Source: a virus. From it: a DNA stretch of 64,000 bases. The notes under the pieces are model-generated. The model ran no database searches. It was not told where the DNA came from and worked only from the letters and a program-made list of their open reading frames with translations. This document shows positions 1-64,000 of the stretch, one piece after another. The position numbers were made by a program, and so were the translations under genes. Numbering within the stretch: the stretch's first letter is position 1; each line of letters opens with the position of its first letter. Location: the IMG/VR virus record IMGVR_UViG_3300025151_000001, positions 28,241 to 92,240 of that record. One strand, written 5' to 3'.

Positions 1-97
1 GGATTGGACCAGAACATATTTGTTATCTCAATATTCCAGACCTTCATTATGAAATATTAGTTGACCATAAGGAATACATCGAGGACGGTATGGGCTG

Positions 98-454
98 ATG
101 TTTCAAGATGAACTTATTCAGACTTGGCTTGCTAAGTATGATAACTTAACATCATTTAGTTTTATGGCTTTCTTAAATGTTGATGAGGAACTGCTACAGT
201 TTGTTGCTAAAGGACTACATCTTAGGTTAATGATACTAAATGAGTCTGAGCAATTCGCTATTGTTCATGATAGAGTTGACGAGCAAACTGCAAAGGCATT
301 AGGAACATATCAAGGAACCTCGTTCTCTCTTATTTTTCCCGGAAAAAATAGTGATTTTGAAGATTTAGTTAAAACAACAGTTCTAGAGGGTATGGATTTT
401 CTTAGAATTAAGGTAGAATATCTTGGAATGACGGAGGCATATGATTATGTATAG
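98..454 (+). CDS. hypothetical protein
   Basis: 118-aa ORF coupled to a truncated upstream ORF (TGATG overlap at 96-100); no motif recognised. Confidence 0.6.
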   Translation: MFQDELIQTWLAKYDNLTSFSFMAFLNVDEELLQFVAKGLHLRLMILNESEQFAIVHDRVDEQTAKALGTYQGTSFSLIFPGKNSDFEDLVKTTVLEGMDFLRIKVEYLGMTEAYDYV

Positions 455-842
455 TAAAGATATGCTCACAGGAATTTTATTGTGTGGGTCAAAAATTGAT
501 TTTCATATTGAAAAGAATGAGAAATCTAATATTGGCTATTCAATTAGACTTAGAGTAAATCTAAGAGCAGAACAAGAGTTCCTTCTCGGTGTGCAAAGAA
601 GCCTTTTACAGTTTGATATCAAAAGCACACTTAAAGAACAAGAGAATAAGGCTCGACCAAAACCAATTTTAAAAATTGGTGGGATTAAGAATCTATACCT
701 TCTCACGGAAATGGTGGATAACTTACCCGATGCAAAGGGTGAATGGATTAGATTCAGAGAGGCAGTTGATATTGTCTCTAATAAAGAGCATTTGACTCTT
801 GAAGGAATGGAAAGAATGTTAGAATTAAAAGGAGTGTTATAA
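448..842 (+). CDS. degenerate LAGLIDADG-fold protein
   Basis: LTGILLCGS in place of the LAGLIDADG helix, IGYSIRLRVNL strand, and C-terminal KEHLTLEGMERMLELK typical of single-motif LAGLIDADG endonucleases; acidic catalytic residue absent. Confidence 0.6.
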
Positions 843-1687
843 TGGGACTCACCAATTTAAATAGAAAGCGTGCAATTTTGATTACAGGAAAACCGGGAAC
901 AGGAAAATCAACGAAGGCAAAGACCTTCTGCGAAGACCCTGTTGTTATGTTCGCAAATTCGATAGACACAACCGATATTGGTTCTCTATCAAAGGATAAT
1001 GGAATCATTATTGAAGACGTTCACCACAAGCCAAATAAAGAAGACATTCTATATTTACTTCGGAACTATAAAGGGCAAATTGTCTTGACTTCAATCAATG
1101 AAAAGTCTGTTCCGTCTGAAATCAAAAATATGTGCCAAATTAAAAGAGCCGGGAGTAACAACTACTTGCGTGATGAAGTTATGTCTTTAGCACCAAGAAG
1201 TGAAACTCCTCAAGCGGCTGAAATAGATACATACTCTTTGGTTAGAATGTATCTTAAGGAAACAGATAGAGACAAGGTAGCGAATGCCTTGCTCTTCAAT
1301 AAGCCATCAGATACACAAATCGTTTCATGGCTTGCAGAAAATATGCATCCGAATCGTTTAATTTTTGTTGATGGTGTAGTTAAACGAAGATGGAAGCAAG
1401 ATTACTTCTATCAAATGTTGGCTTATGCTCACGAAGGTAATTCCTTTGGTCGAGTAAATATGCCAAAGCGGAATGCTTATTCTAAAGTTCCGTATATCTG
1501 TCGAAAGTTAGGGGTCAGGAATGAAAAGACTCTTCGACAGTTGCTCAAAGACCCTGAATTTTCTGCTTGGGCAGGAAAGAAACTCAACAACACCGAGCGT
1601 CGAATTATCGGTATCGCTGATAAGAAACGCCGTAAAAAGACGGACCCTGTTGTTTATGACGTGGGAACTCTTGACCAATTTATGTGA
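842..1687 (+). CDS. rfcL: clamp loader (RFC) large-subunit-like AAA+ ATPase
   Basis: Walker A GKPGTGKS, Walker B IIIEDV, SWLAEN segment, C-terminal PIP-like TLDQFM; next to RFC small subunit. Confidence 0.7.
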   Translation: MGLTNLNRKRAILITGKPGTGKSTKAKTFCEDPVVMFANSIDTTDIGSLSKDNGIIIEDVHHKPNKEDILYLLRNYKGQIVLTSINEKSVPSEIKNMCQIKRAGSNNYLRDEVMSLAPRSETPQAAEIDTYSLVRMYLKETDRDKVANALLFNKPSDTQIVSWLAENMHPNRLIFVDGVVKRRWKQDYFYQMLAYAHEGNSFGRVNMPKRNAYSKVPYICRKLGVRNEKTLRQLLKDPEFSAWAGKKLNNTERRIIGIADKKRRKKTDPVVYDVGTLDQFM

Positions 1688-1691
1688 TAAT

Positions 1692-1952
1692 ATGAAACCA
1701 AAAAACAAAAGAATCATTGATGGTTGTGTAGAAATTATTCTTGAAGTAGGAAGACCGCTACCAACCAGAACCTTAACTGAGATGTTACAGGATAGAATGC
1801 CTAGGCATTGGCTTCCTGCAAATTCTCGAACAACTGCTAATATCTTATCTAAATGTGATAAGGAAAGAAAACTAAAACTAGTCCCTGTGGATATCAACAG
1901 ACCAAAGAATAGAGACTATCTTTGGACTGTTAGAGATGAATGGAGGAATTAA
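1692..1952 (+). CDS. small winged-helix-like DNA-binding protein
   Basis: Likely start ATG 1692 (MKPKNKR...); GRPLPTRTLTEML HTH-like pattern. Confidence 0.5.
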   Translation: MKPKNKRIIDGCVEIILEVGRPLPTRTLTEMLQDRMPRHWLPANSRTTANILSKCDKERKLKLVPVDINRPKNRDYLWTVRDEWRN

Positions 1953-1953
1953 A

Positions 1954-2862
1954 ATGCTATGGACAGAAAAATATAGACCAAGTAAAATCAGCGAAGTGAT
2001 TGGACAAGAACACTTCACAATGGACGCATCAACATGGGTTGAAGAAAGGAATATGCCTAACGTTCTTCTATACGGTAATCCCGGTAATGGAAAAACTGCT
2101 GCGGGTATTGCTCTCGGCAAGTCTATTCTCAAAGAAGCCTTTGATGATAACTTCGTTGAAGTGAATGCATCCGATGACCGACGGTTAGAAACAGTCAGAA
2201 CAACAATCAAAACTATTGCACAAAGCGGAACAATTGGTGAAGTTCCTTTCCGCATCATGCTTCTAGATGAAATGGACGGAATGACTTCTGATGCTCAGAA
2301 TGCACTAAAGCGAATTATGGAAAGATATTCATCTAACATTCGTTTCATCATTACATGTAACGACAGAAACAAGATTATCTTTGCTCTTCAAAGCCGATGT
2401 GCAAACTACTATTTTAGGCCATTGACTAATGAAGTCATCCTTGAAGTAATACAGAAAATCCTTCAGGCTGAAGGAGTCGAGCGATTTTCTCAGGATGAAT
2501 TAGTCACCTTTATATCCTCGGCGTCCCTCGACTTAAGGAGGGTCATTACCGAAGTGCAGGCAGCAAAGTCTAGCAATACTTCCCTCAAGAAACAAATTGA
2601 AATTGGGCTTGAAGACTTCTCTAAAGGCTTAGATATTCTAATCAACAATAAAAATTCAGCAATTGCTTACTTTCATAAGATGCTTGTTGACGGTAGGTCA
2701 GTAAAAGAAATCTGTATTGGAATGCACGATGCGGTAATCAATTCAGAAGGATTAGATGCGAAAATTAAATTCAAGTTCTTAAGAACAATTGGCGAAACAG
2801 AATGGCGGTCCACAACTATGACTCCGAAGGTATTACTTTCGTGGATGGTTGGACAACTTTGA
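1954..2862 (+). CDS. rfcS: replication factor C small subunit
   Basis: WTEKYRP, GNPGNGKT, EVNASDDR, LLDEMD, AQNALKRIME, LQSRC motifs. Confidence 0.95.
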   Translation: MLWTEKYRPSKISEVIGQEHFTMDASTWVEERNMPNVLLYGNPGNGKTAAGIALGKSILKEAFDDNFVEVNASDDRRLETVRTTIKTIAQSGTIGEVPFRIMLLDEMDGMTSDAQNALKRIMERYSSNIRFIITCNDRNKIIFALQSRCANYYFRPLTNEVILEVIQKILQAEGVERFSQDELVTFISSASLDLRRVITEVQAAKSSNTSLKKQIEIGLEDFSKGLDILINNKNSAIAYFHKMLVDGRSVKEICIGMHDAVINSEGLDAKIKFKFLRTIGETEWRSTTMTPKVLLSWMVGQL

Positions 2863-2883
2863 AAAAATAAGAAGTGATTAAAA

Positions 2884-4092
2884 ATGCAAGAAGATATGAA
2901 AAATGAAATCGGGAAGTCCCTTCAATACATTGGGATGACTCAAGAAGAAGCAGAACAAAAGTATGGAGAAATCTGTGCTGAGAATGGTTTGGAAATTACC
3001 GATGCTTTCGGTAAAGCCCTTTGGCGCTCATTTGTGGCGCAACATCGCCGTTCTCAGAACAGACCCTCAACCGATAGTGGAAGCCTAACAAAAAAGGTAT
3101 TTGGGTTCTTCATGGCTTTAGATGCACCCCGCGATATGATGGCTTGGCGTCGTCGTCGTGCCGGTGAAGAATACCGGCGTGATTCAGACAATGCTCTAGA
3201 AAGCGGCATCGTTGCGGTTGCTACGCAGAATGCTCTTGGAAAGTGGGTTGTTTCCCGCTATCATAAGGGCGAATACCAAGAGAAGACTGTAAGTGGTCTT
3301 CCGAATGGCGCTGAAGAAGGAGAAGATGGTTCCTATTACATCCCACTTGATGATACGGAACGATACGGAAACGGTGGAGAAAATAAGGGATATGGCAAGC
3401 CTCTCCCTGTTGAACAATTCCGCCGTCAAGGTCTTTTCTATGGTTCGGTTGAAGGTAAGGAAGGAATGGCTCTTTATCCATTCTCTTATAAGAATCAACC
3501 TGCCGTGGAGTTTGAACCTAACACCTTTGAATGGGTTCACTTCCTAGCAATTCCGAACGATAACGGTAATCTTTACGGCATGACCGATGTAACAAAGGCT
3601 AGCCTTGTTTTGAATTCGGCTCTTGACCCTGAAAATAGCGACCATAGGAACATGGATAGTTTCGACTTTGAGAACCTTCTCATTAATGAAATGTCGAGTC
3701 ATATTGTTCCTCTCGTTGAAATTGACCGAGCGCACGTTGAAAGGCAATCCCTTCCATATAACGAGCGTTTCATCGTAACTGATGGTGTGGTCTGCAACAT
3801 GAACATGACTCCAACCTCTAACGGAAACCGAATCCTAAACATCACAGACTTGAATGCTGAGTTTGACTATGATGAAGGAAGCGGTGTAGTTACCTGTTGG
3901 ATTCCTGCACATATCGAAATTGATTTCGGTATTGGTTCATCTGTTATCGTTATTGGTAATACCTCTCAACGCTCAGTTGACGGGGAATCTGAACCTGCAA
4001 CTATTAACACAACCGGACTTTATGTCCTTGACCGAAAGGGTTCAGCCGTTGAGGTGACTCAAGCGGTTGAAGAGGACTACGATTGGTTCTGA
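2884..4092 (+). CDS. RPA-like OB-fold ssDNA-binding protein
   Basis: C-terminal OB-fold-like beta pattern, acidic/aromatic tail EEDYDWF, position in the replication operon. Confidence 0.55.
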   Translation: MQEDMKNEIGKSLQYIGMTQEEAEQKYGEICAENGLEITDAFGKALWRSFVAQHRRSQNRPSTDSGSLTKKVFGFFMALDAPRDMMAWRRRRAGEEYRRDSDNALESGIVAVATQNALGKWVVSRYHKGEYQEKTVSGLPNGAEEGEDGSYYIPLDDTERYGNGGENKGYGKPLPVEQFRRQGLFYGSVEGKEGMALYPFSYKNQPAVEFEPNTFEWVHFLAIPNDNGNLYGMTDVTKASLVLNSALDPENSDHRNMDSFDFENLLINEMSSHIVPLVEIDRAHVERQSLPYNERFIVTDGVVCNMNMTPTSNGNRILNITDLNAEFDYDEGSGVVTCWIPAHIEIDFGIGSSVIVIGNTSQRSVDGESEPATINTTGLYVLDRKGSAVEVTQAVEEDYDWF

Positions 4093-4100
4093 ATTAAACT

Positions 4101-4149
4101 ACCGTGTAAGCGTGGCGGTCGAATGACGCTCAATAGGGTGCAAAGCCCT
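4101..4149 (+). other. GC-rich structured intergenic element (two hairpins)
   Basis: AGCGT/ACGCT stem (4109-4130) and AGGG-TGCAAAG-CCCT stem (4135-4149) with a T-loop/GNRA-like loop. Confidence 0.4.
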
Positions 4150-4169
4150 TTCCCGTTGGGGGTTTAAAT

Positions 4170-4433
4170 ATGTTAAAACAAAATAGATACTTTTTACTAG
4201 AAAACAATTATGTGATTGATTTAATCAATGTTGACTTTATCACATTCAAAGAAAACGAAAAGAAAAACGGCGAATATTGGCTCAAGTTTCATCTTGGTTC
4301 AAAAGAATGTCGTTATAAGGCTGATGGACAAGACGAAGTTGCTAAGATTTTGCGAGTTTGGTCAAATGTTCACGGCCAAGAACTGAATTTAGAAGAATAT
4401 GAAATTGGTGGTTTCAATGGGTCTAACGTCTAA
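4170..4433 (+). CDS. small hypothetical beta-rich protein
   Basis: 87-aa ORF overlapping the next gene; no family recognised. Confidence 0.6.
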   Translation: MLKQNRYFLLENNYVIDLINVDFITFKENEKKNGEYWLKFHLGSKECRYKADGQDEVAKILRVWSNVHGQELNLEEYEIGGFNGSNV

Positions 4434-5238
4434 GCAAGGAACTACGGCAGCAAGTAACGAAACTCAGAACAATTCTAGACTTATTGCCTTCAAGCAAAAA
4501 CTTCAAGCGCAAACCGAGCGCCGTCTAGAGCGTAACAATCGCTTGGTTCTTGGTATTTGGGGTGAACCTAAAACTGTTAAGTCGGGTCTTGCTCTAGATT
4601 TCCCAGATAAGAAAATTTATGTGCTTGATTGGGATGACGGCTGCGAACCGACATGGCGTCAGAATCATGAATGCACCGATAGGATTACGCTCTGGAATCC
4701 ACAAGTTCTGAATGATAAAGGCGAAGCAGACATTACCGCTTCTGAGAGAAATTCAGAAGACTTTATTCTTTTTGTGCAAGAAAGGATTGCAGATGGCGAA
4801 GATGTTTTATTTGTGTTCGATGGTGTAGATAAATGGTTAGACATTTGCACTTTGCACGTTACAGGTTCTTCAAAGATTGGAAAGCCACAGAAGATGAAGT
4901 TTGAATGGGGTAAGCGTAACGCTCCCTTTTATGCTCTCTTGAAGATGTGTAAAACTTTAGATTGTGACCAAGTGTATATTACACACGCCAAGGCTGATTA
5001 TGGTTCAACAGGTGAAGTCGTTGGTCAGAAGCCAAATTGGCACAATTGGGGAGATGCTCTTTTCCAAGTCATTAGCACAAAGCAAACAAAGAAACAGGGC
5101 AATACCATTTATAAGGCAACTCTAACTGCCTCTAAAACAAATACAGAACTAGTCGGTAAGACTTGGGAAACTCTAACTGTTGGACCCAATATGGTCAAAT
5201 GGGAAGGAATCCCCGAACTACGCAAAGGCAAGGTTTGA
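4417..5238 (+). CDS. RecA-superfamily ATPase (Sak4/AAA_24/RadA-like)
   Basis: Variant Walker A GEPKTVKS, VLDWDDG, Walker B FVFDGVD, YITHAK; start after GGTGG. Confidence 0.7.
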   Translation: MGLTSKQGTTAASNETQNNSRLIAFKQKLQAQTERRLERNNRLVLGIWGEPKTVKSGLALDFPDKKIYVLDWDDGCEPTWRQNHECTDRITLWNPQVLNDKGEADITASERNSEDFILFVQERIADGEDVLFVFDGVDKWLDICTLHVTGSSKIGKPQKMKFEWGKRNAPFYALLKMCKTLDCDQVYITHAKADYGSTGEVVGQKPNWHNWGDALFQVISTKQTKKQGNTIYKATLTASKTNTELVGKTWETLTVGPNMVKWEGIPELRKGKV

Positions 5239-5243
5239 GAAAT

Positions 5244-6011
5244 ATGAAATTTAATATTAATACGAATACATTCAAAGAAGCACTAGAAAGCATTCAAGTA
5301 AAAGGCAAATACGTCAAAAAGGGTGGCCTATCATCCGGTAGTCTTGATGATATCTTTTATATGAAAGGTGAAGAAAATCAATTGCAACTTTGGTCAGGTA
5401 ATAATACCTTCGTTGTGAACATCGTTCTTGATGTTGAGATAGAAGAAGAGGGAGGCTTTATTTGCAGGTCTTCGTCTATCTTACCTTATTTGAAGAAGTT
5501 TGGGGAAGAAGTAACTGTTGAAACAGGTGACTTTATGACCCTTTCATCGGGGACTCGTAAGGCTTCTATTCCAAGAGTAGTTGAATGGTCTAATATTCAA
5601 GTAATTACCCGTCTTGGTCCTAGACTGTCTGAAATGCCAACTGTTTTAGACCCTGAAAATATTCCAACTATGGGCAAAGCAAAGTTTGAAGGAGCATTCA
5701 TTATTTCTAATGAAACTCTTTCAGATGTTATTTCTGGTTGCGAACTTGTTAAATCGGGTGTATATAAAATTGACGCAAAGAAAGATACACTAACCTTTTC
5801 TAGCGAAGATGGAATCAACAACAATTATACTGAGGAAATTACACCAATGCTTCGTGTTGGTGATGAAGCAACCGTTGAATTTTCTGGTCCGCTTCACAAA
5901 TTCTTCAAAAAAGACCAAGTTCTAACCTTTTATGTTTTAGATGATGCACCTATTGTTATCATTTCTGACGATAGGAGGTTAGTTAAGGCTCCCTATGTCG
6001 GAGGCGTATGA
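5244..6011 (+). CDS. pcn: DNA sliding clamp (PCNA-like)
   Basis: ~255 aa, MKFNINTNTFKEAL start, ends DAPIVII...LVKAP; immediately upstream of PolB. Confidence 0.75.
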   Translation: MKFNINTNTFKEALESIQVKGKYVKKGGLSSGSLDDIFYMKGEENQLQLWSGNNTFVVNIVLDVEIEEEGGFICRSSSILPYLKKFGEEVTVETGDFMTLSSGTRKASIPRVVEWSNIQVITRLGPRLSEMPTVLDPENIPTMGKAKFEGAFIISNETLSDVISGCELVKSGVYKIDAKKDTLTFSSEDGINNNYTEEITPMLRVGDEATVEFSGPLHKFFKKDQVLTFYVLDDAPIVIISDDRRLVKAPYVGGV

Positions 6012-7679
6012 ATGATTATTAGCAAACTAAATACAGGAAGGCATATTTTTAAATCATGGAGAGAGAATGGAGAAAAGAAAACTGAAGTTGTGGAGTTTAA
6101 TCCTTATTTCTATATCCGTAAGGACCATCCCGAAATCGCTGAGTATAAGCCTTCAGCATATACCGAAAGGCGATTTAAATATAAAGAAACTGATGCAGTA
6201 ACTTTGGACGGTCTTCCTCTAAAGAAGGTATTTGTTGATAAATCTGAAGATATTAGAGAAGCAAAGAAGCGTTTCTCTGAGACTTGGGAAGCAGATGTTC
6301 CTTTTCATTTCCGTTATTGTGTTGATGAACTAACCGAACTCCCAGAATATAAACTGCGAAAGTGGTATTGGGATATGGAATGGATGCCTAGTGGAAAATA
6401 CAAGGATGCAATTACTGCGATTAGTCTCTATGATAACTTTAGTGAAACGTTTTATCTTTGGACTTGGTTCCCCGAACACCCTCCTAAATTTTCAGCAAAC
6501 CCTGAAATTGAAGGCTACGGAAACGACATGAGAATCTTCTCTTCGGAGAAAGAGATGATTGAAAGTTTTGTTAATGAATTGAATACTCAAGACCCTGATA
6601 TGCTTATTGCTTGGTTTGGTCTAAAGTTCGATTTGCCGGTATTGCTGAAGCGTATGTGTGCAAATGGGTTGAACCCTAACCTTCTAAGTCCTGTCTTCGC
6701 CGTTGATGGCATTAAGAAGACTAAGGATGGCTTCACTTACATTAAGGGAGACAATGGCTTCTCACCGATTTCTCAGCCCATCAAGGGCCGCATAACCCTT
6801 AACTTAGACCTTGCTTTTGAGCGACAATGGAACGATTCTCAGCGAGGGACGCTGCCTTCTCTCTCATTAGATTATGTTTCTAACACTTTGTTTGGAGAAG
6901 GCAAATCTTGGGAATCTAAGTTTGAAGGTGACGATTTCTATAATCGTGGGTGGCTTGAAGATACATACCATTATCTGCAATATGCTTTAGTTGACGTTGA
7001 AATCCTTAGAAAAATTGATGAAACTAACTTTACTAGTGAGGCTATTATTTCTCTTCAAAGACTTCTAGTTGCTCCCTTTGATGCTTGTTTTTATGCATCA
7101 CACATGGGTTCAATTTACTTTATGCGTAATGCTTGGTGGAAAGCACCAACAGGCCTAAAGCCCGAAGAACGTGAACAATACGAAGGTGCTATGATTTATG
7201 ACCCGACTTCTGAAGGAACAAATGGTCTTCATCTAAATGTAGCAGCATTTGACTTCGCAGGTCTATATCCATCAATGATGATTGCAAGAAACATTTCTTG
7301 GGAAACTAAGTCAGTAGAACCTACTGAATTTGCAGTTGATTTACTTACTCCTAGAGATTTCTCAGAAATGTCTGAATCAAACTATAGGTTTTATAAAACT
7401 GATAAACTCGGCCTATTGCCTCAATCTGTCCTTACGCTTAAGAACCTACGAAATGAATATAAGCGACGGATGCGTGAGGCCCGTGAAGAAGGGAATGACG
7501 AAGATTATACGAAGTGGTATAACAATCAAATGGCTGTAAAGCGATTAATGGCTTCTTTTTACGGCATTGTTGCCTTCCAAGGTTTTGGTTGGGCAGATGT
7601 AGAATTAGCCGCTTCTATTACTGCTTCAGCAAGAGAAGCAATTCGTGAAGCAGCATTTGTAGCAAAGGAGATGAAATAA
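6012..7679 (+). CDS. polB: family B DNA polymerase, N-terminal part (exonuclease, motifs A and B)
   Basis: ExoI WDME, ExoII FDLP, ExoIII YALVD, motif A FDFAGLYPS, motif B KRLMASFYG; stops just before motif C. Confidence 0.95.
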   Translation: MIISKLNTGRHIFKSWRENGEKKTEVVEFNPYFYIRKDHPEIAEYKPSAYTERRFKYKETDAVTLDGLPLKKVFVDKSEDIREAKKRFSETWEADVPFHFRYCVDELTELPEYKLRKWYWDMEWMPSGKYKDAITAISLYDNFSETFYLWTWFPEHPPKFSANPEIEGYGNDMRIFSSEKEMIESFVNELNTQDPDMLIAWFGLKFDLPVLLKRMCANGLNPNLLSPVFAVDGIKKTKDGFTYIKGDNGFSPISQPIKGRITLNLDLAFERQWNDSQRGTLPSLSLDYVSNTLFGEGKSWESKFEGDDFYNRGWLEDTYHYLQYALVDVEILRKIDETNFTSEAIISLQRLLVAPFDACFYASHMGSIYFMRNAWWKAPTGLKPEEREQYEGAMIYDPTSEGTNGLHLNVAAFDFAGLYPSMMIARNISWETKSVEPTEFAVDLLTPRDFSEMSESNYRFYKTDKLGLLPQSVLTLKNLRNEYKRRMREAREEGNDEDYTKWYNNQMAVKRLMASFYGIVAFQGFGWADVELAASITASAREAIREAAFVAKEMK

Positions 7680-7880
7680 ATGGTAAAACCAATTAAACAA
7701 AGAATTGAAGAAGTAATTGACTCTTATAACTCAGGTGAGACATTTTTCACAAGAGATTTCAAAGGAAGAGCATACGATAGTATGGGTAAATATACACCCT
7801 GTAACAACTCTATTGGACTTCGATTAAAGGCAAGTCCAAAAGTAATTCGTATTGGAAAACAAACATGGAGGCGAATTTGA
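7680..7880 (+). CDS. small HTH-like protein inserted in the polB split
   Basis: 66-aa ORF starting right after the polB-N stop. Confidence 0.6.
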   Translation: MVKPIKQRIEEVIDSYNSGETFFTRDFKGRAYDSMGKYTPCNNSIGLRLKASPKVIRIGKQTWRRI

Positions 7881-8095
7881 TGAAACTAGATAACAAAAGC
7901 AGACTTAATTTATTAGAAGACAAGATTGAACAACTAACGCAGAGGATTAATCATCTTGAAGATGAAAGAGAAGAACTCTTTGCTATTGTGAAAGAAGTAA
8001 TGGCCTTGCGTAGTGCAGTAACAGAAATGCAACAATTGCATGAAGCACCCGCTATGAAATTTATACACTACTCAGAAAAGGGGTGGTGGAAGTGA
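7880..8095 (+). CDS. small coiled-coil protein inserted in the polB split
   Basis: Heptad pattern LEDKIEQLTQRINHLEDE; GGAGG upstream. Confidence 0.6.
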   Translation: MKLDNKSRLNLLEDKIEQLTQRINHLEDEREELFAIVKEVMALRSAVTEMQQLHEAPAMKFIHYSEKGWWK

Positions 8096-8283
8096 ACCCA
8101 TCAAATAGTGCTATTTTGGCTATGATGGAGAGACTCAAAAGATTAGAAAGGTTAGTTGATAACCTACCTGATAGCATTTGTCGTTGTTGCGGTGAATCAA
8201 TGTGGACTACAGATGGTGTGGACTATATGTGCGTATCTTGTGAAGAAACATTTACTTGCGATTGGTGTGGTGAAGAAGAATGA
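8092..8283 (+). CDS. small Cys-rich Zn-finger protein inserted in the polB split
   Basis: CRCC...CVSC...CDWC; ATGA overlap with polB-C. Confidence 0.6.
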   Translation: MNPSNSAILAMMERLKRLERLVDNLPDSICRCCGESMWTTDGVDYMCVSCEETFTCDWCGEEE

Positions 8284-9167
8284 AGGTAGTTTATGGTCAC
8301 ACAGATTCAATCTATGTCCAGATTGATGATATAGACCAAGCCTTAGAAACCGTAAAGAAGATTGAAAATGTCGTCAGGAAGAAGTTCCCGAATGTTCTCG
8401 GACTTGAAGAACATCCCGTTGCATTGGAGTTTGAAAAGTATTATTCAGCATTGGGTGTCGGTATTACGAAAAACAGAAACGCAGGAATGATTACATGGGA
8501 AGATGGTGTTCATCTAGATAAGCCCAAATTCACCATGACGGGTTTTACTGCAAAACGAGTAAGTGAAACTAAACTTGCTAAGGAAGTGCAAACAAAAGTG
8601 CTTAAAATGTGGGTTGAACAAAAAACTCAGGGGGAAATCAACAATTACCTGTATGAAACTTACTCCTCCGTAAGAAATGGCGAAGTTCCTATGCGTTCAA
8701 TCGTAAAACGTAGTCGTTTGAGGGAGGACCGCTTTATGCTGAAGTGTCCCGAATGCAAGCGACACCATGAAATGCGTTCAGCGATTCGCATGAAGTGGTG
8801 TGACCGTTGCGGGAAGGATTCAAAGGATTTTGTGACGCTTCAGTATAAGCGACCTTCAATTTCTTCAGGAATTGCGGGAGTTCTCTATGCTTGGGAGCAT
8901 CTAGGGACAAAATTCGAAGATTCTTACCTCTATCTAAGAGTTGACGCACCCGGAAAGACCTTTACTCATCCTCTCACTAAAGAACAAAGGCAAGTTGACT
9001 ATATTTCTGCATCATCTTATGATGAATTCGATAATTGGACTCCTGATTATGAGCATTATGCAGAACAGGTCATTAAAAAGGCAGAACCTATCTATCGTGC
9101 TATGGGTTGGGAAACTTCTAGCATCAGAACAAACAGAATCCAACTAAAATTAGAAGAATGGTGGTAA
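8280..9167 (+). CDS. polB: family B DNA polymerase, C-terminal part (motif C, thumb, Zn-ribbon insert, PIP box)
   Basis: YGHTDS, LEFEK, KNRNAG, CPEC...CDRC, C-terminal QLKLEEWW. Confidence 0.92.
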   Translation: MKVVYGHTDSIYVQIDDIDQALETVKKIENVVRKKFPNVLGLEEHPVALEFEKYYSALGVGITKNRNAGMITWEDGVHLDKPKFTMTGFTAKRVSETKLAKEVQTKVLKMWVEQKTQGEINNYLYETYSSVRNGEVPMRSIVKRSRLREDRFMLKCPECKRHHEMRSAIRMKWCDRCGKDSKDFVTLQYKRPSISSGIAGVLYAWEHLGTKFEDSYLYLRVDAPGKTFTHPLTKEQRQVDYISASSYDEFDNWTPDYEHYAEQVIKKAEPIYRAMGWETSSIRTNRIQLKLEEWW

Positions 9168-9169
9168 AT

Positions 9170-10075
9170 ATGGAACAAAACGAAAAATATAAAGCAGTAA
9201 TCAACTCGATGGATGAATACACCTATCAATGGAACCCTGAAAATGCAGAAGACCCGTCTAAACCAATCCTGAAGATTACCAAATCTTCACTTGGGACGCA
9301 TGATTGGTGTCCTAAGAAGTATGATTTCAGTTATGTTCAGCGTCTTCCCCAAGACCAAACTGAAGCAATGTTAAAAGGAACGGTAGTCCACAATGCAAGA
9401 GAGGATTTCTTTAATGATTTTGATATTACTAAGGCGGAAACAATGAATAACACAGAACTTTTGGACTACTGCCAAAGTCTTTTCCCCATTGATGACTATT
9501 TAGACATTTATTTGACTATCGCATCAACTGAAGCAGAAAGATTTATTGAAGCAAAAGAAGAAGATAAGTTAGATGAGTATTTGCCGGTAGTTAACGAAGG
9601 TTTATTTGATGCAGAAATCACTTTTCGGGCAAATCAAAGCAAGAAGTTCACACTTCAGCGTGATTATAAGATTCACCTTCAAGGAATCATTGACCGAGTA
9701 TTTAGAGAAGGTAATTCTCTAATCCCATTGGAGTTGAAGACAGGGCCTTGGAAGGACTATAAAACAACAATGATGAGAAAAGAAATGGCTTTTTATCAGT
9801 TGATGATTGAATCTGCTCCCGAGGAAGTTCTTATTAAGAATGGATTAACTAAAGATATGAAAGTGACTCATTGGGGTTGGTATTACCCTGTATCAAATTA
9901 CATGTATGTTGAAGAAGCAAAGAAACGGTCTATGACTTCTGTTACAGATGGTATTGCCAAACTTCTTCACGCATATGAGCAGGGTATTTTTGCACCTAAG
10001 TTTTATTTTAAGACGTGTAGTCATTGTTCCTTCTTTGGTATCTGTGATGCGGCTCAAACGGATTCGTGGTTATGA
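9170..10075 (+). CDS. cas4: stand-alone Cas4/AddB-like PD-(D/E)xK Fe-S exonuclease
   Basis: WCPK, GTVVH, GIIDRV, ELKTG, CSHC...C cluster ligands. Confidence 0.8.
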   Translation: MEQNEKYKAVINSMDEYTYQWNPENAEDPSKPILKITKSSLGTHDWCPKKYDFSYVQRLPQDQTEAMLKGTVVHNAREDFFNDFDITKAETMNNTELLDYCQSLFPIDDYLDIYLTIASTEAERFIEAKEEDKLDEYLPVVNEGLFDAEITFRANQSKKFTLQRDYKIHLQGIIDRVFREGNSLIPLELKTGPWKDYKTTMMRKEMAFYQLMIESAPEEVLIKNGLTKDMKVTHWGWYYPVSNYMYVEEAKKRSMTSVTDGIAKLLHAYEQGIFAPKFYFKTCSHCSFFGICDAAQTDSWL

Positions 10076-10449
10076 TGATTAAGAATTTGATTGAATCTAA
10101 AGTATTAGCGAAAGATTGGACGTTTAATGAAATTTCAAACTTAAAACAAACAATTGAAGCACTATCTCATAGCCTCTACTCTGAAATGAAATTAAGTGAA
10201 CGCTTCCAACTAATTCGAGAAATTAGAATCAATGATGCATATGTTGGAAGCACATTTGAAGATTCTATGAGACAAGCAATTATGTCTTCACTTCAAGCAG
10301 AAGTTGCAGGCATTATTCGTGAAATGTTAAATAATGCAACAGTAAATTTCGGAGGTAATAAAAATGATGTTTCCAAGATTAGTGTGGGCGGGGAGTCACA
10401 TTCCGAACGCACCACAGATGAAGAGAAAGAAAGTTCTAACAAAGAATGA
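10072..10449 (+). CDS. hypothetical protein
   Basis: Helical ORF overlapping the cas4 stop and the primase start. Confidence 0.5.
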   Translation: MMIKNLIESKVLAKDWTFNEISNLKQTIEALSHSLYSEMKLSERFQLIREIRINDAYVGSTFEDSMRQAIMSSLQAEVAGIIREMLNNATVNFGGNKNDVSKISVGGESHSERTTDEEKESSNKE

Positions 10450-11407
10450 TTATTCCAATTTTGTAAATTCTCACAATAATAGAACAAATGTATATACTAC
10501 AGTTTATGATTTTGAAGAGTTTTCAGAAACTACGGCTATTGATTCTTCCGTTGTTCTTAATCGAATTTTCTTAGATTTTGATGCACACGATGAGAAATTA
10601 GAAGATGCATATAGTGATGTTAAGTTGATTATGCAAATGGTCAAAGATGAAGATTTAATGCATACACTATTTTTTTCAGGGAGGGGATTTCATTTATTCA
10701 TTGAAGGAGAGCGCACAGACGATATTAGAAATATTCAGGCTTATTTCAAAGTCATTAAAGAATATCTTAGAAATGGTGGTGGCGGGTCTTCTCTCGATGA
10801 TAGAGTAGGACAAGCAACTAGACTACGAAGAGTTCCAAATACAGTCAATATGGCTTCTGATGATGGTCAAGGCAATCCCCTTTATTGCATCCCTCTTTTC
10901 TATGAAGACGTGATTTCAATGAATCTTAACGAAGTGATTGGAATGGCGCGAAGTCCGCGACTTATTCCCTTCCGAAAGTCGGGGTCTAAGAGGGTGTTCT
11001 TCCCCGAACAACCCCCTATTGAGATGGTGGAGGGCGAGGTTTCTGTGCCCCAACACGACGGTAATCTCCCCATCCTTCCATGTTTATACCATGCGACTAT
11101 GGTAGAGAATCCCGGTCATTTTGCTCGCGTGTATCTTGTTCAATGGTGGCGAGATATTTTGACTAATTGCACGGGAGTTCAGTTAAGAGGCGAACAAGCA
11201 AAGCCAATCATCAATAAGATTATGGATGAAATACATGAAGTTTATGGTAAATCAGAAGACGTTTGGTTAGATTGGAATGAACGTGAATCTAGAAAGCACG
11301 TATCATATACCGTTAGAAACAATCGTTTCTCTCCTAGTTGTAAGACTCTGATTTCAAACGGATATTGCGTAGGTAAATGTTGGAGGTTCCCAAATGGAAA
11401 GAAGTGA
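10364..11407 (+). CDS. priS: archaeo-eukaryotic primase, PriS fused to a PriL-CTD-like Cys domain
   Basis: FLDFD, SGRGFH, RLRRVPNT; C-terminal LPC...H...PSC...GYCVGKC. Confidence 0.85.
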   Translation: MMFPRLVWAGSHIPNAPQMKRKKVLTKNDYSNFVNSHNNRTNVYTTVYDFEEFSETTAIDSSVVLNRIFLDFDAHDEKLEDAYSDVKLIMQMVKDEDLMHTLFFSGRGFHLFIEGERTDDIRNIQAYFKVIKEYLRNGGGGSSLDDRVGQATRLRRVPNTVNMASDDGQGNPLYCIPLFYEDVISMNLNEVIGMARSPRLIPFRKSGSKRVFFPEQPPIEMVEGEVSVPQHDGNLPILPCLYHATMVENPGHFARVYLVQWWRDILTNCTGVQLRGEQAKPIINKIMDEIHEVYGKSEDVWLDWNERESRKHVSYTVRNNRFSPSCKTLISNGYCVGKCWRFPNGKK

Positions 11408-11411
11408 CTTA

Positions 11412-11495
11412 ATGTTTTATGCTAGAATTGCGTTTTATATAACAGGCACTATTGCTTTTATTTTAACATCAATAATGGGGGTAGCACAATGCTAA
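11412..11495 (+). CDS. 27-aa hydrophobic micro-protein (not in ORF track)
   Basis: MFYARIAFYITGTIAFILTSIMGVAQC* fills the gap and overlaps the next start. Confidence 0.4.
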   Translation: MFYARIAFYITGTIAFILTSIMGVAQC

Positions 11496-12184
11496 TCATA
11501 GATTCAAGAGAAAAAGAAGGTTCTAAACTAGTTCGACTAGTTGAGCAAAAGGCAAAAGCATTAAACATCAAAACAGAAAAGAAGTGGATTGAGATTGGCG
11601 ACTACGTTTTCAATGATGTGTGTTTTGAAGCGAAATCAACCACAGACTTTTTGGGTTCCGTTATTTCAAAAAGAATGTGGACTCAGATTGATAATATGGA
11701 TAGAGCATATAAAACAAATATTGTTTTAATTTATGGTAATATTCAAGAAGCGATTAACAATGTAATAGATAATGCACCAAACAATATGCCTAGGGCAACG
11801 CGAGGAATTCTTTTAAGAAACAAATTTTTGGGAGCATACGGGCGAATTATTCTAGACATGGACACTAAACCAATGTGGGTTGAATCTGAAGAGGAAGCCG
11901 CAGAAATCATTACTGCGGTGTGTAAAATGCAACCTCTAGATAGGCCTAGTATTAAGCCTAGGATTCATAAGAGACTAGCAACAGATGATTTAAGGGTTGA
12001 TATGCTTTCAACCATTAAAGGAGTATCTGAATCAAAGGCAGAACGCTTGATTAACGAATTCGGTTCCATTATGGAAATCGGAGAACAGAAAGCATACGAA
12101 ATTACAAAAATGGAAGGTATCGGTCCAACGGTTGCAAACCGTATTTTAGATACATTAAACTCAGAAGATAAGGTGAGAATATGA
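11489..12184 (+). CDS. ERCC4/XPF (Hef-like) structure-specific nuclease with HhH
   Basis: IIDSRE, GDY, FEAKS, two HhH motifs (IKGVSESKA, MEGIGPTVA). Confidence 0.9.
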   Translation: MLIIDSREKEGSKLVRLVEQKAKALNIKTEKKWIEIGDYVFNDVCFEAKSTTDFLGSVISKRMWTQIDNMDRAYKTNIVLIYGNIQEAINNVIDNAPNNMPRATRGILLRNKFLGAYGRIILDMDTKPMWVESEEEAAEIITAVCKMQPLDRPSIKPRIHKRLATDDLRVDMLSTIKGVSESKAERLINEFGSIMEIGEQKAYEITKMEGIGPTVANRILDTLNSEDKVRI

Positions 12185-13632
12185 ATGAAGCAGAAGAATA
12201 TGTTGAATTTTATGAAGAACGAGCAACGGCTTTTTCGGAGTCGCTTCCTAGATTGGTTAGGGAGTTTCAGAAGTCTGCTCTTGAAGTTTCACACATGAAC
12301 GACGTGCCTGCGGCAGTATCGTTCTTTGTGATTCTAGGTCAGATTTCAAAGGATTTTGTTCAAATCGTGAATGGAAGAAATATTGAAGACTCTAGAATCC
12401 ATTTCTGTTGGATTCAAACTTCGGGAACAGGGAAGTCAACCCTTTGGAACTTTGTTGGTCCGGTTGCAGAAGGTGTCTTTAGAAGAATTAATGAGAAGGG
12501 AACGCATCCTAACTTGGTTTGGAAAGACTACAATCGTCCTCAAAGTTTCGACACCTTTTCTCTAACTGACTACACAGATGCAACTCTGATTGGTGGTTTC
12601 AATAAAACAATCAATGACGAGGGTGAAGTTGAATTAGATTCTGTTCCCGGTCACTTGGAAGGTGCGGGTCTTGCCCATTGGGACGAATTTGAATATTCAG
12701 GTGTGTTCAAACCAACACAACACAATGAATCTTCTATTGTGTATCTAAATACTCTAATGAATACACTAGCCGGTGAATCTTGGGTAATCAGTAAGGCTCT
12801 TCGTCAGTTTGATAACGAGGTAAAATACTGCCTAAGTCAACGTTCAACTATCGCTATGACTTATCCTCCCGAGAACCTTAGTGACGTTATTGCAAATAAG
12901 GGTGTTCTTCAACGTATGCTTCTTTATGTTTGGGATGTTCCTGAACACATTCAACAAAAAATGCGTCGTGACCAAATCATGAAAGCAGGAACCTTTGAAG
13001 AAGTCGATTCACCAATTGAGAAATTCGTAAATGGTATCTATAAAGTATATGAAGAATTGAAGAAAAAGTTCGATGAATCTGGTCGTGATGCTAAGTCAAC
13101 TATCAAGTATTCCCCTGCTTTTAATGATGCTCTAATGTTAGAGTATGAAAACATGGAAGCATTCATTAACAATACTAATGCTGACGTTCGTAAAGTGGCG
13201 CAAAACTTTACCACCCGTTTGATGAAGATTCTGATTAAGATGAGCGTTCTTTGCTGTATCGCTGAAGCGCCCTCTATTAAGAAAGCAAGCGACAAATTCG
13301 TGGTTGGGCCGAGAAACGTCCGTCAAGCGGGAAGTGTTGTCCGACAATGCTATAGCACATTGGTTGATTGGCTAGAGCAGGGCCTCCGAGTCAAGCGACG
13401 AAGCATCGCAGAAAAGTCTCTGTTTCCTGTATTTGTTAAGGTTTATGCTGAAATGGTGACTGAACAAAACGAAGGCTTTGTTTCAAAGAAAGACCTACTT
13501 ACTAGAGTAATGAAAGAAGGCAACAAATCTCAACCATCTGTCTATAATTACTATAGAAAGATTCAACATAAATTCAAAGAACAAAAAGAAGGACGCTCAG
13601 TCTATACTAAATTAGTTGGTGATGAAGAATGA
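12181..13632 (+). CDS. MCM-like AAA+ replicative helicase
   Basis: Walker A TSGTGKS, Walker B HWDEFE, LQRM Arg finger, C-terminal winged helix. Confidence 0.7.
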   Translation: MNEAEEYVEFYEERATAFSESLPRLVREFQKSALEVSHMNDVPAAVSFFVILGQISKDFVQIVNGRNIEDSRIHFCWIQTSGTGKSTLWNFVGPVAEGVFRRINEKGTHPNLVWKDYNRPQSFDTFSLTDYTDATLIGGFNKTINDEGEVELDSVPGHLEGAGLAHWDEFEYSGVFKPTQHNESSIVYLNTLMNTLAGESWVISKALRQFDNEVKYCLSQRSTIAMTYPPENLSDVIANKGVLQRMLLYVWDVPEHIQQKMRRDQIMKAGTFEEVDSPIEKFVNGIYKVYEELKKKFDESGRDAKSTIKYSPAFNDALMLEYENMEAFINNTNADVRKVAQNFTTRLMKILIKMSVLCCIAEAPSIKKASDKFVVGPRNVRQAGSVVRQCYSTLVDWLEQGLRVKRRSIAEKSLFPVFVKVYAEMVTEQNEGFVSKKDLLTRVMKEGNKSQPSVYNYYRKIQHKFKEQKEGRSVYTKLVGDEE

Positions 13633-13850
13633 AATGGGAAAACACATATAAAGTATTTGAAGTATCAAAAGGCCCGAAAGTGATTATTGAATCTCTTAAC
13701 ACCTATGGGGAAGAAGGTTGGGAATGTTCATCTATGGTTACAGTAGCCGGACAAAATATCGTTGTCTTCTTAAAAAGAAAGATTGAAGAAGATGTTCCTG
13801 TAGATAAAGAAGAGGCTAAACTTAGCAAACTTTGGTCTGGCGGTGAGTGA
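13629..13850 (+). CDS. DUF4177-like small protein
   Basis: LNTYGEEGWE...VFLKR signature. Confidence 0.65.
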   Translation: MKWENTYKVFEVSKGPKVIIESLNTYGEEGWECSSMVTVAGQNIVVFLKRKIEEDVPVDKEEAKLSKLWSGGE

Positions 13851-14445
13851 AATGAATGTAATGGCGATTGACTTAGAGACAAAAAATATGTCTTATGAAA
13901 TTGGAGGATTTGGTAATACTCATATGTTTCAAGTTTCGACTGTGACTACTTGGGACGGTTCGACGGGGACGGCATATGTTGATGAAGCCGTTGATTCTTT
14001 CGCTAAGGGTGGTCACGTCGTCAAAAGCCTTCGTGACCTCAAATATGACCTAGACGATTTTCAGAAGACAGGAGGCCTTCTATTAGGCCACAATATCGCA
14101 GCGTTTGATTTACCTATCCTTCGAGATTCTTTGGACATATACTGCATTCGAAAGTATTTGGAGAATAAGCAATACATTGATACTAGTAAAGCATTACTTA
14201 AAGGACATGGGGAGAGATATCGTCTTCAAAATTTAGTTGAGTGTTCTTTAGGCGCTTCAAAGACTATGGATTCTGCTGATGCTCCTGCACTTTGGAAAGC
14301 AGGAGATTATGATACGGTCGTTGATTACTGTTTAAAGGACAGTCAATTAGTCTATGACCTTTGGAAATACGGTCAGAAAAATGGAATCGTTAAAGGATTT
14401 TCTGTTGAAAAAGAGGAGTTTGTTGATTTAGGAGTTGATTGGTGA
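13843..14445 (+). CDS. DEDD/RNase H-like 3'-5' exonuclease
   Basis: AIDLET, GHNIAAFDLP, YCLKD. Confidence 0.85.
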   Translation: MSEMNVMAIDLETKNMSYEIGGFGNTHMFQVSTVTTWDGSTGTAYVDEAVDSFAKGGHVVKSLRDLKYDLDDFQKTGGLLLGHNIAAFDLPILRDSLDIYCIRKYLENKQYIDTSKALLKGHGERYRLQNLVECSLGASKTMDSADAPALWKAGDYDTVVDYCLKDSQLVYDLWKYGQKNGIVKGFSVEKEEFVDLGVDW

Positions 14446-14597
14446 TGACAGGTTGGGAAATTTTTGCTCTTATTGTTTTTTTGTTAATTGTGCTTTTGTT
14501 ATTCTTTGCAGCATTTGGCGGTTCTAATATCACCGATGAATCTGTTGAGCAATACATGGCTCGCTTAATCAATTCGCGTGATAAGAATGGGCCTTAA
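14445..14597 (+). CDS. 50-aa single-TM membrane protein (not in ORF track)
   Basis: MTGWEIFALIVFLLIVLLLFFAAFGG...; TGATG overlap. Confidence 0.6.
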   Translation: MTGWEIFALIVFLLIVLLLFFAAFGGSNITDESVEQYMARLINSRDKNGP

Positions 14598-14745
14598 ACA
14601 AAGATGTCCATTTTGCGATAAACATACACTAGCGAAGCGGCTAGTCGCCTTTTATGTAGGCGCACCCGGACAAGTTAAACTGTGGGAATGTAGAGAGTGT
14701 AAGGGTATTTGGTCGAAAGACACACTTAGGGAGGTTGGGGAGTAA
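14587..14745 (+). CDS. 52-aa Zn-ribbon protein (not in ORF track)
   Basis: MGLKQRCPFC...WECREC...; overlaps the previous gene. Confidence 0.6.
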   Translation: MGLKQRCPFCDKHTLAKRLVAFYVGAPGQVKLWECRECKGIWSKDTLREVGE

Positions 14746-14769
14746 TTTTCCCCGACCTCCCCATTTTTT
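14729..14769 (+). terminator. hairpin plus T-tract at the convergence of the two modules
   Basis: GGGAGGTTGGGGA / TCCCCGACCTCCC 13-bp stem (one G-U), 7-nt loop, then TTTTTT. Confidence 0.7.
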
Positions 14770-14819
14770 GGTCTTCTAAAAGTTAATAATATTTTTCATG
14801 AACTTATTAAGTAGTTTGA

Positions 14820-15830
14820 CTAATATGTTAATGAAAAGATAGGGAATGTATTAGGTGTTGGACCGGGACTAAGTTTTGCGTTTAGAATTACACCGGGAGC
14901 AGGACTTCCACTAATTCCCGTAGTTCCACCAAATACAGTAGAAACATAAATTGTTCTACCATCACTCGACCAATCAAAACCAGCAATAGATTCTGCGACA
15001 CTTGCGGTTGCATAAATTGGTCCCACATCACGGTCGCCAAGATAAGAACTTAAATCAAGAGTATAAACCACAGAACCCATAGTGCTTACGTCATATGGTG
15101 TTGAAAGGGCGTATTCTCTAATGGCTTTATTTTGTGAAACAAAAATCTTTGTGCCGTCATCATTAAATTTAACGCCTGTAATATTCCCATTAGCAGAAAC
15201 ATCGGTTATTGTTTTAGTTCCAATAGACGTAACGCTGCTTAAATTATATGCGCTATTGCAAGTATATGAACGCAATTTATTTTGAGTGCTGCTAATACCG
15301 CTTCCTACTACAACCTTAGTCCCATCATCATTCCATGCACAGGCTTGAAGACCAACAGCACCTAATGGATTGCTAATACTACCTGCTGCTGATAAGGTGC
15401 TACTAATATCTCCGGGTGTAGCATAAGAGGCGGCAAAAAGGTCATTACTATTCCAACCGGCCACAAGAAGATATTGCCCTGTATCATCAAAGTGAATATC
15501 TCTTAACTGTTGATTACTACCTGTAATTGCTGAAATATCGTCAACCTGAACAACCAAACCATCTGTATTCCCAATAGGTAATTCACGAACTTGTTCGGTT
15601 CCAGAATCGTAAATAGAAGGACCATTACCGGCATTGCAAATATAAAAATCCGAATCAGTTACAGCAATTCCCGTAATAATATCTGCTCCCTGTCCACCAC
15701 TTCTTGCAGTATCTTGAGTAAAGTTAAAGTTAATTCCTACCGGGCTAACGCTTGCAAATTGTGATAAGTCGAAAGGCCCTGCGGCATTTACCTTATCTTC
15801 AGCACAAGCACCTGCAACGGCTAAATACAA
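14820..15830 (-). CDS. beta-propeller-like receptor-binding/fibre-associated protein
   Basis: Repeats such as FNDDGTKIFVS...EYALSTPYDVST and WSSDGRTIYV; probable TTG start at 15830. Confidence 0.6.
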   Translation of the reverse strand: MYLAVAGACAEDKVNAAGPFDLSQFASVSPVGINFNFTQDTARSGGQGADIITGIAVTDSDFYICNAGNGPSIYDSGTEQVRELPIGNTDGLVVQVDDISAITGSNQQLRDIHFDDTGQYLLVAGWNSNDLFAASYATPGDISSTLSAAGSISNPLGAVGLQACAWNDDGTKVVVGSGISSTQNKLRSYTCNSAYNLSSVTSIGTKTITDVSANGNITGVKFNDDGTKIFVSQNKAIREYALSTPYDVSTMGSVVYTLDLSSYLGDRDVGPIYATASVAESIAGFDWSSDGRTIYVSTVFGGTTGISGSPAPGVILNAKLSPGPTPNTFPIFSLTY

Positions 15831-15832
15831 TC

Positions 15833-17683
15833 TCAAGCCCCCAATACTACATAATTGTTGTTTCCATCTGCAATGCAAGTAACGCCATTACGAGCCGATA
15901 CACTAATATCTGTTTGTGCGCCATTCATGGTATCTCCGGCACTACTACCTGCACCTGTTCGAAGTGTAAAACCATTTGCATCATTACTGAGAATAGTAAA
16001 ATGAACACCCGCGCCTTGATTATCAGGGATTGTAATAACAATACTACTCCCTGTAACAAAGATGTATTTACCCGCGTGAGTTGCTTCGGTTAAAGTCGTA
16101 TTTGCAGTTAAAGAAACTGTATCTAATCTAGTTGACCTAAAATTATGTCCTGTTTCAACCACTACATCTCCATCTAAAGTAATATCGCCTGTTCCCTTCG
16201 TTTCAATTTCAATGCCTACGTTGGTATCTCCACCCGTTGCAGATAATTTAGGAGCATTACCCGTAGCCGCGTTAGCAATAGTAAATTCATTTACTGCACT
16301 ACCTGTTTCACTAAACTTGAGAAGTTCTAAAGTTCCATCACCAAGAGCATTACCGTTAACGTCTAACATACCGCCTAATTGTGGTGTGGTATCTTCAACG
16401 ACGTTAGAAATACCTGTTTGTGTATCTAAGGATAAAACATAATACCCTGTAATCAAGGGACTTGTGGTATCAGTCATTCCAACTAAAATAACAGATTCTC
16501 CGACCTCTAAAGTCAATGCCTGTGCCGGTGACGCTGCAACTACTCTTTGGTCTGGGTTTGGATTGATACCTGTTGCTGCTGAAGCAATACCGTCAAAAAC
16601 CTCACTACCCGTCAAAGTAATAGTGCAAGCAGAACTATGAATATTTTTTAAGAAGAGCAGCCTTTGGGCGCAAGAAGCAGCAGATGGTAATACGACGCTT
16701 CCCGCATTAATGAAGTAATATAAATCATTAACCCCCATAGTTGGACCGGCTTCGATTGATGCATCGCCGAGAATGTATGCACCGGAAGATAAAGACCCAA
16801 CTGTAACATCATTTGTTGTTGAAGCACCATTACTTGTTACTGAATGTAAGGTTGGGTCTGATGCCGTTAATGCTCCAATATCACTCACAACTTCTGTTCC
16901 GGTTCTAAAATCTACATTTCCACCGCTATCTAAAACTAAGAACTTATCTGTATCTGTTCCGGCATTGACTACACTACCTAAATTTGCTGTCCCTGCAATT
17001 GTTGTTGTTCCGGCTCCATCAACGCCAAATTTAACTGCGTCAGAATTATTTCTAACTTCAAAGTCAGTATTAGCGTCATCACTACCTAAACGCATAATGA
17101 TTTTTTTATCTGCATCTGTGTTATCAATGGTAAAATCTCCACCTGCTGTTGCTACCTCAACGGTAGTTCCACCAGAAGCGGCAGTTACTTTAGACATTTC
17201 TGTATATGTTCCGCTATTGCTATATGCTAAGGAAAGAGAGTTTTTGGTTTTTCCTGTTCCAAAATATTGAACCCTCATCGGATTGCTACCCGTATGTGCA
17301 AGAACAGCAATAGGAACATCACCGGCAGTAAAGGCGGGAACCTTGTTTGCAGCGGTAGGGTTAATTACGGCTAATGCAGAAGAACGAGCAACTAATAAAT
17401 GATAGCCTGTAGTATATGTTGTTGAAAGGGTAATGCCACTACCAGAAATCTCTACTCTTTCTTCATCTCTTAAAACTACACCCGCAGCAATCGTTGCCGT
17501 TGTTGCAGTAACAGAAGTAGCATCAAAACCACTAATAACATAATTTCCTGCTACACCTAAACTAAGTGCTTTAATCAAGCCCGTGTGTGGGTTATCCACA
17601 CCGTCTTCAATTTGTGTTAAAGAACCACCTGTAGCCATTTGACTATAATATCCCGGATTACTTACCATATCATTCCACCTCAA
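15833..17683 (-). CDS. tail fibre protein
   Basis: G/T/S/A-rich; VVEDTTPQLGGMLDVNG fibre motif; modular C-terminus. Confidence 0.75.
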   Translation of the reverse strand: MRWNDMVSNPGYYSQMATGGSLTQIEDGVDNPHTGLIKALSLGVAGNYVISGFDATSVTATTATIAAGVVLRDEERVEISGSGITLSTTYTTGYHLLVARSSALAVINPTAANKVPAFTAGDVPIAVLAHTGSNPMRVQYFGTGKTKNSLSLAYSNSGTYTEMSKVTAASGGTTVEVATAGGDFTIDNTDADKKIIMRLGSDDANTDFEVRNNSDAVKFGVDGAGTTTIAGTANLGSVVNAGTDTDKFLVLDSGGNVDFRTGTEVVSDIGALTASDPTLHSVTSNGASTTNDVTVGSLSSGAYILGDASIEAGPTMGVNDLYYFINAGSVVLPSAASCAQRLLFLKNIHSSACTITLTGSEVFDGIASAATGINPNPDQRVVAASPAQALTLEVGESVILVGMTDTTSPLITGYYVLSLDTQTGISNVVEDTTPQLGGMLDVNGNALGDGTLELLKFSETGSAVNEFTIANAATGNAPKLSATGGDTNVGIEIETKGTGDITLDGDVVVETGHNFRSTRLDTVSLTANTTLTEATHAGKYIFVTGSSIVITIPDNQGAGVHFTILSNDANGFTLRTGAGSSAGDTMNGAQTDISVSARNGVTCIADGNNNYVVLGA

Positions 17684-18008
17684 TAACGAAGAAAATTTCT
17701 AAAGTTTCTGTTGATGTAAAGGGGCCTACACCATCAAATGATTCTCGTCCAAATAATAAAGAGCCATCAAAGAATCCTGCTTCACGAATTACTTTGCCGG
17801 GGATGGCAGAACCCGCAATACTTAATTTAACTTCGACAACGTTTTCAGTTGATTGGTCGTTGACTACTGTAACAGTAATTGAACCAATTGGAACATCTAA
17901 ATCAGTAGCGGCGGGACTTGTTGAGTTTCCACCTAATCCAATCTTACCGCCATCAACATTATCTTTAATGTATTTGGCTAATTGAAATCTAAGGTCATCG
18001 GTAATCAA
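17670..18008 (-). CDS. tail/baseplate fibre-attachment protein
   Basis: IGLGG...ATDL...IREAGFF...LFGR pattern of phage tail fibre N-terminal domains. Confidence 0.6.
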   Translation of the reverse strand: MITDDLRFQLAKYIKDNVDGGKIGLGGNSTSPAATDLDVPIGSITVTVVNDQSTENVVEVKLSIAGSAIPGKVIREAGFFDGSLLFGRESFDGVGPFTSTETLEIFFVIEVE

Positions 18009-21000
18009 TATTCCACATCCACTAAATCTGTTTCGGTAATTGTTCCTAATCCACCAAAGGTTGAGCCAAAACCTAGAGTAATTCCGAAACCCAAGGTCAC
18101 ACCCGAAGACGCTCTCTTCCTAACAAGCAGACGAAGGGGCTTGACCTTAAGTGTTTCTAACACATCAAATGTAGAAGTATTTTCATTAAATGCTTGCTCT
18201 CGGATAGTGGCGTTGGTTTGTCTATTACTTACAAGTAATTCAGCAAATCTGTCTTCTAACTTCTTTGAGAAAAGACCCAACTCTAAGACCATGTTTCCTG
18301 TAAGTAAGTGTTTTACTTCAAGAACGTAATATTGATTAAGTGGGATGTTTTCTCTTCTAATTTCAACATTGATAATGTCTCCGGGTTTAAGTTGAGAAAT
18401 ACCTTTATGTCCAACTTCTAAAACTAACTTTTTATTTGCTCTAGTGTGTAATAAGAAAAGTTCTGTTGCCCTATCATCAACATCACTCTGAGAAGCAAGT
18501 TCTCTTTCAAACACTTCTAAAGTTTTCTTTCCGTTCTTTTTAATGTCTCTAAGATTCTTTCTAACAGTTTTGTGTTGTCTTCCAAAAACAATAATTTCGT
18601 TGTATTTATCGAAGGTTGTTGATTCGTTCTTAAAATCAAAGATTTGATATTCTCCAAAGTCTGATAAGACAACATCGGTGTAGTGGGTGTTGTCTCTCTT
18701 GGGTTTTACCTTGAATACCCCATCTTCCTCAACTAATCTAAGTTCTTTCTTTTTCGTAATATAGTTAATCGCTGAAAGCAAATCAACCCCTTGGAAATTT
18801 GGTGAAGCAAAACGAGGATAAGCCTGAGTTGTTAAGTCAAAGGAAATATCATTTTCTTCTAACAGGTCATTGATAATTCTTTCAGATTCATGCCCAATAG
18901 TTACACCGACTCCAATGTTTGCTCTTTTGAAGTTACCTCTCACTTGATTTGGGACAGTCAATGTAAAGACCTCAGAAACAGAAGGAACGCCCAATGTCTT
19001 TTTCATTTCAGAGAAAGAGAAGGCAGTTCCTAATTCAGAATCCTTGGAGGTCAAGGAGGTCTTATATGTAGTAACTCCATCAGAAACACACATTTGGTAG
19101 AAACCCTGTGGAACACACGTTTTGATATTTGCAGCAGAGCGATAGACTACATTTTCTTCAGAAGAAGATTTTCTGTCCAAATCAGCAATAACATACATAG
19201 ATAAAGCCGCTTCAGAGCCACCTTGATTTACATCTGTGTTATGAACAATGAATGGACCGGCCTCCTTTTCTTTAACTAGGTATGAAGAAATATTATCATA
19301 AGTTCTGTTTCTTCCATTCATTTTTGTATATCTAGATGATAACTTATTCAACTCAATAGTTTTAGGTGTGAAATCATAAGTGCAAACATGGTTGGGCTGC
19401 ATAATTCTAAAATAATCATTAGCCAATTGCTTATCTGTGATAATGATATGAGTTAGAGTGCTATCCGATGTATCAATTTCATGAGACACAACATATGCAA
19501 TTTTGTCTGGGTTCATTTCGTTGATTGATACTTGGTCATCTTGAAGTGCAGAGTTATCGGTATAGGCGGTTCCTTCATATCTAATCTCTTCAAATGTTCC
19601 CTGTTCTGATACCAAGTAACAACCAGAAAGACCATTGATTAAGTTTAGCCAATAATGTTCATCAAAATCAGCAGTTTCAATTTCGTATTTATAGAAATTA
19701 CCGTCACCTACTTCATTGCTCAATTGAGTTTCTGTAATTCCTGATTCAGCAGTATTAAGTTTCAGTCTGAATTTCATTCCAATATAAGCACCATCAGAGT
19801 CTTCTTCACTATTGGCCGTCTTTTCAAAGTCGTCATATCTGTAAAACTTCTGTCCATTGACTAAACCAACCAAATAGAAATTATATAAAGAACTCAGAGC
19901 GCCGTTAATTTCTGTTAATCTAGGAGAAACCGTTCCCGGAGTTAAATTTCTAGTTGAGTCTTCAATGCTAAATCTATCCAAGAATAGAGGTAACATCTCA
20001 TTTGTTAAGAAGTCATGTTCTGGATTAGATGAAGAACTACATTTCTGATAAATACCTAATACTTGGGAAGTGTTAGCATTGAATGTCGCTCTATGTAAAT
20101 TGAGGTCTTTTCCTAAATTTGGTGGTAGGAAAATACTAGCATTATTTGTTTGAAGGCTCTGTAAAGTTCCACTATATTTCGTATTAAAGTAATCAGCATA
20201 ATTGTCTTTATCAACAACAGCGCCCTTTAACATATGAATATCTGTTCTAAACTCAAATGATTCCTTGAGTCCTCTTCCTTCAACTAAGGAATATTTTACT
20301 TCAGTCACCTTAAAAAGATTACCTGTATAAAACGCACCACTATTTGTTTTATTAGCAATAGCCGTTAATGTAATTTCTCCGCCACTCGGAGTTCCTGATA
20401 CAGTTCCAATTAAATTTCCTTCACTATCACAAACAATATTGCCGTTAGCAAAATTTGTCTCATTAGACGCAGTAATCTTAAAAGGCGCTGAAGTGGTATA
20501 GTCTGAAACACTACTCACTACTGAAGTTGTTTGCGCGAGGTCAGTAAATTGGTATTCAAGTCTTGGGAGTGTAGCCTTTTTATTAGGTAAGTTCTCGGGG
20601 TCAATTTGATTAAAGTGCCAATCATAAACACATTCAGTTAATCTCATTAAACCAAACTGTTTAAGGTCTGTAACAGAATCTGAACTTGAAATGTTAAAAG
20701 TCTCATAATCAGTATCAATGTTTGATTGAACTCTAGATTGTGCTAAACTGTGGTCTTTTGGCGTTGATGAATTAACTGTGTTCGTATCTTTCTTTAACAT
20801 GATAGAGTAGTTGGTTATTTCTCTAGTTAATGTAGGATTTAAAACGCTGTCCTTTCTTTTACCACTATAAGGTTCAAGGTCAGAATTTACAAACAAGAAC
20901 ATTTTAGCAACTTTGGGGTCAATTTGATATAGAACATCATGGCCCCGGAAAGGACTTACGCCTCCGATAACGTCAGCATCTTTATACACAGGTGAAGCAG

Positions 21001-24000
21001 AACTTCCACTTTTGTGAAATTTAGTATCAAAAAATCTAGAACCGGAAACAGGTTGGAATCCTTGTGATTCTGTTAATGGATGATTTTCTGTCCCTGAACC
21101 TGTTTGTCCAACACCCGTAATATTAGGAAGTGTTTGTAGTCCCGGCCCAAATCTATAGGCATCGGCATAATATCTAATCTCTGAAATGATTTCATTATAG
21201 TAATCTAAATCATAATCTTCCGACCAACTTGTCTTTTTGGGAGTTTTGTAGTTAACATTTCCTCTTTCCAAGTTAAAAATTCTATATAGGGGACTACCAA
21301 ACTTATGAGTATAACTATCAAAATTTGTTGTTGAAAAAGAAAAGGGTGCTTCAAAAAGTAAATTGGTATTTGCACTAGGGGACTCTTGATATTTTGGATT
21401 TAATAGACCAACTACCTTACCTCCGTGCAAATGTGCAGCATTCAAAAATGCTAAAGAATGTGCTAAGTCATTAGCAGATGTTACTCTTTGAAGATTTCCA
21501 CCAGAAGATGTTGCTCTTCTATCTAAGAAAATTGTATTAACTCCTGCTCCTGTGGTTGAAGTATGAATATGCTTTCCAATAAAAACACCGTCAACATAAA
21601 CAGGTTCTTCGTAGTTATAATAAAATGCTAATGAAGTTGGACTAAATGACCTACTGTCAGAAATAGAACCCGTAACTCCTAAACTTGAAAAAGTTTTTTC
21701 TATTGTGCTTTGGCTGTTTGTGTCCACTCGACCGAGAGAAAGCGGAACATAAGGAGCCAATTCAATAGTCGTTTCTGTATCTCCGCGAGAAATATTTAGA
21801 ATAGAAAAATCAATGAGGCTATTTACTACGTCAAAGGTCTGATTTGTTCCGTCTGTGTTTTGAAGCCTCGCTTGGAAAAATCTGTCATTTTTCATATTAG
21901 AAGGGTGATGAATAGGATAGCCCAAAGAGTTAGCATCATCATCACTTGATGTCCCAACGAGAGCAGTTCCATCATTACCACTAGCATCTAGTTTTGTTCC
22001 TGAATCAAACAATATTCCCTTATCAGCGGAGCCTTCTAATGCTGTAGTCGTTTGAGTAACAGTATAATTTGCCGCTAATGCTTTGTTTAAAACATATGAC
22101 TTCGATAATCTCTTAAATAGAGAAACGCTATTTCCATAACTTCCAAACTTAGCAGTATCAACTAATGTTACTCTTACCGAAGAAAAGGTATCAACTACAC
22201 CAATGTAAGCAAAACTACCATTAGAAAATTTTCCAAATAGTTCATCACCCGGAGAAATATCAGTTGTTGTTGAATTGATATCAAAAATTTTAGAATCTCC
22301 ATTTAAGAAAACTCCTGAAGTTACTACTGTTCTGCTTAAATCTTGAACTGAATTATAAAATGACTTAGAAGAATAAATCATATCTTTAGAGAATAACTTA
22401 TTAGAATTCACAATAGGTGATAATAGTTTTCTTAAATTATTCCTTCCTTCTAATTTAACATAAGTTTGACCCATCTCTTTAGAAGTTTCAACTGATTCAA
22501 CTGCACCGTCAAATCTTTCAACAAAAATTTGATAACTGCCTAAAAGATATTTTAAAGGATTAGTGTCATATCCATCCCCAGAAAAACTTAAAGTTAGCAT
22601 CTCTTTATCCTTGTCGGAACTAGTTACCGAGGCATAGATAAATCTAAAGTTCTTTGTTGTGAACCTAACAGATAGGTTATAGTCCCTACCTTCAACGATG
22701 TTAAACTTAGTTAGAAGCGTCCCATCAGTTGAATTATATGCTCTCCTGTATAATGTCTCTTGGCCTAAACTCGTTAAAGAAGTTGAATTTGTGAACTCGC
22801 CTTCTGTTTCTAATCTACTAAATTCATTAAATTGAATCGTTGTCGAAGTGATTGCTTCAACAATTAAAATTCTAGAACCTACCTTAACTTCATCATTAAC
22901 ATTTAAAAAACTAGTTAAATCATAATCACTAATTACTGTATATGTTCTAGAACCTGTATGAGAATCTAAAGATGCTTTAAGTTCGAACCAATCAAAAAAA
23001 TCTCCTGTATGAACTAGATGTCTAACTCTTAGTGCATCTTCTTCTGAAACCTTTTTTGTGAAAATTCTATTGTTATCAACAATACTTACATTAGCAAATC
23101 CTGACCTCGAACCTACAGCATCAGTAATTTCTGCTTCAATAACACCCACCGCAGTATTGCAGTATGTTGGTGAAAAATCATAATGAACGTAGCGAGTTGG
23201 TCCGGTTAAATTAATTGTTCCAGAAATGTCGTTATCAACTTGTCTTCTTGCATTATAAAAAACATCTTCGTAGTCTGTGAAGTCTTCGGTAGGTAATGAA
23301 TACGAAGACTCTTGGGGAACAGGAGTCCCGGCTACGTCTTTGTTTCTTAAAACGTCGGTTAATGTAACCTGTAAAGAATATGGACTATAATCAACGACAG
23401 CATTTGAGAAATCCTGTTCGACCATAAATGCTGTTTTCAAAGAGTTGACGGTAACAGTTGAACCACTAGTTACTGAATTGCTTTGAACGAAATATTTTGT
23501 GTTATGGTCCAACTCTCCCTTTTTATTTACTTTAGTTTCTTCAATATAGAAAAGAGGCCTTGAACAAACTAAGTCATTTCTGAGACTATCGCTAATGCCT
23601 CCAGAAAAAGCAATAGCATTTGAAGTTAAGAGAGGCCCCTTAAACAACATAAATTTTGTCCCTTTTGGAATTTCTTTGCCTAACTTTGGAGTAAATTCTA
23701 ATGAGTCCCCTGCCGCATCATCTGTTAATGATTCAGTAATTCTAGCAAAATGGTGCTGATTTGCATCATCTGAATGCAAAAGAATAAACCAATAGTGAGT
23801 AGTATTAATACTTAATTGGACCCCATCTCCTGTAAAGGCATTATATTGCTTAACAATATGACCGGGCGTTGTTGCTAAATTAGTGTATTCTGTTAAAAGA
23901 CCTGCGCCACTTGAGATTTCATCAAATGTTAAATTTTCACTATCATCTGAATGAATAATAGTAAAATGTTTTTTAGATGAACTAGAAGAAGTATTTGTTT

Positions 24001-24073
24001 TAATCTTAGGATTCGTTGGACAATTAGTGTTCGTGTCCGTAGTCGAACCTTTATTGAGAACAGTTAGAGCCAT
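18005..24073 (-). CDS. large tail-tip/baseplate hub protein (2022 aa)
   Basis: Size, beta-rich composition, C-terminal YNEIIVFG...LKPGDIINV hub-like region, synteny after TMP/Dit. Confidence 0.7.
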   Translation of the reverse strand: MALTVLNKGSTTDTNTNCPTNPKIKTNTSSSSSKKHFTIIHSDDSENLTFDEISSGAGLLTEYTNLATTPGHIVKQYNAFTGDGVQLSINTTHYWFILLHSDDANQHHFARITESLTDDAAGDSLEFTPKLGKEIPKGTKFMLFKGPLLTSNAIAFSGGISDSLRNDLVCSRPLFYIEETKVNKKGELDHNTKYFVQSNSVTSGSTVTVNSLKTAFMVEQDFSNAVVDYSPYSLQVTLTDVLRNKDVAGTPVPQESSYSLPTEDFTDYEDVFYNARRQVDNDISGTINLTGPTRYVHYDFSPTYCNTAVGVIEAEITDAVGSRSGFANVSIVDNNRIFTKKVSEEDALRVRHLVHTGDFFDWFELKASLDSHTGSRTYTVISDYDLTSFLNVNDEVKVGSRILIVEAITSTTIQFNEFSRLETEGEFTNSTSLTSLGQETLYRRAYNSTDGTLLTKFNIVEGRDYNLSVRFTTKNFRFIYASVTSSDKDKEMLTLSFSGDGYDTNPLKYLLGSYQIFVERFDGAVESVETSKEMGQTYVKLEGRNNLRKLLSPIVNSNKLFSKDMIYSSKSFYNSVQDLSRTVVTSGVFLNGDSKIFDINSTTTDISPGDELFGKFSNGSFAYIGVVDTFSSVRVTLVDTAKFGSYGNSVSLFKRLSKSYVLNKALAANYTVTQTTTALEGSADKGILFDSGTKLDASGNDGTALVGTSSDDDANSLGYPIHHPSNMKNDRFFQARLQNTDGTNQTFDVVNSLIDFSILNISRGDTETTIELAPYVPLSLGRVDTNSQSTIEKTFSSLGVTGSISDSRSFSPTSLAFYYNYEEPVYVDGVFIGKHIHTSTTGAGVNTIFLDRRATSSGGNLQRVTSANDLAHSLAFLNAAHLHGGKVVGLLNPKYQESPSANTNLLFEAPFSFSTTNFDSYTHKFGSPLYRIFNLERGNVNYKTPKKTSWSEDYDLDYYNEIISEIRYYADAYRFGPGLQTLPNITGVGQTGSGTENHPLTESQGFQPVSGSRFFDTKFHKSGSSASPVYKDADVIGGVSPFRGHDVLYQIDPKVAKMFLFVNSDLEPYSGKRKDSVLNPTLTREITNYSIMLKKDTNTVNSSTPKDHSLAQSRVQSNIDTDYETFNISSSDSVTDLKQFGLMRLTECVYDWHFNQIDPENLPNKKATLPRLEYQFTDLAQTTSVVSSVSDYTTSAPFKITASNETNFANGNIVCDSEGNLIGTVSGTPSGGEITLTAIANKTNSGAFYTGNLFKVTEVKYSLVEGRGLKESFEFRTDIHMLKGAVVDKDNYADYFNTKYSGTLQSLQTNNASIFLPPNLGKDLNLHRATFNANTSQVLGIYQKCSSSSNPEHDFLTNEMLPLFLDRFSIEDSTRNLTPGTVSPRLTEINGALSSLYNFYLVGLVNGQKFYRYDDFEKTANSEEDSDGAYIGMKFRLKLNTAESGITETQLSNEVGDGNFYKYEIETADFDEHYWLNLINGLSGCYLVSEQGTFEEIRYEGTAYTDNSALQDDQVSINEMNPDKIAYVVSHEIDTSDSTLTHIIITDKQLANDYFRIMQPNHVCTYDFTPKTIELNKLSSRYTKMNGRNRTYDNISSYLVKEKEAGPFIVHNTDVNQGGSEAALSMYVIADLDRKSSSEENVVYRSAANIKTCVPQGFYQMCVSDGVTTYKTSLTSKDSELGTAFSFSEMKKTLGVPSVSEVFTLTVPNQVRGNFKRANIGVGVTIGHESERIINDLLEENDISFDLTTQAYPRFASPNFQGVDLLSAINYITKKKELRLVEEDGVFKVKPKRDNTHYTDVVLSDFGEYQIFDFKNESTTFDKYNEIIVFGRQHKTVRKNLRDIKKNGKKTLEVFERELASQSDVDDRATELFLLHTRANKKLVLEVGHKGISQLKPGDIINVEIRRENIPLNQYYVLEVKHLLTGNMVLELGLFSKKLEDRFAELLVSNRQTNATIREQAFNENTSTFDVLETLKVKPLRLLVRKRASSGVTLGFGITLGFGSTFGGLGTITETDLVDVEY

Positions 24074-25194
24074 TAAGCATCAGTCTCCTCAAATCTAAGA
24101 TACATCAACAGGTTATTTAAGTTAGTCACGATAGTTGAAAGAGACTGAAATCTATCCTTTGAACTATTGATTACTGCTAATTCATGAATTTCTCCCATGA
24201 ACTGTTGATTTGTGCTAGCAGCATTATCTCCCGTTCCACCTGTTCCATTTGCCCCAATAAAATAAGATTCTTTATCAAATGCAAAGGTTCCAGAGTTTGT
24301 GTGTTTTGAGTCAAGTATTTTATTCCCATTTACATAGATTTCAATTGCATTATCGTTTGAATAATAAGTAACTGCAATATGCTGAAATGAATTGATATAG
24401 GAGGGTTCAACATAACTAGGAAGAAACAAACCATCCCCGGTGCTTAAGCCCGATGAATATGCTGACGTTATGGTGATTACTGAGGACGTTTTTGTATTGA
24501 TGGTCCCGACCTTCACAAACTCAGTTCCCGACCGAGCAAACACGTCTTGGACCTGCCCTTGGACAAAAGAGGTGGTCGGGCTGCATGAAATGGTAGTCCC
24601 TGACCCCGAGTAGTCGCCTGTAAGAGTTGAAACCTTATCATAGACAAATTGCCCCGTTTTATCGAAACCTTGCTTATCTAACGCTGCATATTGGTATTGA
24701 AAGCCCGAATCTGGACTAATTGCATAGTCCGAAGTAAATGTTTGAGTCGCCCCTCCGATAGTCATAACAACTTGAATTTTATAATTAGCCGGGTTATTTT
24801 CATTATGTCCGGTATCATTGACTAGATAAATCTTAAGCGACGTGCTGTGAAACAAAGCCATTTTGTGATTTAGCCTATCTGCTCCACCTGCATCATAGGT
24901 TTTCAAATATAAATTGCTTTGATAATTTGAAGCCGTTCCATCACCATATGTAACAGGCAAACCGGGCATAATTTTCTTTGAGTTTGCGATTGTTCTTACT
25001 GTATCTCCTGACCACTTACCGTAACCATTTACATCATAAGGAGTAACAACTGCTTCAAAACAAAATGAACCTTCATGGTCCCAAATGCCATAGTTAGTCG
25101 TTGCTACATTTGCAGCATAATCAATGGTAATGAACCCATTACACATGACGGGAAAGACAATAGAACGCTGCTTTCCTGTAAGAACGTCATACAT
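24073..25194 (-). CDS. LamG/ConA-like tail protein
   Basis: QHIAVTY...IYVNG...FIGA...FMGEIHEL. Confidence 0.75.
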   Translation of the reverse strand: MYDVLTGKQRSIVFPVMCNGFITIDYAANVATTNYGIWDHEGSFCFEAVVTPYDVNGYGKWSGDTVRTIANSKKIMPGLPVTYGDGTASNYQSNLYLKTYDAGGADRLNHKMALFHSTSLKIYLVNDTGHNENNPANYKIQVVMTIGGATQTFTSDYAISPDSGFQYQYAALDKQGFDKTGQFVYDKVSTLTGDYSGSGTTISCSPTTSFVQGQVQDVFARSGTEFVKVGTINTKTSSVITITSAYSSGLSTGDGLFLPSYVEPSYINSFQHIAVTYYSNDNAIEIYVNGNKILDSKHTNSGTFAFDKESYFIGANGTGGTGDNAASTNQQFMGEIHELAVINSSKDRFQSLSTIVTNLNNLLMYLRFEETDA

Positions 25195-25203
25195 GATAAC
25201 ACC

Positions 25204-25803
25204 TCAGGGAAGAATTCTAGCAATTTCAAATTCTAAAGTAAATTCAACCTCAACTGTGTCGGCAGTAAAGGTGGTGCTAAATTGGCGAATGAATCCTTTA
25301 AGTCCATCATTCGCTTCTGAATCTGGAAATTCTGTTCTGAAAGGAACATTTAAGTTATCGAATTCGTTATTGTCCCCTCTTGCGTGATAAGTGAATGGAA
25401 TGTTTCTTTCAGTTACTTCATTATAGTCTTTGTCAACTTTAGATGGAATTAAAAACACTAATTCAACAATTGCTTGATTTTTAGCAACACCTGTTGAGTC
25501 AACCGAAGAATGAATCAACTGTGCAATTTCATGTGCCGTCATAGTAACTGTTGAACCATGACGAGTTAAAGGGCCTTCAATAATAAAACCGCTGAGGGAA
25601 AGATTTTTGCCCGCCATACCAATATCCAATGCAACTGTTTCTGATTCACCCGTAACTAGACCAGAAAGAGGAACTTGCATTGAAGGAATTGTTTTAGATG
25701 TGCTAACTGAAACACTAGTTGCCCGTAAAGGAATGGTGTTAATGGTTGCACCATCATTACCACTATGTTTCCCTGTCTTAAGATAAACGTAGTAATCTGG
25801 CAT
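25204..25803 (-). CDS. distal tail (Dit-like) protein
   Basis: Directly after the tape measure; tube-like beta pattern. Confidence 0.5.
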   Translation of the reverse strand: MPDYYVYLKTGKHSGNDGATINTIPLRATSVSVSTSKTIPSMQVPLSGLVTGESETVALDIGMAGKNLSLSGFIIEGPLTRHGSTVTMTAHEIAQLIHSSVDSTGVAKNQAIVELVFLIPSKVDKDYNEVTERNIPFTYHARGDNNEFDNLNVPFRTEFPDSEANDGLKGFIRQFSTTFTADTVEVEFTLEFEIARILP

Positions 25804-25807
25804 TTAA

Positions 25808-27358
25808 TCACCCTAATGTTCTAGACGAAACGCTTCTATTAACCTTAGAGTTAACCATTCGGCCAATCTCGTCTGCAATTCTTCTTAGTTCTGCATTCGA
25901 TGTATCGCGTGCATTGATAGTAATGTTGAAGGTGTTGCCTCCGCCACCCATAACTCTCTTTGAATCTTGAGCAGTTCTAACTGTTGAACCTCTTGGAAGA
26001 CTAACCAACTCAGGGCCTCTTTCGCCAACTAAGGTCATTGGTGCAGTTACGGGACCACCTGCTGATTTAGCACCAAACAACTTTCCAAGTTTAGCCCCTA
26101 TCCAATAAATCAAACCAGCAACTACTGCTGCTACAATTGCTGCAATCCAAGTCATACTTAAGAAGAAAATAATTCCACCAACAACAATTGCAATCAATGT
26201 AATGATTTTCTTAAATGAAGCAGCCAAGTCTGTCCAACCTGTAGTTAGCCAATCCCATCCTCTTTTGATAACATCCATGATTAAAACACCAACTAGCATA
26301 AATGCAGCACTTAAAAGAGTAACAGCAACACCAAGAGAAAACAGCAGCATTCCTCCAAGAATCTTAAGAAGGCCGTCAATTAGCATTTCTAAATCCCCTC
26401 CGCCAAAGAAAGCATTAAAGACATCTTTAACTCCATCAAAAGCAATCATTAAACCTGCTAAAGCAATTTTTCCTACGACCTTAATTGCTTCCCAAGCCGC
26501 CTTTAGGCCTTCTAAAATAGATGGACCGAATGCTTTGAATGCTAAATAGGCTAAGATAATAATACCAACAACTTTGAAAATAATACCCATAAACATAATT
26601 GCTGCCCTTACTACAAACTTTTTAATTAGTTTCATAATCTTTCCAATGTCAGATTTATTGAACTTTTTAATAAAATCTCTTGAATTTTTCTTTGATTCTC
26701 TAAATCTATCTGATAGTTTTCCACGAAGTTTCTTTGGATTTAATACTTGCTTTAATTGTTTGAAAGTAACAGGCATATCCATACCTGTAATAGCCTTTAC
26801 CGTAGCACTTCTTCTTCTAAGCCTCATTGTTTTTTCAGCCTTTTGTCTGCCTGCTAATTGTCTTCCTAAACCTCTAATTTCATCGGCATCTGTAGATTTT
26901 CCTATTCTATTAGCAAATGTGCTTTGTGCTTTTTTTGCTCCCCTAATATTAGAGGTATACATCTCGATTCTTTTTAAATCAGCCTTACTTGGTGCTAATT
27001 TACTAAATAAGTTTTTGGTTCCACCAAACTTTTTTAATCCCGGAAACTTTCTAATAATAAAGTCGGTTTGCTCAAGAAGAGAAACGATTTTATTGAACCC
27101 TCTGAAGAAATCAAAAGGAAAGAAACCATATAACACTCTTCTGAATTTTGCGAAAGCGGTGTCTCCTTTCCTAGCGTATTCTGCAAGCCGTCCGAAAGCA
27201 GTTGCGGCTCCTTCTGCTTCCTTAGTAGTTTTTTTAATGTCTTTCTCAACTTTTTGACTTGCTAAAGATAGTTTTTTCATTACCTCTAGCATCTCACCCG
27301 TTGTTTTATTCAGACCATCAAGAGCCGATTGCATCTTGATAATCTGAGAAGCCTTCAT
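25808..27358 (-). CDS. tail tape measure protein
   Basis: Follows the chaperone pair; helical with hydrophobic segments; VGERGPELV motif. Confidence 0.8.
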   Translation of the reverse strand: MKASQIIKMQSALDGLNKTTGEMLEVMKKLSLASQKVEKDIKKTTKEAEGAATAFGRLAEYARKGDTAFAKFRRVLYGFFPFDFFRGFNKIVSLLEQTDFIIRKFPGLKKFGGTKNLFSKLAPSKADLKRIEMYTSNIRGAKKAQSTFANRIGKSTDADEIRGLGRQLAGRQKAEKTMRLRRRSATVKAITGMDMPVTFKQLKQVLNPKKLRGKLSDRFRESKKNSRDFIKKFNKSDIGKIMKLIKKFVVRAAIMFMGIIFKVVGIIILAYLAFKAFGPSILEGLKAAWEAIKVVGKIALAGLMIAFDGVKDVFNAFFGGGDLEMLIDGLLKILGGMLLFSLGVAVTLLSAAFMLVGVLIMDVIKRGWDWLTTGWTDLAASFKKIITLIAIVVGGIIFFLSMTWIAAIVAAVVAGLIYWIGAKLGKLFGAKSAGGPVTAPMTLVGERGPELVSLPRGSTVRTAQDSKRVMGGGGNTFNITINARDTSNAELRRIADEIGRMVNSKVNRSVSSRTLG

Positions 27359-27362
27359 GTTA

Positions 27363-27584
27363 TCAACTCTTTATTTTCTTAGAAGCCTTTTCAATTTCTT
27401 CTGCCTTGATTTCTTCAAACACTCTATGAACACTCAACAAATCTAAGACGAGAGAGGATGGCATTTTATAAATTTCTAATGGGCTGATTCCTAATGCTTT
27501 AGAAAGCGAATAGACGATAATGAGGGAAACAGTTGCAGGGTCGGATTTTCCTCCCTTAACTGCTGCCCTCAAATTTCGTTTTTT
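27363..27584 (-). CDS. tail assembly chaperone extension (gpGT-like), reached by -1 frameshift
   Basis: -1 frame after the slippery site reads KKRNLRAAVKGG...; LGISPLEIYKMP typical of T regions. Confidence 0.7.
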   Translation of the reverse strand, partial: KKRNLRAAVKGGKSDPATVSLIIVYSLSKALGISPLEIYKMPSSLVLDLLSVHRVFEEIKAEEIEKASKKIKS

Positions 27585-27940
27585 CCTTCAGTCTCCTCAA
27601 ATGCATCAAATGGATTTGGGAGAACCTCTTTAATCTGAGAACCTACATACGGATTTAATCGTAATAGGTCAACTGTGGAAAGTGATGGTTCGGATTTAAC
27701 AATGAAATTTTCAACCATGTAGCGATACATAGCATTCAAATCAAGGTCAAAGTTCTGATTTTTTGCGTCAACTTTCATAAGACTATTCATAGCCTTATCA
27801 ACCTCAAGCCATGTGGGTTCTTTAACCCAGACTTTTAGGTATTCTTCGCGGTCTTCGGCCACCCTAATGTAGTGGCATTTTGGTTCGGTTAGTGCAAATA
27901 GCACGTTCTTATCTGTAACAATTTTCTTATCGTTTAACAT
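27569..27940 (-). CDS. tail assembly chaperone (gpG-like)
   Basis: Between tail tube and TMP; GGTGG before ATG 27940; ends at the slippery site. Confidence 0.75.
   Translation of the reverse strand: MLNDKKIVTDKNVLFALTEPKCHYIRVAEDREEYLKVWVKEPTWLEVDKAMNSLMKVDAKNQNFDLDLNAMYRYMVENFIVKSEPSLSTVDLLRLNPYVGSQIKEVLPNPFDAFEETEGKNEI
27578..27584 (-). promoter_or_regulatory. programmed -1 ribosomal frameshift site A AAA AAC
   Basis: Minus strand GGA AAA AAC GAA ATT TGA, X XXY YYZ in the correct phase. Confidence 0.75.
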
Positions 27941-27989
27941 AGTTCCACCTTCATAACCAACAAACAAACAAACGTATGTTGGTGGAATA

Positions 27990-28097
27990 TCATTTTGCTA
28001 ATTTAGATTTCTTTAATGATTTCTTTTTAGTTTCAACTTTCTTAGTTTTCTCAACTAAGGATTCTTTGAAACGCTTTTGCTTTTCAAATCTATCCAT
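27990..28097 (-). CDS. 35-aa Lys-rich micro-protein (not in ORF track)
   Basis: GGTGA SD then MDRFEKQKRFKESLVEKTKKVETKKKSLKKSKLAK*. Confidence 0.45.
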   Translation of the reverse strand: MDRFEKQKRFKESLVEKTKKVETKKKSLKKSKLAK

Positions 28098-28101
28098 CTA
28101 A

Positions 28102-30054
28102 TCACCCTTGGAGAATCCAATGGCTTACTGCGGTGCAGGATTGAAGAGTTCTAGGCATAACTGTAGCCTCAACAACTACAGGGCCTTTATCGTCAGGGAT
28201 TGGGAAGTTAACCGCAGAGGTTTGATAGTCAGTAAATTTGAGATTAAAGTTCTCGCCATTTGCTTTTTCAAACTGTAGTTCGATGTATTCTCCTGAAGCG
28301 GTGTTATCACCTGTTCTGCTCAAGAGTTCAGTATAGAGTTTGTCGTCAGTAACGTGTCCTGTAAATTGCAGTTCATAGGTTCTTTGTGCAGGAATGCCTT
28401 CTTTGATAGAGGTGTTACCCACGCCAATGAATCTCCGGTCTTGAAGATTGTTATTCATGGTCAAAGTTAGAGAATTGATTTTTAAGAACTGTTGACCAAA
28501 AATCTTGAAATATCCGCGAGAGAAGAAGAAAGGTTCAAGGAAGGTTGGTTGAGAACCGTAATTGAAGAAAGTAGTTTCATCAGTTACGCCACGACGAGCA
28601 TCATAAGATTCTGTTTGTTCAAGTGAATGAACTGCTCGACTGTTTAAGTCAAGAGTCATCTTGATTTCTTCATTTTCGTTAGCACTAAGCGTCAAGGTAT
28701 TTACTCTATTTCCACGCGCAATCTTAACAAAGTTTAGGCTTTCATCAGCCGATGCTGTTTCAGTTCTGTAAGTGTTGGAAGAGGGAAGTTTGCTAAACAC
28801 TTGCTCAATAGCAAAAGAAGGTAAGTTGTCTGTATCTTGTTCAGCAAAGGTGTATGTAATTCCATTAGTCATGTTACCAGAAGATTCTCCCGGAACAGTA
28901 AGTTTATCCATGTTCGCAAGAGCGTCCGAACCTTTGAGAATCGGAGGGCAAATTACCGTTCCAACCGAACGATAGAAAATTGGACCCGTTTCAACGTGTG
29001 CGCCTGCATCAAAGTAGGTTGCACCGGAAGTTTGAGCAGTAAATTCATCACCTGCCGCTAATGATTCAGTAGCGCTAGTCGCTGAAATGGTTGTGCATTT
29101 CCCTAAGAAATAATATAGCCAAGCAGCATGGTTAGCAACAATTCCTAGATTTGCACCACTAGCAGTTTCAATTCCTTTATACTGATAAGTAAAGTTACGC
29201 GAGCCACCGAGAGAAAGGTTCACCTGTTTCATTTCAACTTCAGTAGTTGGGAATGTAGCAGATTCAAGAATACCTAACCATTCATCGGCTAAGAGTCTTG
29301 CAGTTGCAGCCGTTGTGACGCTTGCACCGGCAGTAGTAGTAGTTTTAGTCATATTTGTGCTATCGGACACAGAGAGACTTTGACTAACTGTTCCTCCAAA
29401 GGTGTTAGTTAAAACTAAACTATCTCCGCTTCTTGAAGCAGAAAAATGAATAGAACCTGTTTTAGCAACTTCAGCAACAATAACGTCAATGACTTCTTCT
29501 GCCGTAGTGATATCAGCATCACTAATATCAACAGTTAAGTTAGCAGTTGCTCCTCCGTATGAACCATCATTAGTCAAACCAATTACATAGGCAGTTGAAG
29601 TTGCTCCATCTGAAGAAGGAACTTGACCAAAAGAAATGCTATCATTATCATAGTTAGCCTTAGTATCTGAATTAAATTTAATGCTTAAAACTTGAGCAGT
29701 ATGAATACTTGTGGAACCATCACCGGGTCCGGGAACAGGCGCACCATATCCACGAATGTGGAAATAATCCTGTGAAGTATTTACTGTAATGCTAGAGGAA
29801 ATAGCAGGACTAAAGGTAATTGTTGTTGCGGTGTTAGCAGTAATTCTGTGAGAAGAAGTAAAAGTCCCATTGTCGTAATATTCAATAACACAACCTACAT
29901 AGAGGTCTTTAACTAACCGATAATCATCTGAAAAAGCAGTTGCTACAGTAATTACGTTTTGAGTATTAATAACCGAAATCGGAACGTAAATATCAGTTTC
30001 AGGCACAAATGTGAGCGATGCTCCGCTTCCTAGAAAAATGTCGGTGTTAGGCAT
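28102..30054 (-). CDS. major tail tube protein with extra N-terminal domains
   Basis: LPSFAIE, VNTLTLS, LTMNNNL tube motifs; precedes the chaperones. Confidence 0.7.
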   Translation of the reverse strand: MPNTDIFLGSGASLTFVPETDIYVPISVINTQNVITVATAFSDDYRLVKDLYVGCVIEYYDNGTFTSSHRITANTATTITFSPAISSSITVNTSQDYFHIRGYGAPVPGPGDGSTSIHTAQVLSIKFNSDTKANYDNDSISFGQVPSSDGATSTAYVIGLTNDGSYGGATANLTVDISDADITTAEEVIDVIVAEVAKTGSIHFSASRSGDSLVLTNTFGGTVSQSLSVSDSTNMTKTTTTAGASVTTAATARLLADEWLGILESATFPTTEVEMKQVNLSLGGSRNFTYQYKGIETASGANLGIVANHAAWLYYFLGKCTTISATSATESLAAGDEFTAQTSGATYFDAGAHVETGPIFYRSVGTVICPPILKGSDALANMDKLTVPGESSGNMTNGITYTFAEQDTDNLPSFAIEQVFSKLPSSNTYRTETASADESLNFVKIARGNRVNTLTLSANENEEIKMTLDLNSRAVHSLEQTESYDARRGVTDETTFFNYGSQPTFLEPFFFSRGYFKIFGQQFLKINSLTLTMNNNLQDRRFIGVGNTSIKEGIPAQRTYELQFTGHVTDDKLYTELLSRTGDNTASGEYIELQFEKANGENFNLKFTDYQTSAVNFPIPDDKGPVVVEATVMPRTLQSCTAVSHWILQG

Positions 30055-30081
30055 TATTTAATTCCCCCTCGTAAAACAAAC

Positions 30082-30591
30082 TTACGGGACTGTGAGGGCA
30101 AATCTCTTTGCTTCGATATTTACTTTATATCCAAATAATCTTTTAGCACGGTCGTTTGACTCGCTTCTTGAACCGACAAACAATTGATTAAAATTGGAAC
30201 CATCGGATGCGGTGTAGCCACGCCTCGCGCTCTCAAGTGCATGACGGGCAATCAGGTATAAAGCCCTAAGCCTGTCTCGGCCAAATCCTTCATCCGTTCC
30301 GCCTCTCTCATCGTGAACTGTGCGAATGTGCATCGTAAAACCATAGGTTTCATTTCTTACATCATAGTGAATAGTCGGATATTCAATTGATTGACTGTCT
30401 TCAAAAAAGATGATTACATCTTTAGAAGATAAATCATAGCGAACACCTTTATTCTTTTGGAGTGTTCTAACGTCAATTAAGTTAGGTTTAGCAATATGAC
30501 TTGAAGTAATATAGCCACCATCTTCAAGGGCGGTAGCCGAGGTAGTCCATTTTGAATCCAAAATGTCTATGAGAAGGTTGACTTCATCCAA
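30082..30591 (-). CDS. tail completion/terminator-like protein
   Basis: Synteny (before tail tube) and size. Confidence 0.5.
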   Translation of the reverse strand: MDEVNLLIDILDSKWTTSATALEDGGYITSSHIAKPNLIDVRTLQKNKGVRYDLSSKDVIIFFEDSQSIEYPTIHYDVRNETYGFTMHIRTVHDERGGTDEGFGRDRLRALYLIARHALESARRGYTASDGSNFNQLFVGSRSESNDRAKRLFGYKVNIEAKRFALTVP

Positions 30592-30782
30592 TTAGCCACC
30601 TCCTTAAAAATTTCATTCTCAAGATATTTGTCAAAATCTTCTTGAGCGTATTTAATTTTTTCATCTTCAGACATTCTAAAATCAACACCGAGAAGTTGAG
30701 AGACTTCTGTTAATGCCTTTTGTCTTTCTTCTTGAATATCTAAGAACTTTTGAAAATGTGAAATTTGGAATTCAATCGCCAT
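30567..30782 (-). CDS. small hypothetical protein
   Basis: GGTGA SD before ATG 30782 (MAIEFQ...). Confidence 0.55.
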   Translation of the reverse strand: MAIEFQISHFQKFLDIQEERQKALTEVSQLLGVDFRMSEDEKIKYAQEDFDKYLENEIFKEVANWMKSTFS

Positions 30783-30792
30783 TTTTATCACC

Positions 30793-32097
30793 CTAATCAA
30801 TAAAATAGACGATATCACTCTTACCCGAAAGGATATCAAATGCTTCCTTACGGAGAATATCATACTTTTCCTTAGTAGTAATATTTCCTCCTGTTTCAGC
30901 GATGAGAATTGTTTGGTCATCATGACGTAAGATTTCAGAACAAACTAACTTAGTAGCGGCTTCGTGAATCGCTGCCGGAACCCTACTGCTTCCTGCAATA
31001 TAAGTAACAACAACAGAATTGTTTGTGTGATATGGATATTCTCTTAAAAAGAAAATACGGCCCTCGCTACCAATTGTCCAATAGTCACCAAGGCGCTTCA
31101 TATCATTTTTGTCCGTAAATTCAACCATTCCACAAACTGTTGGAATACCGTTGATTGAAGTAAATGTTGTTGTTGCAGAACTAGCACCCGTAGCAGTTGC
31201 GCTCATAACAACTGTTGTGGAGTTAGTAATAGAAGAAATTGTCGTATTAGCCGGAATATGGCTATGTCCACTAAGAGTCATGCCTACCTTTAACTTACTG
31301 CTATCTGCGACTGTTAGATTGGTCGAGGCATTTACCGTAGTTGCTGACTGTTGAATGCTCGCTTTTAGCACACAATCCGAGCCGTCGTCGCTTGGAAGCA
31401 GGGACGAAATGAGCAAGGTGGTCCCATCTTCTGAGTCCTTCTGAGCATAAAAGTAGTCAGACACCGTTAAATTACCAACAGTAAGGCTCTTTGCCGAAGT
31501 TGCTTTAGTAAATTGTGAAGTTGAAGATGGAAACTCTTCATTGATAAGATGGGCTAATTCAGACATAGCAGTTTTCTTTCCAAAGGTGACTTCGAATTCA
31601 GTAGCAAGAGGGGAACCATCTGTGCTTGCTTCTGTTTCAAAGGAGGTTCCACTATTGGGTAATTGCAAAGTAATAGAATGTAAATCTCTAAAATTATCTA
31701 GCATTTGGATAGACGCTTGAGCCGATGCAATTTCTTCATAATGATTACCCTGCCAAACTCTTAATGAAATAATTTTTCGGACTTTCATTTGGGGCAGTTG
31801 AATAAAACCAACATATCCGCCATAATATGAATGCATAGGATGACGAGTGAATTCAAAATTGTGAAACTCTTGTTCGTGAATAATAGGGCGATAAGAACGC
31901 TTTGCTTTATCATCAACCATTCCTTCGACGCGCTTGATAATAGCACCAACTTGTGCTTCTGATGGATTGGTTAAATCAGTAAATTCAGGAACCTGTAGCA
32001 TATCTGCAACTGCCACAACATCAGTATAGAAACCATAGCCATTCGCGTAGTCAGGAGCAATTGAGGTATAATCGCTTGGTGATGACGCTACCGGCAT
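30793..32097 (-). CDS. head-tail adaptor protein with inserted beta-rich module
   Basis: C-terminal VVVTYIAG...VPAAIHEAATKLV adaptor motif; internal KLKVGMTLSG...IPANTTI repeat. Confidence 0.7.
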   Translation of the reverse strand: MPVASSPSDYTSIAPDYANGYGFYTDVVAVADMLQVPEFTDLTNPSEAQVGAIIKRVEGMVDDKAKRSYRPIIHEQEFHNFEFTRHPMHSYYGGYVGFIQLPQMKVRKIISLRVWQGNHYEEIASAQASIQMLDNFRDLHSITLQLPNSGTSFETEASTDGSPLATEFEVTFGKKTAMSELAHLINEEFPSSTSQFTKATSAKSLTVGNLTVSDYFYAQKDSEDGTTLLISSLLPSDDGSDCVLKASIQQSATTVNASTNLTVADSSKLKVGMTLSGHSHIPANTTISSITNSTTVVMSATATGASSATTTFTSINGIPTVCGMVEFTDKNDMKRLGDYWTIGSEGRIFFLREYPYHTNNSVVVTYIAGSSRVPAAIHEAATKLVCSEILRHDDQTILIAETGGNITTKEKYDILRKEAFDILSGKSDIVYFID

Positions 32098-32099
32098 TC

Positions 32100-33329
32100 T
32101 CAAACCTCCATTAGTTCAAGATAATTGTTTCTGATTACAGCCGCAAAGTCTCGAAGTTTTTTACGGTATTTTGAACCTTTTCTTTGGGTTCCTAATGGAA
32201 CAGAAAAACCGATAGAGGTGTAGTCATCTCCTTCGCCCTTTCCCGAAACTAGACCTGTTTCAAACAGACCGTGTGTTTTAATACCTGATAGTTTAATCTT
32301 ATATTTTGTTTTCATGGATTCGATTTCTAATTCCATATTATAGAGATGCCAATCATTAGGATAAACTTTTTGAATAAATTTATCAGGATTTCTAATGATT
32401 TCAGAAAGAGTCATTCCTTCAAAGCGTTCACTACCTTCATCAACTTTTTTTCTCTTTTGTTTATGAAGATGGAAGATTTCCAAAAGAATTTTTTCTTTGA
32501 TTGCGTTAGAAATTAAGAAATTAAATAAATCCTCACTAACAGAATTTTTAATCCTAATTGAATAGTCTTCAAAGTTTTCATCTTCCTTAGCATCCTTGAC
32601 CTTACTAAATTCTTTTACTTCTTTTTTAAATTTTGAGACTAACATATTAAATGCGTTTGTGTGCAAACCGTCATCCTTAACCCTATCTCTAGAGACATCA
32701 TAAAAGATTGTTCTAGGTTCTTTGACGGGAGTTAAGTAAGGACTATAGCCTTCCTTTTGTAAGTAATCTACCTTTGAACCACTAATATCACTCGTTTGGC
32801 TTTCTGAAAGTTCTACAGATAAAACATTTTCTTCACCAATAAAGCCTTCATTTTCATTTGAATAATTTCTTTTAATAGCCTTTTTCAAATAATTAGAAGT
32901 AATAAACCCATCGGTCCCTGCTTCAATTTCTGGTGGCCTTTGAAACTGCCTAAAACCTAAAAGTCTCTTAATCTTTTCATCATCTAAGATTTCATCTAGA
33001 GTTAAGTCTTCTAATGGTTTTTCAACTTCATTACCAGAATCAACTGTAAACTTTGCATAAAGTTTCTGGCCCCGAAGAAGTTTTCCAATTGGTGTCTTGC
33101 TAATATCTTTCACAACCCTTTTCATTTCTTTAACCATTTCTTTCTGGCTAAAGCCCTTTACCTTTTCATTTCTAGGGTCTTCGATTGCCTCTTCCAATAA
33201 GTCCAAGTTATCAGCAAATGCTGAACCTGTAACTACATCAGAAAACATAGCACCTAAAACAAGAGTTCTAAATTCATCGCTACTAGTTTCAATGGCCTTA
33301 GTAGCATCAGCGCCAATTAGAACTCTCAA
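32100..33329 (-). CDS. hypothetical charged protein
   Basis: Long ORF; GAGGTG SD before TTG. Confidence 0.6.
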   Translation of the reverse strand: MRVLIGADATKAIETSSDEFRTLVLGAMFSDVVTGSAFADNLDLLEEAIEDPRNEKVKGFSQKEMVKEMKRVVKDISKTPIGKLLRGQKLYAKFTVDSGNEVEKPLEDLTLDEILDDEKIKRLLGFRQFQRPPEIEAGTDGFITSNYLKKAIKRNYSNENEGFIGEENVLSVELSESQTSDISGSKVDYLQKEGYSPYLTPVKEPRTIFYDVSRDRVKDDGLHTNAFNMLVSKFKKEVKEFSKVKDAKEDENFEDYSIRIKNSVSEDLFNFLISNAIKEKILLEIFHLHKQKRKKVDEGSERFEGMTLSEIIRNPDKFIQKVYPNDWHLYNMELEIESMKTKYKIKLSGIKTHGLFETGLVSGKGEGDDYTSIGFSVPLGTQRKGSKYRKKLRDFAAVIRNNYLELMEV

Positions 33330-33339
33330 GTAAAACACC

Positions 33340-33972
33340 TCACATTAGCCACTTAGCCCAAGCCGCACCCTTTTGTGCAACTTGCATCAAGCCTAATCCT
33401 GCTTGTGGGGGTTCATAGGACATTTGCCCTGTTTGTGGGTCAATCCAATAAGGACGACCATAGCCGTCTGTTCCGGCAGGTGGAACCGGATAACCTGAGC
33501 CGTTTTGCATAGCCCCTTGCATTTGATAACCACCGGCCATAGCACCACCCATAGCGCCACCACCAAATGCAGCCGCGCCCGGTGAACCTGCACCAAAGCC
33601 TTGAGATTCAAGGTATTGCTGCTTCGCCATTTTACGTTGCTGAATTACCTCTTGATTTAATGCAGATTGTAGAATTCTCTCGATATCAAGTTCGATATTT
33701 TCAGCAGTAATTCTTTCGTATTCTCGCATAGCATCGGGGTTCATTGTCGCGGAAGTTCCGTTGATATCCAATTTTAGTTTAGTTAACATTTTGCTTACTA
33801 CTCTCTCAGTAACATCTTCCATTAACTTTTCTAAAGTGCTAAGAAAATCCTTACCGTGGTATTGGAAAAATTCTTCAACATGGTTCTCTTGAAGAGAAAG
33901 AAGATTATTGACGGTTTTAAACGTCGTATCTCCTTGGCTGCTAATTGCGTTAATCACGTCTTTCTGTCCCAT
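33340..33972 (-). CDS. helical protein with Gly-rich linker, WW-like motif and amphipathic C-terminus
   Basis: DGYGRPYWIDPQTGQMSYEPP; GLMQVAQKGAAWAKWLM. Confidence 0.55.
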   Translation of the reverse strand: MGQKDVINAISSQGDTTFKTVNNLLSLQENHVEEFFQYHGKDFLSTLEKLMEDVTERVVSKMLTKLKLDINGTSATMNPDAMREYERITAENIELDIERILQSALNQEVIQQRKMAKQQYLESQGFGAGSPGAAAFGGGAMGGAMAGGYQMQGAMQNGSGYPVPPAGTDGYGRPYWIDPQTGQMSYEPPQAGLGLMQVAQKGAAWAKWLM

Positions 33973-34600
33973 TTAATTCAACTCCTTTATCAACTAAGTG
34001 ATTTAATCTTTGAATGCTTGCATTAAGGTCATTCAAAAGAGCAGATGCTTCAGCCCTCTCGTCCTCAATCGTTGCAGGGGCGGGCGGCTTTATAGACCAA
34101 CCGGCGGCGGTGAGAGAGGTAACATCTTGTGGTGTTAAGCCGGTAAGTGGTCCTTTTTTCATAATTGAAGGCATTTTAGGTTTAAACCCTTTAAATTCAA
34201 GACCATGTTCATTAGCAAGAATCTGTTGCTCTAACATTTCCATTTGCATATGAATAGCAGCGTGTTTAGGACAATAGGTTCCTCTCATTGGGCGACCCTT
34301 ATGGACTTCTGTTAAAGGAATAACAGGGCGTAAATAATCTCCTGCATCCCAATGGTGATGTGTTCCACAAACAACACAACGGTCCTTAAGATTAAATTGC
34401 TTTCCATATCTAAAGAACAGAAACTTCTTCTTTTCTGGTAGCAATACCTTTCTAATTTCCTTAAGTTGTTTCTTAGGTTTAATTGAATCATATTTGTATT
34501 CTTCAATCTGACCCGGAGAACGAAACATCGGTAATTTAGGCAAAAATGCCGAAGGTGCTTGGGCACTTTGCATTCCCATTAGTTGTGGTTGCTGATACAT
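33950..34600 (-). CDS. Zn-finger plus coiled-coil protein
   Basis: CVVCG...YCPKH; C-terminal heptads. Confidence 0.6.
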   Translation of the reverse strand: MYQQPQLMGMQSAQAPSAFLPKLPMFRSPGQIEEYKYDSIKPKKQLKEIRKVLLPEKKKFLFFRYGKQFNLKDRCVVCGTHHHWDAGDYLRPVIPLTEVHKGRPMRGTYCPKHAAIHMQMEMLEQQILANEHGLEFKGFKPKMPSIMKKGPLTGLTPQDVTSLTAAGWSIKPPAPATIEDERAEASALLNDLNASIQRLNHLVDKGVELNGTERRD

Positions 34601-34605
34601 AATAA

Positions 34606-35265
34606 TCAATAATCCTTAATCATTGTGAAGATTCCTTTATACACCATTTCAGGGTCAGATTTTGCAGAAACAATATACTTAAAACAAGGTATTCCTCTAT
34701 CGTTTAGTTTGCTCATTCCGTATCTAAAGGGTTCAAAGATTTCATGTTTTAGAATATCATCCGTTGGATATTTTTTTCCCCAAATATCATATTTGTTTGC
34801 CCAAATTCCTACCGCTAATGGAAAGTCTGCATCCTTTTTCTTTTTACCGTCAGGCCAATAATCATTAATCATCGCATCAACAAAAAATTTCCATGCAATT
34901 TGGTGGTCCATATTTGAGTCGCTATCTAAGTGTCGGTGGTCAATCATAAAGATAACGTATTTTACTTTCCTCTCTCGCATATCTTTGAGCCATTCTTTCC
35001 AATAGATTGCCTCTCCACCAATGTCTGCTGTTTTTAATGTATGAGCATTACCATCGAGTTTAACATATTTTCTTGATGCACGGTGTCTTCCGACCGTTCT
35101 TTCTTTAATTTGTTGAACTTCTCCCCGTGTTCTCAATTGATGATGTAATGTTGTCTTTCCAACCATTGTTGCTCCATAAACTCCAAAATGAACTGCATGA
35201 AGTTTTCTGTAAATAGCAAGGGCCGCTTCCGTCACAACAACCGCAAAGCCCGTAAGAAGAGACAT
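34606..35265 (-). CDS. Arf-like small GTPase
   Basis: G1 GATMVGKTT, G2 RTVG, G3 DIGGE, VIFMID, G4 ANKYD, G5 VSAK; N-terminal hydrophobic helix. Confidence 0.8.
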   Translation of the reverse strand: MSLLTGFAVVVTEAALAIYRKLHAVHFGVYGATMVGKTTLHHQLRTRGEVQQIKERTVGRHRASRKYVKLDGNAHTLKTADIGGEAIYWKEWLKDMRERKVKYVIFMIDHRHLDSDSNMDHQIAWKFFVDAMINDYWPDGKKKKDADFPLAVGIWANKYDIWGKKYPTDDILKHEIFEPFRYGMSKLNDRGIPCFKYIVSAKSDPEMVYKGIFTMIKDY

Positions 35266-35280
35266 TCATTGAAACCCTCC

Positions 35281-35496
35281 TTAATGAGTAAAAATACCAA
35301 CAACGGCGTTAATCATCCAACCGATGATATCAACACCAAAGACTCCACCGACATTACCTAAAAGTAATGCGGCAACGGAACAAGTAATTCCGTAAAACCA
35401 AGCCTTTAATTTAAGAAACATAATGTCGGCAGAATGGGCGCGAGTCTGATTATACATGTAATCAGAATCAGACATACCCATAAGGTCCATCAACAA
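35281..35496 (-). CDS. small membrane protein
   Basis: Long hydrophobic C-terminal half. Confidence 0.65.
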   Translation of the reverse strand: MLMDLMGMSDSDYMYNQTRAHSADIMFLKLKAWFYGITCSVAALLLGNVGGVFGVDIIGWMINAVVGIFTH

Positions 35497-35506
35497 TCAT
35501 ATCACC

Positions 35507-35899
35507 TTATTGCAATTTAGCCAAGAAGTCAGCACTAACCTCGTTGTTTTGGTTTTGAAAACCAAACTGCGGTGAAGTGTTATAATCCGTTTGAAATTGC
35601 TTAGATGCTTCAAGAAGTTTTTTCTTTTGTTGTTCGTCACGGGACATTCTTGCCCAATATGCTTCAATCTTGCGGTCGAGCAAAAACAATTCAATACGGT
35701 CATTGAGGAATAAGTCCCCAATGGCTTTCATAATCATAATTGCTCCAACAGTAACTAAACCGAAGAGAACCCCGTGGGCTAATTTGGTATATGGGAAATC
35801 AATCCCATATTTAGAGTAAAAGAAAACATTTGCTCCGCTAAGACAACCACAAAATAAAATGGTCATAATCAGCCGAGTATCTTGATTGAGAGCAGCCAC
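35507..35899 (-). CDS. two-TM membrane protein with charged tail (holin-like topology)
   Basis: Two hydrophobic segments, then a coiled/charged C-terminus. Confidence 0.65.
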   Translation of the reverse strand: MAALNQDTRLIMTILFCGCLSGANVFFYSKYGIDFPYTKLAHGVLFGLVTVGAIMIMKAIGDLFLNDRIELFLLDRKIEAYWARMSRDEQQKKKLLEASKQFQTDYNTSPQFGFQNQNNEVSADFLAKLQ

Positions 35900-35910
35900 T
35901 TTAAATCACC

Positions 35911-36192
35911 TCAGGCAAATTCGATGGAAACTGCAACTGAACCTGCATCTTCCTCAAAATAAATGCCGTTGGTGCAAAGGACACCGTGCATATCAAACTC
36001 AATTGTTTGATTTGCAGCAAGAGTAATTCTAGCAATTTCTTTACCAGAAGCAGCAGTATTGTCCCAAATTTTAACCGTAGCGGCGGAGCCTCCAACTTCT
36101 GTAGCATGAATGCTAATCAATAATGCTCTGTCTGAAGACACAACAGCACTTGAAGTTAAAACACCACTTGAACGGCAACCTGCAAAGCCCAT
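35911..36192 (-). CDS. small beta-sandwich virion protein
   Basis: VKIWDNTAASG...NGIY pattern common in phage structural modules. Confidence 0.5.
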   Translation of the reverse strand: MGFAGCRSSGVLTSSAVVSSDRALLISIHATEVGGSAATVKIWDNTAASGKEIARITLAANQTIEFDMHGVLCTNGIYFEEDAGSVAVSIEFA

Positions 36193-36226
36193 TTGGATTC
36201 CTCCATTGGTGGGACGTAGCCCCTAC

Positions 36227-36233
36227 TACTTAA
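36227..36233 (-). promoter_or_regulatory. putative TATA box TTAAGTA
   Basis: In the intergenic gap upstream of 36192 and the GTPase cassette. Confidence 0.3.
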
Positions 36234-36243
36234 CCCCTTTGTT

Positions 36244-36618
36244 TTAAGAATCGTCAGATTTGACGGTTTCTTTCTTAGGTTTAGGGGTTGTTACCTTAGA
36301 GGCGACCTTTGAGACTTTGCTTTTTACGGCAGAAGTTTTTGGTTTAGCACCCAAAAGAGTTGTTTCAACATCAGAAGCCGAGCCTTTGATTTTAAGTTCC
36401 CTTAAAGCAAGGTCTAGAATTTTACCCTCTAAAGAACTAAGAAATTCTCTATCAGATTCTTCAAAGGTAAATAAGAAGTTAGGGTCTGAAAGTCTAATAA
36501 TTGCCCAACTTGAAGAAACAGAACAGGCTTCATCCCGAGTAATCTCGGTCGGCCCTTCTGTTCCAACAACGGTCATTCTAGAAAACTTAGCGTCTTTGCT
36601 CAGTTTTAGAGAAACCAT
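36244..36618 (-). CDS. hypothetical protein with Lys-rich tail
   Basis: Downstream of the capsid genes; GAGGCGGT SD. Confidence 0.55.
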   Translation of the reverse strand: MVSLKLSKDAKFSRMTVVGTEGPTEITRDEACSVSSSWAIIRLSDPNFLFTFEESDREFLSSLEGKILDLALRELKIKGSASDVETTLLGAKPKTSAVKSKVSKVASKVTTPKPKKETVKSDDS

Positions 36619-36628
36619 ATTTACCGCC

Positions 36629-37210
36629 TCAAATCTGTCCGCGAACTTCTAGACGAATTGTGCCTAAGTTTCCAGAGGCCAAACCCGTATTGTCTGCGAT
36701 AGGCCCTGCATCGGCCAAACAGTAAAGGTATGCTTTATCACCTGTATTTGAGACACGCCCGACGTAGTAATACGTGTTAAACTTGTTTTGTCCCACAATA
36801 GCCACCGAAGTAATTCTTGAAAGACCAAGTGAAGCAGCGGTAACTACCTCGCCTGCGTGTGTAATTGCTTCGTTTCCGCCACCTGTATCGTTAGTTAGGT
36901 TAGAATCTGTAGTTAATACAGTTGCAGTTAACGCTGTAATTTCCATAAGAAGAGCGTTGTTTGCACCGGCAGAACCGGCAATCGTTACAATATCTCCAAC
37001 TTCGAAGCCATCCGTTAGATAACTACCTGCTGCGCGGGTAAGGGTATCACCCGTAGTTGCAGCGGTAATTGTCTGAGAAGCCGCCGTAGCGGTTGTTCCT
37101 GTTCTATATGCTGAGATTGCACAGTCGGCTAGGACGATATAATCATCACCGACGACCTTTGGGCGAGTAAAGCCCTTATGGTCAGCAATCAATGTAATTG
37201 CATTAGTCAA
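36629..37210 (-). CDS. capsid decoration/cement-like protein
   Basis: Immediately after the MCP; T/A/G-rich. Confidence 0.55.
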   Translation of the reverse strand: MTNAITLIADHKGFTRPKVVGDDYIVLADCAISAYRTGTTATAASQTITAATTGDTLTRAAGSYLTDGFEVGDIVTIAGSAGANNALLMEITALTATVLTTDSNLTNDTGGGNEAITHAGEVVTAASLGLSRITSVAIVGQNKFNTYYYVGRVSNTGDKAYLYCLADAGPIADNTGLASGNLGTIRLEVRGQI

Positions 37211-37220
37211 CTAAAACACC

Positions 37221-38564
37221 TCATTGAAGGTTGGTAATCTTACCTTGACCCTTGAAGAAGGAACAGCCAACTTCACCGATGGTTCGGTAAAGAGCGCGGT
37301 TCCCGAGGGTTCCAACACCGAAGGGGTTTCCGTTGGAAATACCGTCCTCGAAGTATTGAGTAGGTTTCATAACAGATAGCCACATATGGTCGGTATCTAG
37401 GAAAAGCAAGTCACTAATCGAAGTTGAAGCGCCGGTAGTTGAAGGCATATCCTTGACCGGAATCAGAGGAATGTCGTAGTAGGTCGAAACACGGAAACCG
37501 ACTTCTTGGCCCTTTACACCACGAACGCCGTTCACGGTCGGAACAATTTCTTTTCGGTCCATGAAACGCTCTTGGCTCTGCAACAGGTCAGAAATGGCCT
37601 GAATGGTGTCGTAGCCCGTAAGGATAACCTTAGGAGAACCACCGGCGGTTCGCAGGTTGCGAAGAGTGTCGTTTAAGCGAGTTAAGGTCAAAGCCCGAAC
37701 ATCACCCGCAGCATAGCCACTACCGAAGTCAACTTGAGCATCTAAGAAAGATGCAGCGGTAAATCGCTCAGAACCGAAGATTTTACCCAAGTTGTTGGTA
37801 GCACTAGTTACATCGGTAGCAAGAACGTTATCGTCAATAGCAAGCAATTCATCACGGCTCGAAACAACCTTCATCAAAGATGTGTAGTTTCGCTCAATGT
37901 GGGGCATAGCGGAGGTTTCACCATAATGCTCCAAGGGCATAACGAGCATCTTGTTCTGAACTTCAGAGTGGTGCTTACCCATGTCTTCACGCATTTGAGC
38001 GCGAATGTCGCCAATACCGTCGTCAATCGCTGCCATTTCCATAGCCAATTCGGAGAAGTCGAATTGATGTGCGACTACTTTCGGAGAAACAAACAGTTGA
38101 GCGTAGGTTGGAGCAATTGGACCCAAACCATCAGCCGCAGTTGAAAGACCTGCATTCTCAGGAACGCCACCGATTGCGTCAGCACGGGGAGCATCTGCAC
38201 CGAGTAAAGCAGCATTCAAGGTTCCTGAGGTAGCAAGACCGAATGTATCACCACTACCACCGGCAGGGCGAGACTTCAGGATTCTCCAACCGGAGGAAGT
38301 GTATGGGCGCTTTGAAATCATCGAAAGAGCGTTGCATTCGCGGTTTAGCATAGACCAAACCTTTTGACCGTAAATTACGTTATAGAGGGAAGATAGGTCA
38401 CTTGCTGCCGTTGTTCCAGAACCGACACCTAAAGCAGTATCGTGTCCGGTGTGAAGACCGGCAACTGCGCCTGCTTGCTTCAGTAACGAATTACCTGCGG
38501 CAAAGTTTCCAAGTCCGTATGTTTGTGCTTCTAAATCTGCAATTGTGTTAATATAGCCACTCAT
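37221..38564 (-). CDS. major capsid protein (HK97 fold)
   Basis: Follows the protease-scaffold; 447 aa; YYDIPLIP and LFLDT motifs of archaeal tailed-virus MCPs. Confidence 0.88.
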   Translation of the reverse strand: MSGYINTIADLEAQTYGLGNFAAGNSLLKQAGAVAGLHTGHDTALGVGSGTTAASDLSSLYNVIYGQKVWSMLNRECNALSMISKRPYTSSGWRILKSRPAGGSGDTFGLATSGTLNAALLGADAPRADAIGGVPENAGLSTAADGLGPIAPTYAQLFVSPKVVAHQFDFSELAMEMAAIDDGIGDIRAQMREDMGKHHSEVQNKMLVMPLEHYGETSAMPHIERNYTSLMKVVSSRDELLAIDDNVLATDVTSATNNLGKIFGSERFTAASFLDAQVDFGSGYAAGDVRALTLTRLNDTLRNLRTAGGSPKVILTGYDTIQAISDLLQSQERFMDRKEIVPTVNGVRGVKGQEVGFRVSTYYDIPLIPVKDMPSTTGASTSISDLLFLDTDHMWLSVMKPTQYFEDGISNGNPFGVGTLGNRALYRTIGEVGCSFFKGQGKITNLQ

Positions 38565-38575
38565 GTTAAATCACC

Positions 38576-39238
38576 TCAAAGGTTTCCTCCGGTAAGACGG
38601 TGAATATCGGACCAATCCATCTTGGCGATATCGTCTAAGGTTGGAATGTTTGCAACTGCTTCTTCTTGAGCCTTTGCGATAACTTCACGTTCTGAGGTCA
38701 GAGACTTGCGAAGTTCAGTAAATTCGTTCTTAAGAGAAGCGATTTCGCTAGCAGCATCATAGTTCTGCTTTGCGATAAGATTCTCACGGGACGAAACTTC
38801 GGACTCAAAGCGAGCCGAAAAAGACTTCTGAAGGTTGTCGTAAGCGAGTTTTTCTAACTGCTCTTGACGGAAAGCCTCGTAAGCCTTTTCGATGTTTCCA
38901 ACGGAAAGGTCAAGGGTTTCTAACTCTTGGTTGTTAAATGCCTTAACAACGGGAAGGTCGGAAGCCTTTGGTTTTCCGTTTTCAATTACTACATGGTCCG
39001 CAGGTTCTCCAATTTCGACACCTGCGCCATCAAGAGTAGAAACAACAGCCTTTGCTTCCGAATCGTCCATGTATTCCATAGACTCTTCTTGGTCATCCAT
39101 CATTTCTTCGGATTCTCCGCCATAGTCACCACGTTCCATTTCGTCATCCATCATTTCTTCTTCTTCCTTTCGGAGCGAATTCACTTCTTTGAGAAGTGTA
39201 TCTAACTCTTCTAGTGCTTTTTCTAGTTTTTCGGTCAT
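38576..39238 (-). CDS. nested in-frame scaffolding protein
   Basis: Internal CAGGTGAGAAAATG (GGTGA SD + ATG 39238) right after the protease domain. Confidence 0.55.
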   Translation of the reverse strand: MTEKLEKALEELDTLLKEVNSLRKEEEEMMDDEMERGDYGGESEEMMDDQEESMEYMDDSEAKAVVSTLDGAGVEIGEPADHVVIENGKPKASDLPVVKAFNNQELETLDLSVGNIEKAYEAFRQEQLEKLAYDNLQKSFSARFESEVSSRENLIAKQNYDAASEIASLKNEFTELRKSLTSEREVIAKAQEEAVANIPTLDDIAKMDWSDIHRLTGGNL

Positions 39239-39781
39239 TTTCTCACCTGTTTTTTCTTGTTTTAAAATGTCAAACTTTGCTTCCGGGTTAATTCCTTTTT
39301 CACAAATCGTGACTTCATGCAGTTCTAACTTTGAAATTTCGTTATATTGTCCTAATTCAGAATTTGATTTCTTGACTTTCTGTAATGCTTGTCCACCAAT
39401 ACTAAAAGAACGGAGAGAACCTTTTCTAATTCCTCTGTTAATCTCCTTGGCTTTTTCGATATCATCGCGTAGTTTGATAACAACAAAGAATCCTACATCA
39501 TCAACTTCTGTTTTCCAGAGTCTTCCTGTTTTATCTCGGTAAGAGTCCACTACTTCTCCGACTTGAACATTTGAATGGTTGGTCATTACATTCCTAAATG
39601 ACTTTTGTTCCATGAATTTCTTAACTGCTTCGTTAAGTGCTTTGAGGGTAATCAAATCATTTTGCTTATCAACGATTTCAATGCTTGCATAACCACCAAT
39701 CATTAAGTCGTCGTTGCTTTTGAGAATCGTGAAATCTCCATCATCACCATTGGACTTCAGGAGGGTTCGCATTCCTCTCAT
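38576..39781 (-). CDS. prohead protease fused to scaffold
   Basis: GYAS...VDKQND, NHSN (His), RSFSIGG (Ser), LHEVTIC...GINP; acidic coiled-coil C-terminal half. Confidence 0.88.
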   Translation of the reverse strand: MRGMRTLLKSNGDDGDFTILKSNDDLMIGGYASIEIVDKQNDLITLKALNEAVKKFMEQKSFRNVMTNHSNVQVGEVVDSYRDKTGRLWKTEVDDVGFFVVIKLRDDIEKAKEINRGIRKGSLRSFSIGGQALQKVKKSNSELGQYNEISKLELHEVTICEKGINPEAKFDILKQEKTGEKMTEKLEKALEELDTLLKEVNSLRKEEEEMMDDEMERGDYGGESEEMMDDQEESMEYMDDSEAKAVVSTLDGAGVEIGEPADHVVIENGKPKASDLPVVKAFNNQELETLDLSVGNIEKAYEAFRQEQLEKLAYDNLQKSFSARFESEVSSRENLIAKQNYDAASEIASLKNEFTELRKSLTSEREVIAKAQEEAVANIPTLDDIAKMDWSDIHRLTGGNL

Positions 39782-39801
39782 GTCTCTTCATCTCCTTAGA
39801 G

Positions 39802-39808
39802 TATATAA
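39802..39808 (-). promoter_or_regulatory. putative TATA box TTATATA
   Basis: About 20-30 nt upstream of the protease start codons. Confidence 0.4.
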
Positions 39809-39818
39809 TGACCTCGCT

Positions 39819-42308
39819 TCAGGACTCAGGAATGGTCAAAGAATTATACCTGTCTTTGTAAATGTTCCATAAACCTTCATCTCCTTCTTTATCAGCCGGA
39901 GTTTGTTTATAGCCTGTCCACGCTAGCCACATTTTTTCATCCTTTACAGGGATAACTCTAAGGTGCAGTTTAGTTTCAAACTTATTACCCTTTAAGAAAT
40001 ATTCATGATATCCTTCCCTTTGGACACCTAATCGAATATCTCCTGCATCAATCAAGTCTTCCCTATCTTTAGTTTTAGAAACTTGAGCAGGGAATTTACC
40101 TGCTTTTCCGAACAACTCAAAAATTGCATCTTTTTCCGGTAGTTCAATATACCAAACTAAGTTTTCATCACCGAGTTGAATGCTAAAATCTAAGTTACCA
40201 TCTTTTCGAAGATAAATCTTAAACAAACCTTCTCTATATTCTTCGGGAGTTTTATATTCAGACTTGATTAATTTATCTGTCTCAGAAAACAATTTCTTTT
40301 CGGACATATCATAACTGATACCGTCCCTTTCTTCAGCCCAAGTCATTAACTTACGCTCTTTACTTTCTAGAATATCTTCATATTCTTCTGATTTCTTTTT
40401 CTTCAAGAAGTTATGCAATTCTCTAACTGTCTTTGGGCCTTGTTCTTTTAAGAAATTGATAATAGATACAGTAAGTTTTGCTTGCTTTGTTTTCATAATT
40501 TCCTCGGCTTGAGCCTTCCACATATCTAAATCTGCAATAGCATTCTTGGACATAAGGTTAGATTCTTCAAAACCATAGATAGTAAAACCATCATAATCTG
40601 ATTTAATGATTAATGTGGCCTCACCATGAATAAAGTCAGTAACTTTGATTCCTTTTTCTAAAGCACTAACATCATAATTTAATGATTTCTTAGTATCTTG
40701 AGATAACATATCTAAGGTGACAATTTTATCAGGTGCTTCTACTTCTGGGATTTCAATGACCTTTGCTGAGAAAACTGTGTATCTATCCCCGGCAGGCTTT
40801 ACTTCATCAACTTTCACACGAATAATGTCGCCTACCTTAGCAGAAATTTTGGTGTTAAGGGCCTTGCCTACGTCCATGTAGGTCTTGCCTTCAATCTCCC
40901 TGAAGTGCTTACCTTCGCCTTCTGTTGGTCCTGCGCCGAGCGTATATGAATACAGATTGCTTTTAGTCTTCTTAACATCGAGAACAATAAGGTCCAAGTC
41001 AACAAACTTCTTCCACTTAATCCATTTTGGATTCTTTCTTGTTCCAACATAATAAGTTGAGGTGGTGTCTTTAATGACCACACCTTCAGATGTAGGCATC
41101 TCCATAATTTCCTTCGAATAAGATTCAACATCTTTAATATTGTCGGCCATTCTAGTGTCTTTCTTGGATGGGAAAGCAACCTCTGTTGAAGAGCGAGAAG
41201 AGTAATTGTTGAAAAGAATAGTAATTCTATCCTCTAGCGGTTCTTCGATTAGCGACCTGTTCTCATGTCGCATAATATCGAAAACGTGCGCTCTTAGTGT
41301 AGCATTTGGGTATTTGCCTTTAAACACATGAGCAATTGTGTCTGCTCTATGAAGTGCTTCATCCTCATCAAATAAAATGAGTTCAGCATCAAGAATACAG
41401 TCTCCGTATTGTTTCTGCTTCATTTCTTTTACTTGGTCGGGACACTTATCAGTAATATCCTTTTCATTATAAGAATAAATTTTAACCTTATCATCAATCT
41501 TATGAATTTGGATTCTCATACCATCATATTTTTCTTGGATGACCCAATTACCACTAAAACCTTTTAATTCATTCAGGTCTTCAATATCGAAAATACGATA
41601 CATTGGTTTATTTGGAACTAAGAAATCAGACTGTGCTTTTTCCTCCACAGACTTCTGGGCCTTTTCAATTTCTTTAAGTTCATCTAACTCTTCTTCTTTG
41701 TGTTCAGAGAGATAAAACATTTCTAAAAGGTCAAGAGCAGAACTAACTTTGCTTTCGACCTTCTTTGAGTCTTTTCCATCACCGTATTGCTCGATGATGT
41801 ATAGGGCAACGTCGTCCACTTCTAGGTCAAGACCGGGGAAGCCGTCCGTAATTTCGTCCGGTTGCATATCTTTAATGCTCCAAACTTTCTCAGGAAGAGC
41901 ATCATTCCCGTCCCTTAGAGCATAGTGAAGAAACTTAGCCATAGTCTCTGGTTCTTCAAGTAATACTTCAAGAACTTTATCTTTGTATTTCTTTGTGAAA
42001 GGGTCATTGGCTTCATCAGCGGAAAGTCTCATATTTTTAATGCTCTCATAAATCTTAGATGCTTCATTGGTTTGTGGGTCCGAAGCATCTTTTGCTTCTA
42101 ATACATTTTCATTAAGGTAGTCTTCTAATACATTTGAAAGAGCATTAGTCTTAGAATAAATTTCCTTTAAGTCTTCAACTGCTTTTCGCCAACGACTACC
42201 GTATTCTTTTGGGTCTTCACGCGCAGAAAGATACGCTACGCGAGTCTTCTCGAATAAGCGAATAATCTCTTCAGAAGGAGATTCTTCTTTGTCGAGAAGA
42301 AGAGGCAT
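39819..42308 (-). CDS. lig: ATP-dependent DNA ligase with N- and C-terminal extensions
   Basis: QEKYDGMR, ILDAE, VFDIM, EGVVIK, WIKWK, OB domain. Confidence 0.9.
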   Translation of the reverse strand: MPLLLDKEESPSEEIIRLFEKTRVAYLSAREDPKEYGSRWRKAVEDLKEIYSKTNALSNVLEDYLNENVLEAKDASDPQTNEASKIYESIKNMRLSADEANDPFTKKYKDKVLEVLLEEPETMAKFLHYALRDGNDALPEKVWSIKDMQPDEITDGFPGLDLEVDDVALYIIEQYGDGKDSKKVESKVSSALDLLEMFYLSEHKEEELDELKEIEKAQKSVEEKAQSDFLVPNKPMYRIFDIEDLNELKGFSGNWVIQEKYDGMRIQIHKIDDKVKIYSYNEKDITDKCPDQVKEMKQKQYGDCILDAELILFDEDEALHRADTIAHVFKGKYPNATLRAHVFDIMRHENRSLIEEPLEDRITILFNNYSSRSSTEVAFPSKKDTRMADNIKDVESYSKEIMEMPTSEGVVIKDTTSTYYVGTRKNPKWIKWKKFVDLDLIVLDVKKTKSNLYSYTLGAGPTEGEGKHFREIEGKTYMDVGKALNTKISAKVGDIIRVKVDEVKPAGDRYTVFSAKVIEIPEVEAPDKIVTLDMLSQDTKKSLNYDVSALEKGIKVTDFIHGEATLIIKSDYDGFTIYGFEESNLMSKNAIADLDMWKAQAEEIMKTKQAKLTVSIINFLKEQGPKTVRELHNFLKKKKSEEYEDILESKERKLMTWAEERDGISYDMSEKKLFSETDKLIKSEYKTPEEYREGLFKIYLRKDGNLDFSIQLGDENLVWYIELPEKDAIFELFGKAGKFPAQVSKTKDREDLIDAGDIRLGVQREGYHEYFLKGNKFETKLHLRVIPVKDEKMWLAWTGYKQTPADKEGDEGLWNIYKDRYNSLTIPES

Positions 42309-42313
42309 ATAAA

Positions 42314-42829
42314 TCATCTAAGATTAATGAATTCTTCATCGGTTCTACTATGTCCAGTTCTACCGGCTCCACCATATTTTTGTTGTTCTATATAATCTTC
42401 CATCGCTTTTTCATGAAGTTTTGCGATTTGGTTTACATGATAATTGTCTTTAGTATCGGAACTTTTACTCAGTTCCTTAATGTGATGGTCCATCATCTGA
42501 AGCGAAGCCAATAATTTACCGGCGAGGCCGGGATAACCTGCTTTTTCTCTAGGTGGTCCTCTAAACTTAGCCTTCTTCATTTCTTGACCTGCAAGACCAT
42601 AACCTGAATGAGTTTCTTCACTTTGGGTCTTAATCTTAGTCTTATCAGCCTGAGCCTTTGGTCGCTTTAACTTGGCATTTTTGGCTTCATGCTCAACTTC
42701 ACCAATTTGAGTAGGCTCAATGTTCTTTCTTTTCTTTGCACTCAATTCTTCCTTAGCCTTTCTAGCCTTTTCAATAGCAAGACTCACTAATCTTTCTTCG
42801 GGTGTAACTCTTTCTGGCATTTCACTCAC
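42314..42829 (-). CDS. charged hypothetical protein (putative internal head protein)
   Basis: IEKA and MKKA sites; between portal and protease. Confidence 0.5.
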   Translation of the reverse strand: MSEMPERVTPEERLVSLAIEKARKAKEELSAKKRKNIEPTQIGEVEHEAKNAKLKRPKAQADKTKIKTQSEETHSGYGLAGQEMKKAKFRGPPREKAGYPGLAGKLLASLQMMDHHIKELSKSSDTKDNYHVNQIAKLHEKAMEDYIEQQKYGGAGRTGHSRTDEEFINLR

Positions 42830-43046
42830 CTGATAATTTCTTCACAACATCGTGAATTTCTGACCAATCCATACCAGAAACATCACCAACCCCTGAGGAT
42901 TTTTGAATGTTCATCGAAGGGGTAGGGCTATCAACAACAACATAACCTGACTTCATCAGAAGATTGTCGTTATTATAAACGGCTTTCTCTAGTTGTTCAA
43001 TCTTAGTCGTGAGTGCTTTTAAAATCTCTAATAAATCTTCGTTCAT
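42822..43046 (-). CDS. small protein sharing the scaffold C-terminal motif
   Basis: MDWSEIH versus scaffold MDWSDIH. Confidence 0.6.
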   Translation of the reverse strand: MNEDLLEILKALTTKIEQLEKAVYNNDNLLMKSGYVVVDSPTPSMNIQKSSGVGDVSGMDWSEIHDVVKKLSGE

Positions 43047-43408
43047 AATTTTTCCTCCTTCTTTTTAGCGGGATAAACTAAATCTTCCAATTGGCGATAG
43101 AGTAACTCATACTCCTTCCGTAATTTGCTAGCCGTGGCGACAATATCAACGTTGCGCTCGTCCATAGACTTCATCTTCTTTGTGAGTTTTTTATCTGATT
43201 TGACGAGTTCCATTGTTTTTAAAAGGGTAATCAAATCGCCTAGTTTTGTGAAGTCTTGACCAAAAAATTCAGAAGGCTCTGCCGTTTGAAGAGTCTTCTT
43301 AAGTTTCTTTCTTTCCTTAGAATTAAGAGTATCTAAAAGTTTTTCAGGAGATTTTCTCTCTTCTTTTAGAATGAATTCTTTTCCGGTGTCATAGTAATCC
43401 CAAGTCAT
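43043..43408 (-). CDS. hypothetical protein (putative head protein)
   Basis: MTWDYY...FILKE, LVKS. Confidence 0.55.
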   Translation of the reverse strand: MTWDYYDTGKEFILKEERKSPEKLLDTLNSKERKKLKKTLQTAEPSEFFGQDFTKLGDLITLLKTMELVKSDKKLTKKMKSMDERNVDIVATASKLRKEYELLYRQLEDLVYPAKKKEEKL

Positions 43409-43410
43409 AA

Positions 43411-45306
43411 TCATGCCTCCGGTCTTTTTGCGACTTCTTTTCTAATGAAGTCTAGAGTCTTTTCTAAAATTTTAATTTGTGTTTGAAGTTCTTCAGAAAT
43501 TTTCAATAAGAGTCTAGTATCTTCCACATCAAAGTCAGGGTCTTCAATTTTATCTTTAAGAAGTTCTTCTAGAAGTTCTTCCATCTTGTCCTCTTCTTTG
43601 AATTTTTCATCGGTTAGACTATCAACCACTTCAGAAACTTCTTCCTTTACCCTACTTAGTTGGGACTTTAAAGAATCTAAGAACTCAACAGTATATCCTT
43701 CGACAATTTCAGAAATTTCTTCAGTCATCCCTACTTTGAATTTTCTTCCTAATCCAGACAAGTCGTCAGATAATTTATCAATCAAATTAAAAATATCAGT
43801 CATTTTCATTTTTCGGTCTTCAACAATTTTATCTAATGTTGATTCATACTCTTCAACAACTTTAGCATATTGAGGGTCAGAAATTAAAAGATATCTAAGT
43901 TCATCATTTTGAGTAATGCTCTCGATTTCTCTATTCTTTTCTTTTAATTCTGATGAAGTAAAGGTATCTGGTCTAATATTTTCTCTTTGAAGATTTCTTT
44001 GGATTCTTTTTTTGTCTTCCTCAGAAAGTTCGGAACCTTCTTTACCCGCATATTTAATTTTAATTAGAATTTCAGATAATGCCTTACGCATTTCTTCTTT
44101 AACTTTCTCATATTCTTTACGCAATCTTTTGTCTGTGATTGGGTAAGAACCCGGATTAGATTCAGCAAGTGTCTTAATCTTAACAATAGAAGTTTGAAAC
44201 CTAGTGATGTTTCTAGAAATCCTTTTACTCCTCTCTCTTTCTTGGGCTAACCTTTGTTTTCCTCTTCCAGAAATTCCTTGAATATCAATCGGGATTTTAG
44301 TTTTTACACCGTAAGCCCTACTAGCAAATCTCGTTAATCTGAGAATAGCCTTTTCACTATCCTTTATTACAAATAAAATCTTTTTTATATTTTGAAAGTA
44401 TTCTTTATATCCTCTACTTTCTGGGGTAATTTCGTTTGGTCTTTTAACGAACCTTAGACCACCACTAGGGTCTAATGTGTAGTCAAAAATATCAGAGTTT
44501 TTATTTAATTGAGAATCATCGTTTTCCATTAGAATTTTAATTAACTCTAACTTCAGTAATGGTTGCCCCTCTAAGATTTTAATGAAAAGGTCTTGTTCTT
44601 CATCAGTTGATTGGTCATCAGAATCTAAGTTTTCAATTGACTTGGAAAGTTCCTCTGAAAGATTTAAAAGTTTTTCTGGAACTTCTTTAGCAATTTCTTC
44701 TGCTTCAAGTCTTTTAACTCCTCTTCGAGATGGTTGTTCAGAATAAAATGCAGCGAATTGCTCTCGAATATCTTTTAGAAGAGTGCTAGTGGTAATTCCC
44801 TTTGGAGAATCCGAGATTCCTTTTAAAATATTGACAAGTCTCGTTTCAGTCTCCTTAACTCTACCATACTTAGTTCTTAAAAAGTCCTTAAAGTCAGATG
44901 ATTTTTTAACCTCGTTTGACTCAAGAAGCCCTTCCAGATTTGGTTTTTTAACTTGTTCAGTAAGAGTATCAATCAATTTTCGCCTTTTCTCTTCTTCTCT
45001 TTTTTCCTTAGCAGTTTTCTTTTTCTTTTTGCCCTCTGGTTTAAGTGACCTAATTTGTTCAGCATCTGCTTCAGTATAAGTTCTTCTTTTTACGGGTGTT
45101 AGCCTATCATTCGGAAGGGGTCGTTTTTTATAAGAAGCATATACTTGTTCGCTAAATGCTCTTTGCTTTAAGAAACTATTTAATTCAGAAGCACTAGTAA
45201 ATTTTGTAATTTTTGAATAAAGTCTATCTCCAACTACAGTCTTAATTACATTTCCATGCGAGAGCATATCTGGCTCAACGTCTTCTTTAAGAAGGTTTTG
45301 CCACAT
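43411..45306 (-). CDS. large charged helical protein with W-x-x-L-L-K leader
   Basis: MWQNLLKE; K/E-rich, 631 aa. Confidence 0.65.
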   Translation of the reverse strand: MWQNLLKEDVEPDMLSHGNVIKTVVGDRLYSKITKFTSASELNSFLKQRAFSEQVYASYKKRPLPNDRLTPVKRRTYTEADAEQIRSLKPEGKKKKKTAKEKREEEKRRKLIDTLTEQVKKPNLEGLLESNEVKKSSDFKDFLRTKYGRVKETETRLVNILKGISDSPKGITTSTLLKDIREQFAAFYSEQPSRRGVKRLEAEEIAKEVPEKLLNLSEELSKSIENLDSDDQSTDEEQDLFIKILEGQPLLKLELIKILMENDDSQLNKNSDIFDYTLDPSGGLRFVKRPNEITPESRGYKEYFQNIKKILFVIKDSEKAILRLTRFASRAYGVKTKIPIDIQGISGRGKQRLAQERERSKRISRNITRFQTSIVKIKTLAESNPGSYPITDKRLRKEYEKVKEEMRKALSEILIKIKYAGKEGSELSEEDKKRIQRNLQRENIRPDTFTSSELKEKNREIESITQNDELRYLLISDPQYAKVVEEYESTLDKIVEDRKMKMTDIFNLIDKLSDDLSGLGRKFKVGMTEEISEIVEGYTVEFLDSLKSQLSRVKEEVSEVVDSLTDEKFKEEDKMEELLEELLKDKIEDPDFDVEDTRLLLKISEELQTQIKILEKTLDFIRKEVAKRPEA

Positions 45307-45317
45307 TTAAAATCACC

Positions 45318-45542
45318 TCAGAAGGGAATGTTTTCTTTTCGTCCACGACGACGTGGAGGAAGACTAACTACATCAGGAATATCCCTTGAAGTAGGAATAG
45401 ACTTGTGTGTTGTGTCAGTAGGTAAGCCAACAGAAAAATCCCGATTAGGAGTAATTTTTCTATCTGCGTTTGCATTCTGCGCTTTTACTTTTGCCAACTC
45501 CTTTCGGAGAGCAATTTCTTTTTGTCTTAAATCTTCGGTCAT
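45318..45542 (-). CDS. small basic protein
   Basis: GGTGA SD; coiled N-terminus, Arg-rich end. Confidence 0.55.
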   Translation of the reverse strand: MTEDLRQKEIALRKELAKVKAQNANADRKITPNRDFSVGLPTDTTHKSIPTSRDIPDVVSLPPRRRGRKENIPF

Positions 45543-45556
45543 TTAATCACCTTATT

Positions 45557-45850
45557 CTAAAGTCTATCAATCACTTCTTTAGAAAATTCTTCATAATCGT
45601 CTTCCGTGTAATCTGTAAGCAAAAGGATGTTAGGTTCCCCATTTTTAGTTGTTAGATTATATTTTTTAGCAATATCTAAAAGAATTTCATATTCTTTTTG
45701 ATAGTTATACGGCTTTTCAAAGAAATAAAAGATGCTTTCTCTTCCTGCACCTCCAATAATCTGATAATTTTCTAAAGTCTTTCCTAGAGCAATAAGAATA
45801 TCAGGAGTTCCCGGTAATCTTTCTGCCTTTCTTAATTCATTCTTCCACAT
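45557..45850 (-). CDS. small protein with WKNELRK leader
   Basis: MWKNELRKAE. Confidence 0.6.
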   Translation of the reverse strand: MWKNELRKAERLPGTPDILIALGKTLENYQIIGGAGRESIFYFFEKPYNYQKEYEILLDIAKKYNLTTKNGEPNILLLTDYTEDDYEEFSKEVIDRL

Positions 45851-47496
45851 CAAGGAATCCTCCTTTCACTTCTTCTATCAACGTTTTGATTACCCGCATC
45901 TTCAGGTAATCCGGTGAATCTCTTATCCGGTCCCACGCTTTGCCGTGCTTTATTTCTTGTGGCCGGTGGGTTCTCTTGGGGCGTAGGACTTCCACCCTGT
46001 AACGCTTGGCGTTGCATTTCATCGAGGTCACGTTGGTCAACGTTTGAACCTGCTAATGGGTCAACCTTAGCACCTTCTTCACCTTCAGGTTGTTCTTCAG
46101 GTTTTGGTTCAGGCGGAGGTTTCTTGAAAGTAAATTGTCCGTCTTCATCCATATCAACCTCAAAGCCAATATTTTTCATAGAAGCAGCAAGGCTAATTTC
46201 TAATTCACGCTTCCTAAGAACAGCAATTTCATCTTCTTCTTCGGATGGTGGAAGTTTAAGTTTCCAATCTGTGATACCGAATTGTTTAGTTAAGTATGGG
46301 AAAACGTAATTGTTATACACATTCTGAGCCATTTGGACCGCACGATTCGTAACAAGGATTTGCATACCTTCATTGTTAAGACCACCGCTTGTTGTGTTAT
46401 CAGCCATAAAGACTTTGCTTACACCATAGAAAGCAGAAATTCTGTCGCGTAAGTCATCCTTTACTGCGACATAATCCATCTCTTTTAGGCTGTCCATAAA
46501 CTTAATCCATTCAATAGCACCTTTGCCGTTCTCGGCTTCAATACCCATTACAGGAATAAAATGGGGGTCAGCCTCCATCTTCTCTTTAACGGAACGCCAG
46601 AAAGAACGCATGGATTCCATGTTTCTAGTTTGAACTGCAAGAAGACCACGGGGCATTCTACTCTTAGTGTAAGATTGATTTACATAATTCTCCATTGCAA
46701 TTAGAGTCATGATTAAATTATAAAGAGTAAGAATAGGAGAAGTCCCATATAAACGAGAAGGGCTATATTTACTAAAGTGAAGAATTTCTCCTTCAATGAA
46801 ATATTGGTCTTCTCCATGAGCGCGATTCACGAAATGAACAGGAAGAAGATTACCACCACAACTTTCACAAGTTTCATGCGGTTCAGAGACTAATACTGAA
46901 CGATGATTAATACAAGTAAAGCCTTTGGTTCCTCTAACTCCATCCTCATCCGAGTAAATATTCATAGTTACAGGGTCGCCCCGATACATTTCTTTGATAC
47001 GATGCATTCTAATTTTACCGTTCCCATCAATAAAATATTCTTTAACAAGAACAATGTATGCATCATCCATAATGTTGAGGTCGTCTTCTAATTCTTTAAG
47101 AACATCAATGAATAATTGTTCTGACTTATTAACATATCCTTCAATAAAGTTTTCAGCGTAAATTAGTTGTTTAGGATTAGGTTTTTTTAATTCTGTTGAA
47201 CCACACCTAGCACACTCATCAACCGGCTTATCGTGTTCTTTTCCACAACTTTCGCATCTTGCTTCAAATGCCTTTTCCCAATGATAGCCTCGTCTAAACG
47301 TTTCCTGTTTTAATTGCGTAGTGCAAGTTCTAGCGATAACAGATTGCTGATGCAGAGAATAAATGATTGGAGAAGTTACCATGTGCTGATAACTTCTTTC
47401 TTGGATGCCCATATTGAAAACTTGCCTATCGGCAGGTTTCGGAGTTTGCCTCCTAAAGAGGTTAGTGATGGAGAAGCGTCTTGGTCCTTCAGCCAT
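45850..47496 (-). CDS. portal protein with Zn-ribbon insertions
   Basis: DDAYIV, EILHF...LYGTSPI, MPRGLL, ISAFYGV; CESC/CARC and CINH/CESC. Confidence 0.85.
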   Translation of the reverse strand: MAEGPRRFSITNLFRRQTPKPADRQVFNMGIQERSYQHMVTSPIIYSLHQQSVIARTCTTQLKQETFRRGYHWEKAFEARCESCGKEHDKPVDECARCGSTELKKPNPKQLIYAENFIEGYVNKSEQLFIDVLKELEDDLNIMDDAYIVLVKEYFIDGNGKIRMHRIKEMYRGDPVTMNIYSDEDGVRGTKGFTCINHRSVLVSEPHETCESCGGNLLPVHFVNRAHGEDQYFIEGEILHFSKYSPSRLYGTSPILTLYNLIMTLIAMENYVNQSYTKSRMPRGLLAVQTRNMESMRSFWRSVKEKMEADPHFIPVMGIEAENGKGAIEWIKFMDSLKEMDYVAVKDDLRDRISAFYGVSKVFMADNTTSGGLNNEGMQILVTNRAVQMAQNVYNNYVFPYLTKQFGITDWKLKLPPSEEEDEIAVLRKRELEISLAASMKNIGFEVDMDEDGQFTFKKPPPEPKPEEQPEGEEGAKVDPLAGSNVDQRDLDEMQRQALQGGSPTPQENPPATRNKARQSVGPDKRFTGLPEDAGNQNVDRRSERRIP

Positions 47497-47668
47497 GCTT
47501 AACGCCTCCGTCCGTCGCTTGTTCGTCATCATTCAAGAGGGTGTCGGCATCCATTGGCTGAGGCATACCTGCTTTTACCCAACAATCATAACAAAAGCCA
47601 AAAGGAGCCTCTGTTGAACCAAAATATTCAGGGTCATAACAACAACTATAATATTTCCAATCAGGCAT
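47489..47668 (-). CDS. small Cys-rich protein
   Basis: YSCC...FCYDCW; coupled to both neighbours. Confidence 0.5.
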   Translation of the reverse strand: MPDWKYYSCCYDPEYFGSTEAPFGFCYDCWVKAGMPQPMDADTLLNDDEQATDGGVKHG

Positions 47669-49253
47669 AAGCAGCCCTCTTTTGTAGTTTATTTTCAACT
47701 GTATTTTCTTCTGACTTTTTAAATCCTTTTAACTGATTTTTATACTTTTTTAGAAGTTTAGAAATGATTGAGGTAGCACTTTCAAAATTAAGCCTATCGT
47801 TAATTTTAGATTGGAATTCCTTAACTGCTTCATCTGGTAAATTTCTCAGTTTAGGATAACTTCTTTCAAGGCCTGCTCTATCAAATTTAATGATGGTTCC
47901 AATTCCTTCTAATTCATCCATTGCAGACATTTTGCAGTTATCTCTATACTTTTGAATATCGTCTTTATAGATGCCTTCTTTTTCAAAATCAAAACCAACG
48001 TGGTCTTTGTGGTTTTCCCATTTCATAAGTTTGAAAATTTCACCACATCGTTGCTTATACCAATCTTGTTTCTTAAATGATTTTTTCATTCGGACTAATT
48101 CTAGAAGTAATTCTGCATTTCCTTTCTTTAATCGGAAGTGAGGAAGACATTTGGTGAGAAGATTATGCACATCATCCTGTGAATAAAAGTTTAGGCGATT
48201 AACAGGACGGGTATCTTGTGGTGACTTTTGGTCAAGATGAAGACGACCGAAACCAATGCTTTTATGCATTTCTTCCATGAAAGCCTTCCCTCTTTCGCCC
48301 GTTGCAACTAAACCGACCCTAGGGTTAAAACTCCTATCCATTGTAATGTAACCATCTGAATCAATAAATGCAGCAGTATAAGCCCAAATATTTTTCTTAA
48401 TCTCTGAAGAGAATTTATAATAAGAACCACTTGTGTTAACGATATCTAATTTTTTAACTAGTTGAGAAATAGATGCAGGACTTGAAGATTTATATAAAAT
48501 AGTAGGCATTCTATCATGAATCTGCTTTGCTCCAATACCGGGTTCATCACAAACTGATTTCAAGATAAAATCTTCAATCCTCTCTTTCTTCGACTTAGTA
48601 ATAGATTGATTTGAAATTTTAGCAAGGGAGTTTCGAAATTGCTTTTTAGCAGAATTCATTTCTTTTTGGAGAATAGCAAATTCTTTTCCTAAATTTACTT
48701 CTCTTTGATTTAGGTCAGCCTCCCAATATTTACACAAAGAATCGACAACTTCTCTTCGAATATCTTTATTTTTCATCTTATGGAGTTTATGTAAATCTTT
48801 TTCATTAAATCTCATTTTAAGAAGAGTAGATTTGTATGGCCTAACCCAATGAATAAAATTAATTGACTTATCAATATGGTCAGAATAAGCATCAATAAGA
48901 GTATCAATAGATTTAGACATACGTTCTCTATCATCGCCCTTTAACTTTCGCCTAGCCTTACGCAATTTTCTAATCAAGTCTGGAACAGTTTCTTCTTTAA
49001 CAATATACTCCTTTGGAAAAGAATCTAAGTGCTTTCTTGCTTGGGAAGCATTAATTTTTAAATCATTGGATAGTTTGGTAATTTCTTCTAGTTCTGAAAA
49101 AACTGCTCCCGTATCAAGTGATGCTCTAATTTCAGTAAAGTCTACACCTAAGGCTCTTTCTGCCTCATCTTTAACTTGTTCTTCTTCTTCATCTAATTCT
49201 GCTAGACGCTCCATTCGGCTCGCCGCTTCTCTATATTCTTCAGGAGTAGGCAC
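47661..49253 (-). CDS. multidomain protein: helical N-terminus, wHTH, LAGLIDADG endonuclease domain
   Basis: AYTAAFIDSDGYIT, LPHFRLKK..A; EPGIGAKQIH HTH. Confidence 0.75.
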   Translation of the reverse strand: MPTPEEYREAASRMERLAELDEEEEQVKDEAERALGVDFTEIRASLDTGAVFSELEEITKLSNDLKINASQARKHLDSFPKEYIVKEETVPDLIRKLRKARRKLKGDDRERMSKSIDTLIDAYSDHIDKSINFIHWVRPYKSTLLKMRFNEKDLHKLHKMKNKDIRREVVDSLCKYWEADLNQREVNLGKEFAILQKEMNSAKKQFRNSLAKISNQSITKSKKERIEDFILKSVCDEPGIGAKQIHDRMPTILYKSSSPASISQLVKKLDIVNTSGSYYKFSSEIKKNIWAYTAAFIDSDGYITMDRSFNPRVGLVATGERGKAFMEEMHKSIGFGRLHLDQKSPQDTRPVNRLNFYSQDDVHNLLTKCLPHFRLKKGNAELLLELVRMKKSFKKQDWYKQRCGEIFKLMKWENHKDHVGFDFEKEGIYKDDIQKYRDNCKMSAMDELEGIGTIIKFDRAGLERSYPKLRNLPDEAVKEFQSKINDRLNFESATSIISKLLKKYKNQLKGFKKSEENTVENKLQKRAAYA

Positions 49254-49262
49254 ATAATCACC

Positions 49263-50693
49263 TCAAAAGTTCAGGCCCATGAAGCCGCGCTGCGGTCGGG
49301 AAGTGGTTGGGTTCCCACCGAACAGGTCCAAGTCGTCAAGCAGAATAAACGCTTCTGAAGCCTGATAGGTGGCTGCATTTGCTAAGGCGAGACTCATAAC
49401 CATGTCGTCATGTGCGCCGATTCCCTCAAACTTTCCATTGTCTGTAATTGCGAACATAGACATTTCTTCTACTAATGTTGAAGTAACTCTCCTACTTTCT
49501 TCATTGCCATAAGGGAACTGAATTTTCTTATTCTCAAGAGACATTTGAAGATTGAGAATAATCTCCTGCTTCTTCCGACGAGTCGTGTTGAAATCATGAA
49601 CGTTAATGTCCGCGACTTGGCGTAACTCTTGTGTGAAAGACTTTGCGAATGTATTTGTTTCAAACAAAACAACTTCAGGACGGAACATTGAGTTAATCAG
49701 TTTAACTTTCTGAATGTTGTCTCGGAATTGAACGTTCTTTGCTCGGTCAATATAGACCAAACGTTTGTTCTCATCCTCATCCATTTCGAGAACCGTGATT
49801 ACGTTATAGTCACCATCAGTTGAAATAGCAGGGTCCACACCAACGAAATATTTGTGACCTTCTCTTCGCATTGGCTTTAGAACGAGGTCTTTATTCTTAG
49901 CAGCATCTAAGTATTCTGGATTGAACAAACTCATACCTGTTGAAATAGGAACACACATATATTCTCTTGTGAACTTAAGAGTTCCAATTTCAGCCTTACG
50001 AGACATAAGAGCATCGTAGTTCCAACGCTCGGGCCATAGGGGTTCATTTAATGAATCTAAACAGGGATAAGTTCTAACCGTGTAGGCTTCGTTTTCTGCT
50101 AACTGTTGGTAAATATCTGTATAACTGAAAGGTGTTCCAATAACGCGAAGTGATGCGGTGTGGTGAAGTGTAGGAATCATGTCTCCATAAAACCAATCAG
50201 TAACCTTTTGAATAGCGGTCATGCTAAATTCTTTCAAAGGGTCGTCAATTACAATCTCTTGTGGGTGAAGACCACGAATCTGAGAACCGACAGAACGCTC
50301 AAGGATTTGGTTTCCATTCGTAAGAGTAATGTTTCCAATCGCCCAACCGCGTGCAGGTTTATATTTCTTGAGATATGGATGGGCGAATAATTTATCAATG
50401 TCTCTCATGTGAACCATTGTCTGTTTTTGGTTAGATGAAATATAAAGCATTTGATAAGGTGGCTCTTGGAAAACTAAATTCCAAACGACCCAACTGTGCA
50501 TAAATACAGACTTACCGTGGTCACGGGAACAGATGATAACAGTTCTTTGAGTGCTATTCATCAGTTCGTGCCATTCTTGAATATAAGATGGAAAGTCAAA
50601 ACCTAAAACTTGCTGAAAGAAATATGGAAAAGAAGTGGCGGACAACTTCATGTCCATTGCTTCTTGCAAGTCTAAAGGTGCGGACTCCATCAT
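49263..50693 (-). CDS. terL: terminase large subunit
   Basis: CSRDHGKS, IVIDDP, GTP, FTREY, VGVDPA, AHDDMVMSLALA. Confidence 0.93.
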   Translation of the reverse strand: MMESAPLDLQEAMDMKLSATSFPYFFQQVLGFDFPSYIQEWHELMNSTQRTVIICSRDHGKSVFMHSWVVWNLVFQEPPYQMLYISSNQKQTMVHMRDIDKLFAHPYLKKYKPARGWAIGNITLTNGNQILERSVGSQIRGLHPQEIVIDDPLKEFSMTAIQKVTDWFYGDMIPTLHHTASLRVIGTPFSYTDIYQQLAENEAYTVRTYPCLDSLNEPLWPERWNYDALMSRKAEIGTLKFTREYMCVPISTGMSLFNPEYLDAAKNKDLVLKPMRREGHKYFVGVDPAISTDGDYNVITVLEMDEDENKRLVYIDRAKNVQFRDNIQKVKLINSMFRPEVVLFETNTFAKSFTQELRQVADINVHDFNTTRRKKQEIILNLQMSLENKKIQFPYGNEESRRVTSTLVEEMSMFAITDNGKFEGIGAHDDMVMSLALANAATYQASEAFILLDDLDLFGGNPTTSRPQRGFMGLNF

Positions 50694-51205
50694 TTCCTCC
50701 CCCTTAAAACATAAAACCACTTTGAAATTGGTAAGCCTTTGACTCCCCATGTAGCGCCTTTAGGGTGATTACTGTAATAATTTCTAAAACCTTCAACGGT
50801 TGAATTATTTCCATAACTTCCCAACTGTTCATCAGTAGGGGCCATCGTCCATCCTTTACCTTCATTAATTCGAATCCAATCCTTATTAGACATAGTGCTA
50901 CTACTAAATCCAGCAAAATAAGGTTTTGGTAATGTATTATCTGCTTTTTCTGTTAATTTTTTATAAAATCCTTTTCCTTGATATTTTGGAGAAACGAAAG
51001 TTCCACCTCTTAAAGTAATGCCTTCTTTTTTAGAATACCCAGCAGCACCAACAATGTTGTCATCATCAAATAAAACTAAATAGTTGGTGATAGGATAAAA
51101 AGAATCAAGAGGAGAATTTTTCGAACGATTGCTCGGTAGGGTTCCTCCTTCTGTTTTTTTCCAAAGAGAAACTAATTCCTCTTTAGGCATATCTTTGAAT
51201 TCCAT
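50690..51205 (-). CDS. GNAT-family acetyltransferase-like protein
   Basis: FVSPKYQGKGFY acetyl-CoA loop; C-terminal KWFYVLR. Confidence 0.6.
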   Translation of the reverse strand: MEFKDMPKEELVSLWKKTEGGTLPSNRSKNSPLDSFYPITNYLVLFDDDNIVGAAGYSKKEGITLRGGTFVSPKYQGKGFYKKLTEKADNTLPKPYFAGFSSSTMSNKDWIRINEGKGWTMAPTDEQLGSYGNNSTVEGFRNYYSNHPKGATWGVKGLPISKWFYVLRGRK

Positions 51206-51209
51206 ATTA

Positions 51210-51449
51210 TCACTCGTATTCTTTGATTAGACCTTTAATTTCTTCTGATACTTTCCTGAGTCTCTGAGCCAAACTTTTGTATCTTGAAGCCCTGCTTTTA
51301 TCCTTTAAAGCATACTCTTCCAAGATAGGAACAAACCTGTTAATTGCCCCATGTAATGATGGAGAGGCACTAAATTTTTGCCTAAGTTCTCTAGAAATTT
51401 GTTCAGGAGGATGCTGAACAGGATATTTCCTATCGTAGTATTCAGCCAA
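51210..51449 (-). CDS. hypothetical protein
   Basis: GGTGA SD, probable TTG start. Confidence 0.5.
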   Translation of the reverse strand: MAEYYDRKYPVQHPPEQISRELRQKFSASPSLHGAINRFVPILEEYALKDKSRASRYKSLAQRLRKVSEEIKGLIKEYE

Positions 51450-51454
51450 ATTAA

Positions 51455-51742
51455 TCACCTTCTTGATTTATTACCGTGACATTTCCATTTCTTACGACTT
51501 AGATTATTTGGACTATTGGGGTCACTTCTCCAATTGCCCTTGATTTTATTAGACCTAGCACAGTAAGCGTCCCCCTTAGAAGTTCCGGGTCTGATTCTAT
51601 CTTTTCCATCTTTGGCTTTTCCTGCTTGACCATACCTAACAGTTTTTTTTCTTCCGGTTTTTTTATTCGTGACTACTTTCTTAAAACGTCTTTTAAATTT
51701 TAAGACGTCCTCCTTTTCTTTGAGAATATCTTTCCAATCCAT
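51455..51742 (-). CDS. WxxILK-leader basic protein (DUF6321-like)
   Basis: MDWKDILK; YCARS...DPNSPN..SRKKWKC. Confidence 0.6.
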   Translation of the reverse strand: MDWKDILKEKEDVLKFKRRFKKVVTNKKTGRKKTVRYGQAGKAKDGKDRIRPGTSKGDAYCARSNKIKGNWRSDPNSPNNLSRKKWKCHGNKSRR

Positions 51743-51743
51743 T

Positions 51744-52190
51744 TCAATTTCTCCTATTTTTTGGACGGATATACTCATCTAAGAATGAAGCAGGATTTTC
51801 ATCTGAAAATAAATCTGAAACAGAACGTGCATCATCTTGTTTCCCTTCATTTTTGCATTTTTCGAAGTCTTCTAATATTTTTTTAGCAGACGGAACATAC
51901 CAACTTGGTAATTTACTTTCGCCTCTTGGTGGGTTTTTTGCACTTTCGATTCTTTCTTTAAGTAATTGAATAATATAATCGCATGTTTCTTCTACATCAT
52001 ATTCTAAAATATTTTCCGCATTTTGTCTCATATATTCCGCATTTGGTTTTAGATAAGGAAATTCATCCGACATACTTTCATAGTAATCTGCTAATTTATG
52101 GTCAAGCATAGCAAAATCAGATACTAAATTGGTGCAACAAAGTTTTTTTGCATCCACTTTAACATTTTTAAGAATAGTCTTCCAATTCAT
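51744..52190 (-). CDS. WxxILK-leader protein
   Basis: MNWKTILK; CC...C...C. Confidence 0.65.
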   Translation of the reverse strand: MNWKTILKNVKVDAKKLCCTNLVSDFAMLDHKLADYYESMSDEFPYLKPNAEYMRQNAENILEYDVEETCDYIIQLLKERIESAKNPPRGESKLPSWYVPSAKKILEDFEKCKNEGKQDDARSVSDLFSDENPASFLDEYIRPKNRRN

Positions 52191-52191
52191 T

Positions 52192-52581
52192 TCAATCACC
52201 TTTCATTTGGTTTTTCTTGGACTTTTCATCATCCTTAATAGGACCACCTGCGGCCCAAGTATAACAAGTCCTATCCTTATGACATTTAAAGTCGTGCATC
52301 CAACAATATCCCAATTTGCCCTCTAATGGCATACATTCTTTCATTCTTGGGCTAACGTCAAAAGCAACACAGTTTGAACAATTGGTTTTCTTAGCAGCCT
52401 CAACATCGGTATTCCAATGTTCTGCAATTTTTTCCCAATAGTCACCGGGTTTTTCAATAGTCAAGGGACCATACTGAATATGCTTTGCTTTGATAGCAGC
52501 ATCTCTGTTCTTAGTGTTTAACTTCAAGTCTTTGGTTGCCCGTGGGCAAGCCAACTGTTTTAGAATGACTTCCCAACTCAT
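52192..52581 (-). CDS. WxxILK-leader Cys-rich (HiPIP-like motif) protein
   Basis: MSWEVILK; CSNC...GYC...C...C..W. Confidence 0.65.
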   Translation of the reverse strand: MSWEVILKQLACPRATKDLKLNTKNRDAAIKAKHIQYGPLTIEKPGDYWEKIAEHWNTDVEAAKKTNCSNCVAFDVSPRMKECMPLEGKLGYCWMHDFKCHKDRTCYTWAAGGPIKDDEKSKKNQMKGD

Positions 52582-52586
52582 TATAA

Positions 52587-52973
52587 TCATTCCTTAAATG
52601 CGCTAACTAATCTGCTCAGATTATCTTTCTGTTTCTTCTCTTTCCTCTTAGAAGGAAGGTTTTCCTCAACAAGCCGAGCATATTCAGCAATTTTCTCTTT
52701 GGTTACATAACCAAAAACATTATCGTTTTCCTTAATGCCAATGTCTTGAGGGTGTTTTAATCCGGGATAGGCTAACATAACTTCATATTGACGGTAATCC
52801 ATAGGGTTATCGAGGTATTCTCTAGGAGTGCTATATGCTCCCTTTCCTGCAAGGATGCTAAATTTCACTCCTTCTCCGAATTCGTAGATAACGTTCCAAT
52901 TACCGTTTCTATCTACTTTGAAATCTAAAGAATCAAAGTTAAACTTTTGTTTTAAAATATTTTTCCAACTCAT
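52587..52973 (-). CDS. WxxILK-leader protein
   Basis: MSWKNILK. Confidence 0.65.
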   Translation of the reverse strand: MSWKNILKQKFNFDSLDFKVDRNGNWNVIYEFGEGVKFSILAGKGAYSTPREYLDNPMDYRQYEVMLAYPGLKHPQDIGIKENDNVFGYVTKEKIAEYARLVEENLPSKRKEKKQKDNLSRLVSAFKE

Positions 52974-52978
52974 TATAA

Positions 52979-53158
52979 TCACCTCTTAGGATTTCTAAGC
53001 ATAGCAAAATCTTTTCCGGTAATCTTTCCGTCCTTGTCGGCATCAATTTTCTTTTGATTACCAGAGAGTTTCTCCATCTCTTGCTTTTCACAATCAGCGC
53101 AACCGCAGCCCATTTTTTCTGTGCCGCAATGGGCTTTTAGAATATCTTTCCAAGTCAC
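52979..53158 (-). CDS. WxxILK-leader protein with EF-hand-like loop
   Basis: GTG start VTWKDILK; DADKDGKITGKDF. Confidence 0.6.
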   Translation of the reverse strand: MTWKDILKAHCGTEKMGCGCADCEKQEMEKLSGNQKKIDADKDGKITGKDFAMLRNPKR

Positions 53159-53159
53159 T

Positions 53160-53531
53160 TCATCCTCTCCTTCTTTTATACGTTTTACACGCAGCGCAAG
53201 TAGGTCTGCATCTTTGCTTAGTTCCCTTAGAAGCATCTTTACGACCACAGGGTTCTGTTCCCTCTTCGTCGTCTTCACAAGATTGGCACGAAATCCAACC
53301 CTTTACCGGACCGCTTCCACCTCTTCTTCCAAACCATTCATGCAAATCATCATTTGCTTTCTTAAGTTTAGATTTTTTACCTTGTCTACATTGAACCATG
53401 TAGCCAGATTTATAGGCTGAACTTTTCATTCCGTATTTTTTATCGGCTAACTTAGCGCAACGGTCTTTAGGCTCACCTTTGCTATTATGCGTTGCGGTGG
53501 CCTTCGCCTTGAGAACTTCTTTCCAATTCAC
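53160..53531 (-). CDS. WxxVLK-leader basic Cys-rich protein
   Basis: GTG start VNWKEVLK; SAYKSG..VQCR, LHEWF, PCGR, CRP. Confidence 0.65.
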   Translation of the reverse strand: MNWKEVLKAKATATHNSKGEPKDRCAKLADKKYGMKSSAYKSGYMVQCRQGKKSKLKKANDDLHEWFGRRGGSGPVKGWISCQSCEDDEEGTEPCGRKDASKGTKQRCRPTCAACKTYKRRRG

Positions 53532-53536
53532 AAAAG

Positions 53537-55996
53537 TCACCTAAAGTTCGCTTTGATTAGATAGACAGAATCAGAAGACACACCGTATTCTAATCCAATA
53601 GATTTGAAAGAATCAATAGCCTTTACGATGTTCTCAATCTCAAGAGCCGTTAGGTCTAAATTGCTCTGTTGAAGATAGTTTTGCATCTTAATGATGTCTT
53701 CAATATTTTCATAAGAGAGTAGGCCGTAATAGACCTGCTCTCCCTTGAGTAGTCTTAAATTATCATGTGCTTCAAGTAGAGCCTTTTTAACACGCATAAA
53801 TGCCTTTTCACTTATGATGTTAAAGTCCCGACCCAACGTAAGAAGACCCTGAACATTTTCTTCAAACCTTTCGGGATTTGCATTAAGAATTAAAATCATA
53901 GCATTGAAGTATTCAATATCTTTTGGCTCATTAATTTTTAAATCTTTATAAAGTTCAATGGGGCTTTTATCAAACTCGCTAAAACCAAGAGGAGTTGTCT
54001 TATCTAAACCTTGTAGGTCCATCTGATAGCCAATAAATGCAGCCAATTCCTTTAAAACTTGTTTTTGTTCGGGGCCTCTTCTTGCTTTACCGAAGAAACT
54101 AGCAAGTGCGCGTGAAGCCCTTCTGGCCTTTTTAGCCAACTTATCAAAATCTCTTACTTCACCGGGATTCTTAAATTCTTCAAAGAAACCCGTGATAGAA
54201 TTGATTTGAGTTGATGTAATGGAACTTAGGCCCCGATTAACCTTTGTTTCAAAAGAACCCCTAAGAGAAGTTGAAGATTCAATGGCGCTAACGAAGGGAT
54301 GATTCCTATAGAAAACTAAGTAATCTAATTCTTCGCAAAGTTGCGCTGCTTTGATGAATGTCTTCTCAAGTAATTCAGAAAGTTTTTCCTCAAACTTCTT
54401 AGCGGTTGCTTTCTTCTTTTTAACAGGAAGATTTAGAGAGAAATAGTCTCTGTCTGTAGTAGTTCTCGTAGCGACTCTAAACTGCCTCTTACCTTGACCA
54501 ACATCCTTTTTACTTGGAGTAGTAGGGAAAGCAGCCCCCGTCATAGTTGCAGCCCTAACGGGTTTATCTTCACCGAAATAGAAATCAACAACAGCGTCTA
54601 GGAAAACTTTGATTTCATCTTCCTTCTGTTTAACACTTCTATAAATACCACTAAAAGAAGAATGCTGTGCTAAAAAGTTAGGCAGATAATAATCAGCACC
54701 TTGTTTCTGTGAAATCATACCTTCACTATCAATATCTACTTTGAAAGAAGCGTAGTCTTCCAACTCCTCTAGATTCTCGAACAAATCATCAATGATTTCT
54801 TCAACATCTTCTTTGAATTTAACTTCCACTTCATTTCCTTGAATTTCGTCAAACATTGGTTCAATGAAAATTTCACGAAGATAATTGAGAGCGTCCTCTC
54901 TACTTGTTCCAAAAGCATCAGATTTAACGGCAAGACCATTAAGATTTTGATTTACATGAAGAACCGACAATGGGTCGAGAAGGACTCTTTCCATAGCAGT
55001 TTTAAATTTATCTTCATATTCCGTAAACTCATTCTCTATTCTTTCTTCTGTAACACTAGCATCGAAACGAGTTTTGCCCTTTACACCTTCTGATGAGTCA
55101 AGCATATTTTGAAATGCATTTGCAAATCCTAACTTTGAAATTAAAGTATCGAACATATTAGCGGCTGCTCCGGCTGCATCAAAAATAGAAACTTCCTTTG
55201 GGCTAAACTCATCATCAGTAATCATGAATTTAGCGTTTTTTACTAAATTCTTTTTCGTAACTGTTTGAACAAAGTCTAACTTCTTAAATTTAGGGTCTGA
55301 GAATAATTCGATGAGTTCTCCATAGTCTTCATTGACTTGTTCGAACTCTTTATAAATTCTGTCTCTATCTTCTTTGGACAAACCTAACTTAAATTCATCC
55401 CTGAGAGGAGAAGTGAAGTTAATGATTTTAATTTTACGACTAGGTTTAGGATTAATTTTTCGAATGATAGAACGAGCGAAATTGATTAATTTCTGATGAA
55501 GGCCGGGATTAAGTAATTTAAGATTACCGTCATCAATCTTCTGAGTAAGGTCACGAATTCTAGCCTTTGCCTCTCCCTTATATTTTGAAATCGACCTTCT
55601 ATTTAAATCATTGAGAGAGGTTTCAATTAAGTCTCTAGCAGTAATTGGTTCTCCGCTATAAGTGACTTTGAATGTCTTTAATTTTTTAACATAACCTTCA
55701 AGTAGCGCAGTAATCTGAGTTTCCTCCATTGGCTCAACAGGTCCAGAAGTTGAACTTTGCCCACGGAAAGGGCTATCACGCCCCGTAAATAAACTTTGAA
55801 TCTTCTCAATTAATTCTTCTGATTCGTCAGATGAAAAACCGATACCTTGGTCTTCAAGAAAGTCAATAATCAAACCTTCCTTTTTTCTAGCATTAGTCTC
55901 TCCTCGGTATTTACCATAAAGGCCCAATAGAGGCTGAGGGCCACCGAATCTCTCATTCAGGGCTTCTAGTGCTTTTTGTTTTTCACTAGCATTCAT
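53537..55996 (-). CDS. large hypothetical protein (putative internal/ejection protein)
   Basis: 819 aa, charged; C-terminal VKKA, IIKM and IVKA sites. Confidence 0.6.
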   Translation of the reverse strand: MNASEKQKALEALNERFGGPQPLLGLYGKYRGETNARKKEGLIIDFLEDQGIGFSSDESEELIEKIQSLFTGRDSPFRGQSSTSGPVEPMEETQITALLEGYVKKLKTFKVTYSGEPITARDLIETSLNDLNRRSISKYKGEAKARIRDLTQKIDDGNLKLLNPGLHQKLINFARSIIRKINPKPSRKIKIINFTSPLRDEFKLGLSKEDRDRIYKEFEQVNEDYGELIELFSDPKFKKLDFVQTVTKKNLVKNAKFMITDDEFSPKEVSIFDAAGAAANMFDTLISKLGFANAFQNMLDSSEGVKGKTRFDASVTEERIENEFTEYEDKFKTAMERVLLDPLSVLHVNQNLNGLAVKSDAFGTSREDALNYLREIFIEPMFDEIQGNEVEVKFKEDVEEIIDDLFENLEELEDYASFKVDIDSEGMISQKQGADYYLPNFLAQHSSFSGIYRSVKQKEDEIKVFLDAVVDFYFGEDKPVRAATMTGAAFPTTPSKKDVGQGKRQFRVATRTTTDRDYFSLNLPVKKKKATAKKFEEKLSELLEKTFIKAAQLCEELDYLVFYRNHPFVSAIESSTSLRGSFETKVNRGLSSITSTQINSITGFFEEFKNPGEVRDFDKLAKKARRASRALASFFGKARRGPEQKQVLKELAAFIGYQMDLQGLDKTTPLGFSEFDKSPIELYKDLKINEPKDIEYFNAMILILNANPERFEENVQGLLTLGRDFNIISEKAFMRVKKALLEAHDNLRLLKGEQVYYGLLSYENIEDIIKMQNYLQQSNLDLTALEIENIVKAIDSFKSIGLEYGVSSDSVYLIKANFR

Positions 55997-57873
55997 GGTT
56001 CTTCCTCCACTTTAATAGTGTCCATTTCTATAATTTTATTTGCAATTAGACGTTTGACTAAATCTTCTTGTGCTAATAGTCTTGAAACTTTATTAGGGTC
56101 ATTGAGGCTACTTTTGATGTGATTATAAAATTGTTCGATAGTTTTATCATGAAGACTAACTAATCCTTCTTTTAACTCGCCACTTAATGCCTGCACCCTC
56201 TTCATGAGGGAGGAAGACTCATCAGATAAAGCCTCCGGGGTGGACGAAATATCGGAGGATAAATTCTCACTTTCTTCTGAGTTATCTTTGATAAAGTGGT
56301 CAACCAATAGAAGACATGAGAATAAGAAGTCTTTCGTCGAAGATGGGCCTAAATTAGAAATGTCAGAAAGTGTATAATATTTTTCATGGTTCTCTTCTGT
56401 TAACAATGTAGCAATGTTAAAAGATAAGTCTACTTCTGGTAATTCTTCTGAAGTTGCAATATCCGGCTCAAATTCTTCAGCGTCAGTATATTCTTCAATT
56501 TTTTCATCAGGCCAATCGAAACCTCTAACGAAATTTCTAGGAGTTCCTCTTAGAAGTTTAACGAACTGCTTTCCGTCCTTTTTTCCTAAGAAGACAGCAA
56601 ACCTACTGCCTTTATATTTGCTATAGAATTCATCAAAATATTCATCATCTGGGAACAAAAAGACATTCTCAAAACTTTTAATTCTAGCCTCGGCAATATC
56701 TCTATTTTCTCTGCGTCTGAACTCATCTGTTGATGGTCTAGCAACCCTACCTTGAAGGTCTGAATCAGTAATTGTTCTATCGAAGAAAATCTGTTCAGCC
56801 ATCTTAGGCGTTTGGATTTGTTGAGACAACCAACGCTCAATGTTTTCCTTGCTACCGTTATCTTGATAGAATAGAGAAACGAAAGCAGGATTTAAATTAT
56901 TTGGGTCTTTCAAAGCATATTCTGTAATGTCTTTTCCGATTCTTTCTGGGAATAAAATATCAAACACAGGCTTGACATTTTTCTTTAATTTCTTAGTGAT
57001 AATGAAAAGACTGTAAATGTTTGTGTGAGTAAAGCGTTCAGGCAAACCTAACTGAACGTCTAGACCTAAATTTAAGTCAATTTTTCTTTTAGCATCTTTT
57101 AAGGCTTGATAATAGTCAGAATAGGTAAAGTTAACGGTAGCGTCAAAACTTCCCTTTTTATCCTTTATATCAACTAAGGCATACTCTTTTCTTTGTTTTT
57201 TAGAAACAACTCTCTCAATTGCTTCCCTTTCTGCTTCCATAACTACTCCTTTAGAGGGGTCTTCGCCATCTACTCTCTGACCTAAGACGTATTCTCTTTC
57301 TGGAGTAGTGAATTCCTTATCACCATACTTCACAGTAACGCTTCTTTTAAATTTTAAGAAGTCAACTTCTTCAGGATAGGCTTTTGCTAGTTTGACTAGT
57401 TTTCTTACGATAGAATCAATCTGTTTTTTAGTTTTGTTACTCACAGTTGTTCTAGATAAAGTATAATTGTTGTAAATTTCCTTCAATTTTTCTAAATCAG
57501 TCTCCTGTTCTAGCCCCAAGAAAGAAAAATTGGTCTTTAGGGGTTTATTTTTCTTCATTTCATAGTATCTCTTAGATTGCTCATAGAGTTTTTCGACAAA
57601 TTTCACTCTATCCTCTCTTTTGAACTTAGGTTTAACAAAAAGTTTGGAAATTTCGTTAAAAAACTTCAATTTTTCCGTTCCTTCGTTGCGAATTAACGAA
57701 GAAAACTCACTTTTGAAAGAATCGAGACTATCGAGTGCAGTAGTTTCTGATAAAAATCTAATAATTTCATCAGTTCTCTTACTTTCTGCATATTTTTTAG
57801 AAATGTTCACCAAATCTTGACGACTACCCATACCCATAATAGCAAAGTTCATCAAAATTGGGGACAAAACCAA
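55993..57873 (-). CDS. large hypothetical protein
   Basis: 626-aa ORF coupled to the next gene. Confidence 0.6.
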   Translation of the reverse strand: MVLSPILMNFAIMGMGSRQDLVNISKKYAESKRTDEIIRFLSETTALDSLDSFKSEFSSLIRNEGTEKLKFFNEISKLFVKPKFKREDRVKFVEKLYEQSKRYYEMKKNKPLKTNFSFLGLEQETDLEKLKEIYNNYTLSRTTVSNKTKKQIDSIVRKLVKLAKAYPEEVDFLKFKRSVTVKYGDKEFTTPEREYVLGQRVDGEDPSKGVVMEAEREAIERVVSKKQRKEYALVDIKDKKGSFDATVNFTYSDYYQALKDAKRKIDLNLGLDVQLGLPERFTHTNIYSLFIITKKLKKNVKPVFDILFPERIGKDITEYALKDPNNLNPAFVSLFYQDNGSKENIERWLSQQIQTPKMAEQIFFDRTITDSDLQGRVARPSTDEFRRRENRDIAEARIKSFENVFLFPDDEYFDEFYSKYKGSRFAVFLGKKDGKQFVKLLRGTPRNFVRGFDWPDEKIEEYTDAEEFEPDIATSEELPEVDLSFNIATLLTEENHEKYYTLSDISNLGPSSTKDFLFSCLLLVDHFIKDNSEESENLSSDISSTPEALSDESSSLMKRVQALSGELKEGLVSLHDKTIEQFYNHIKSSLNDPNKVSRLLAQEDLVKRLIANKIIEMDTIKVEEEP

Positions 57874-57882
57874 GCAATCACC

Positions 57883-58539
57883 TCATTGAAGGTCACTTTG
57901 GAAGCGGTCTTTGATGCGAAGCCACACTTCAGGGTCCGATTCTGCTAAAACTTCCTGAACAATTTCCATTTGCTTGTGAATAACGGTATGTTCAGTCTTG
58001 TGAATAAGTTTGCCTTTGAACTCCATTAGGTATTTTAGGCTCTCTCGGACCTCTCTTGCGAGTTTTGTTAGGGAATCAATCACCTTCGGGTCTAATTCGT
58101 CCTGTGCAAAGATTTCATCTAACTTGGAATCTAGCCTTTGAACGTTGTTTGAGAGGATTTCGACCTCGTTAACTTCCTTTTTTGCAATCATAGAGGCCGC
58201 AGATTCCTGCACCACCGGCTTCAAGTGGTGCTTCATGTGGCGTTGGACCTGTGCTTTCGTGGTCCCGAGGGCCTGAGAAATCGCTTCAGCATCAATTGTT
58301 CCTTCGGAAAGGGCCATTTCATAGTGTTTCCTCAATGGGTCCGTGCATAAAGAGCAACGAGGATTAGACGAAAGAACGTAGTCTCCCATGTGATTTCTCT
58401 GATGTTGAGCGCACGTCCCGCTTCTCCATCCGTTCTCTCTATCGAGAGTATCAGGGTTGAGTTGTCCACTTTCAAGACCTGCTTCTAAGGCATCGCGGTC
58501 TTCGTGATTGCACAAACCACAGCGTTTTCGAGTAACCAT
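57883..58539 (-). CDS. duplicated Zn-finger/HTH plus coiled-coil protein, candidate terminase small subunit
   Basis: CGLC...H...H and CSLC...HMKHH repeats, oligomerisation helix. Confidence 0.45.
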   Translation of the reverse strand: MVTRKRCGLCNHEDRDALEAGLESGQLNPDTLDRENGWRSGTCAQHQRNHMGDYVLSSNPRCSLCTDPLRKHYEMALSEGTIDAEAISQALGTTKAQVQRHMKHHLKPVVQESAASMIAKKEVNEVEILSNNVQRLDSKLDEIFAQDELDPKVIDSLTKLAREVRESLKYLMEFKGKLIHKTEHTVIHKQMEIVQEVLAESDPEVWLRIKDRFQSDLQ

Positions 58540-58540
58540 A

Positions 58541-59545
58541 TCAAACCCTCAACACTTCATCCCATTTCAACACTACTTCTTCTTGAGTAGTCGGATTTAC
58601 GAACTTCTCAGGAACCCTTGTGTTTCTAGCGGCAGCACGTCGTAATAGTTCTCGCGCGTTCTTTGGAGTAAGTTCAAAGAAAACCTCATCAACTTCTCCC
58701 GTCAAACTAAAGATTCTCTTTACGTCTTCTGAAGTTTTTGGATTTAGTTTGAGAGGTGTTGTCGCAAGGTATTGTGCTAACTTCTTTGAACTCAATTCCT
58801 CCTCAGTATAAAGTGAAGCGGTCTTTAACGCCCTGTTAATGTATTGTCCTAGTTGGTCAAGTTTAACAAGTTTGTTAATCAAAGTAAGGTTGTTAATCAC
58901 TAAGTCAACTTCATTCTCTTCAATATCTTCAATGGCTTTCTCCAAAACAAAGTAAAGGCCGGTAAGTTTCAGACTCCCGCTACCATCACCAAAAAGTGCC
59001 TGATGATAAGGCGGCTGCTGATTGCCGTTTGCCCTTCGGGAATAGAAGCCTTCCTTCGCAGCCTTTCCGGTCTTCGCCTCAAAATACGGAGTCCGGTAGT
59101 GACCATAAACTTTTACTTTCTTACCCTTTGGGACGACCTTACCTCGGACACGTCTAAAAGATTGGGGTTCTCGGAACAGAGTGTTCTTTGGGTTCAATGT
59201 CGAAGAAGGAGCCTTAAATTCATCTAGTGCGTCAAGTAACGCTTCTAGCATTTCTAACTCTTCGTCATCTTGGTAGCCTTTTTCTAGAATCTTACCAACT
59301 TCTTCTAATACTTTAAAAGCACCGTCTTCTCCAGAATTGCTAGAGTTTGCACGGCGAACCTGAGAATTAACGTGCTGAGAAATTTGCACATAAAGGTTGC
59401 CCTTGTCTTCCTTTGTTCCAAGAACTTCACCCGAGAACGATTCGCACTTTTTCTTCCATTTCTTGAAAGACTTACCAAAGCCGCGATTTACGACTTCGAC
59501 AAATACACCGGGAACGATTTCAATCCTCTCTTTCTTCCTTACCAC
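58541..59545 (-). CDS. hypothetical protein with C-terminal WDEVLR
   Basis: 334 aa; ends VVLKWDEVLRV. Confidence 0.6.
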   Translation of the reverse strand: MVRKKERIEIVPGVFVEVVNRGFGKSFKKWKKKCESFSGEVLGTKEDKGNLYVQISQHVNSQVRRANSSNSGEDGAFKVLEEVGKILEKGYQDDEELEMLEALLDALDEFKAPSSTLNPKNTLFREPQSFRRVRGKVVPKGKKVKVYGHYRTPYFEAKTGKAAKEGFYSRRANGNQQPPYHQALFGDGSGSLKLTGLYFVLEKAIEDIEENEVDLVINNLTLINKLVKLDQLGQYINRALKTASLYTEEELSSKKLAQYLATTPLKLNPKTSEDVKRIFSLTGEVDEVFFELTPKNARELLRRAAARNTRVPEKFVNPTTQEEVVLKWDEVLRV

Positions 59546-60200
59546 GCTTCTTCCTCCGTGAATATCTAATGTTGTGAATACCGGGTGTGGCCGAAGTCAC
59601 CGCCCCTGCCGCCTTCTGTGTGTCCTCGTTATTAGACTCATCGTCCAAGACAGACCAAGAGAAACGAATTATTTCCATTGGGTTATTCCTATAAACAATT
59701 TTCGCGTTATAGTCTCCGGTCCCACGAACCACACCAATTTGTGATTTTGTCCCGTCCGCATTTGACCTACCATAATCTTTATGACTTGATTTTAAATAAA
59801 ATCCACTCATAAACGACCAATCTCGCCAAACGAAATCGTTTTGTAAAGCATATTTTATAATCATCCTTAACTGACCTTCATCCTTTAAATCTTCTAATAA
59901 TTCACAGTAAAGGTCATCTTCCAAAAAATCTCTTTTTTGAAGCCATAACCAACCATTTATCATATCTCCTCCTTTTGGCCCCGGAACATCAAAACCAATG
60001 GTGAGTCTATTTGGGTCATCAAAAATTGTTGTCGTATGCTTCCACATTTTTGATAAATCAATAAGATATTCTTTGAGTTTTTCGAAACAATCCTTGTCTT
60101 CTTTGACTCGCTTAAATGGTTTCTGAATATCAATTGGAGCCATACCCGTTTGGGTTTTACCCTGAAGTTTTTGGTCCTTAAGGATATCAAACCAAGTCAA
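59520..60200 (-). CDS. PIDIQKPFKRVK family paralog 4
   Basis: TTG start LTWFDILK...GMAPIDIQKPFKRVKEDKDCFEKL. Confidence 0.7.
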   Translation of the reverse strand: MTWFDILKDQKLQGKTQTGMAPIDIQKPFKRVKEDKDCFEKLKEYLIDLSKMWKHTTTIFDDPNRLTIGFDVPGPKGGDMINGWLWLQKRDFLEDDLYCELLEDLKDEGQLRMIIKYALQNDFVWRDWSFMSGFYLKSSHKDYGRSNADGTKSQIGVVRGTGDYNAKIVYRNNPMEIIRFSWSVLDDESNNEDTQKAAGAVTSATPGIHNIRYSRRKKRGKEERED

Positions 60201-60775
60201 AGGAACCCACTCCAATTATCAAATTCCTTGTGAAGTTTGTAGGTATTTTCATAAAATCTTTCTTCATCTTCAAAATAATGGGCAACTAAAATAAGTGCCG
60301 TATCTTCTGTATCATAAGAAGCACCTTTAGGTTGAATCTCTATTTGATAGATAGTTCCCTTTTTAAAACAAGTAATTAAATAATTACCAACTTCCTCGAC
60401 AATATCTCCAGAAGGGGGCCTTAAATTCTTAAACATTTCAATTGCTTTGCAGTAAATTTCATCGGGAACATCCCCCTTTGGTGGAATTTTAACTGCGGTA
60501 TGAATGAAAAAATTATCTTCAGTATTTGGTTCGGTATAATAAAAATTCATTACGTTTGCTCCATGCCACCTGCTACCAGAATTATCAATAACTTCAGGTT
60601 TTGTTTCTCTACTTTTGGGGAAAGACGCTTGCACCTTTTTAGCAATTTCTACGAATTTTTCATAACAACCTTTATCCTTCACCCTTTTGAAAGGCTTTTG
60701 AATATCAATTGGGGCCATGCCTTGCCTTTGACTTTGCACAGTCTTGGCTTCTTTGAGGATTTCGAACCAATTCAT
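60197..60775 (-). CDS. PIDIQKPFKRVK family paralog 3
   Basis: MNWFEILK...GMAPIDIQKPFKRVKDKGCYEK. Confidence 0.7.
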   Translation of the reverse strand: MNWFEILKEAKTVQSQRQGMAPIDIQKPFKRVKDKGCYEKFVEIAKKVQASFPKSRETKPEVIDNSGSRWHGANVMNFYYTEPNTEDNFFIHTAVKIPPKGDVPDEIYCKAIEMFKNLRPPSGDIVEEVGNYLITCFKKGTIYQIEIQPKGASYDTEDTALILVAHYFEDEERFYENTYKLHKEFDNWSGFL

Positions 60776-61224
60776 TTCATTTCATCCTCCCTGAATTCGG
60801 ACCCGATTACAGCAACATTATCTCTTCCTGCATCTTTTTCTCCAACGTATGCATAAAAATGATTATATCTATAATCAGAGGAAAATCTATAACTTAAGTC
60901 TGAATCTTCAAACCTATGGTCTACATTTTTATCATGATTTGCTATTTTTTCTTCAATCCATTTTTTAGCCTTGCAATAATACTCATCGGGATGAGATTCA
61001 ACGATTATTGCAAAATCTTCATGAGAAGAGGCTTCCCAAATTAGCATCTTCTTACTTTCGAATTTAGGAGACTCTAAGCGTGAATCAAAAAATGCTTTGA
61101 GTTTCTCAAAACAACTATCATCTTCTTTTACCCTTTTAAAAGGTTTTTGAATATCAATAGGAGCCATCCCTGCACGGGAAGACTGAACAGAAGTCTGCTC
61201 CTTCAGGATATCAAACCAATTCAT
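60772..61224 (-). CDS. PIDIQKPFKRVK family paralog 2
   Basis: MNWFDILK...GMAPIDIQKPFKRVKEDDSCFEKL. Confidence 0.7.
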   Translation of the reverse strand: MNWFDILKEQTSVQSSRAGMAPIDIQKPFKRVKEDDSCFEKLKAFFDSRLESPKFESKKMLIWEASSHEDFAIIVESHPDEYYCKAKKWIEEKIANHDKNVDHRFEDSDLSYRFSSDYRYNHFYAYVGEKDAGRDNVAVIGSEFREDEMK

Positions 61225-61739
61225 TTCAATCCCTCTGGTTCATAAACATTATATTCAAGAAGTAGATTTTTTCTTTTACCGTATGTAATAATATAGTTAA
61301 CTCGGTCTAATTCTTCTATTGCTTGGGAGATAATTTCTAAATCTCGATGAGAAGGCATACTAGATAAAGGTGCGGACATTAAGTTCCCCTTAGTCCAATC
61401 AATTTTTAATGAATGTGAAATAGAAACCTTAAGTGCTTCTAAAACTAAACAATACATTTCATCAGGTATCTCGGGATTAAATCCTATAAACAAATATTCT
61501 AATGGATTTTCATTAGGTTCAACGAAATAATTTTTATGGTATTGGGCTAAAAAGCCTCCATTTTTGCGAGGGTCTCTCGTCTCAAATTCGAACCTACTTT
61601 CAACAAAAGCAATTAGTTTGTTAAAGCAATCATCTTCTTCCTTTACCCTCTTAAAAGGCTTTTGAATATCAATTGGTTTCATACCCTGTCTTTGACTCTG
61701 AACTAACTCAGAGTTTTTAAGGATATCAAACCAAGTCAT
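61221..61739 (-). CDS. PIDIQKPFKRVK family paralog 1
   Basis: MTWFDILK...GMKPIDIQKPFKRVKEEDDCFNKL. Confidence 0.7.
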   Translation of the reverse strand: MTWFDILKNSELVQSQRQGMKPIDIQKPFKRVKEEDDCFNKLIAFVESRFEFETRDPRKNGGFLAQYHKNYFVEPNENPLEYLFIGFNPEIPDEMYCLVLEALKVSISHSLKIDWTKGNLMSAPLSSMPSHRDLEIISQAIEELDRVNYIITYGKRKNLLLEYNVYEPEGLK

Positions 61740-62349
61740 TTCTATCCCTTTTCAAAAGTCGAAACCATTCAGACTTGTTCATCTCTTGAAAATCAGAACT
61801 AAATTCAGGTTCACCAACATCAACAGTTTCAGCATCGTCGTAAGTTCTCTCGGAAAGATTCCTAGACTCATTGTGGACAATTAAAGCATTTACAGTCATA
61901 AACATCCCTAAGAAATTCATGACCTCACTAGTGAAAGACTCAACTAATGCATCGTCAATGTCTTGAATCTCAGTTCCAACAACTTTTCTCAAAGATGCAA
62001 CAAAAGTGTTATCGTCAAGAATATCATTAAGCATAGTAAAGATAGCCTTTTCGACTTTTTCTTCATCAACAATCCCGTCGAATAGGGGCATATCAATAAT
62101 ATCTTCAGGGTCCATATCTGGGTCAATCTCTGGCTTTTCGCCCGGACTCAGAACATCCTCGGGGTCCAAAGTTAAAGAATTTCCAAGCACTTCGCTCATA
62201 ACTAAAGCAAATGCTTCGGAACCAAGAGTATAATTTCTCTCGGCTTGTCTTGCCAAATTGAGCATACCTTGACCATAGTTCTCTTTAACCCAAGCGGTAA
62301 GAGCATCCATTTCATCTGGAATATTTTCTCGGATATCGAAAGGTTTCAT
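61726..62349 (-). CDS. acidic protein with C-terminal WFRLLK
   Basis: D/E-rich; ends MNKSEWFRLLKRD. Confidence 0.6.
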   Translation of the reverse strand: MKPFDIRENIPDEMDALTAWVKENYGQGMLNLARQAERNYTLGSEAFALVMSEVLGNSLTLDPEDVLSPGEKPEIDPDMDPEDIIDMPLFDGIVDEEKVEKAIFTMLNDILDDNTFVASLRKVVGTEIQDIDDALVESFTSEVMNFLGMFMTVNALIVHNESRNLSERTYDDAETVDVGEPEFSSDFQEMNKSEWFRLLKRDRNDLV

Positions 62350-62633
62350 TGGTTATCCCTCACAAAATTGGAAACCTTGTCTAAAACTCTATTTAGATTG
62401 AACGCTTTGAAAGACTGAGTAATTCCCTGAACTCTTACCTTAATATACATCATTCCTTTATTTCTGCCGGATGGTTCTGAAGTAAGGTCAATTTGCCCCC
62501 AATCTGCTTTTAGTTTATACCTTGGACCAGATTTACCGAAACCTCCGGTAATCTCTCCACCAAAATCGTTTTCAATATTCTCCAAGAAATCTCTCGGAGT
62601 AAGCATCTTAAGGACGTCAAACCATTCAGTCAT
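62346..62633 (-). CDS. WxxVLK-leader protein
   Basis: MTEWFDVLK. Confidence 0.65.
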   Translation of the reverse strand: MTEWFDVLKMLTPRDFLENIENDFGGEITGGFGKSGPRYKLKADWGQIDLTSEPSGRNKGMMYIKVRVQGITQSFKAFNLNRVLDKVSNFVRDNQ

Positions 62634-62642
62634 CTAATCACC

Positions 62643-62996
62643 TCAAGCAGCAGTTCCAGAATTGGATTGATTATCTTTGCTTCGAACCTTCATTGCTCTA
62701 ACGAAGTTTGAAATTTCGGCAAGAGACTTTGTTGCAGCATCAGGCATACCCGCAACTTCAGCAGTTCCTCTCAATAATTGCAAAGCACTTCTTTGCTGAA
62801 GTCCGTCCTTTGCATTTTTAACGGCTTCAATACGGCGCTCTAATTCTGCAATATTGCTCCGTGTCTTTCTTCTGTCAACCCCCGCTTGCCGCAATTTAGG
62901 GTCATTTGGAATGGGCATTTCTTCAGGCATAAATTCCCTGACTTCCGCCATCTCTCTTTCATTTAGCGGTGCTTTCAAAATATCTTTCCAAGTCAT
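62643..62996 (-). CDS. WxxILK-leader protein
   Basis: MTWKDILK. Confidence 0.65.
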   Translation of the reverse strand: MTWKDILKAPLNEREMAEVREFMPEEMPIPNDPKLRQAGVDRRKTRSNIAELERRIEAVKNAKDGLQQRSALQLLRGTAEVAGMPDAATKSLAEISNFVRAMKVRSKDNQSNSGTAA

Positions 62997-62997
62997 A

Positions 62998-63264
62998 TTA
63001 ATCATCTACTCCAAATAGTTCTTTTAATTCATCGCGCAATTGTTCATATCTTTCGGAATCAATTTTACCTTTCATGAACATATTGCCAATTTTTTCAATA
63101 CCTTGTTGGTAGGTATCTGCCCCCGTTCGTAATTCAGGCGACCTTTCCCTTCGTTTTCGTTTTTCGTAGGTAGGCTCCATGCCGTATTCCCTAAAAGATT
63201 CGGGGTCAATGTTTCTTTCGTTATCAGAAACCCTTTTTCTTTTTATTACGTCTTCCCAAGAAAT
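62998..63264 (-). CDS. WxxVIK-leader protein with probable ATT start
   Basis: GGTGATTTGA-ATT TCT TGG GAA GAC GTA ATA AAA, in frame with ORF 62998-63180. Confidence 0.5.
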   Translation of the reverse strand: MSWEDVIKRKRVSDNERNIDPESFREYGMEPTYEKRKRRERSPELRTGADTYQQGIEKIGNMFMKGKIDSERYEQLRDELKELFGVDD

Positions 63265-63549
63265 TCAAATCACCTTTTCTAAAGCATCAATATACTTCTG
63301 CAATCCCTTTTTATATTCTTTGCCCGTAATTGTTCCTGTTTCACCGGGGTCAGGATATGTTGAATCATCCTTCATTTGAGAGTAATATTTCTTTGCTTGT
63401 CGGAGTTCATCCTTAGCAATTTCTTTATAGTTGCTCTCATTGATTTTATCGCCAAATAATCTTTCCATTTCTTGTGGGTCATACATACCCAAAAGTGCTC
63501 TTTTGAGTTGTTGCAAACCGTCTTGTTTTAAGATATTTCGCCAAGTCAT
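63265..63549 (-). CDS. WxxILK-leader protein
   Basis: GAGGTG SD, MTWRNILK. Confidence 0.65.
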   Translation of the reverse strand: MTWRNILKQDGLQQLKRALLGMYDPQEMERLFGDKINESNYKEIAKDELRQAKKYYSQMKDDSTYPDPGETGTITGKEYKKGLQKYIDALEKVI

Positions 63550-63872
63550 ATTGTTCACCTCACGATTAATTTTTTGGAACAAGACGCAATAATTCCTCAA
63601 TTTCATCTAATGCGTTATCTAAATGTATTTCAAGTTCACTAATTGCTCCGCGTTGTTCATCTGTAAATTCTACATATGAATCTGCAGTAATTTTATCATT
63701 AAGACTATCAATGGCCATCTTAATTTTACTAGTGAGTTTTCTGAGGTCGAAATTATGCACCTCTTTATAGTAGTCGAATTCCTCTATATCAGAATAATCA
63801 AAATTCATCTTTTTAGTAAAATTTTCTTTTAAAATATCTTCCCAAGTCATATTGTTCACCTCCCAAGTCATA
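63541..63872. repeat. 21-nt direct repeat of SD plus leader
   Basis: ccaagtcatattgttcacctc at 63541-63561 and 63842-63862, with an extra ccaagtcata at 63863-63872. Confidence 0.8.
63566..63850 (-). CDS. WxxILK-leader protein
   Basis: GAGGTG SD, MTWEDILK. Confidence 0.65.
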   Translation of the reverse strand: MTWEDILKENFTKKMNFDYSDIEEFDYYKEVHNFDLRKLTSKIKMAIDSLNDKITADSYVEFTDEQRGAISELEIHLDNALDEIEELLRLVPKN

Positions 63873-63882
63873 TTTAATCAAT

Positions 63883-64000
63883 TCAATAAAATTTGCCTTT
63901 CACTTTAATTTCAATCGTATCTTTTGGAATTCCAAGTGTTACGAATTCCGCTTTGTATTTCTTTCTAATGTATTCTTGGATTTGTTCTTCACTCATACCA
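63883..64000 (-). CDS. 3' end of a gene truncated by the window edge
   Basis: ...GMSEEQIQEYIRKKYKAEFVTLGIPKDTIEIKVKGKFY*. Confidence 0.5.
   Translation of the reverse strand, partial: GMSEEQIQEYIRKKYKAEFVTLGIPKDTIEIKVKGKFY

Follow-up and report, generated by a model that had tools for sequence, protein, structure and literature searches.

Among described systems, the closest functional analogue of the locus analysed here is ArvABC (OapABC) of Haloferax and other Euryarchaeota, in which the GTPase ArvA and the zinc-ribbon protein ArvC drive vesicle formation, the ArvA-ArvB-ArvC operon is needed for extracellular vesicles, and the zinc-binding ArvC has been proposed to act as the GAP of ArvA in membrane deformation (PMC10927574). 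Arf-related GTPases (ArfR) are reported, within the prokaryotes, to be confined almost entirely to the Asgard archaea (bioRxiv 10.1101/2024.02.28.582541). How tailed archaeal viruses get out of cells that lack a murein wall has yet to be settled (review PMC10791045). The cassette of five genes reported here is carried by a tailed magrovirus, that is, a virus of Poseidoniales, and is arranged around a small GTPase that profile and structural comparisons place in the Arf group; among the searchable magrovirus papers there is no mention of a GTPase, and no searchable paper describes the cassette. Marine Group II archaea (Poseidoniales) are abundant in the ocean, and the magroviruses linked to them are counted among the most abundant marine archaeal viruses.

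The window, i.e., the whole stretch of 64 kb that was analysed, belongs to a complete magrovirus genome of 92 kb with a GC content of ~38%. It is not from a haloarchaeal virus, and Haloferax, which the preliminary description had proposed for expression assays, is therefore not a close host model. All five ORFs of that description were recovered on the minus strand, tightly packed and at the same positions (Table 1), with predicted membrane segments in three of the five products, including the two encoded ahead of the GTPase, as had been proposed. A GGTGA/GGAGG-type ribosome-binding site lies 5' of each ORF, and the intergenic gaps of 1-15 nt indicate a tight operon, co-oriented with the late (virion) genes and leaving no room for promoters. 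The genes following the GTPase had been described as overlapping; this holds for the zinc-motif and Gly-rich genes, which overlap by 23 nt, whereas the GTPase and zinc-motif genes probably abut, since the zinc protein orthologues start at MYQQ and the start codon is therefore probably the ATG at 34600, 5 nt past the GTPase stop, rather than the TTG at 34609.

Table 1. Genes of the cassette (positions 33340-35899 of the 64-kb window, by ORF calling), in order of transcription.
Feature	Position	Strand	Basis
130-aa integral membrane protein	35507..35899	-	ORF, GTG start after GAGGTGAT, TM prediction
71-aa small membrane protein	35281..35496	-	ORF, TM prediction
219-aa Arf-superfamily small GTPase	34606..35265	-	G1-G5 motifs, profile, AF2 model
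Zinc-motif protein, ~216 aa (219 aa if TTG 34609 is used)	33950..34600	-	Cys/His motif, orthologue starts
210-aa Gly/Gln-rich protein	33340..33972	-	ORF, conserved motifs

The GTPase family is restricted to viruses and isolated, with 64 representatives among 1.8 billion proteins. In IMG/VR the gene is present on 458 stretches of clade 1 and 286 of clade 2, and among 185,579 species genomes it was detected at only two loci, both on viral-looking contigs of one 'Maricaulis' MAG. Searches of GenBank phages by tblastn with the GTPase, the Gly-rich protein and a clade-2 GTPase gave no match, although near relatives may lie outside that set. The neighbours are co-conserved, as the preliminary description had implied: the five genes follow one another in unchanged order at 71-79 of 80 related clade-1 loci of IMG/VR, with the 130-aa and the 71-aa membrane proteins each present in 79/80, and in clade 2, whose GTPase is 30-35% identical to that of clade 1, the same architecture recurs (TM, TM, GTPase, zinc protein and a product of ~210 aa), with a homologue of the zinc protein directly downstream of the GTPase in 59/80 loci. 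The membrane proteins of the two clades could not be related significantly by hhalign (E 0.056 and 0.018). The clade-1 cassette is located between the capsid (MCP) and tail-tube genes, in agreement with its earlier assignment to the morphogenesis module; this assignment does not extend to clade 2, where the capsid-to-tube interval lacks the cassette, which lies instead ~9 kb upstream of the terminase gene (TerL), with 22 kb between the cassette and the capsid gene. The different genome sites in the two clades indicate that the cassette moves as a self-contained module. For a third GTPase clade, whose members are on contigs of at most 4 kb, no loci were found in the viral or metagenome collections, and a search with the distant family member P0161 as the query returned only P0161 itself. 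In some relatives, the cassette is interrupted by variable accessory ORFs of 97-287 aa, and a hypervariable gene is situated just downstream of it. The inserted ORFs matched neither a homing endonuclease nor any other family; a V-SNARE N-terminal match in one of them (20.2 bits; cut-off 25.9) most likely reflects coiled-coil noise.

The five G motifs noted earlier are present in the GTPase in canonical order, namely G1 (GATMVGKTT), G2 (RTVG, containing T57), G3 (DIGGE), G4 (NKYD) and G5 (SAK). G1, G3, G4 and G5 are kept in 64/64 distinct clade-1 sequences and T57 is invariant in an alignment of 18 sequences, so that the nucleotide-binding site is, as judged from its motifs, intact. A Trp at position D+11 of G3 is kept in all 135 sequences in which G3 was found. 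The AF2 model (pLDDT 88.6) adopts the classical six-strand small-GTPase fold, in which a six-stranded sheet with five helices accompanies the ordered G1-G5 motifs, as in the Ras superfamily (TRAFAC). The replacement of the catalytic Gln by Glu was confirmed and is invariant in clade 1 (64/64 sequences), which makes the chemistry of hydrolysis uncertain; in clade 2 the residue is mostly Gln, with some Glu or Asp. At the N-terminus, the model contains a helix spanning residues 2-22, with G6, F7, A8 and E13 invariant. This helix had been described as hydrophobic or amphipathic, and the former term suits it better: in clade 1 its values are those of a hydrophobic helix (Kyte-Doolittle 1.9 over 17 residues; Eisenberg mean H 0.64) that is not clearly amphipathic (moment 0.23), and the helices of clade 2 are less hydrophobic (median Kyte-Doolittle 1.18).

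The Arf-like character first suspected from the motifs is supported by the family profile, by Foldseek, by VIA-align and by Pfam (distant members only), which place the GTPase as a very divergent member of the Arf/Sar1/SRbeta/Galpha group and not in an unrelated P-loop family. The family profile matched, among solved structures, Arl3 (8.7e-9), followed by Arl8, the Asgard GerdArfR1 (8OUN), Galpha and Arf1 (~1e-8). Foldseek gave at least 500 small-GTPase matches at E <= 0.001 (lowest E near 1e-9), with the highest TM-score for Arf6 (0.80) and values of ~0.65 for Rabs. VIA-align likewise ranked Arf6 (Z 17.9), Sar1 (17.3), Galpha-s (17.1) and SRbeta (17.0) above Rab/Ras (<=15.8); Galpha, SRbeta and Rag were tied with Arf and Sar in the structural comparison. 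A phmmer search found no match of the GTPase in the PDB, the profile of its close family found only KRas (E 0.1), and Pfam Arf (PF00025) did not match the window GTPase at E <= 1, its best Pfam matches being MMR_HSR1 (18.8 bits) and Roc (17.9 bits), both below cut-off. For SRbeta (PF09439), the window GTPase reached 15 bits and the best family member 22.5 bits, against a cut-off of 25. Four distant family members do pass Pfam Arf (cut-off 22.3 bits), namely P0161 (57 bits), P0180 (39.5), P0174 (36.5) and P0160 (27.2), and the third clade, which is Pfam-Arf-positive, has SPT[TV]G in switch I, comparable to the PTIG of Arf.

The product encoded directly downstream of the GTPase had been recognised as a CxxC/CxxH finger protein, and its four putative ligands are invariant in clade 1, with the spacing C78-x2-C81-x31-C113-x2-H116, an invariant GR..GTYCP.H block and a C-terminal helix; in clade 2, C-x4-C-x-C replaces the first Cys pair. 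An ArfGAP zinc finger (CxxC-x16-CxxC with a catalytic Arg) was considered and rejected, because the Cys/His spacing differs and there is no Pfam match. Nothing significant was found for the zinc protein in Pfam, PHROGs or NCBIfam, its AF2 model is poor (pLDDT 56.5), and the predicted complex with the GTPase scored 0.00, which is no evidence either way. The Gly-rich protein, in turn, consists of a conserved helical N-domain (~20-125), a variable Gly/Ala/Met/Gln linker, an invariant GYGRPYWID..GQMSYEPP motif and a C-terminal helix (..QKGAAWAKWLM). It is probably homologous across the clades, as suggested by the hhalign comparison with its clade-2 counterpart (E 6.7e-5, probability 64%). Pfam and NCBIfam gave nothing significant for it, and neither it nor the zinc protein had a match above chance in the ESM Atlas; PHROGs gave a weak match to phrog_14074, 'virion structural protein' (E 3.4e-4), covering the helical segment only. 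The WW-like motif attributed to this protein was not upheld: the WW domain (PF00397) scored 14.8 bits against a threshold of 26.9 and aligned only over profile positions 10-31, the second half, the first Trp region is absent, the second Trp is a Tyr, and clade 2 has no such motif.

Apart from the two upstream products, the late strand of the genome encodes no small membrane protein. The 130-aa protein has predicted TM segments at ~10-28 and 43-61 and a charged tail of 68 residues (10 K/R, 10 D/E) whose end carries a conserved EFLAxLQ motif, with 45 invariant columns across 13 orthologues, and its predicted architecture fits that of a holin. The 71-aa protein combines a conserved hydrophilic N-terminus (D..G.SDSDY.YNQ.RAHSAD) with a hydrophobic stretch of ~40 residues that would form one or two TM segments. 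Neither matched a family in Pfam, PHROGs or NCBIfam, holins included. Phage holins usually diverge fast; among loci chosen by GTPase similarity, however, the membrane proteins were 54-59% identical, compared with 74% for the GTPase and 68% for the capsid protein. This conservation is too high for typical holins, and a machine of several partners therefore fits better than a simple holin.

We propose that the five genes constitute one self-contained, virus-specific module around a membrane-anchored small G protein, which would remodel or breach the host membrane late in infection, and we give this reading a probability of about 45%. The earlier suggestion of a GTPase-timed module for membrane remodelling, lysis or viral factories is partly supported. 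It is probable that the cassette products act on the host membrane as a complex switched by GTP. Its role as an egress or lysis device is suggested more tentatively, and it is doubtful whether the most specific form of the proposal applies, namely that a GTP-switched membrane-breaching machine, in which the Arf-like GTPase and a zinc regulator gate holin-like proteins, lets magroviruses exit wall-less hosts. In such a scheme, the N-terminal helix would hold the GTPase against the cytoplasmic side of the host membrane late in infection, and the GDP/GTP cycling of the GTPase could be controlled by the zinc protein as its putative GAP or effector, in parallel with ArvC. The active GTPase may then organise the 130-aa (2-TM, holin-like) and 71-aa membrane proteins, together with the peripheral Gly-rich protein, into a membrane assembly that would remodel or breach the membrane, most probably timing or executing virion release. 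Several observations count against the proposal: the four partners gave no significant match to described families, holins included, in Pfam, PHROGs or NCBIfam, the membrane proteins are more conserved than holins usually are, the Gly-rich protein has its weak match to a virion structural PHROG, the catalytic residue of clade 1 is Glu, and the N-helices of clade 2 are less hydrophobic.

Other roles have to be weighed against this one. A device for vesiculation or membrane proliferation similar to that of ArvA would bud or remodel host membrane into platforms for assembly, or into vesicles serving as decoys or for transport, while leaving the cell unlysed, and the Arf/Sar1-type fold, the predicted membrane features of the cassette proteins and the pairing of an N-helix GTPase with a zinc-ribbon protein in ArvABC (PMC10927574) are in its favour. 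Such a role is nonetheless unlikely, given that the cassette has no sequence link to ArvB or ArvC, that ArvABC includes no integral-membrane partners and that the tailed HK97-type virion needs no membrane. The placement of the clade-1 cassette between capsid and tail-tube genes could also indicate virion-associated proteins, either forming an ejection or penetration conduit during entry or serving as head/neck assembly chaperones, in which case the GTPase would be an assembly factor. TM segments are common in the ejection proteins of tailed phages, and the phrog_14074 match of the Gly-rich protein points in the same direction; however, that match is weak and limited to a helical segment, the location in clade 2, away from the capsid-to-tube interval and upstream of the terminase gene, does not conform to this reading, and no tailed virus is known to us in which a small GTPase has a structural or assembly function, so that this role appears distinctly unlikely.

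A module for host takeover, signalling or superinfection exclusion, mimicking or disturbing a host G-protein pathway or blocking competitors, would be compatible with the inferred membrane location, and the inserted ORFs and the hypervariable downstream gene are typical of conflict loci. Nevertheless, the five core genes are strongly conserved, the cassette is probably co-transcribed with late genes while takeover genes are usually early, and the GTPase has no cellular homologues among the 1.8 billion proteins and 185,579 species genomes searched and therefore no evident host protein to mimic; we consider this role very unlikely.

If the proposed membrane-breaching module is real, it would amount to a new type of viral egress system and would be the first case of a prokaryotic virus with Arf-type membrane machinery of its own. 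The cassette is a concrete, cloneable egress candidate that could be studied in heterologous hosts, with no need for the virus in culture. The history of Arf-type GTPases is concerned as well, as a highly divergent Arf-group GTPase with its own partners is found on hundreds of contigs of the magrovirus kind in IMG/VR.

Compared with phage holin and lysis cassettes, the locus similarly encodes, inside a late operon, small proteins in which one or two TM segments are combined with a charged C-terminal tail, and its clade-1 placement is comparable to that of the P2 lysis genes, which lie between head and tail genes. It differs in that its membrane proteins have no holin family match and are much more conserved, and in that no endolysin accompanies them; this last absence is uninformative because the presumed hosts, to our knowledge, have no murein wall. 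We also know of no lysis cassette that contains a GTPase. With the Arf/Arl/Sar1 proteins and Asgard ArfR, the viral GTPase shares the six-strand fold and the Arf hallmarks, i.e., the GKTT P-loop, Thr-x-Gly in switch I, DxGG and the switch-II Trp at D+11, as well as, with the Arf family, an N-terminal helix before strand 1. However, it is only 17-22% identical to solved Arfs, its catalytic residue in clade 1 is Glu where Arf has Gln, its N-helix is hydrophobic rather than amphipathic, it has extra insertions between helix 3 and strand 5 and after G4, and its G5 is SAK; unlike Asgard ArfR, it is encoded by a virus tied to Poseidoniales hosts. SRbeta is also an Arf-like GTPase with a hydrophobic N-terminal membrane anchor, and it is close to the viral protein in VIA-align (Z 17.0) and in weak Pfam SRPRB matches, but no SRalpha-like partner was found and the context is viral. 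In addition, SRbeta has a catalytic His, where the viral protein has Glu, and no switch-II Trp. Regarding ArvABC, the partners have no detectable sequence relation: ArvB (SepF-like) has no viral counterpart, DUF2072/DUF2073 gave no match at E <= 1 on any cassette protein, and the ArvC family PF09845 (DUF2072) had 0 matches in the 92-kb virus genome, with positive controls in Haloferax and Methanosarcina. The likeness in partners and layout is that both systems set a small GTPase with an N-terminal helix, membrane-binding in ArvA, beside a zinc-binding protein; two integral membrane proteins and the Gly-rich protein are extra components of the viral cassette.

On the minus strand, the five cassette genes follow one another head to tail from 35899 to 33340. 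A ribosome-binding site of the GGTGA or GGAGG type precedes each of them, and the gaps, 1-15 nt long, are too short for a promoter. Upstream of the GTPase, the 130-aa product is a membrane protein with two predicted TM helices and a charged tail, and the 71-aa product, also a predicted membrane protein, has a conserved hydrophilic N-terminus followed by a 40-residue hydrophobic stretch, in line with the two membrane proteins reported in the preliminary description. All five G motifs attributed to the GTPase are present; G1, G3, G4, and G5 are preserved in 64 of 64 distinct sequences of clade 1 (the close relatives), and a Trp occurs 11 residues past the G3 Asp in each of the 135 sequences where G3 was found. 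The AF2 model (pLDDT 88.6) shows a classical six-strand small GTPase with a helix (residues 2-22) ahead of it. As had been described, this helix has hydrophobic character, with a Kyte-Doolittle value of 1.9 and an Eisenberg mean H of 0.64; its moment of 0.23 does not make it clearly amphipathic. The proposed CxxC/CxxH finger protein was recovered, with C78, C81, C113, and H116 invariant; its most likely start is the ATG at 34600, five bases past the GTPase stop, so this gene and the GTPase gene probably do not overlap. In the Gly-rich protein, the helical domain is conserved, the Gly/Ala/Met/Gln linker varies, and the C-terminal motif is invariant; the WW-like motif assigned to it is a partial, sub-threshold resemblance, absent from clade 2 (the more distant relatives). 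Right after the cassette lies a hypervariable 412-aa Lys/Glu-rich gene with a BLAST-detectable homologue in 3 of 80 related loci, both flanking genes being conserved.

Features of the window and of related loci (counts are for the best 80 clade 1 loci)
Feature	Location	Strand	Remarks
Large terminase	49263-50750	-	late block
Portal	45850-47532	-	late block
ATP-dependent DNA ligase	39819-42317	-	late block
Prohead protease	38576-39781	-	late block
SU10/HK97-type capsid protein	37221-38564	-	late block
93-aa upstream gene			79/80 loci
2-TM protein			79/80 loci
Small TM protein			79/80 loci
GTPase, 219 aa	34606-35265	-	G1 GATMVGKTT, G2 RTVG, G3 DIGGE, G4 NKYD, G5 SAK
Zinc protein			76/80 loci
Gly-rich protein			71/80 loci
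412-aa Lys/Glu-rich gene	32100-33338	-	
Tail tube	28102-30054	-	late block
516-aa protein	25808-27358	-	tail-gene block; four predicted TM segments (252-403)
52-aa ORF	14439-14597	+	
Inserted ORFs in cassette	L002:6666-7529; L009:3814-4317, 4994-5533; L027:5056-5691		
Inserted ORFs in cassette	L007:5706-5999; L032:6669-7519; L065:6660-7235		
Clade 2 2-TM protein	L094:8499-8753		
Clade 2 CxxC protein	L094:9033-9731		
Cassette copies, IMGVR_UViG_3300021958_000021	L007 153021-165677; L027 61182-73847		contig ranges; GTPases 78%, 74% identical to the window's

Close GTPase relatives are encoded in 458 IMG/VR stretches. Among the best 80 of these loci, with the same order and orientation required, the neighbours accompany the GTPase in 71-79, and missing genes are mostly at contig ends; the cassette is real and conserved. 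Median identity is 74% for the GTPase, 68% for the capsid protein, and up to 54-59% for the membrane proteins, a comparison biased by the choice of loci by GTPase similarity. A machine with several partners would account for this pattern better than a simple holin, which evolves fast. In some relatives, additional ORFs of 97-287 aa separate the small TM gene from the GTPase or the GTPase from the zinc gene. They belong to no recognisable Pfam family; one of them has a below-threshold match to the V-SNARE N-terminal domain that is probably coiled-coil noise. Two differing cassette copies occur ~92 kb apart on IMGVR_UViG_3300021958_000021 (184,733 bp), which is twice the usual magrovirus length and seems to be an assembly in which two related viruses were concatenated or merged into a chimera.

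Clade 2 comprises GTPases 30-35% identical to that of the window, found in 286 IMG/VR stretches with contigs up to ~118 kb. Here, searching with a profile HMM of the zinc protein located a homologue immediately after the GTPase in 59 of 80 loci, and the block GR..GTYCP.H is invariant across both clades. Next in order is a ~210-aa protein, a profile-profile match to the Gly-rich protein (E 6.7e-5, probability 64%). Upstream lie a protein with two TM segments and a long, charged tail and a TM protein of ~82 aa, for which homology to the clade 1 membrane proteins could not be demonstrated. After the clade 2 cassette come a further 2-TM protein (~80-88 aa) and a ~230-aa protein whose two CxxC pairs are separated by 55 residues; similar genes were observed in loci L086, L088, L113, and L149, and clade 1 showed neither. 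At least 803 cluster representatives make up the zinc-protein family; the best 120 listed yielded no Pfam domain or informative name, and the longest contigs of these 120 reach ~118 kb. Three complete or nearly complete clade 2 genomes have, along one strand, the cassette, then the terminase ~9 kb downstream, and then portal, protease, capsid, and tail tube, with no cassette between capsid and tube. The cassette is therefore a self-contained block relocated within the late region, and its placement inside the morphogenesis module is true of the clade studied here and not of clade 2.

The GTPase family is an isolated one: of 1.84 billion representatives scanned in full with HMMER, 64 matched at E <= 0.001, none of them an ordinary cellular small GTPase. 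Across 185,579 species (one genome each), it appeared on two contigs of one MAG, both with the viral cassette. These contigs, NZMJ01000024.1 and NZMJ01000101.1 (L161 and L162; GTPases 71% and 62% identical), belong to an alphaproteobacterial MAG labelled Maricaulis sp. and are most likely misbinned viral contigs. Alone, the window GTPase reached no Pfam threshold and had no phmmer match in the PDB. The family profile including distant members (A2) matched, among solved structures, Arl3 best (8.7e-9), then Arl8, 8OUN (the Asgard ArfR protein GerdArfR1), Galpha, and Arf1. Four distant members pass the Pfam Arf threshold, with up to 57 bits, and carry the Arf-type switch-I motif SPT[TV]G. By Foldseek TM-score, Arf6 (0.80), Arl1, and Arl6 came first, with Rabs at ~0.65, and an independent all-against-all structural search gave Z-scores of 17.9 for Arf6, 17.3 for Sar1, 17.1 for Galpha-s, 17.0 for SRbeta, 17.0 for a Rag-like protein, and 15.8 for the best Rab. 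GKTT, DxGG, and the switch-II Trp, hallmarks of the Arf/Sar/Galpha group, are all present in the window GTPase. Together with the profile, the Pfam-positive members, and the structural matches, they place it in the Arf/Sar1/SRbeta/Galpha group as a new, very divergent branch, so the Arf-type character first proposed is upheld at group level. It is not classed as a strict Arf family member, since it falls short of the Pfam threshold, Glu takes the catalytic position in all of clade 1 (clade 2 mostly has Gln), and its predicted helix may or may not have the nucleotide-dependent toggle that defines an Arf N-helix. A permanent anchor of the SRbeta kind and a switchable helix of the Arf kind are equally plausible. 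A 3338-aa library protein (P0155) has seven separate stretches matching GTPase residues 55-86, from switch I to strand 3 (E 9.4e-10); this may reflect a repeat protein made of copies of the segment, or an artefact of composition.

The virus record is complete (92,240 bp, direct terminal repeats), with a window GC of ~35-45%. Since Poseidoniales virus YSH_150918 encodes the nearest named relative of the GTPase, a hypothetical protein, the virus is assigned to the magroviruses of Marine Group II archaea, not to haloarchaeal viruses, and Haloferax, suggested earlier for expression, is not near the host. Magroviruses form the order Magrovirales (PMC10768690). The literature search found no paper joining magrovirus and GTPase, the magrovirus papers examined being silent on a GTPase, and no published description of the cassette, which as a whole is without a described counterpart. 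On the late strand of the 92-kb genome, small membrane proteins are encoded in the cassette and nowhere else; the only further membrane protein of that strand is the 516-aa four-TM product, which has no Pfam match. At the junction of the plus- and minus-strand gene blocks, a 52-aa ORF may encode a real small membrane protein; it contains a very hydrophobic segment (Kyte-Doolittle 3.37 across 19 residues).

In the cassette, the G domain is intact, the N-helix is hydrophobic, the partners include predicted integral membrane proteins and a constant zinc-protein partner, and the genes run in the same direction as the late operon. From these traits we infer a GTP-switched complex on the cytoplasmic side of the host membrane, which would remodel or breach the membrane and thereby release virions. 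There are three rivals to this reading. The products could instead be virion or ejection proteins, and the clade-specific position speaks against a structural role in head or neck that depends on the neighbouring genes. They could also serve exclusion or takeover, or ArvA-like vesiculation. The proposed function is within reach of ordinary bench tests. In a review of egress, the only GTPase named is the host OapA/ArvA, as a speculative budding factor (PMC10791045). The viral partners have no sequence relation to ArvB or ArvC of the Haloferax operon. The nearest functional precedent is ArvA-ArvB-ArvC of Haloferax, in which a small GTPase that binds membranes through its N-helix and an adjacent zinc-ribbon protein, a proposed GAP, control vesicle formation (PMC10927574).

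Follow-up and report, generated by a model that had tools for sequence, protein, structure and literature searches.

Why should about twenty otherwise unrelated proteins of one virus carry the same short terminal peptide? The question is raised by a complete 92-kb magrovirus-like genome, from an archaeal virus of the ocean, of which the window analysed here is a stretch of 64,000 nucleotides.

Tagged genes in the window

We searched the window by six-frame scan and in the ORF list for the pattern W-x-x-[ILVM]-[ILVM]-[KR] two codons past a start codon. Fifteen minus-strand ORFs match, with W codons at 63844, 63543, 62990, 62624, 61733, 61218, 60769, 60194, 53525, 53152, 52967, 52575, 52184, 51736 and 45303. 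An additional copy, ISWEDVIK (W at 63258), has ATT at the start position and lies in frame past the TGA of the preceding gene. With this copy, M-x-W-x-x-[IV]-L-K opens 16 genes on the minus strand from 43 to 64 kb, beside one weak match and three C-terminal copies. The original prediction had listed 17 such leaders; the scan and the ORF list bear out 16 of them, and the other, MWKNELRK at 45850, is a weak match whose place in the tag set is doubtful. The three C-terminal copies that it listed are real. The set amounts to about twenty small soluble proteins next to the head-assembly genes (all on the minus strand).

63566..63850 (-): tagged gene, MTWEDILK, 94 aa (ORF list, scan, codons)
63265..63549 (-): tagged gene, MTWRNILK, 94 aa (ORF list, scan, codons)
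62998..63264 (-): tagged ORF, ISWEDVIK, ATT at the start position, Shine-Dalgarno at the usual distance (scan, codons)
62643..62996 (-): tagged gene, MTWKDILK, 117 aa (ORF list, scan, codons)
62346..62633 (-): tagged gene, MTEWFDVLK, 95 aa, one additional residue ahead of W
61726..62349 (-): 207-aa protein, C-terminal tag WFRLLK plus seven residues (ORF list, scan)
59520..61739 (-): four tandem tagged paralogues, MTWFDILK, MNWFDILK, MNWFEILK and LTWFDILK, with ~40 N-terminal residues in common
58541..59545 (-): 334-aa protein, C-terminal tag WDEVLR plus V
53160..53531 (-): tagged gene, VNWKEVLK, GTG start, 123 aa, basic, Cys-rich
52979..53158 (-): tagged gene, VTWKDILK, GTG start, 59 aa, EF-hand/dockerin-like loop
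52587..52973 (-): tagged gene, MSWKNILK, 128 aa
52192..52581 (-): tagged gene, MSWEVILK, 129 aa, Cys-rich
51744..52190 (-): tagged gene, MNWKTILK, 148 aa
51455..51742 (-): tagged gene, MDWKDILK, 95 aa, very basic, in family 0 of the BLAST clustering
50690..51205 (-): GNAT acetyltransferase, C-terminal tag WFYVLR plus GRK, immediately upstream of TerL
45557..45850 (-): weak variant MWKNELRK, directly past the portal gene
43411..45306 (-): 631-aa coiled, charged protein, MWQNLLK, M and W adjacent
43043..43414 (-): conserved core 123-aa protein, split tag variant MTWD[YF]Y, six-residue spacer, FILK

The known domains among tagged proteins are GNAT, PAP2-like, zincin-like HExxH and EF-hand-like, together with very basic small proteins. 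The bodies behind the tags had been described as unrelated apart from four paralogues; BLAST clustering agrees for the paralogues (59.5-61.7 kb) and adds two K-rich proteins that also cluster. The tag of the MSWEVILK gene is kept in 27 of 27 orthologues, and its homologue in a tag-less clade (L213) begins MAWLVIKE.

The tag is conserved as a peptide

In its strict form, the DNA pattern for W-x-x-I-L-K is present 14 times, whereas shuffled sequences have 1.31 +/- 1.14 copies and none of 100 reached 14; 12 of the 14 copies stand at gene starts. The Leu position takes all six codons and the Ile position both ATT and ATC. Because all six Leu codons occur, the tag is conserved as a peptide, and the DNA-level conservation that the original prediction had named as evidence against itself was not seen. 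The Lys codon is AAA in 12 of 16 copies, the leader is A-rich, and a strong GGAGGTG Shine-Dalgarno precedes the start. As stated originally for the replication and tail genes, a whole-genome scan found no W-x-x-I-L-K in the remaining 71 kb, where the replication, tail and cassette genes lie.

Hot spots and distribution among related viruses

Tagged genes are confined to hot spots that lie among TerL, portal and adjoining head genes, where they share one strand and are closely coupled. This is in line with the proposed confinement of the motif to the head-module neighbourhood. The untagged core genes framing the hot spots, and the protease and capsid genes, are as follows.

45850..50750 (-): TerL (49263-50750), a conserved 530-aa protein and portal (45850-47532), untagged
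38576..39781 (-): prohead protease (Peptidase_S78) fused to a coiled scaffold region
37221..38564 (-): HK97-fold major capsid protein (MCP)

The tagged genes form a hypervariable accessory pool at these few sites.

Among 80 related contigs we counted 615 N-terminal tags, on soluble proteins that BLAST sorts into about 192 unrelated families. Tagged genes are essentially missing from three sister magrovirus clades; the tag marks a single magrovirus clade. A logo of 631 copies, weighted over the 192 families, gives W 1.00, I 0.83, L/I 0.92 and K 0.98, with no conservation past K. Tagged families have a median length of 109 aa, and 191 of 192 lack a membrane segment; with no hydrophobic stretch past the tag, a Sec/Tat or class III signal peptide is rejected.

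The basic residue depends on where the tag stands: Lys and Arg number 604 and 11 in N-terminal copies (98% Lys), 53 and 5 in internal copies, and 16 and 18 in C-terminal copies (Fisher p = 1e-10 following dereplication). The 34 C-terminal copies in related loci end one to three residues past the basic residue. Directly after Lys (P1'), Pro is found in 0 of 631 copies, where 6.6 families would be expected to have it, and Asp is underrepresented. D/E is enriched at P2', as it is in the core sites described below, and Pro at P2'-P4'. Helix capping could be an alternative cause of the Pro exclusion and the acidic P2'. All 44 strict internal copies lie at domain junctions of long plus-strand ORFs, with none on the opposite strand, and the domains downstream of them match stand-alone tagged families.

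The representatives of families 0 and 2, from related loci L054 and L005, are homologous to marine bacteriophage proteins; over the aligned body, identity reaches up to 63-79%. The phage homologues are untagged and begin precisely at the tag end. The tag has been added modularly to proteins that are untagged elsewhere.

The tag resembles a scaffold tail joined to a candidate protease site

Two head proteins end in one and the same peptide.

38597..38620 (-): protease-scaffold C-terminal peptide, M-D-W-S-D-I-H-R (clade consensus MDWSDIHKM)
42849..42872 (-): C-terminal peptide M-D-W-S-E-I-H-D of a 74-aa head protein (42822-43046)

Within the clade this common end is kept as M-D-W-S-[DE]-I-H-K-M, and two sister clades keep the tail as M-[SD]-W-x-[DE]-[IV]-H (78 of 80 loci in one of them). 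In both proteins and in all three clades it lies within 30 residues of the C-terminus. Compared by sequence, the N-terminal half of the tag, M-[STN]-W-x-[DEN]-[IV], matches this tail. The protease-scaffold tail and the tag consensus are alike at 6 of 8 positions (MDWSDIHK vs MDWKDILK, including M, W, D, I and K), and a rough estimate reasoned from residue frequencies puts a chance match in a 20-residue tail at about 4e-5. By analogy with the scaffolds and proteases of HK97, P22, 80alpha and herpesviruses, the tail may dock the protease-scaffold and the small head protein to the inner shell of the procapsid.

The other half of the tag, [IV]-[LI]-K, matches at the residue level the core [IL]-L-K sites of the MCP and protease, which are kept in four clades at the MCP N-terminus, ahead of the protease domain and where protease and scaffold meet.

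39719-39727 (-): FTILK|S, protease-scaffold
39260-39268 (-): FDILK|Q, protease-scaffold
39236-39238 (-): nested scaffold start (AGGTGA Shine-Dalgarno and ATG), past the protease/scaffold junction site
38478-38486 (-): candidate maturation site S-L-L-K|Q of the MCP (residues 27-29), conserved

The MCP monomer model has the HK97 fold, and the candidate maturation site lies in its low-confidence, flexible N-terminal region. W-R-I-L-K at MCP residues 93-97 was rejected as a cleavage site; it is a structural strand. The [IL]-L-K sites are likely the cutting sites of a Lys-specific prohead protease; in HK97, gp4 cuts gp5 at K103/S104 (PMC10275583).

A proposed capsid-loading label and its alternatives

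Our preferred reading, to which we give an even chance, is that the tag labels proteins for loading into the capsid and is clipped off by the prohead protease. It would serve as a portable address at protein termini, peculiar to one magrovirus clade, and would join a scaffold docking peptide (its N-terminal half) to a protease Lys site (its C-terminal half). Made alongside the head genes, tagged proteins would be carried into the assembling procapsid as the tag binds inside it; where a body follows the tag, a cut past Lys would leave that body as free soluble cargo. The data show the motif, its selection as a peptide, its confinement to one clade and to the head region, its modular addition, the two sequence matches and the residue statistics; binding, packaging, cleavage and delivery of the tagged proteins are inferred. 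Of the elements originally proposed, the terminal address peptide tied to the head module gains independent circumstantial support from the match to the scaffold/protease tail, the loading itself being putative, as are injection and a role against host defence. The Lys cleavage site is likewise favoured circumstantially: the [IL]-L-K matches, the use of Lys or Arg by position, the P1' statistics and the internal tags at junctions all fit putative cleavage. Against the loading label, a virion with 15-20 different cargo species would be out of the ordinary for a genome of 92 kb. The scaffold tail and ILK sites are also there in sister clades, which have no tagged genes, so these features alone are insufficient for the system.

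Because an E1-like (ThiF) gene and many others are specific to the tag clade, a different clade-specific partner has to be allowed for. That the tag docks its bearers to such a partner and not to the capsid shell is unlikely in our judgement; candidates are an 819-aa protein, the virus's own ubiquitin-like ThiF/E1 system, for which the tag Lys would be the acceptor, and a chaperone or degradation machine of the host. Both complete tag-clade genomes encode ThiF/E1 and three complete sister-clade genomes lack it, the conserved 819-aa protein is clade-specific and encoded between tag islands, and Lys is 98% invariant in N-terminal copies. Clade-specific genes are so many, however, that the co-occurrence counts as a single event, and another partner leaves both the scaffold/protease-tail match and the MCP/protease ILK match unexplained. 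Half of the C-terminal copies carry Arg, which is unable to act as a conjugation acceptor; with Arg in 18 of 34 such copies Lys is not invariant, which speaks against a ubiquitin-like conjugation target or degron. The similarity of the ILK half to candidate protease sites, the exclusion of Pro at P1' and the resemblance of junction copies to polyprotein sites would also suit a propeptide alone, whose removal by the prohead protease, or by a different one, would time or activate cytoplasmic proteins that are never packaged. We regard this as quite improbable. Prohead proteases such as those of HK97 and T4 are normally active only within procapsids, a simple cleavage site needs neither an invariant Trp nor a match to the scaffold tail, and cutting the 34 C-terminal copies, which end one to three residues past the basic residue, gains nothing.

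There is only a slight chance that the shared N-terminus serves expression or stability, as an initiation-friendly leader or N-terminal stability signal with no role in sorting. Its position at the start codon behind the strong GGAGGTG, and its A-rich leader, in which 12 of 16 Lys codons are AAA, would fit, but the codons vary freely, the same peptide is found at C-termini and internal junctions, and neither this genome's replication, tail and cassette genes nor the sister clades, whose Shine-Dalgarno usage is the same, carry it. We disfavour, as very improbable indeed, the view that the motif marks a cassette boundary or recombination site in the DNA, or that it is left over from a common ancestor of all tagged genes. 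Their standing as a hypervariable accessory pool at few hot spots would agree with this, yet all six Leu and both common Ile codons are used, the flanking DNA is unconserved, and the bodies represent about 192 families with no relation to one another, two of them with untagged bacteriophage homologues.

Beyond the loading label itself, it is conceivable, and we offer it tentatively, that an archaeal tailed-virus lineage invented an open-ended capsid-loading code, docking peptide plus Lys site, with cargo released in the head and carried into the host along with the DNA. If so, any gene gaining eight tag codons would become virion cargo, bacteriophage-derived genes included, and the injected proteome of an uncultured virus group could be read straight from sequence. 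We found no published report of this tag in the literature.

Comparison with known systems

In T4, the internal proteins IPI-III and Alt, otherwise unrelated, carry a short N-terminal capsid-targeting sequence (CTS) of about 10-20 aa; it directs them into the prohead, where the prohead protease removes it at a consensus site and the cargo remains (Mullaney and Black 1996, as described in PMC7411985 and PMC9024508). The magrovirus tag is likewise a short N-terminal peptide common to otherwise unrelated proteins of one virus, found 16 times in the window and 615 times across 80 related loci and spread over about 192 families defined by BLAST. The T4 protease belongs to another family and cuts after L/I-x-E, whereas the protease here is S78 (HK97-type) with candidate [IL]-L-K sites; the T4 CTS binds the scaffolding core, whereas the tag resembles the scaffold's own tail; and the CTS is on only four proteins, whereas the tag heads 15-20 genes per genome. 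The tag also stands at C-termini and domain junctions, the virus is archaeal, and packaging and cleavage are putative. The equivalence originally proposed is apt as an analogy of mechanism; membership in the T4 system fails because protease family and cleavage motif differ. Homology to that system (gp21-type protease, L/I-x-E, MKTYQEFIAE-like CTS) is rejected, given a Peptidase_S78 and a tag without CTS similarity.

SPN3US and phiKZ-like giant phages cut the propeptides of head and ejection proteins at A-x-E (PMC7411985, PMC10052503). There one prohead protease processes many head-internal proteins at a common motif, as would be the case here, but the propeptides are long and share no 8-residue tag, and protease family and motif differ. 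For P1 DarB an N-terminal signal suffices to send the protein into the capsid for host delivery (PMC9024508); that signal is about 30 residues long, on a single protein, and needs helper Dar proteins.

The tag is also like encapsulin cargo-loading peptides, and the magrovirus MCP model fold-matches encapsulin shells too. Those are short terminal peptides on diverse cargo that bind inside an HK97-fold shell, but encapsulins lack portal, terminase, DNA and maturation protease. They have no sequence relation to the tag, and an encapsulin cargo-loading system is rejected, since portal, TerL and tail genes are present in the genome.

Duda et al. are said to have described in 2013 a C-terminal shell-binding peptide of the HK97 gp4 protease. 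Protease and scaffold genes are nested in lambda (C/Nu3) and herpesviruses (UL26/UL26.5). The P22 and 80alpha scaffolds have C-terminal shell-binding peptides (PMC12749128). The magrovirus head module resembles these systems in the one C-terminal peptide common to protease and nested or separate scaffold, and in the layout of protease, nested scaffold start and MCP. There, however, the peptide is only on assembly proteins, whereas here a near copy, mostly N-terminal and with His replaced by Leu/Ile, is carried by a large, fast-changing accessory set.

Genome organization of the virus

The window covers bases 28241–92240 of a contig 92,240 nt long, the end of which repeats its first 100 nt, indicating that the genome is complete. 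Gene content and marine IMG/VR relatives place the virus as a magrovirus of Poseidoniales archaea; it has no close relative in the GenBank phage collection, where the best TerL match is 26% identical. The plus strand carries an archaeal-type replication set (an RFC-like AAA+ protein, a split family-B polymerase, a Cas4-like nuclease and an ERCC4 nuclease), and the minus strand carries a single long block of head and tail genes, TerL and portal among them. The polymerase is divided between two ORFs about 600 nt apart, 6012–7679 with the exonuclease and the beginning of the polymerase domain and 8280–9167 with the remainder. The minus-strand features are as follows.

49263–50750, minus strand, TerL
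47661–49253, minus strand, 530-aa protein between TerL and portal, conserved in 80/80 close relatives and in two sister clades
45850–47532, minus strand, portal
39819–42317, minus strand, 832-aa protein with an ATP-dependent DNA ligase domain (residues 252–436)
38576–39781, minus strand, S78 prohead protease fused to a coiled region (protease-scaffold)
37221–38564, minus strand, SU10-like major capsid protein (MCP)

The ligase-domain gene is part of the head module, where it separates the genes of the small head proteins from that of the protease; its position is taken by an ORF of ~1860 aa in the two loci examined from other magrovirus clades (L162, L174). AlphaFold modelling of the MCP gave a pLDDT of 37 with 20 close sequences and a pTM of 0.60 with a 35-sequence alignment over four clades. 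The latter model matches phage capsids and encapsulin shells, and the predicted fold of the MCP is that of HK97.

A short peptide tag on accessory proteins near the head genes

Sixteen minus-strand ORFs between 43 and 64 kb encode W-x-x-[IVL]-[LI]-K no more than three codons from their start; the start position holds ATG, GTG or TTG in 15 and ATT in one (ISWEDVIK, 63258). The original prediction counted 17 such leaders; the remaining one, MWKNELRK, is a weak match to the tag. Three proteins of the window have the tag at the C-terminus. The strict coding pattern occurs 14 times versus 1.3 expected, and a whole-genome scan found no copies in the genome's other 71 kb. The tag Leu is spelled by all six codons and the Ile by both common codons, while a GGAGGTG-type ribosome-binding site is all that the upstream DNA of the tagged genes has in common. 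Selection thus acts on the peptide rather than on the DNA. Genes from 63850 down to TerL overlap or are separated by gaps of ≤16 nt, so that these genes are probably co-transcribed with the head genes.

The ISWEDVIK ORF (62998–63549 region) has no ATG, GTG or TTG start; behind the usual ribosome-binding site, an in-frame ATT at the start position directly adjoins the TGA that closes the tagged gene before it. Certain relatives have an equivalent domain behind ~53 upstream residues in one open frame (family 9, ...AIKIN-WRKILK), and the tag sits at the junction with no start codon right in front. Initiation at ATT, read-through of the stop and a recent split of the gene are all possible. A conserved core head-module protein of 123 aa (43043–43414) carries what resembles a split tag, M-T-W-D-[YF]-Y and F-I-L-K-E separated by a 6-residue spacer, retained in most of 118 homologues.

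Distribution of the tag among related viruses

With TerL as query we found 80 related IMG/VR loci (79–96% identity), which like this genome belong to the tag clade. These loci contain 4.3 N-terminal copies per 10 kb, 615 in total, of which 614 lie on the TerL strand. One third of all distinct near-TerL genes of the clade have Trp at residue 3, a 37-fold excess. After trimming of the tag, the proteins fall into about 192 BLAST families (median 109 aa), bearing out the prediction that, four paralogs apart, the bodies behind it are unrelated; 191/192 families lack a membrane segment. The core head genes are conserved and untagged, and the tagged genes form a hypervariable accessory pool. They are inserted at a few hot spots: upstream of TerL, in the space that separates the 530-aa gene from portal, and right after portal. 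Where orthologues were found they keep the tag (27/27 in the Cys-rich family). In a second complete tag-clade genome the count is 15 N-terminal copies plus one at a C-terminus, none of them farther than 15 kb upstream of TerL.

Three sister clades of magroviruses were reached with portal queries, their portals being only 37–45% identical. There the tag occurs at background level (0.04–0.09 per 10 kb, three complete 108–110 kb genomes included), and a de novo search found no other shared N-terminal motif. The magrovirus literature searched does not mention a shared terminal motif, and a literature search on capsid targeting in archaeal viruses found nothing.

Tagged protein bodies and untagged homologues

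For two large tagged families, the matching PHROG profiles start precisely at the end of the tag. Homologues of these families in cultured marine bacteriophages, up to 63–79% identical in the aligned body, have no tag and start straight with the body (among them Methylophilales phage MEP402 gp49 and Celeribacter phage P12053L gp37), identifying the tag, as judged from these alignments, as an add-on to protein bodies. The Cys-rich-family homologue in L213, a locus of a tag-less clade, starts MAWLVIKE, so the Leu-Lys end of the tag is lost there. Small basic magrovirus proteins (L005:5177–5383 and L054:7858–8193) are 63–79% identical to counterparts in pelagiphages, roseophages, Puniceispirillum phage HMO-2011 and cyanophages (GenBank OP830907 gp49 and JQ809650 gp37), which suggests that archaeal and bacterial viruses sharing the same water have recently exchanged genes.

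Recognisable tagged domains include GNAT, a PAP2-like phosphatase, zincin-like HExxH and EF-hand-like loops, and many tagged proteins are small and very basic. Pfam and PHROGs gave no function for most; the exceptions are GNAT and PAP2-like matches and weak zincin/HExxH, CotH-like and EF-hand matches. The same searches gave none for the 819-, 626- and 631-aa neighbours, and the sole match of the 530-aa neighbour was weak and HNH-endonuclease-like (residues 291–408).

Residue statistics and internal copies

The basic residue of the tag is Lys in 604/615 N-terminal, 53/58 internal and 16/34 C-terminal copies, the last followed by one to three residues. The contrast in Lys/Arg use between N- and C-terminal copies holds after dereplication (p = 1e-10), suggesting that Lys is needed only where the downstream part would need release. 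Pro never follows the Lys directly (0/631; 6.6 families expected; p = 0.0014) and Asp rarely does. From the second to the fourth residue after Lys, Pro is over-represented, and 36% of families have an acidic residue at the second, as the candidate sites of the core proteins do. These statistics are compatible with cleavage after the Lys.

Long ORFs contain 44 strict internal tags on the head-gene strand and none on the other. They lie at domain junctions, sometimes two per protein; downstream of several are domains found elsewhere as stand-alone tagged proteins (families 2, 4 and 9), and the upstream part matches proteins that elsewhere have a C-terminal tag. Four loci (L011, L012, L013 and L034, ~6.1–9.0 kb) encode three-domain proteins with two internal tags (WFNLLK, WKDILK), the first domain of which is elsewhere a stand-alone, C-terminally tagged protein just upstream of TerL.

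Candidate protease sites and a matching scaffold tail

An [IL]-L-K sequence is conserved in all four clades at three places in the MCP and protease (slashes mark the candidate cut).

Near the MCP N-terminus: S-L-L-K/Q here, E-L-L-K/A-D elsewhere
Just before the protease domain: F-T-I-L-K/S
At the protease/scaffold junction: [FY]-x-I-L-K/[EQM]-[DE]

The MCP site lies within the flexible, low-confidence first 77 residues of the model. The capsid protein of HK97, whose protease is the founding S78 member, is cleaved at K103/S104, within an unstructured segment (PMC10275583). We rejected W-R-I-L-K (MCP residues 93–97) as a maturation site: it reads W-R-V-I-T in the sister clades and forms a beta strand in the model.

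At its C-terminus the protease-scaffold reads K-M-D-W-S-D-I-H-R-L-T-G-G-N-L, and the 74-aa product of a gene upstream of it (42822–43046) closes with G-M-D-W-S-E-I-H-D-V-V; the clade consensus of both tails is M-D-W-S-D-I-H-K-M. Two sister clades keep M-[SD]-W-x-[DE]-[IV]-H on both proteins (78/80 loci in one), and the third has a different peptide in its place. Six of the eight positions match the tag consensus M-[STN]-W-x-[DN]-I-[LI]-K, and Lys at the last position of the tail motif is found only in the tag clade. Replacing the His by Leu or Ile creates an ILK site, and the apparent origin of the tag is thus a scaffold tail combined with a protease site.

An internal AGGTGA ribosome-binding site with an ATG (39236–39238) at protease residue 182, just after the FDILK site, marks the start of a nested scaffold gene sharing the C-terminus of the protease. 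All four clades conserve a Met here (K-M-T, N-M-S). The layout is that of lambda C/Nu3 and herpesvirus UL26/UL26.5, where protease and scaffold have a shell-docking tail in common. Contacts between scaffold ends and the N-arm of the capsid protein are described in PMC12749128.

Proposed mechanism and alternatives

We propose that the tagged proteins are produced along with the head genes, that the scaffold-like half of the tag would dock them inside the procapsid, and that the prohead protease would then cut after the tag Lys to leave soluble cargo in the head. We put the chances of this sequence of docking and cleavage at about even; the steps of binding, packaging and cleavage are inferred, as is any host delivery. 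The rapid turnover of the gene pool is the only support for the possible anti-defence role.

The tag could instead bind a different, clade-specific partner. A ThiF/E1-like gene present in both complete tag-clade genomes and absent from the three complete sister-clade genomes would be a candidate, but dozens of other genes have the same distribution, and Arg in the C-terminal copies argues against the tag Lys as a conjugation acceptor. (The ThiF/E1-like gene, G000:C1:20595–21158 in genome coordinates, lies 7.1–7.6 kb before the window, and the match crosses one TAA.) A propeptide serving cleavage only is less likely than docking followed by cleavage, since it accounts neither for the half of the tag with the Trp nor for the match to the scaffold. 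An expression or stability leader is at odds with the C-terminal and internal copies, and the codon variation speaks against a cassette boundary at the DNA level.

Virion-internal and injected proteins are usually discovered only by proteomics of cultured phages, and no cultures exist of magroviruses or of their Poseidoniales hosts, which rank among the surface ocean's most abundant virus-host pairs. If the proposal is true, a loading code readable from sequence would name the cargo, so far about 190 families, nearly all of unknown function. Archaeal viruses would gain their first capsid-targeting system, which would also be the first linked to an HK97-type (S78) protease. In addition, proteins could be loaded into HK97-fold shells by means of a very short tag, and the scaffold tail and protease site as the tag's apparent origin offer a concrete, testable evolutionary path.

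The original prediction read the tag as a T4-like targeting signal for virion-delivered cargo. The scaffold-tail match, the ILK sites and the residue statistics lend partial, circumstantial support to targeting and to a Lys cleavage site, and the proposed working principle is that of the T4 capsid targeting sequence (PMC7411985) and the P1 DarB signal (PMC9024508), but the tag is not a member of either family, since its protease family, cleavage motif and apparent docking partner are all different.
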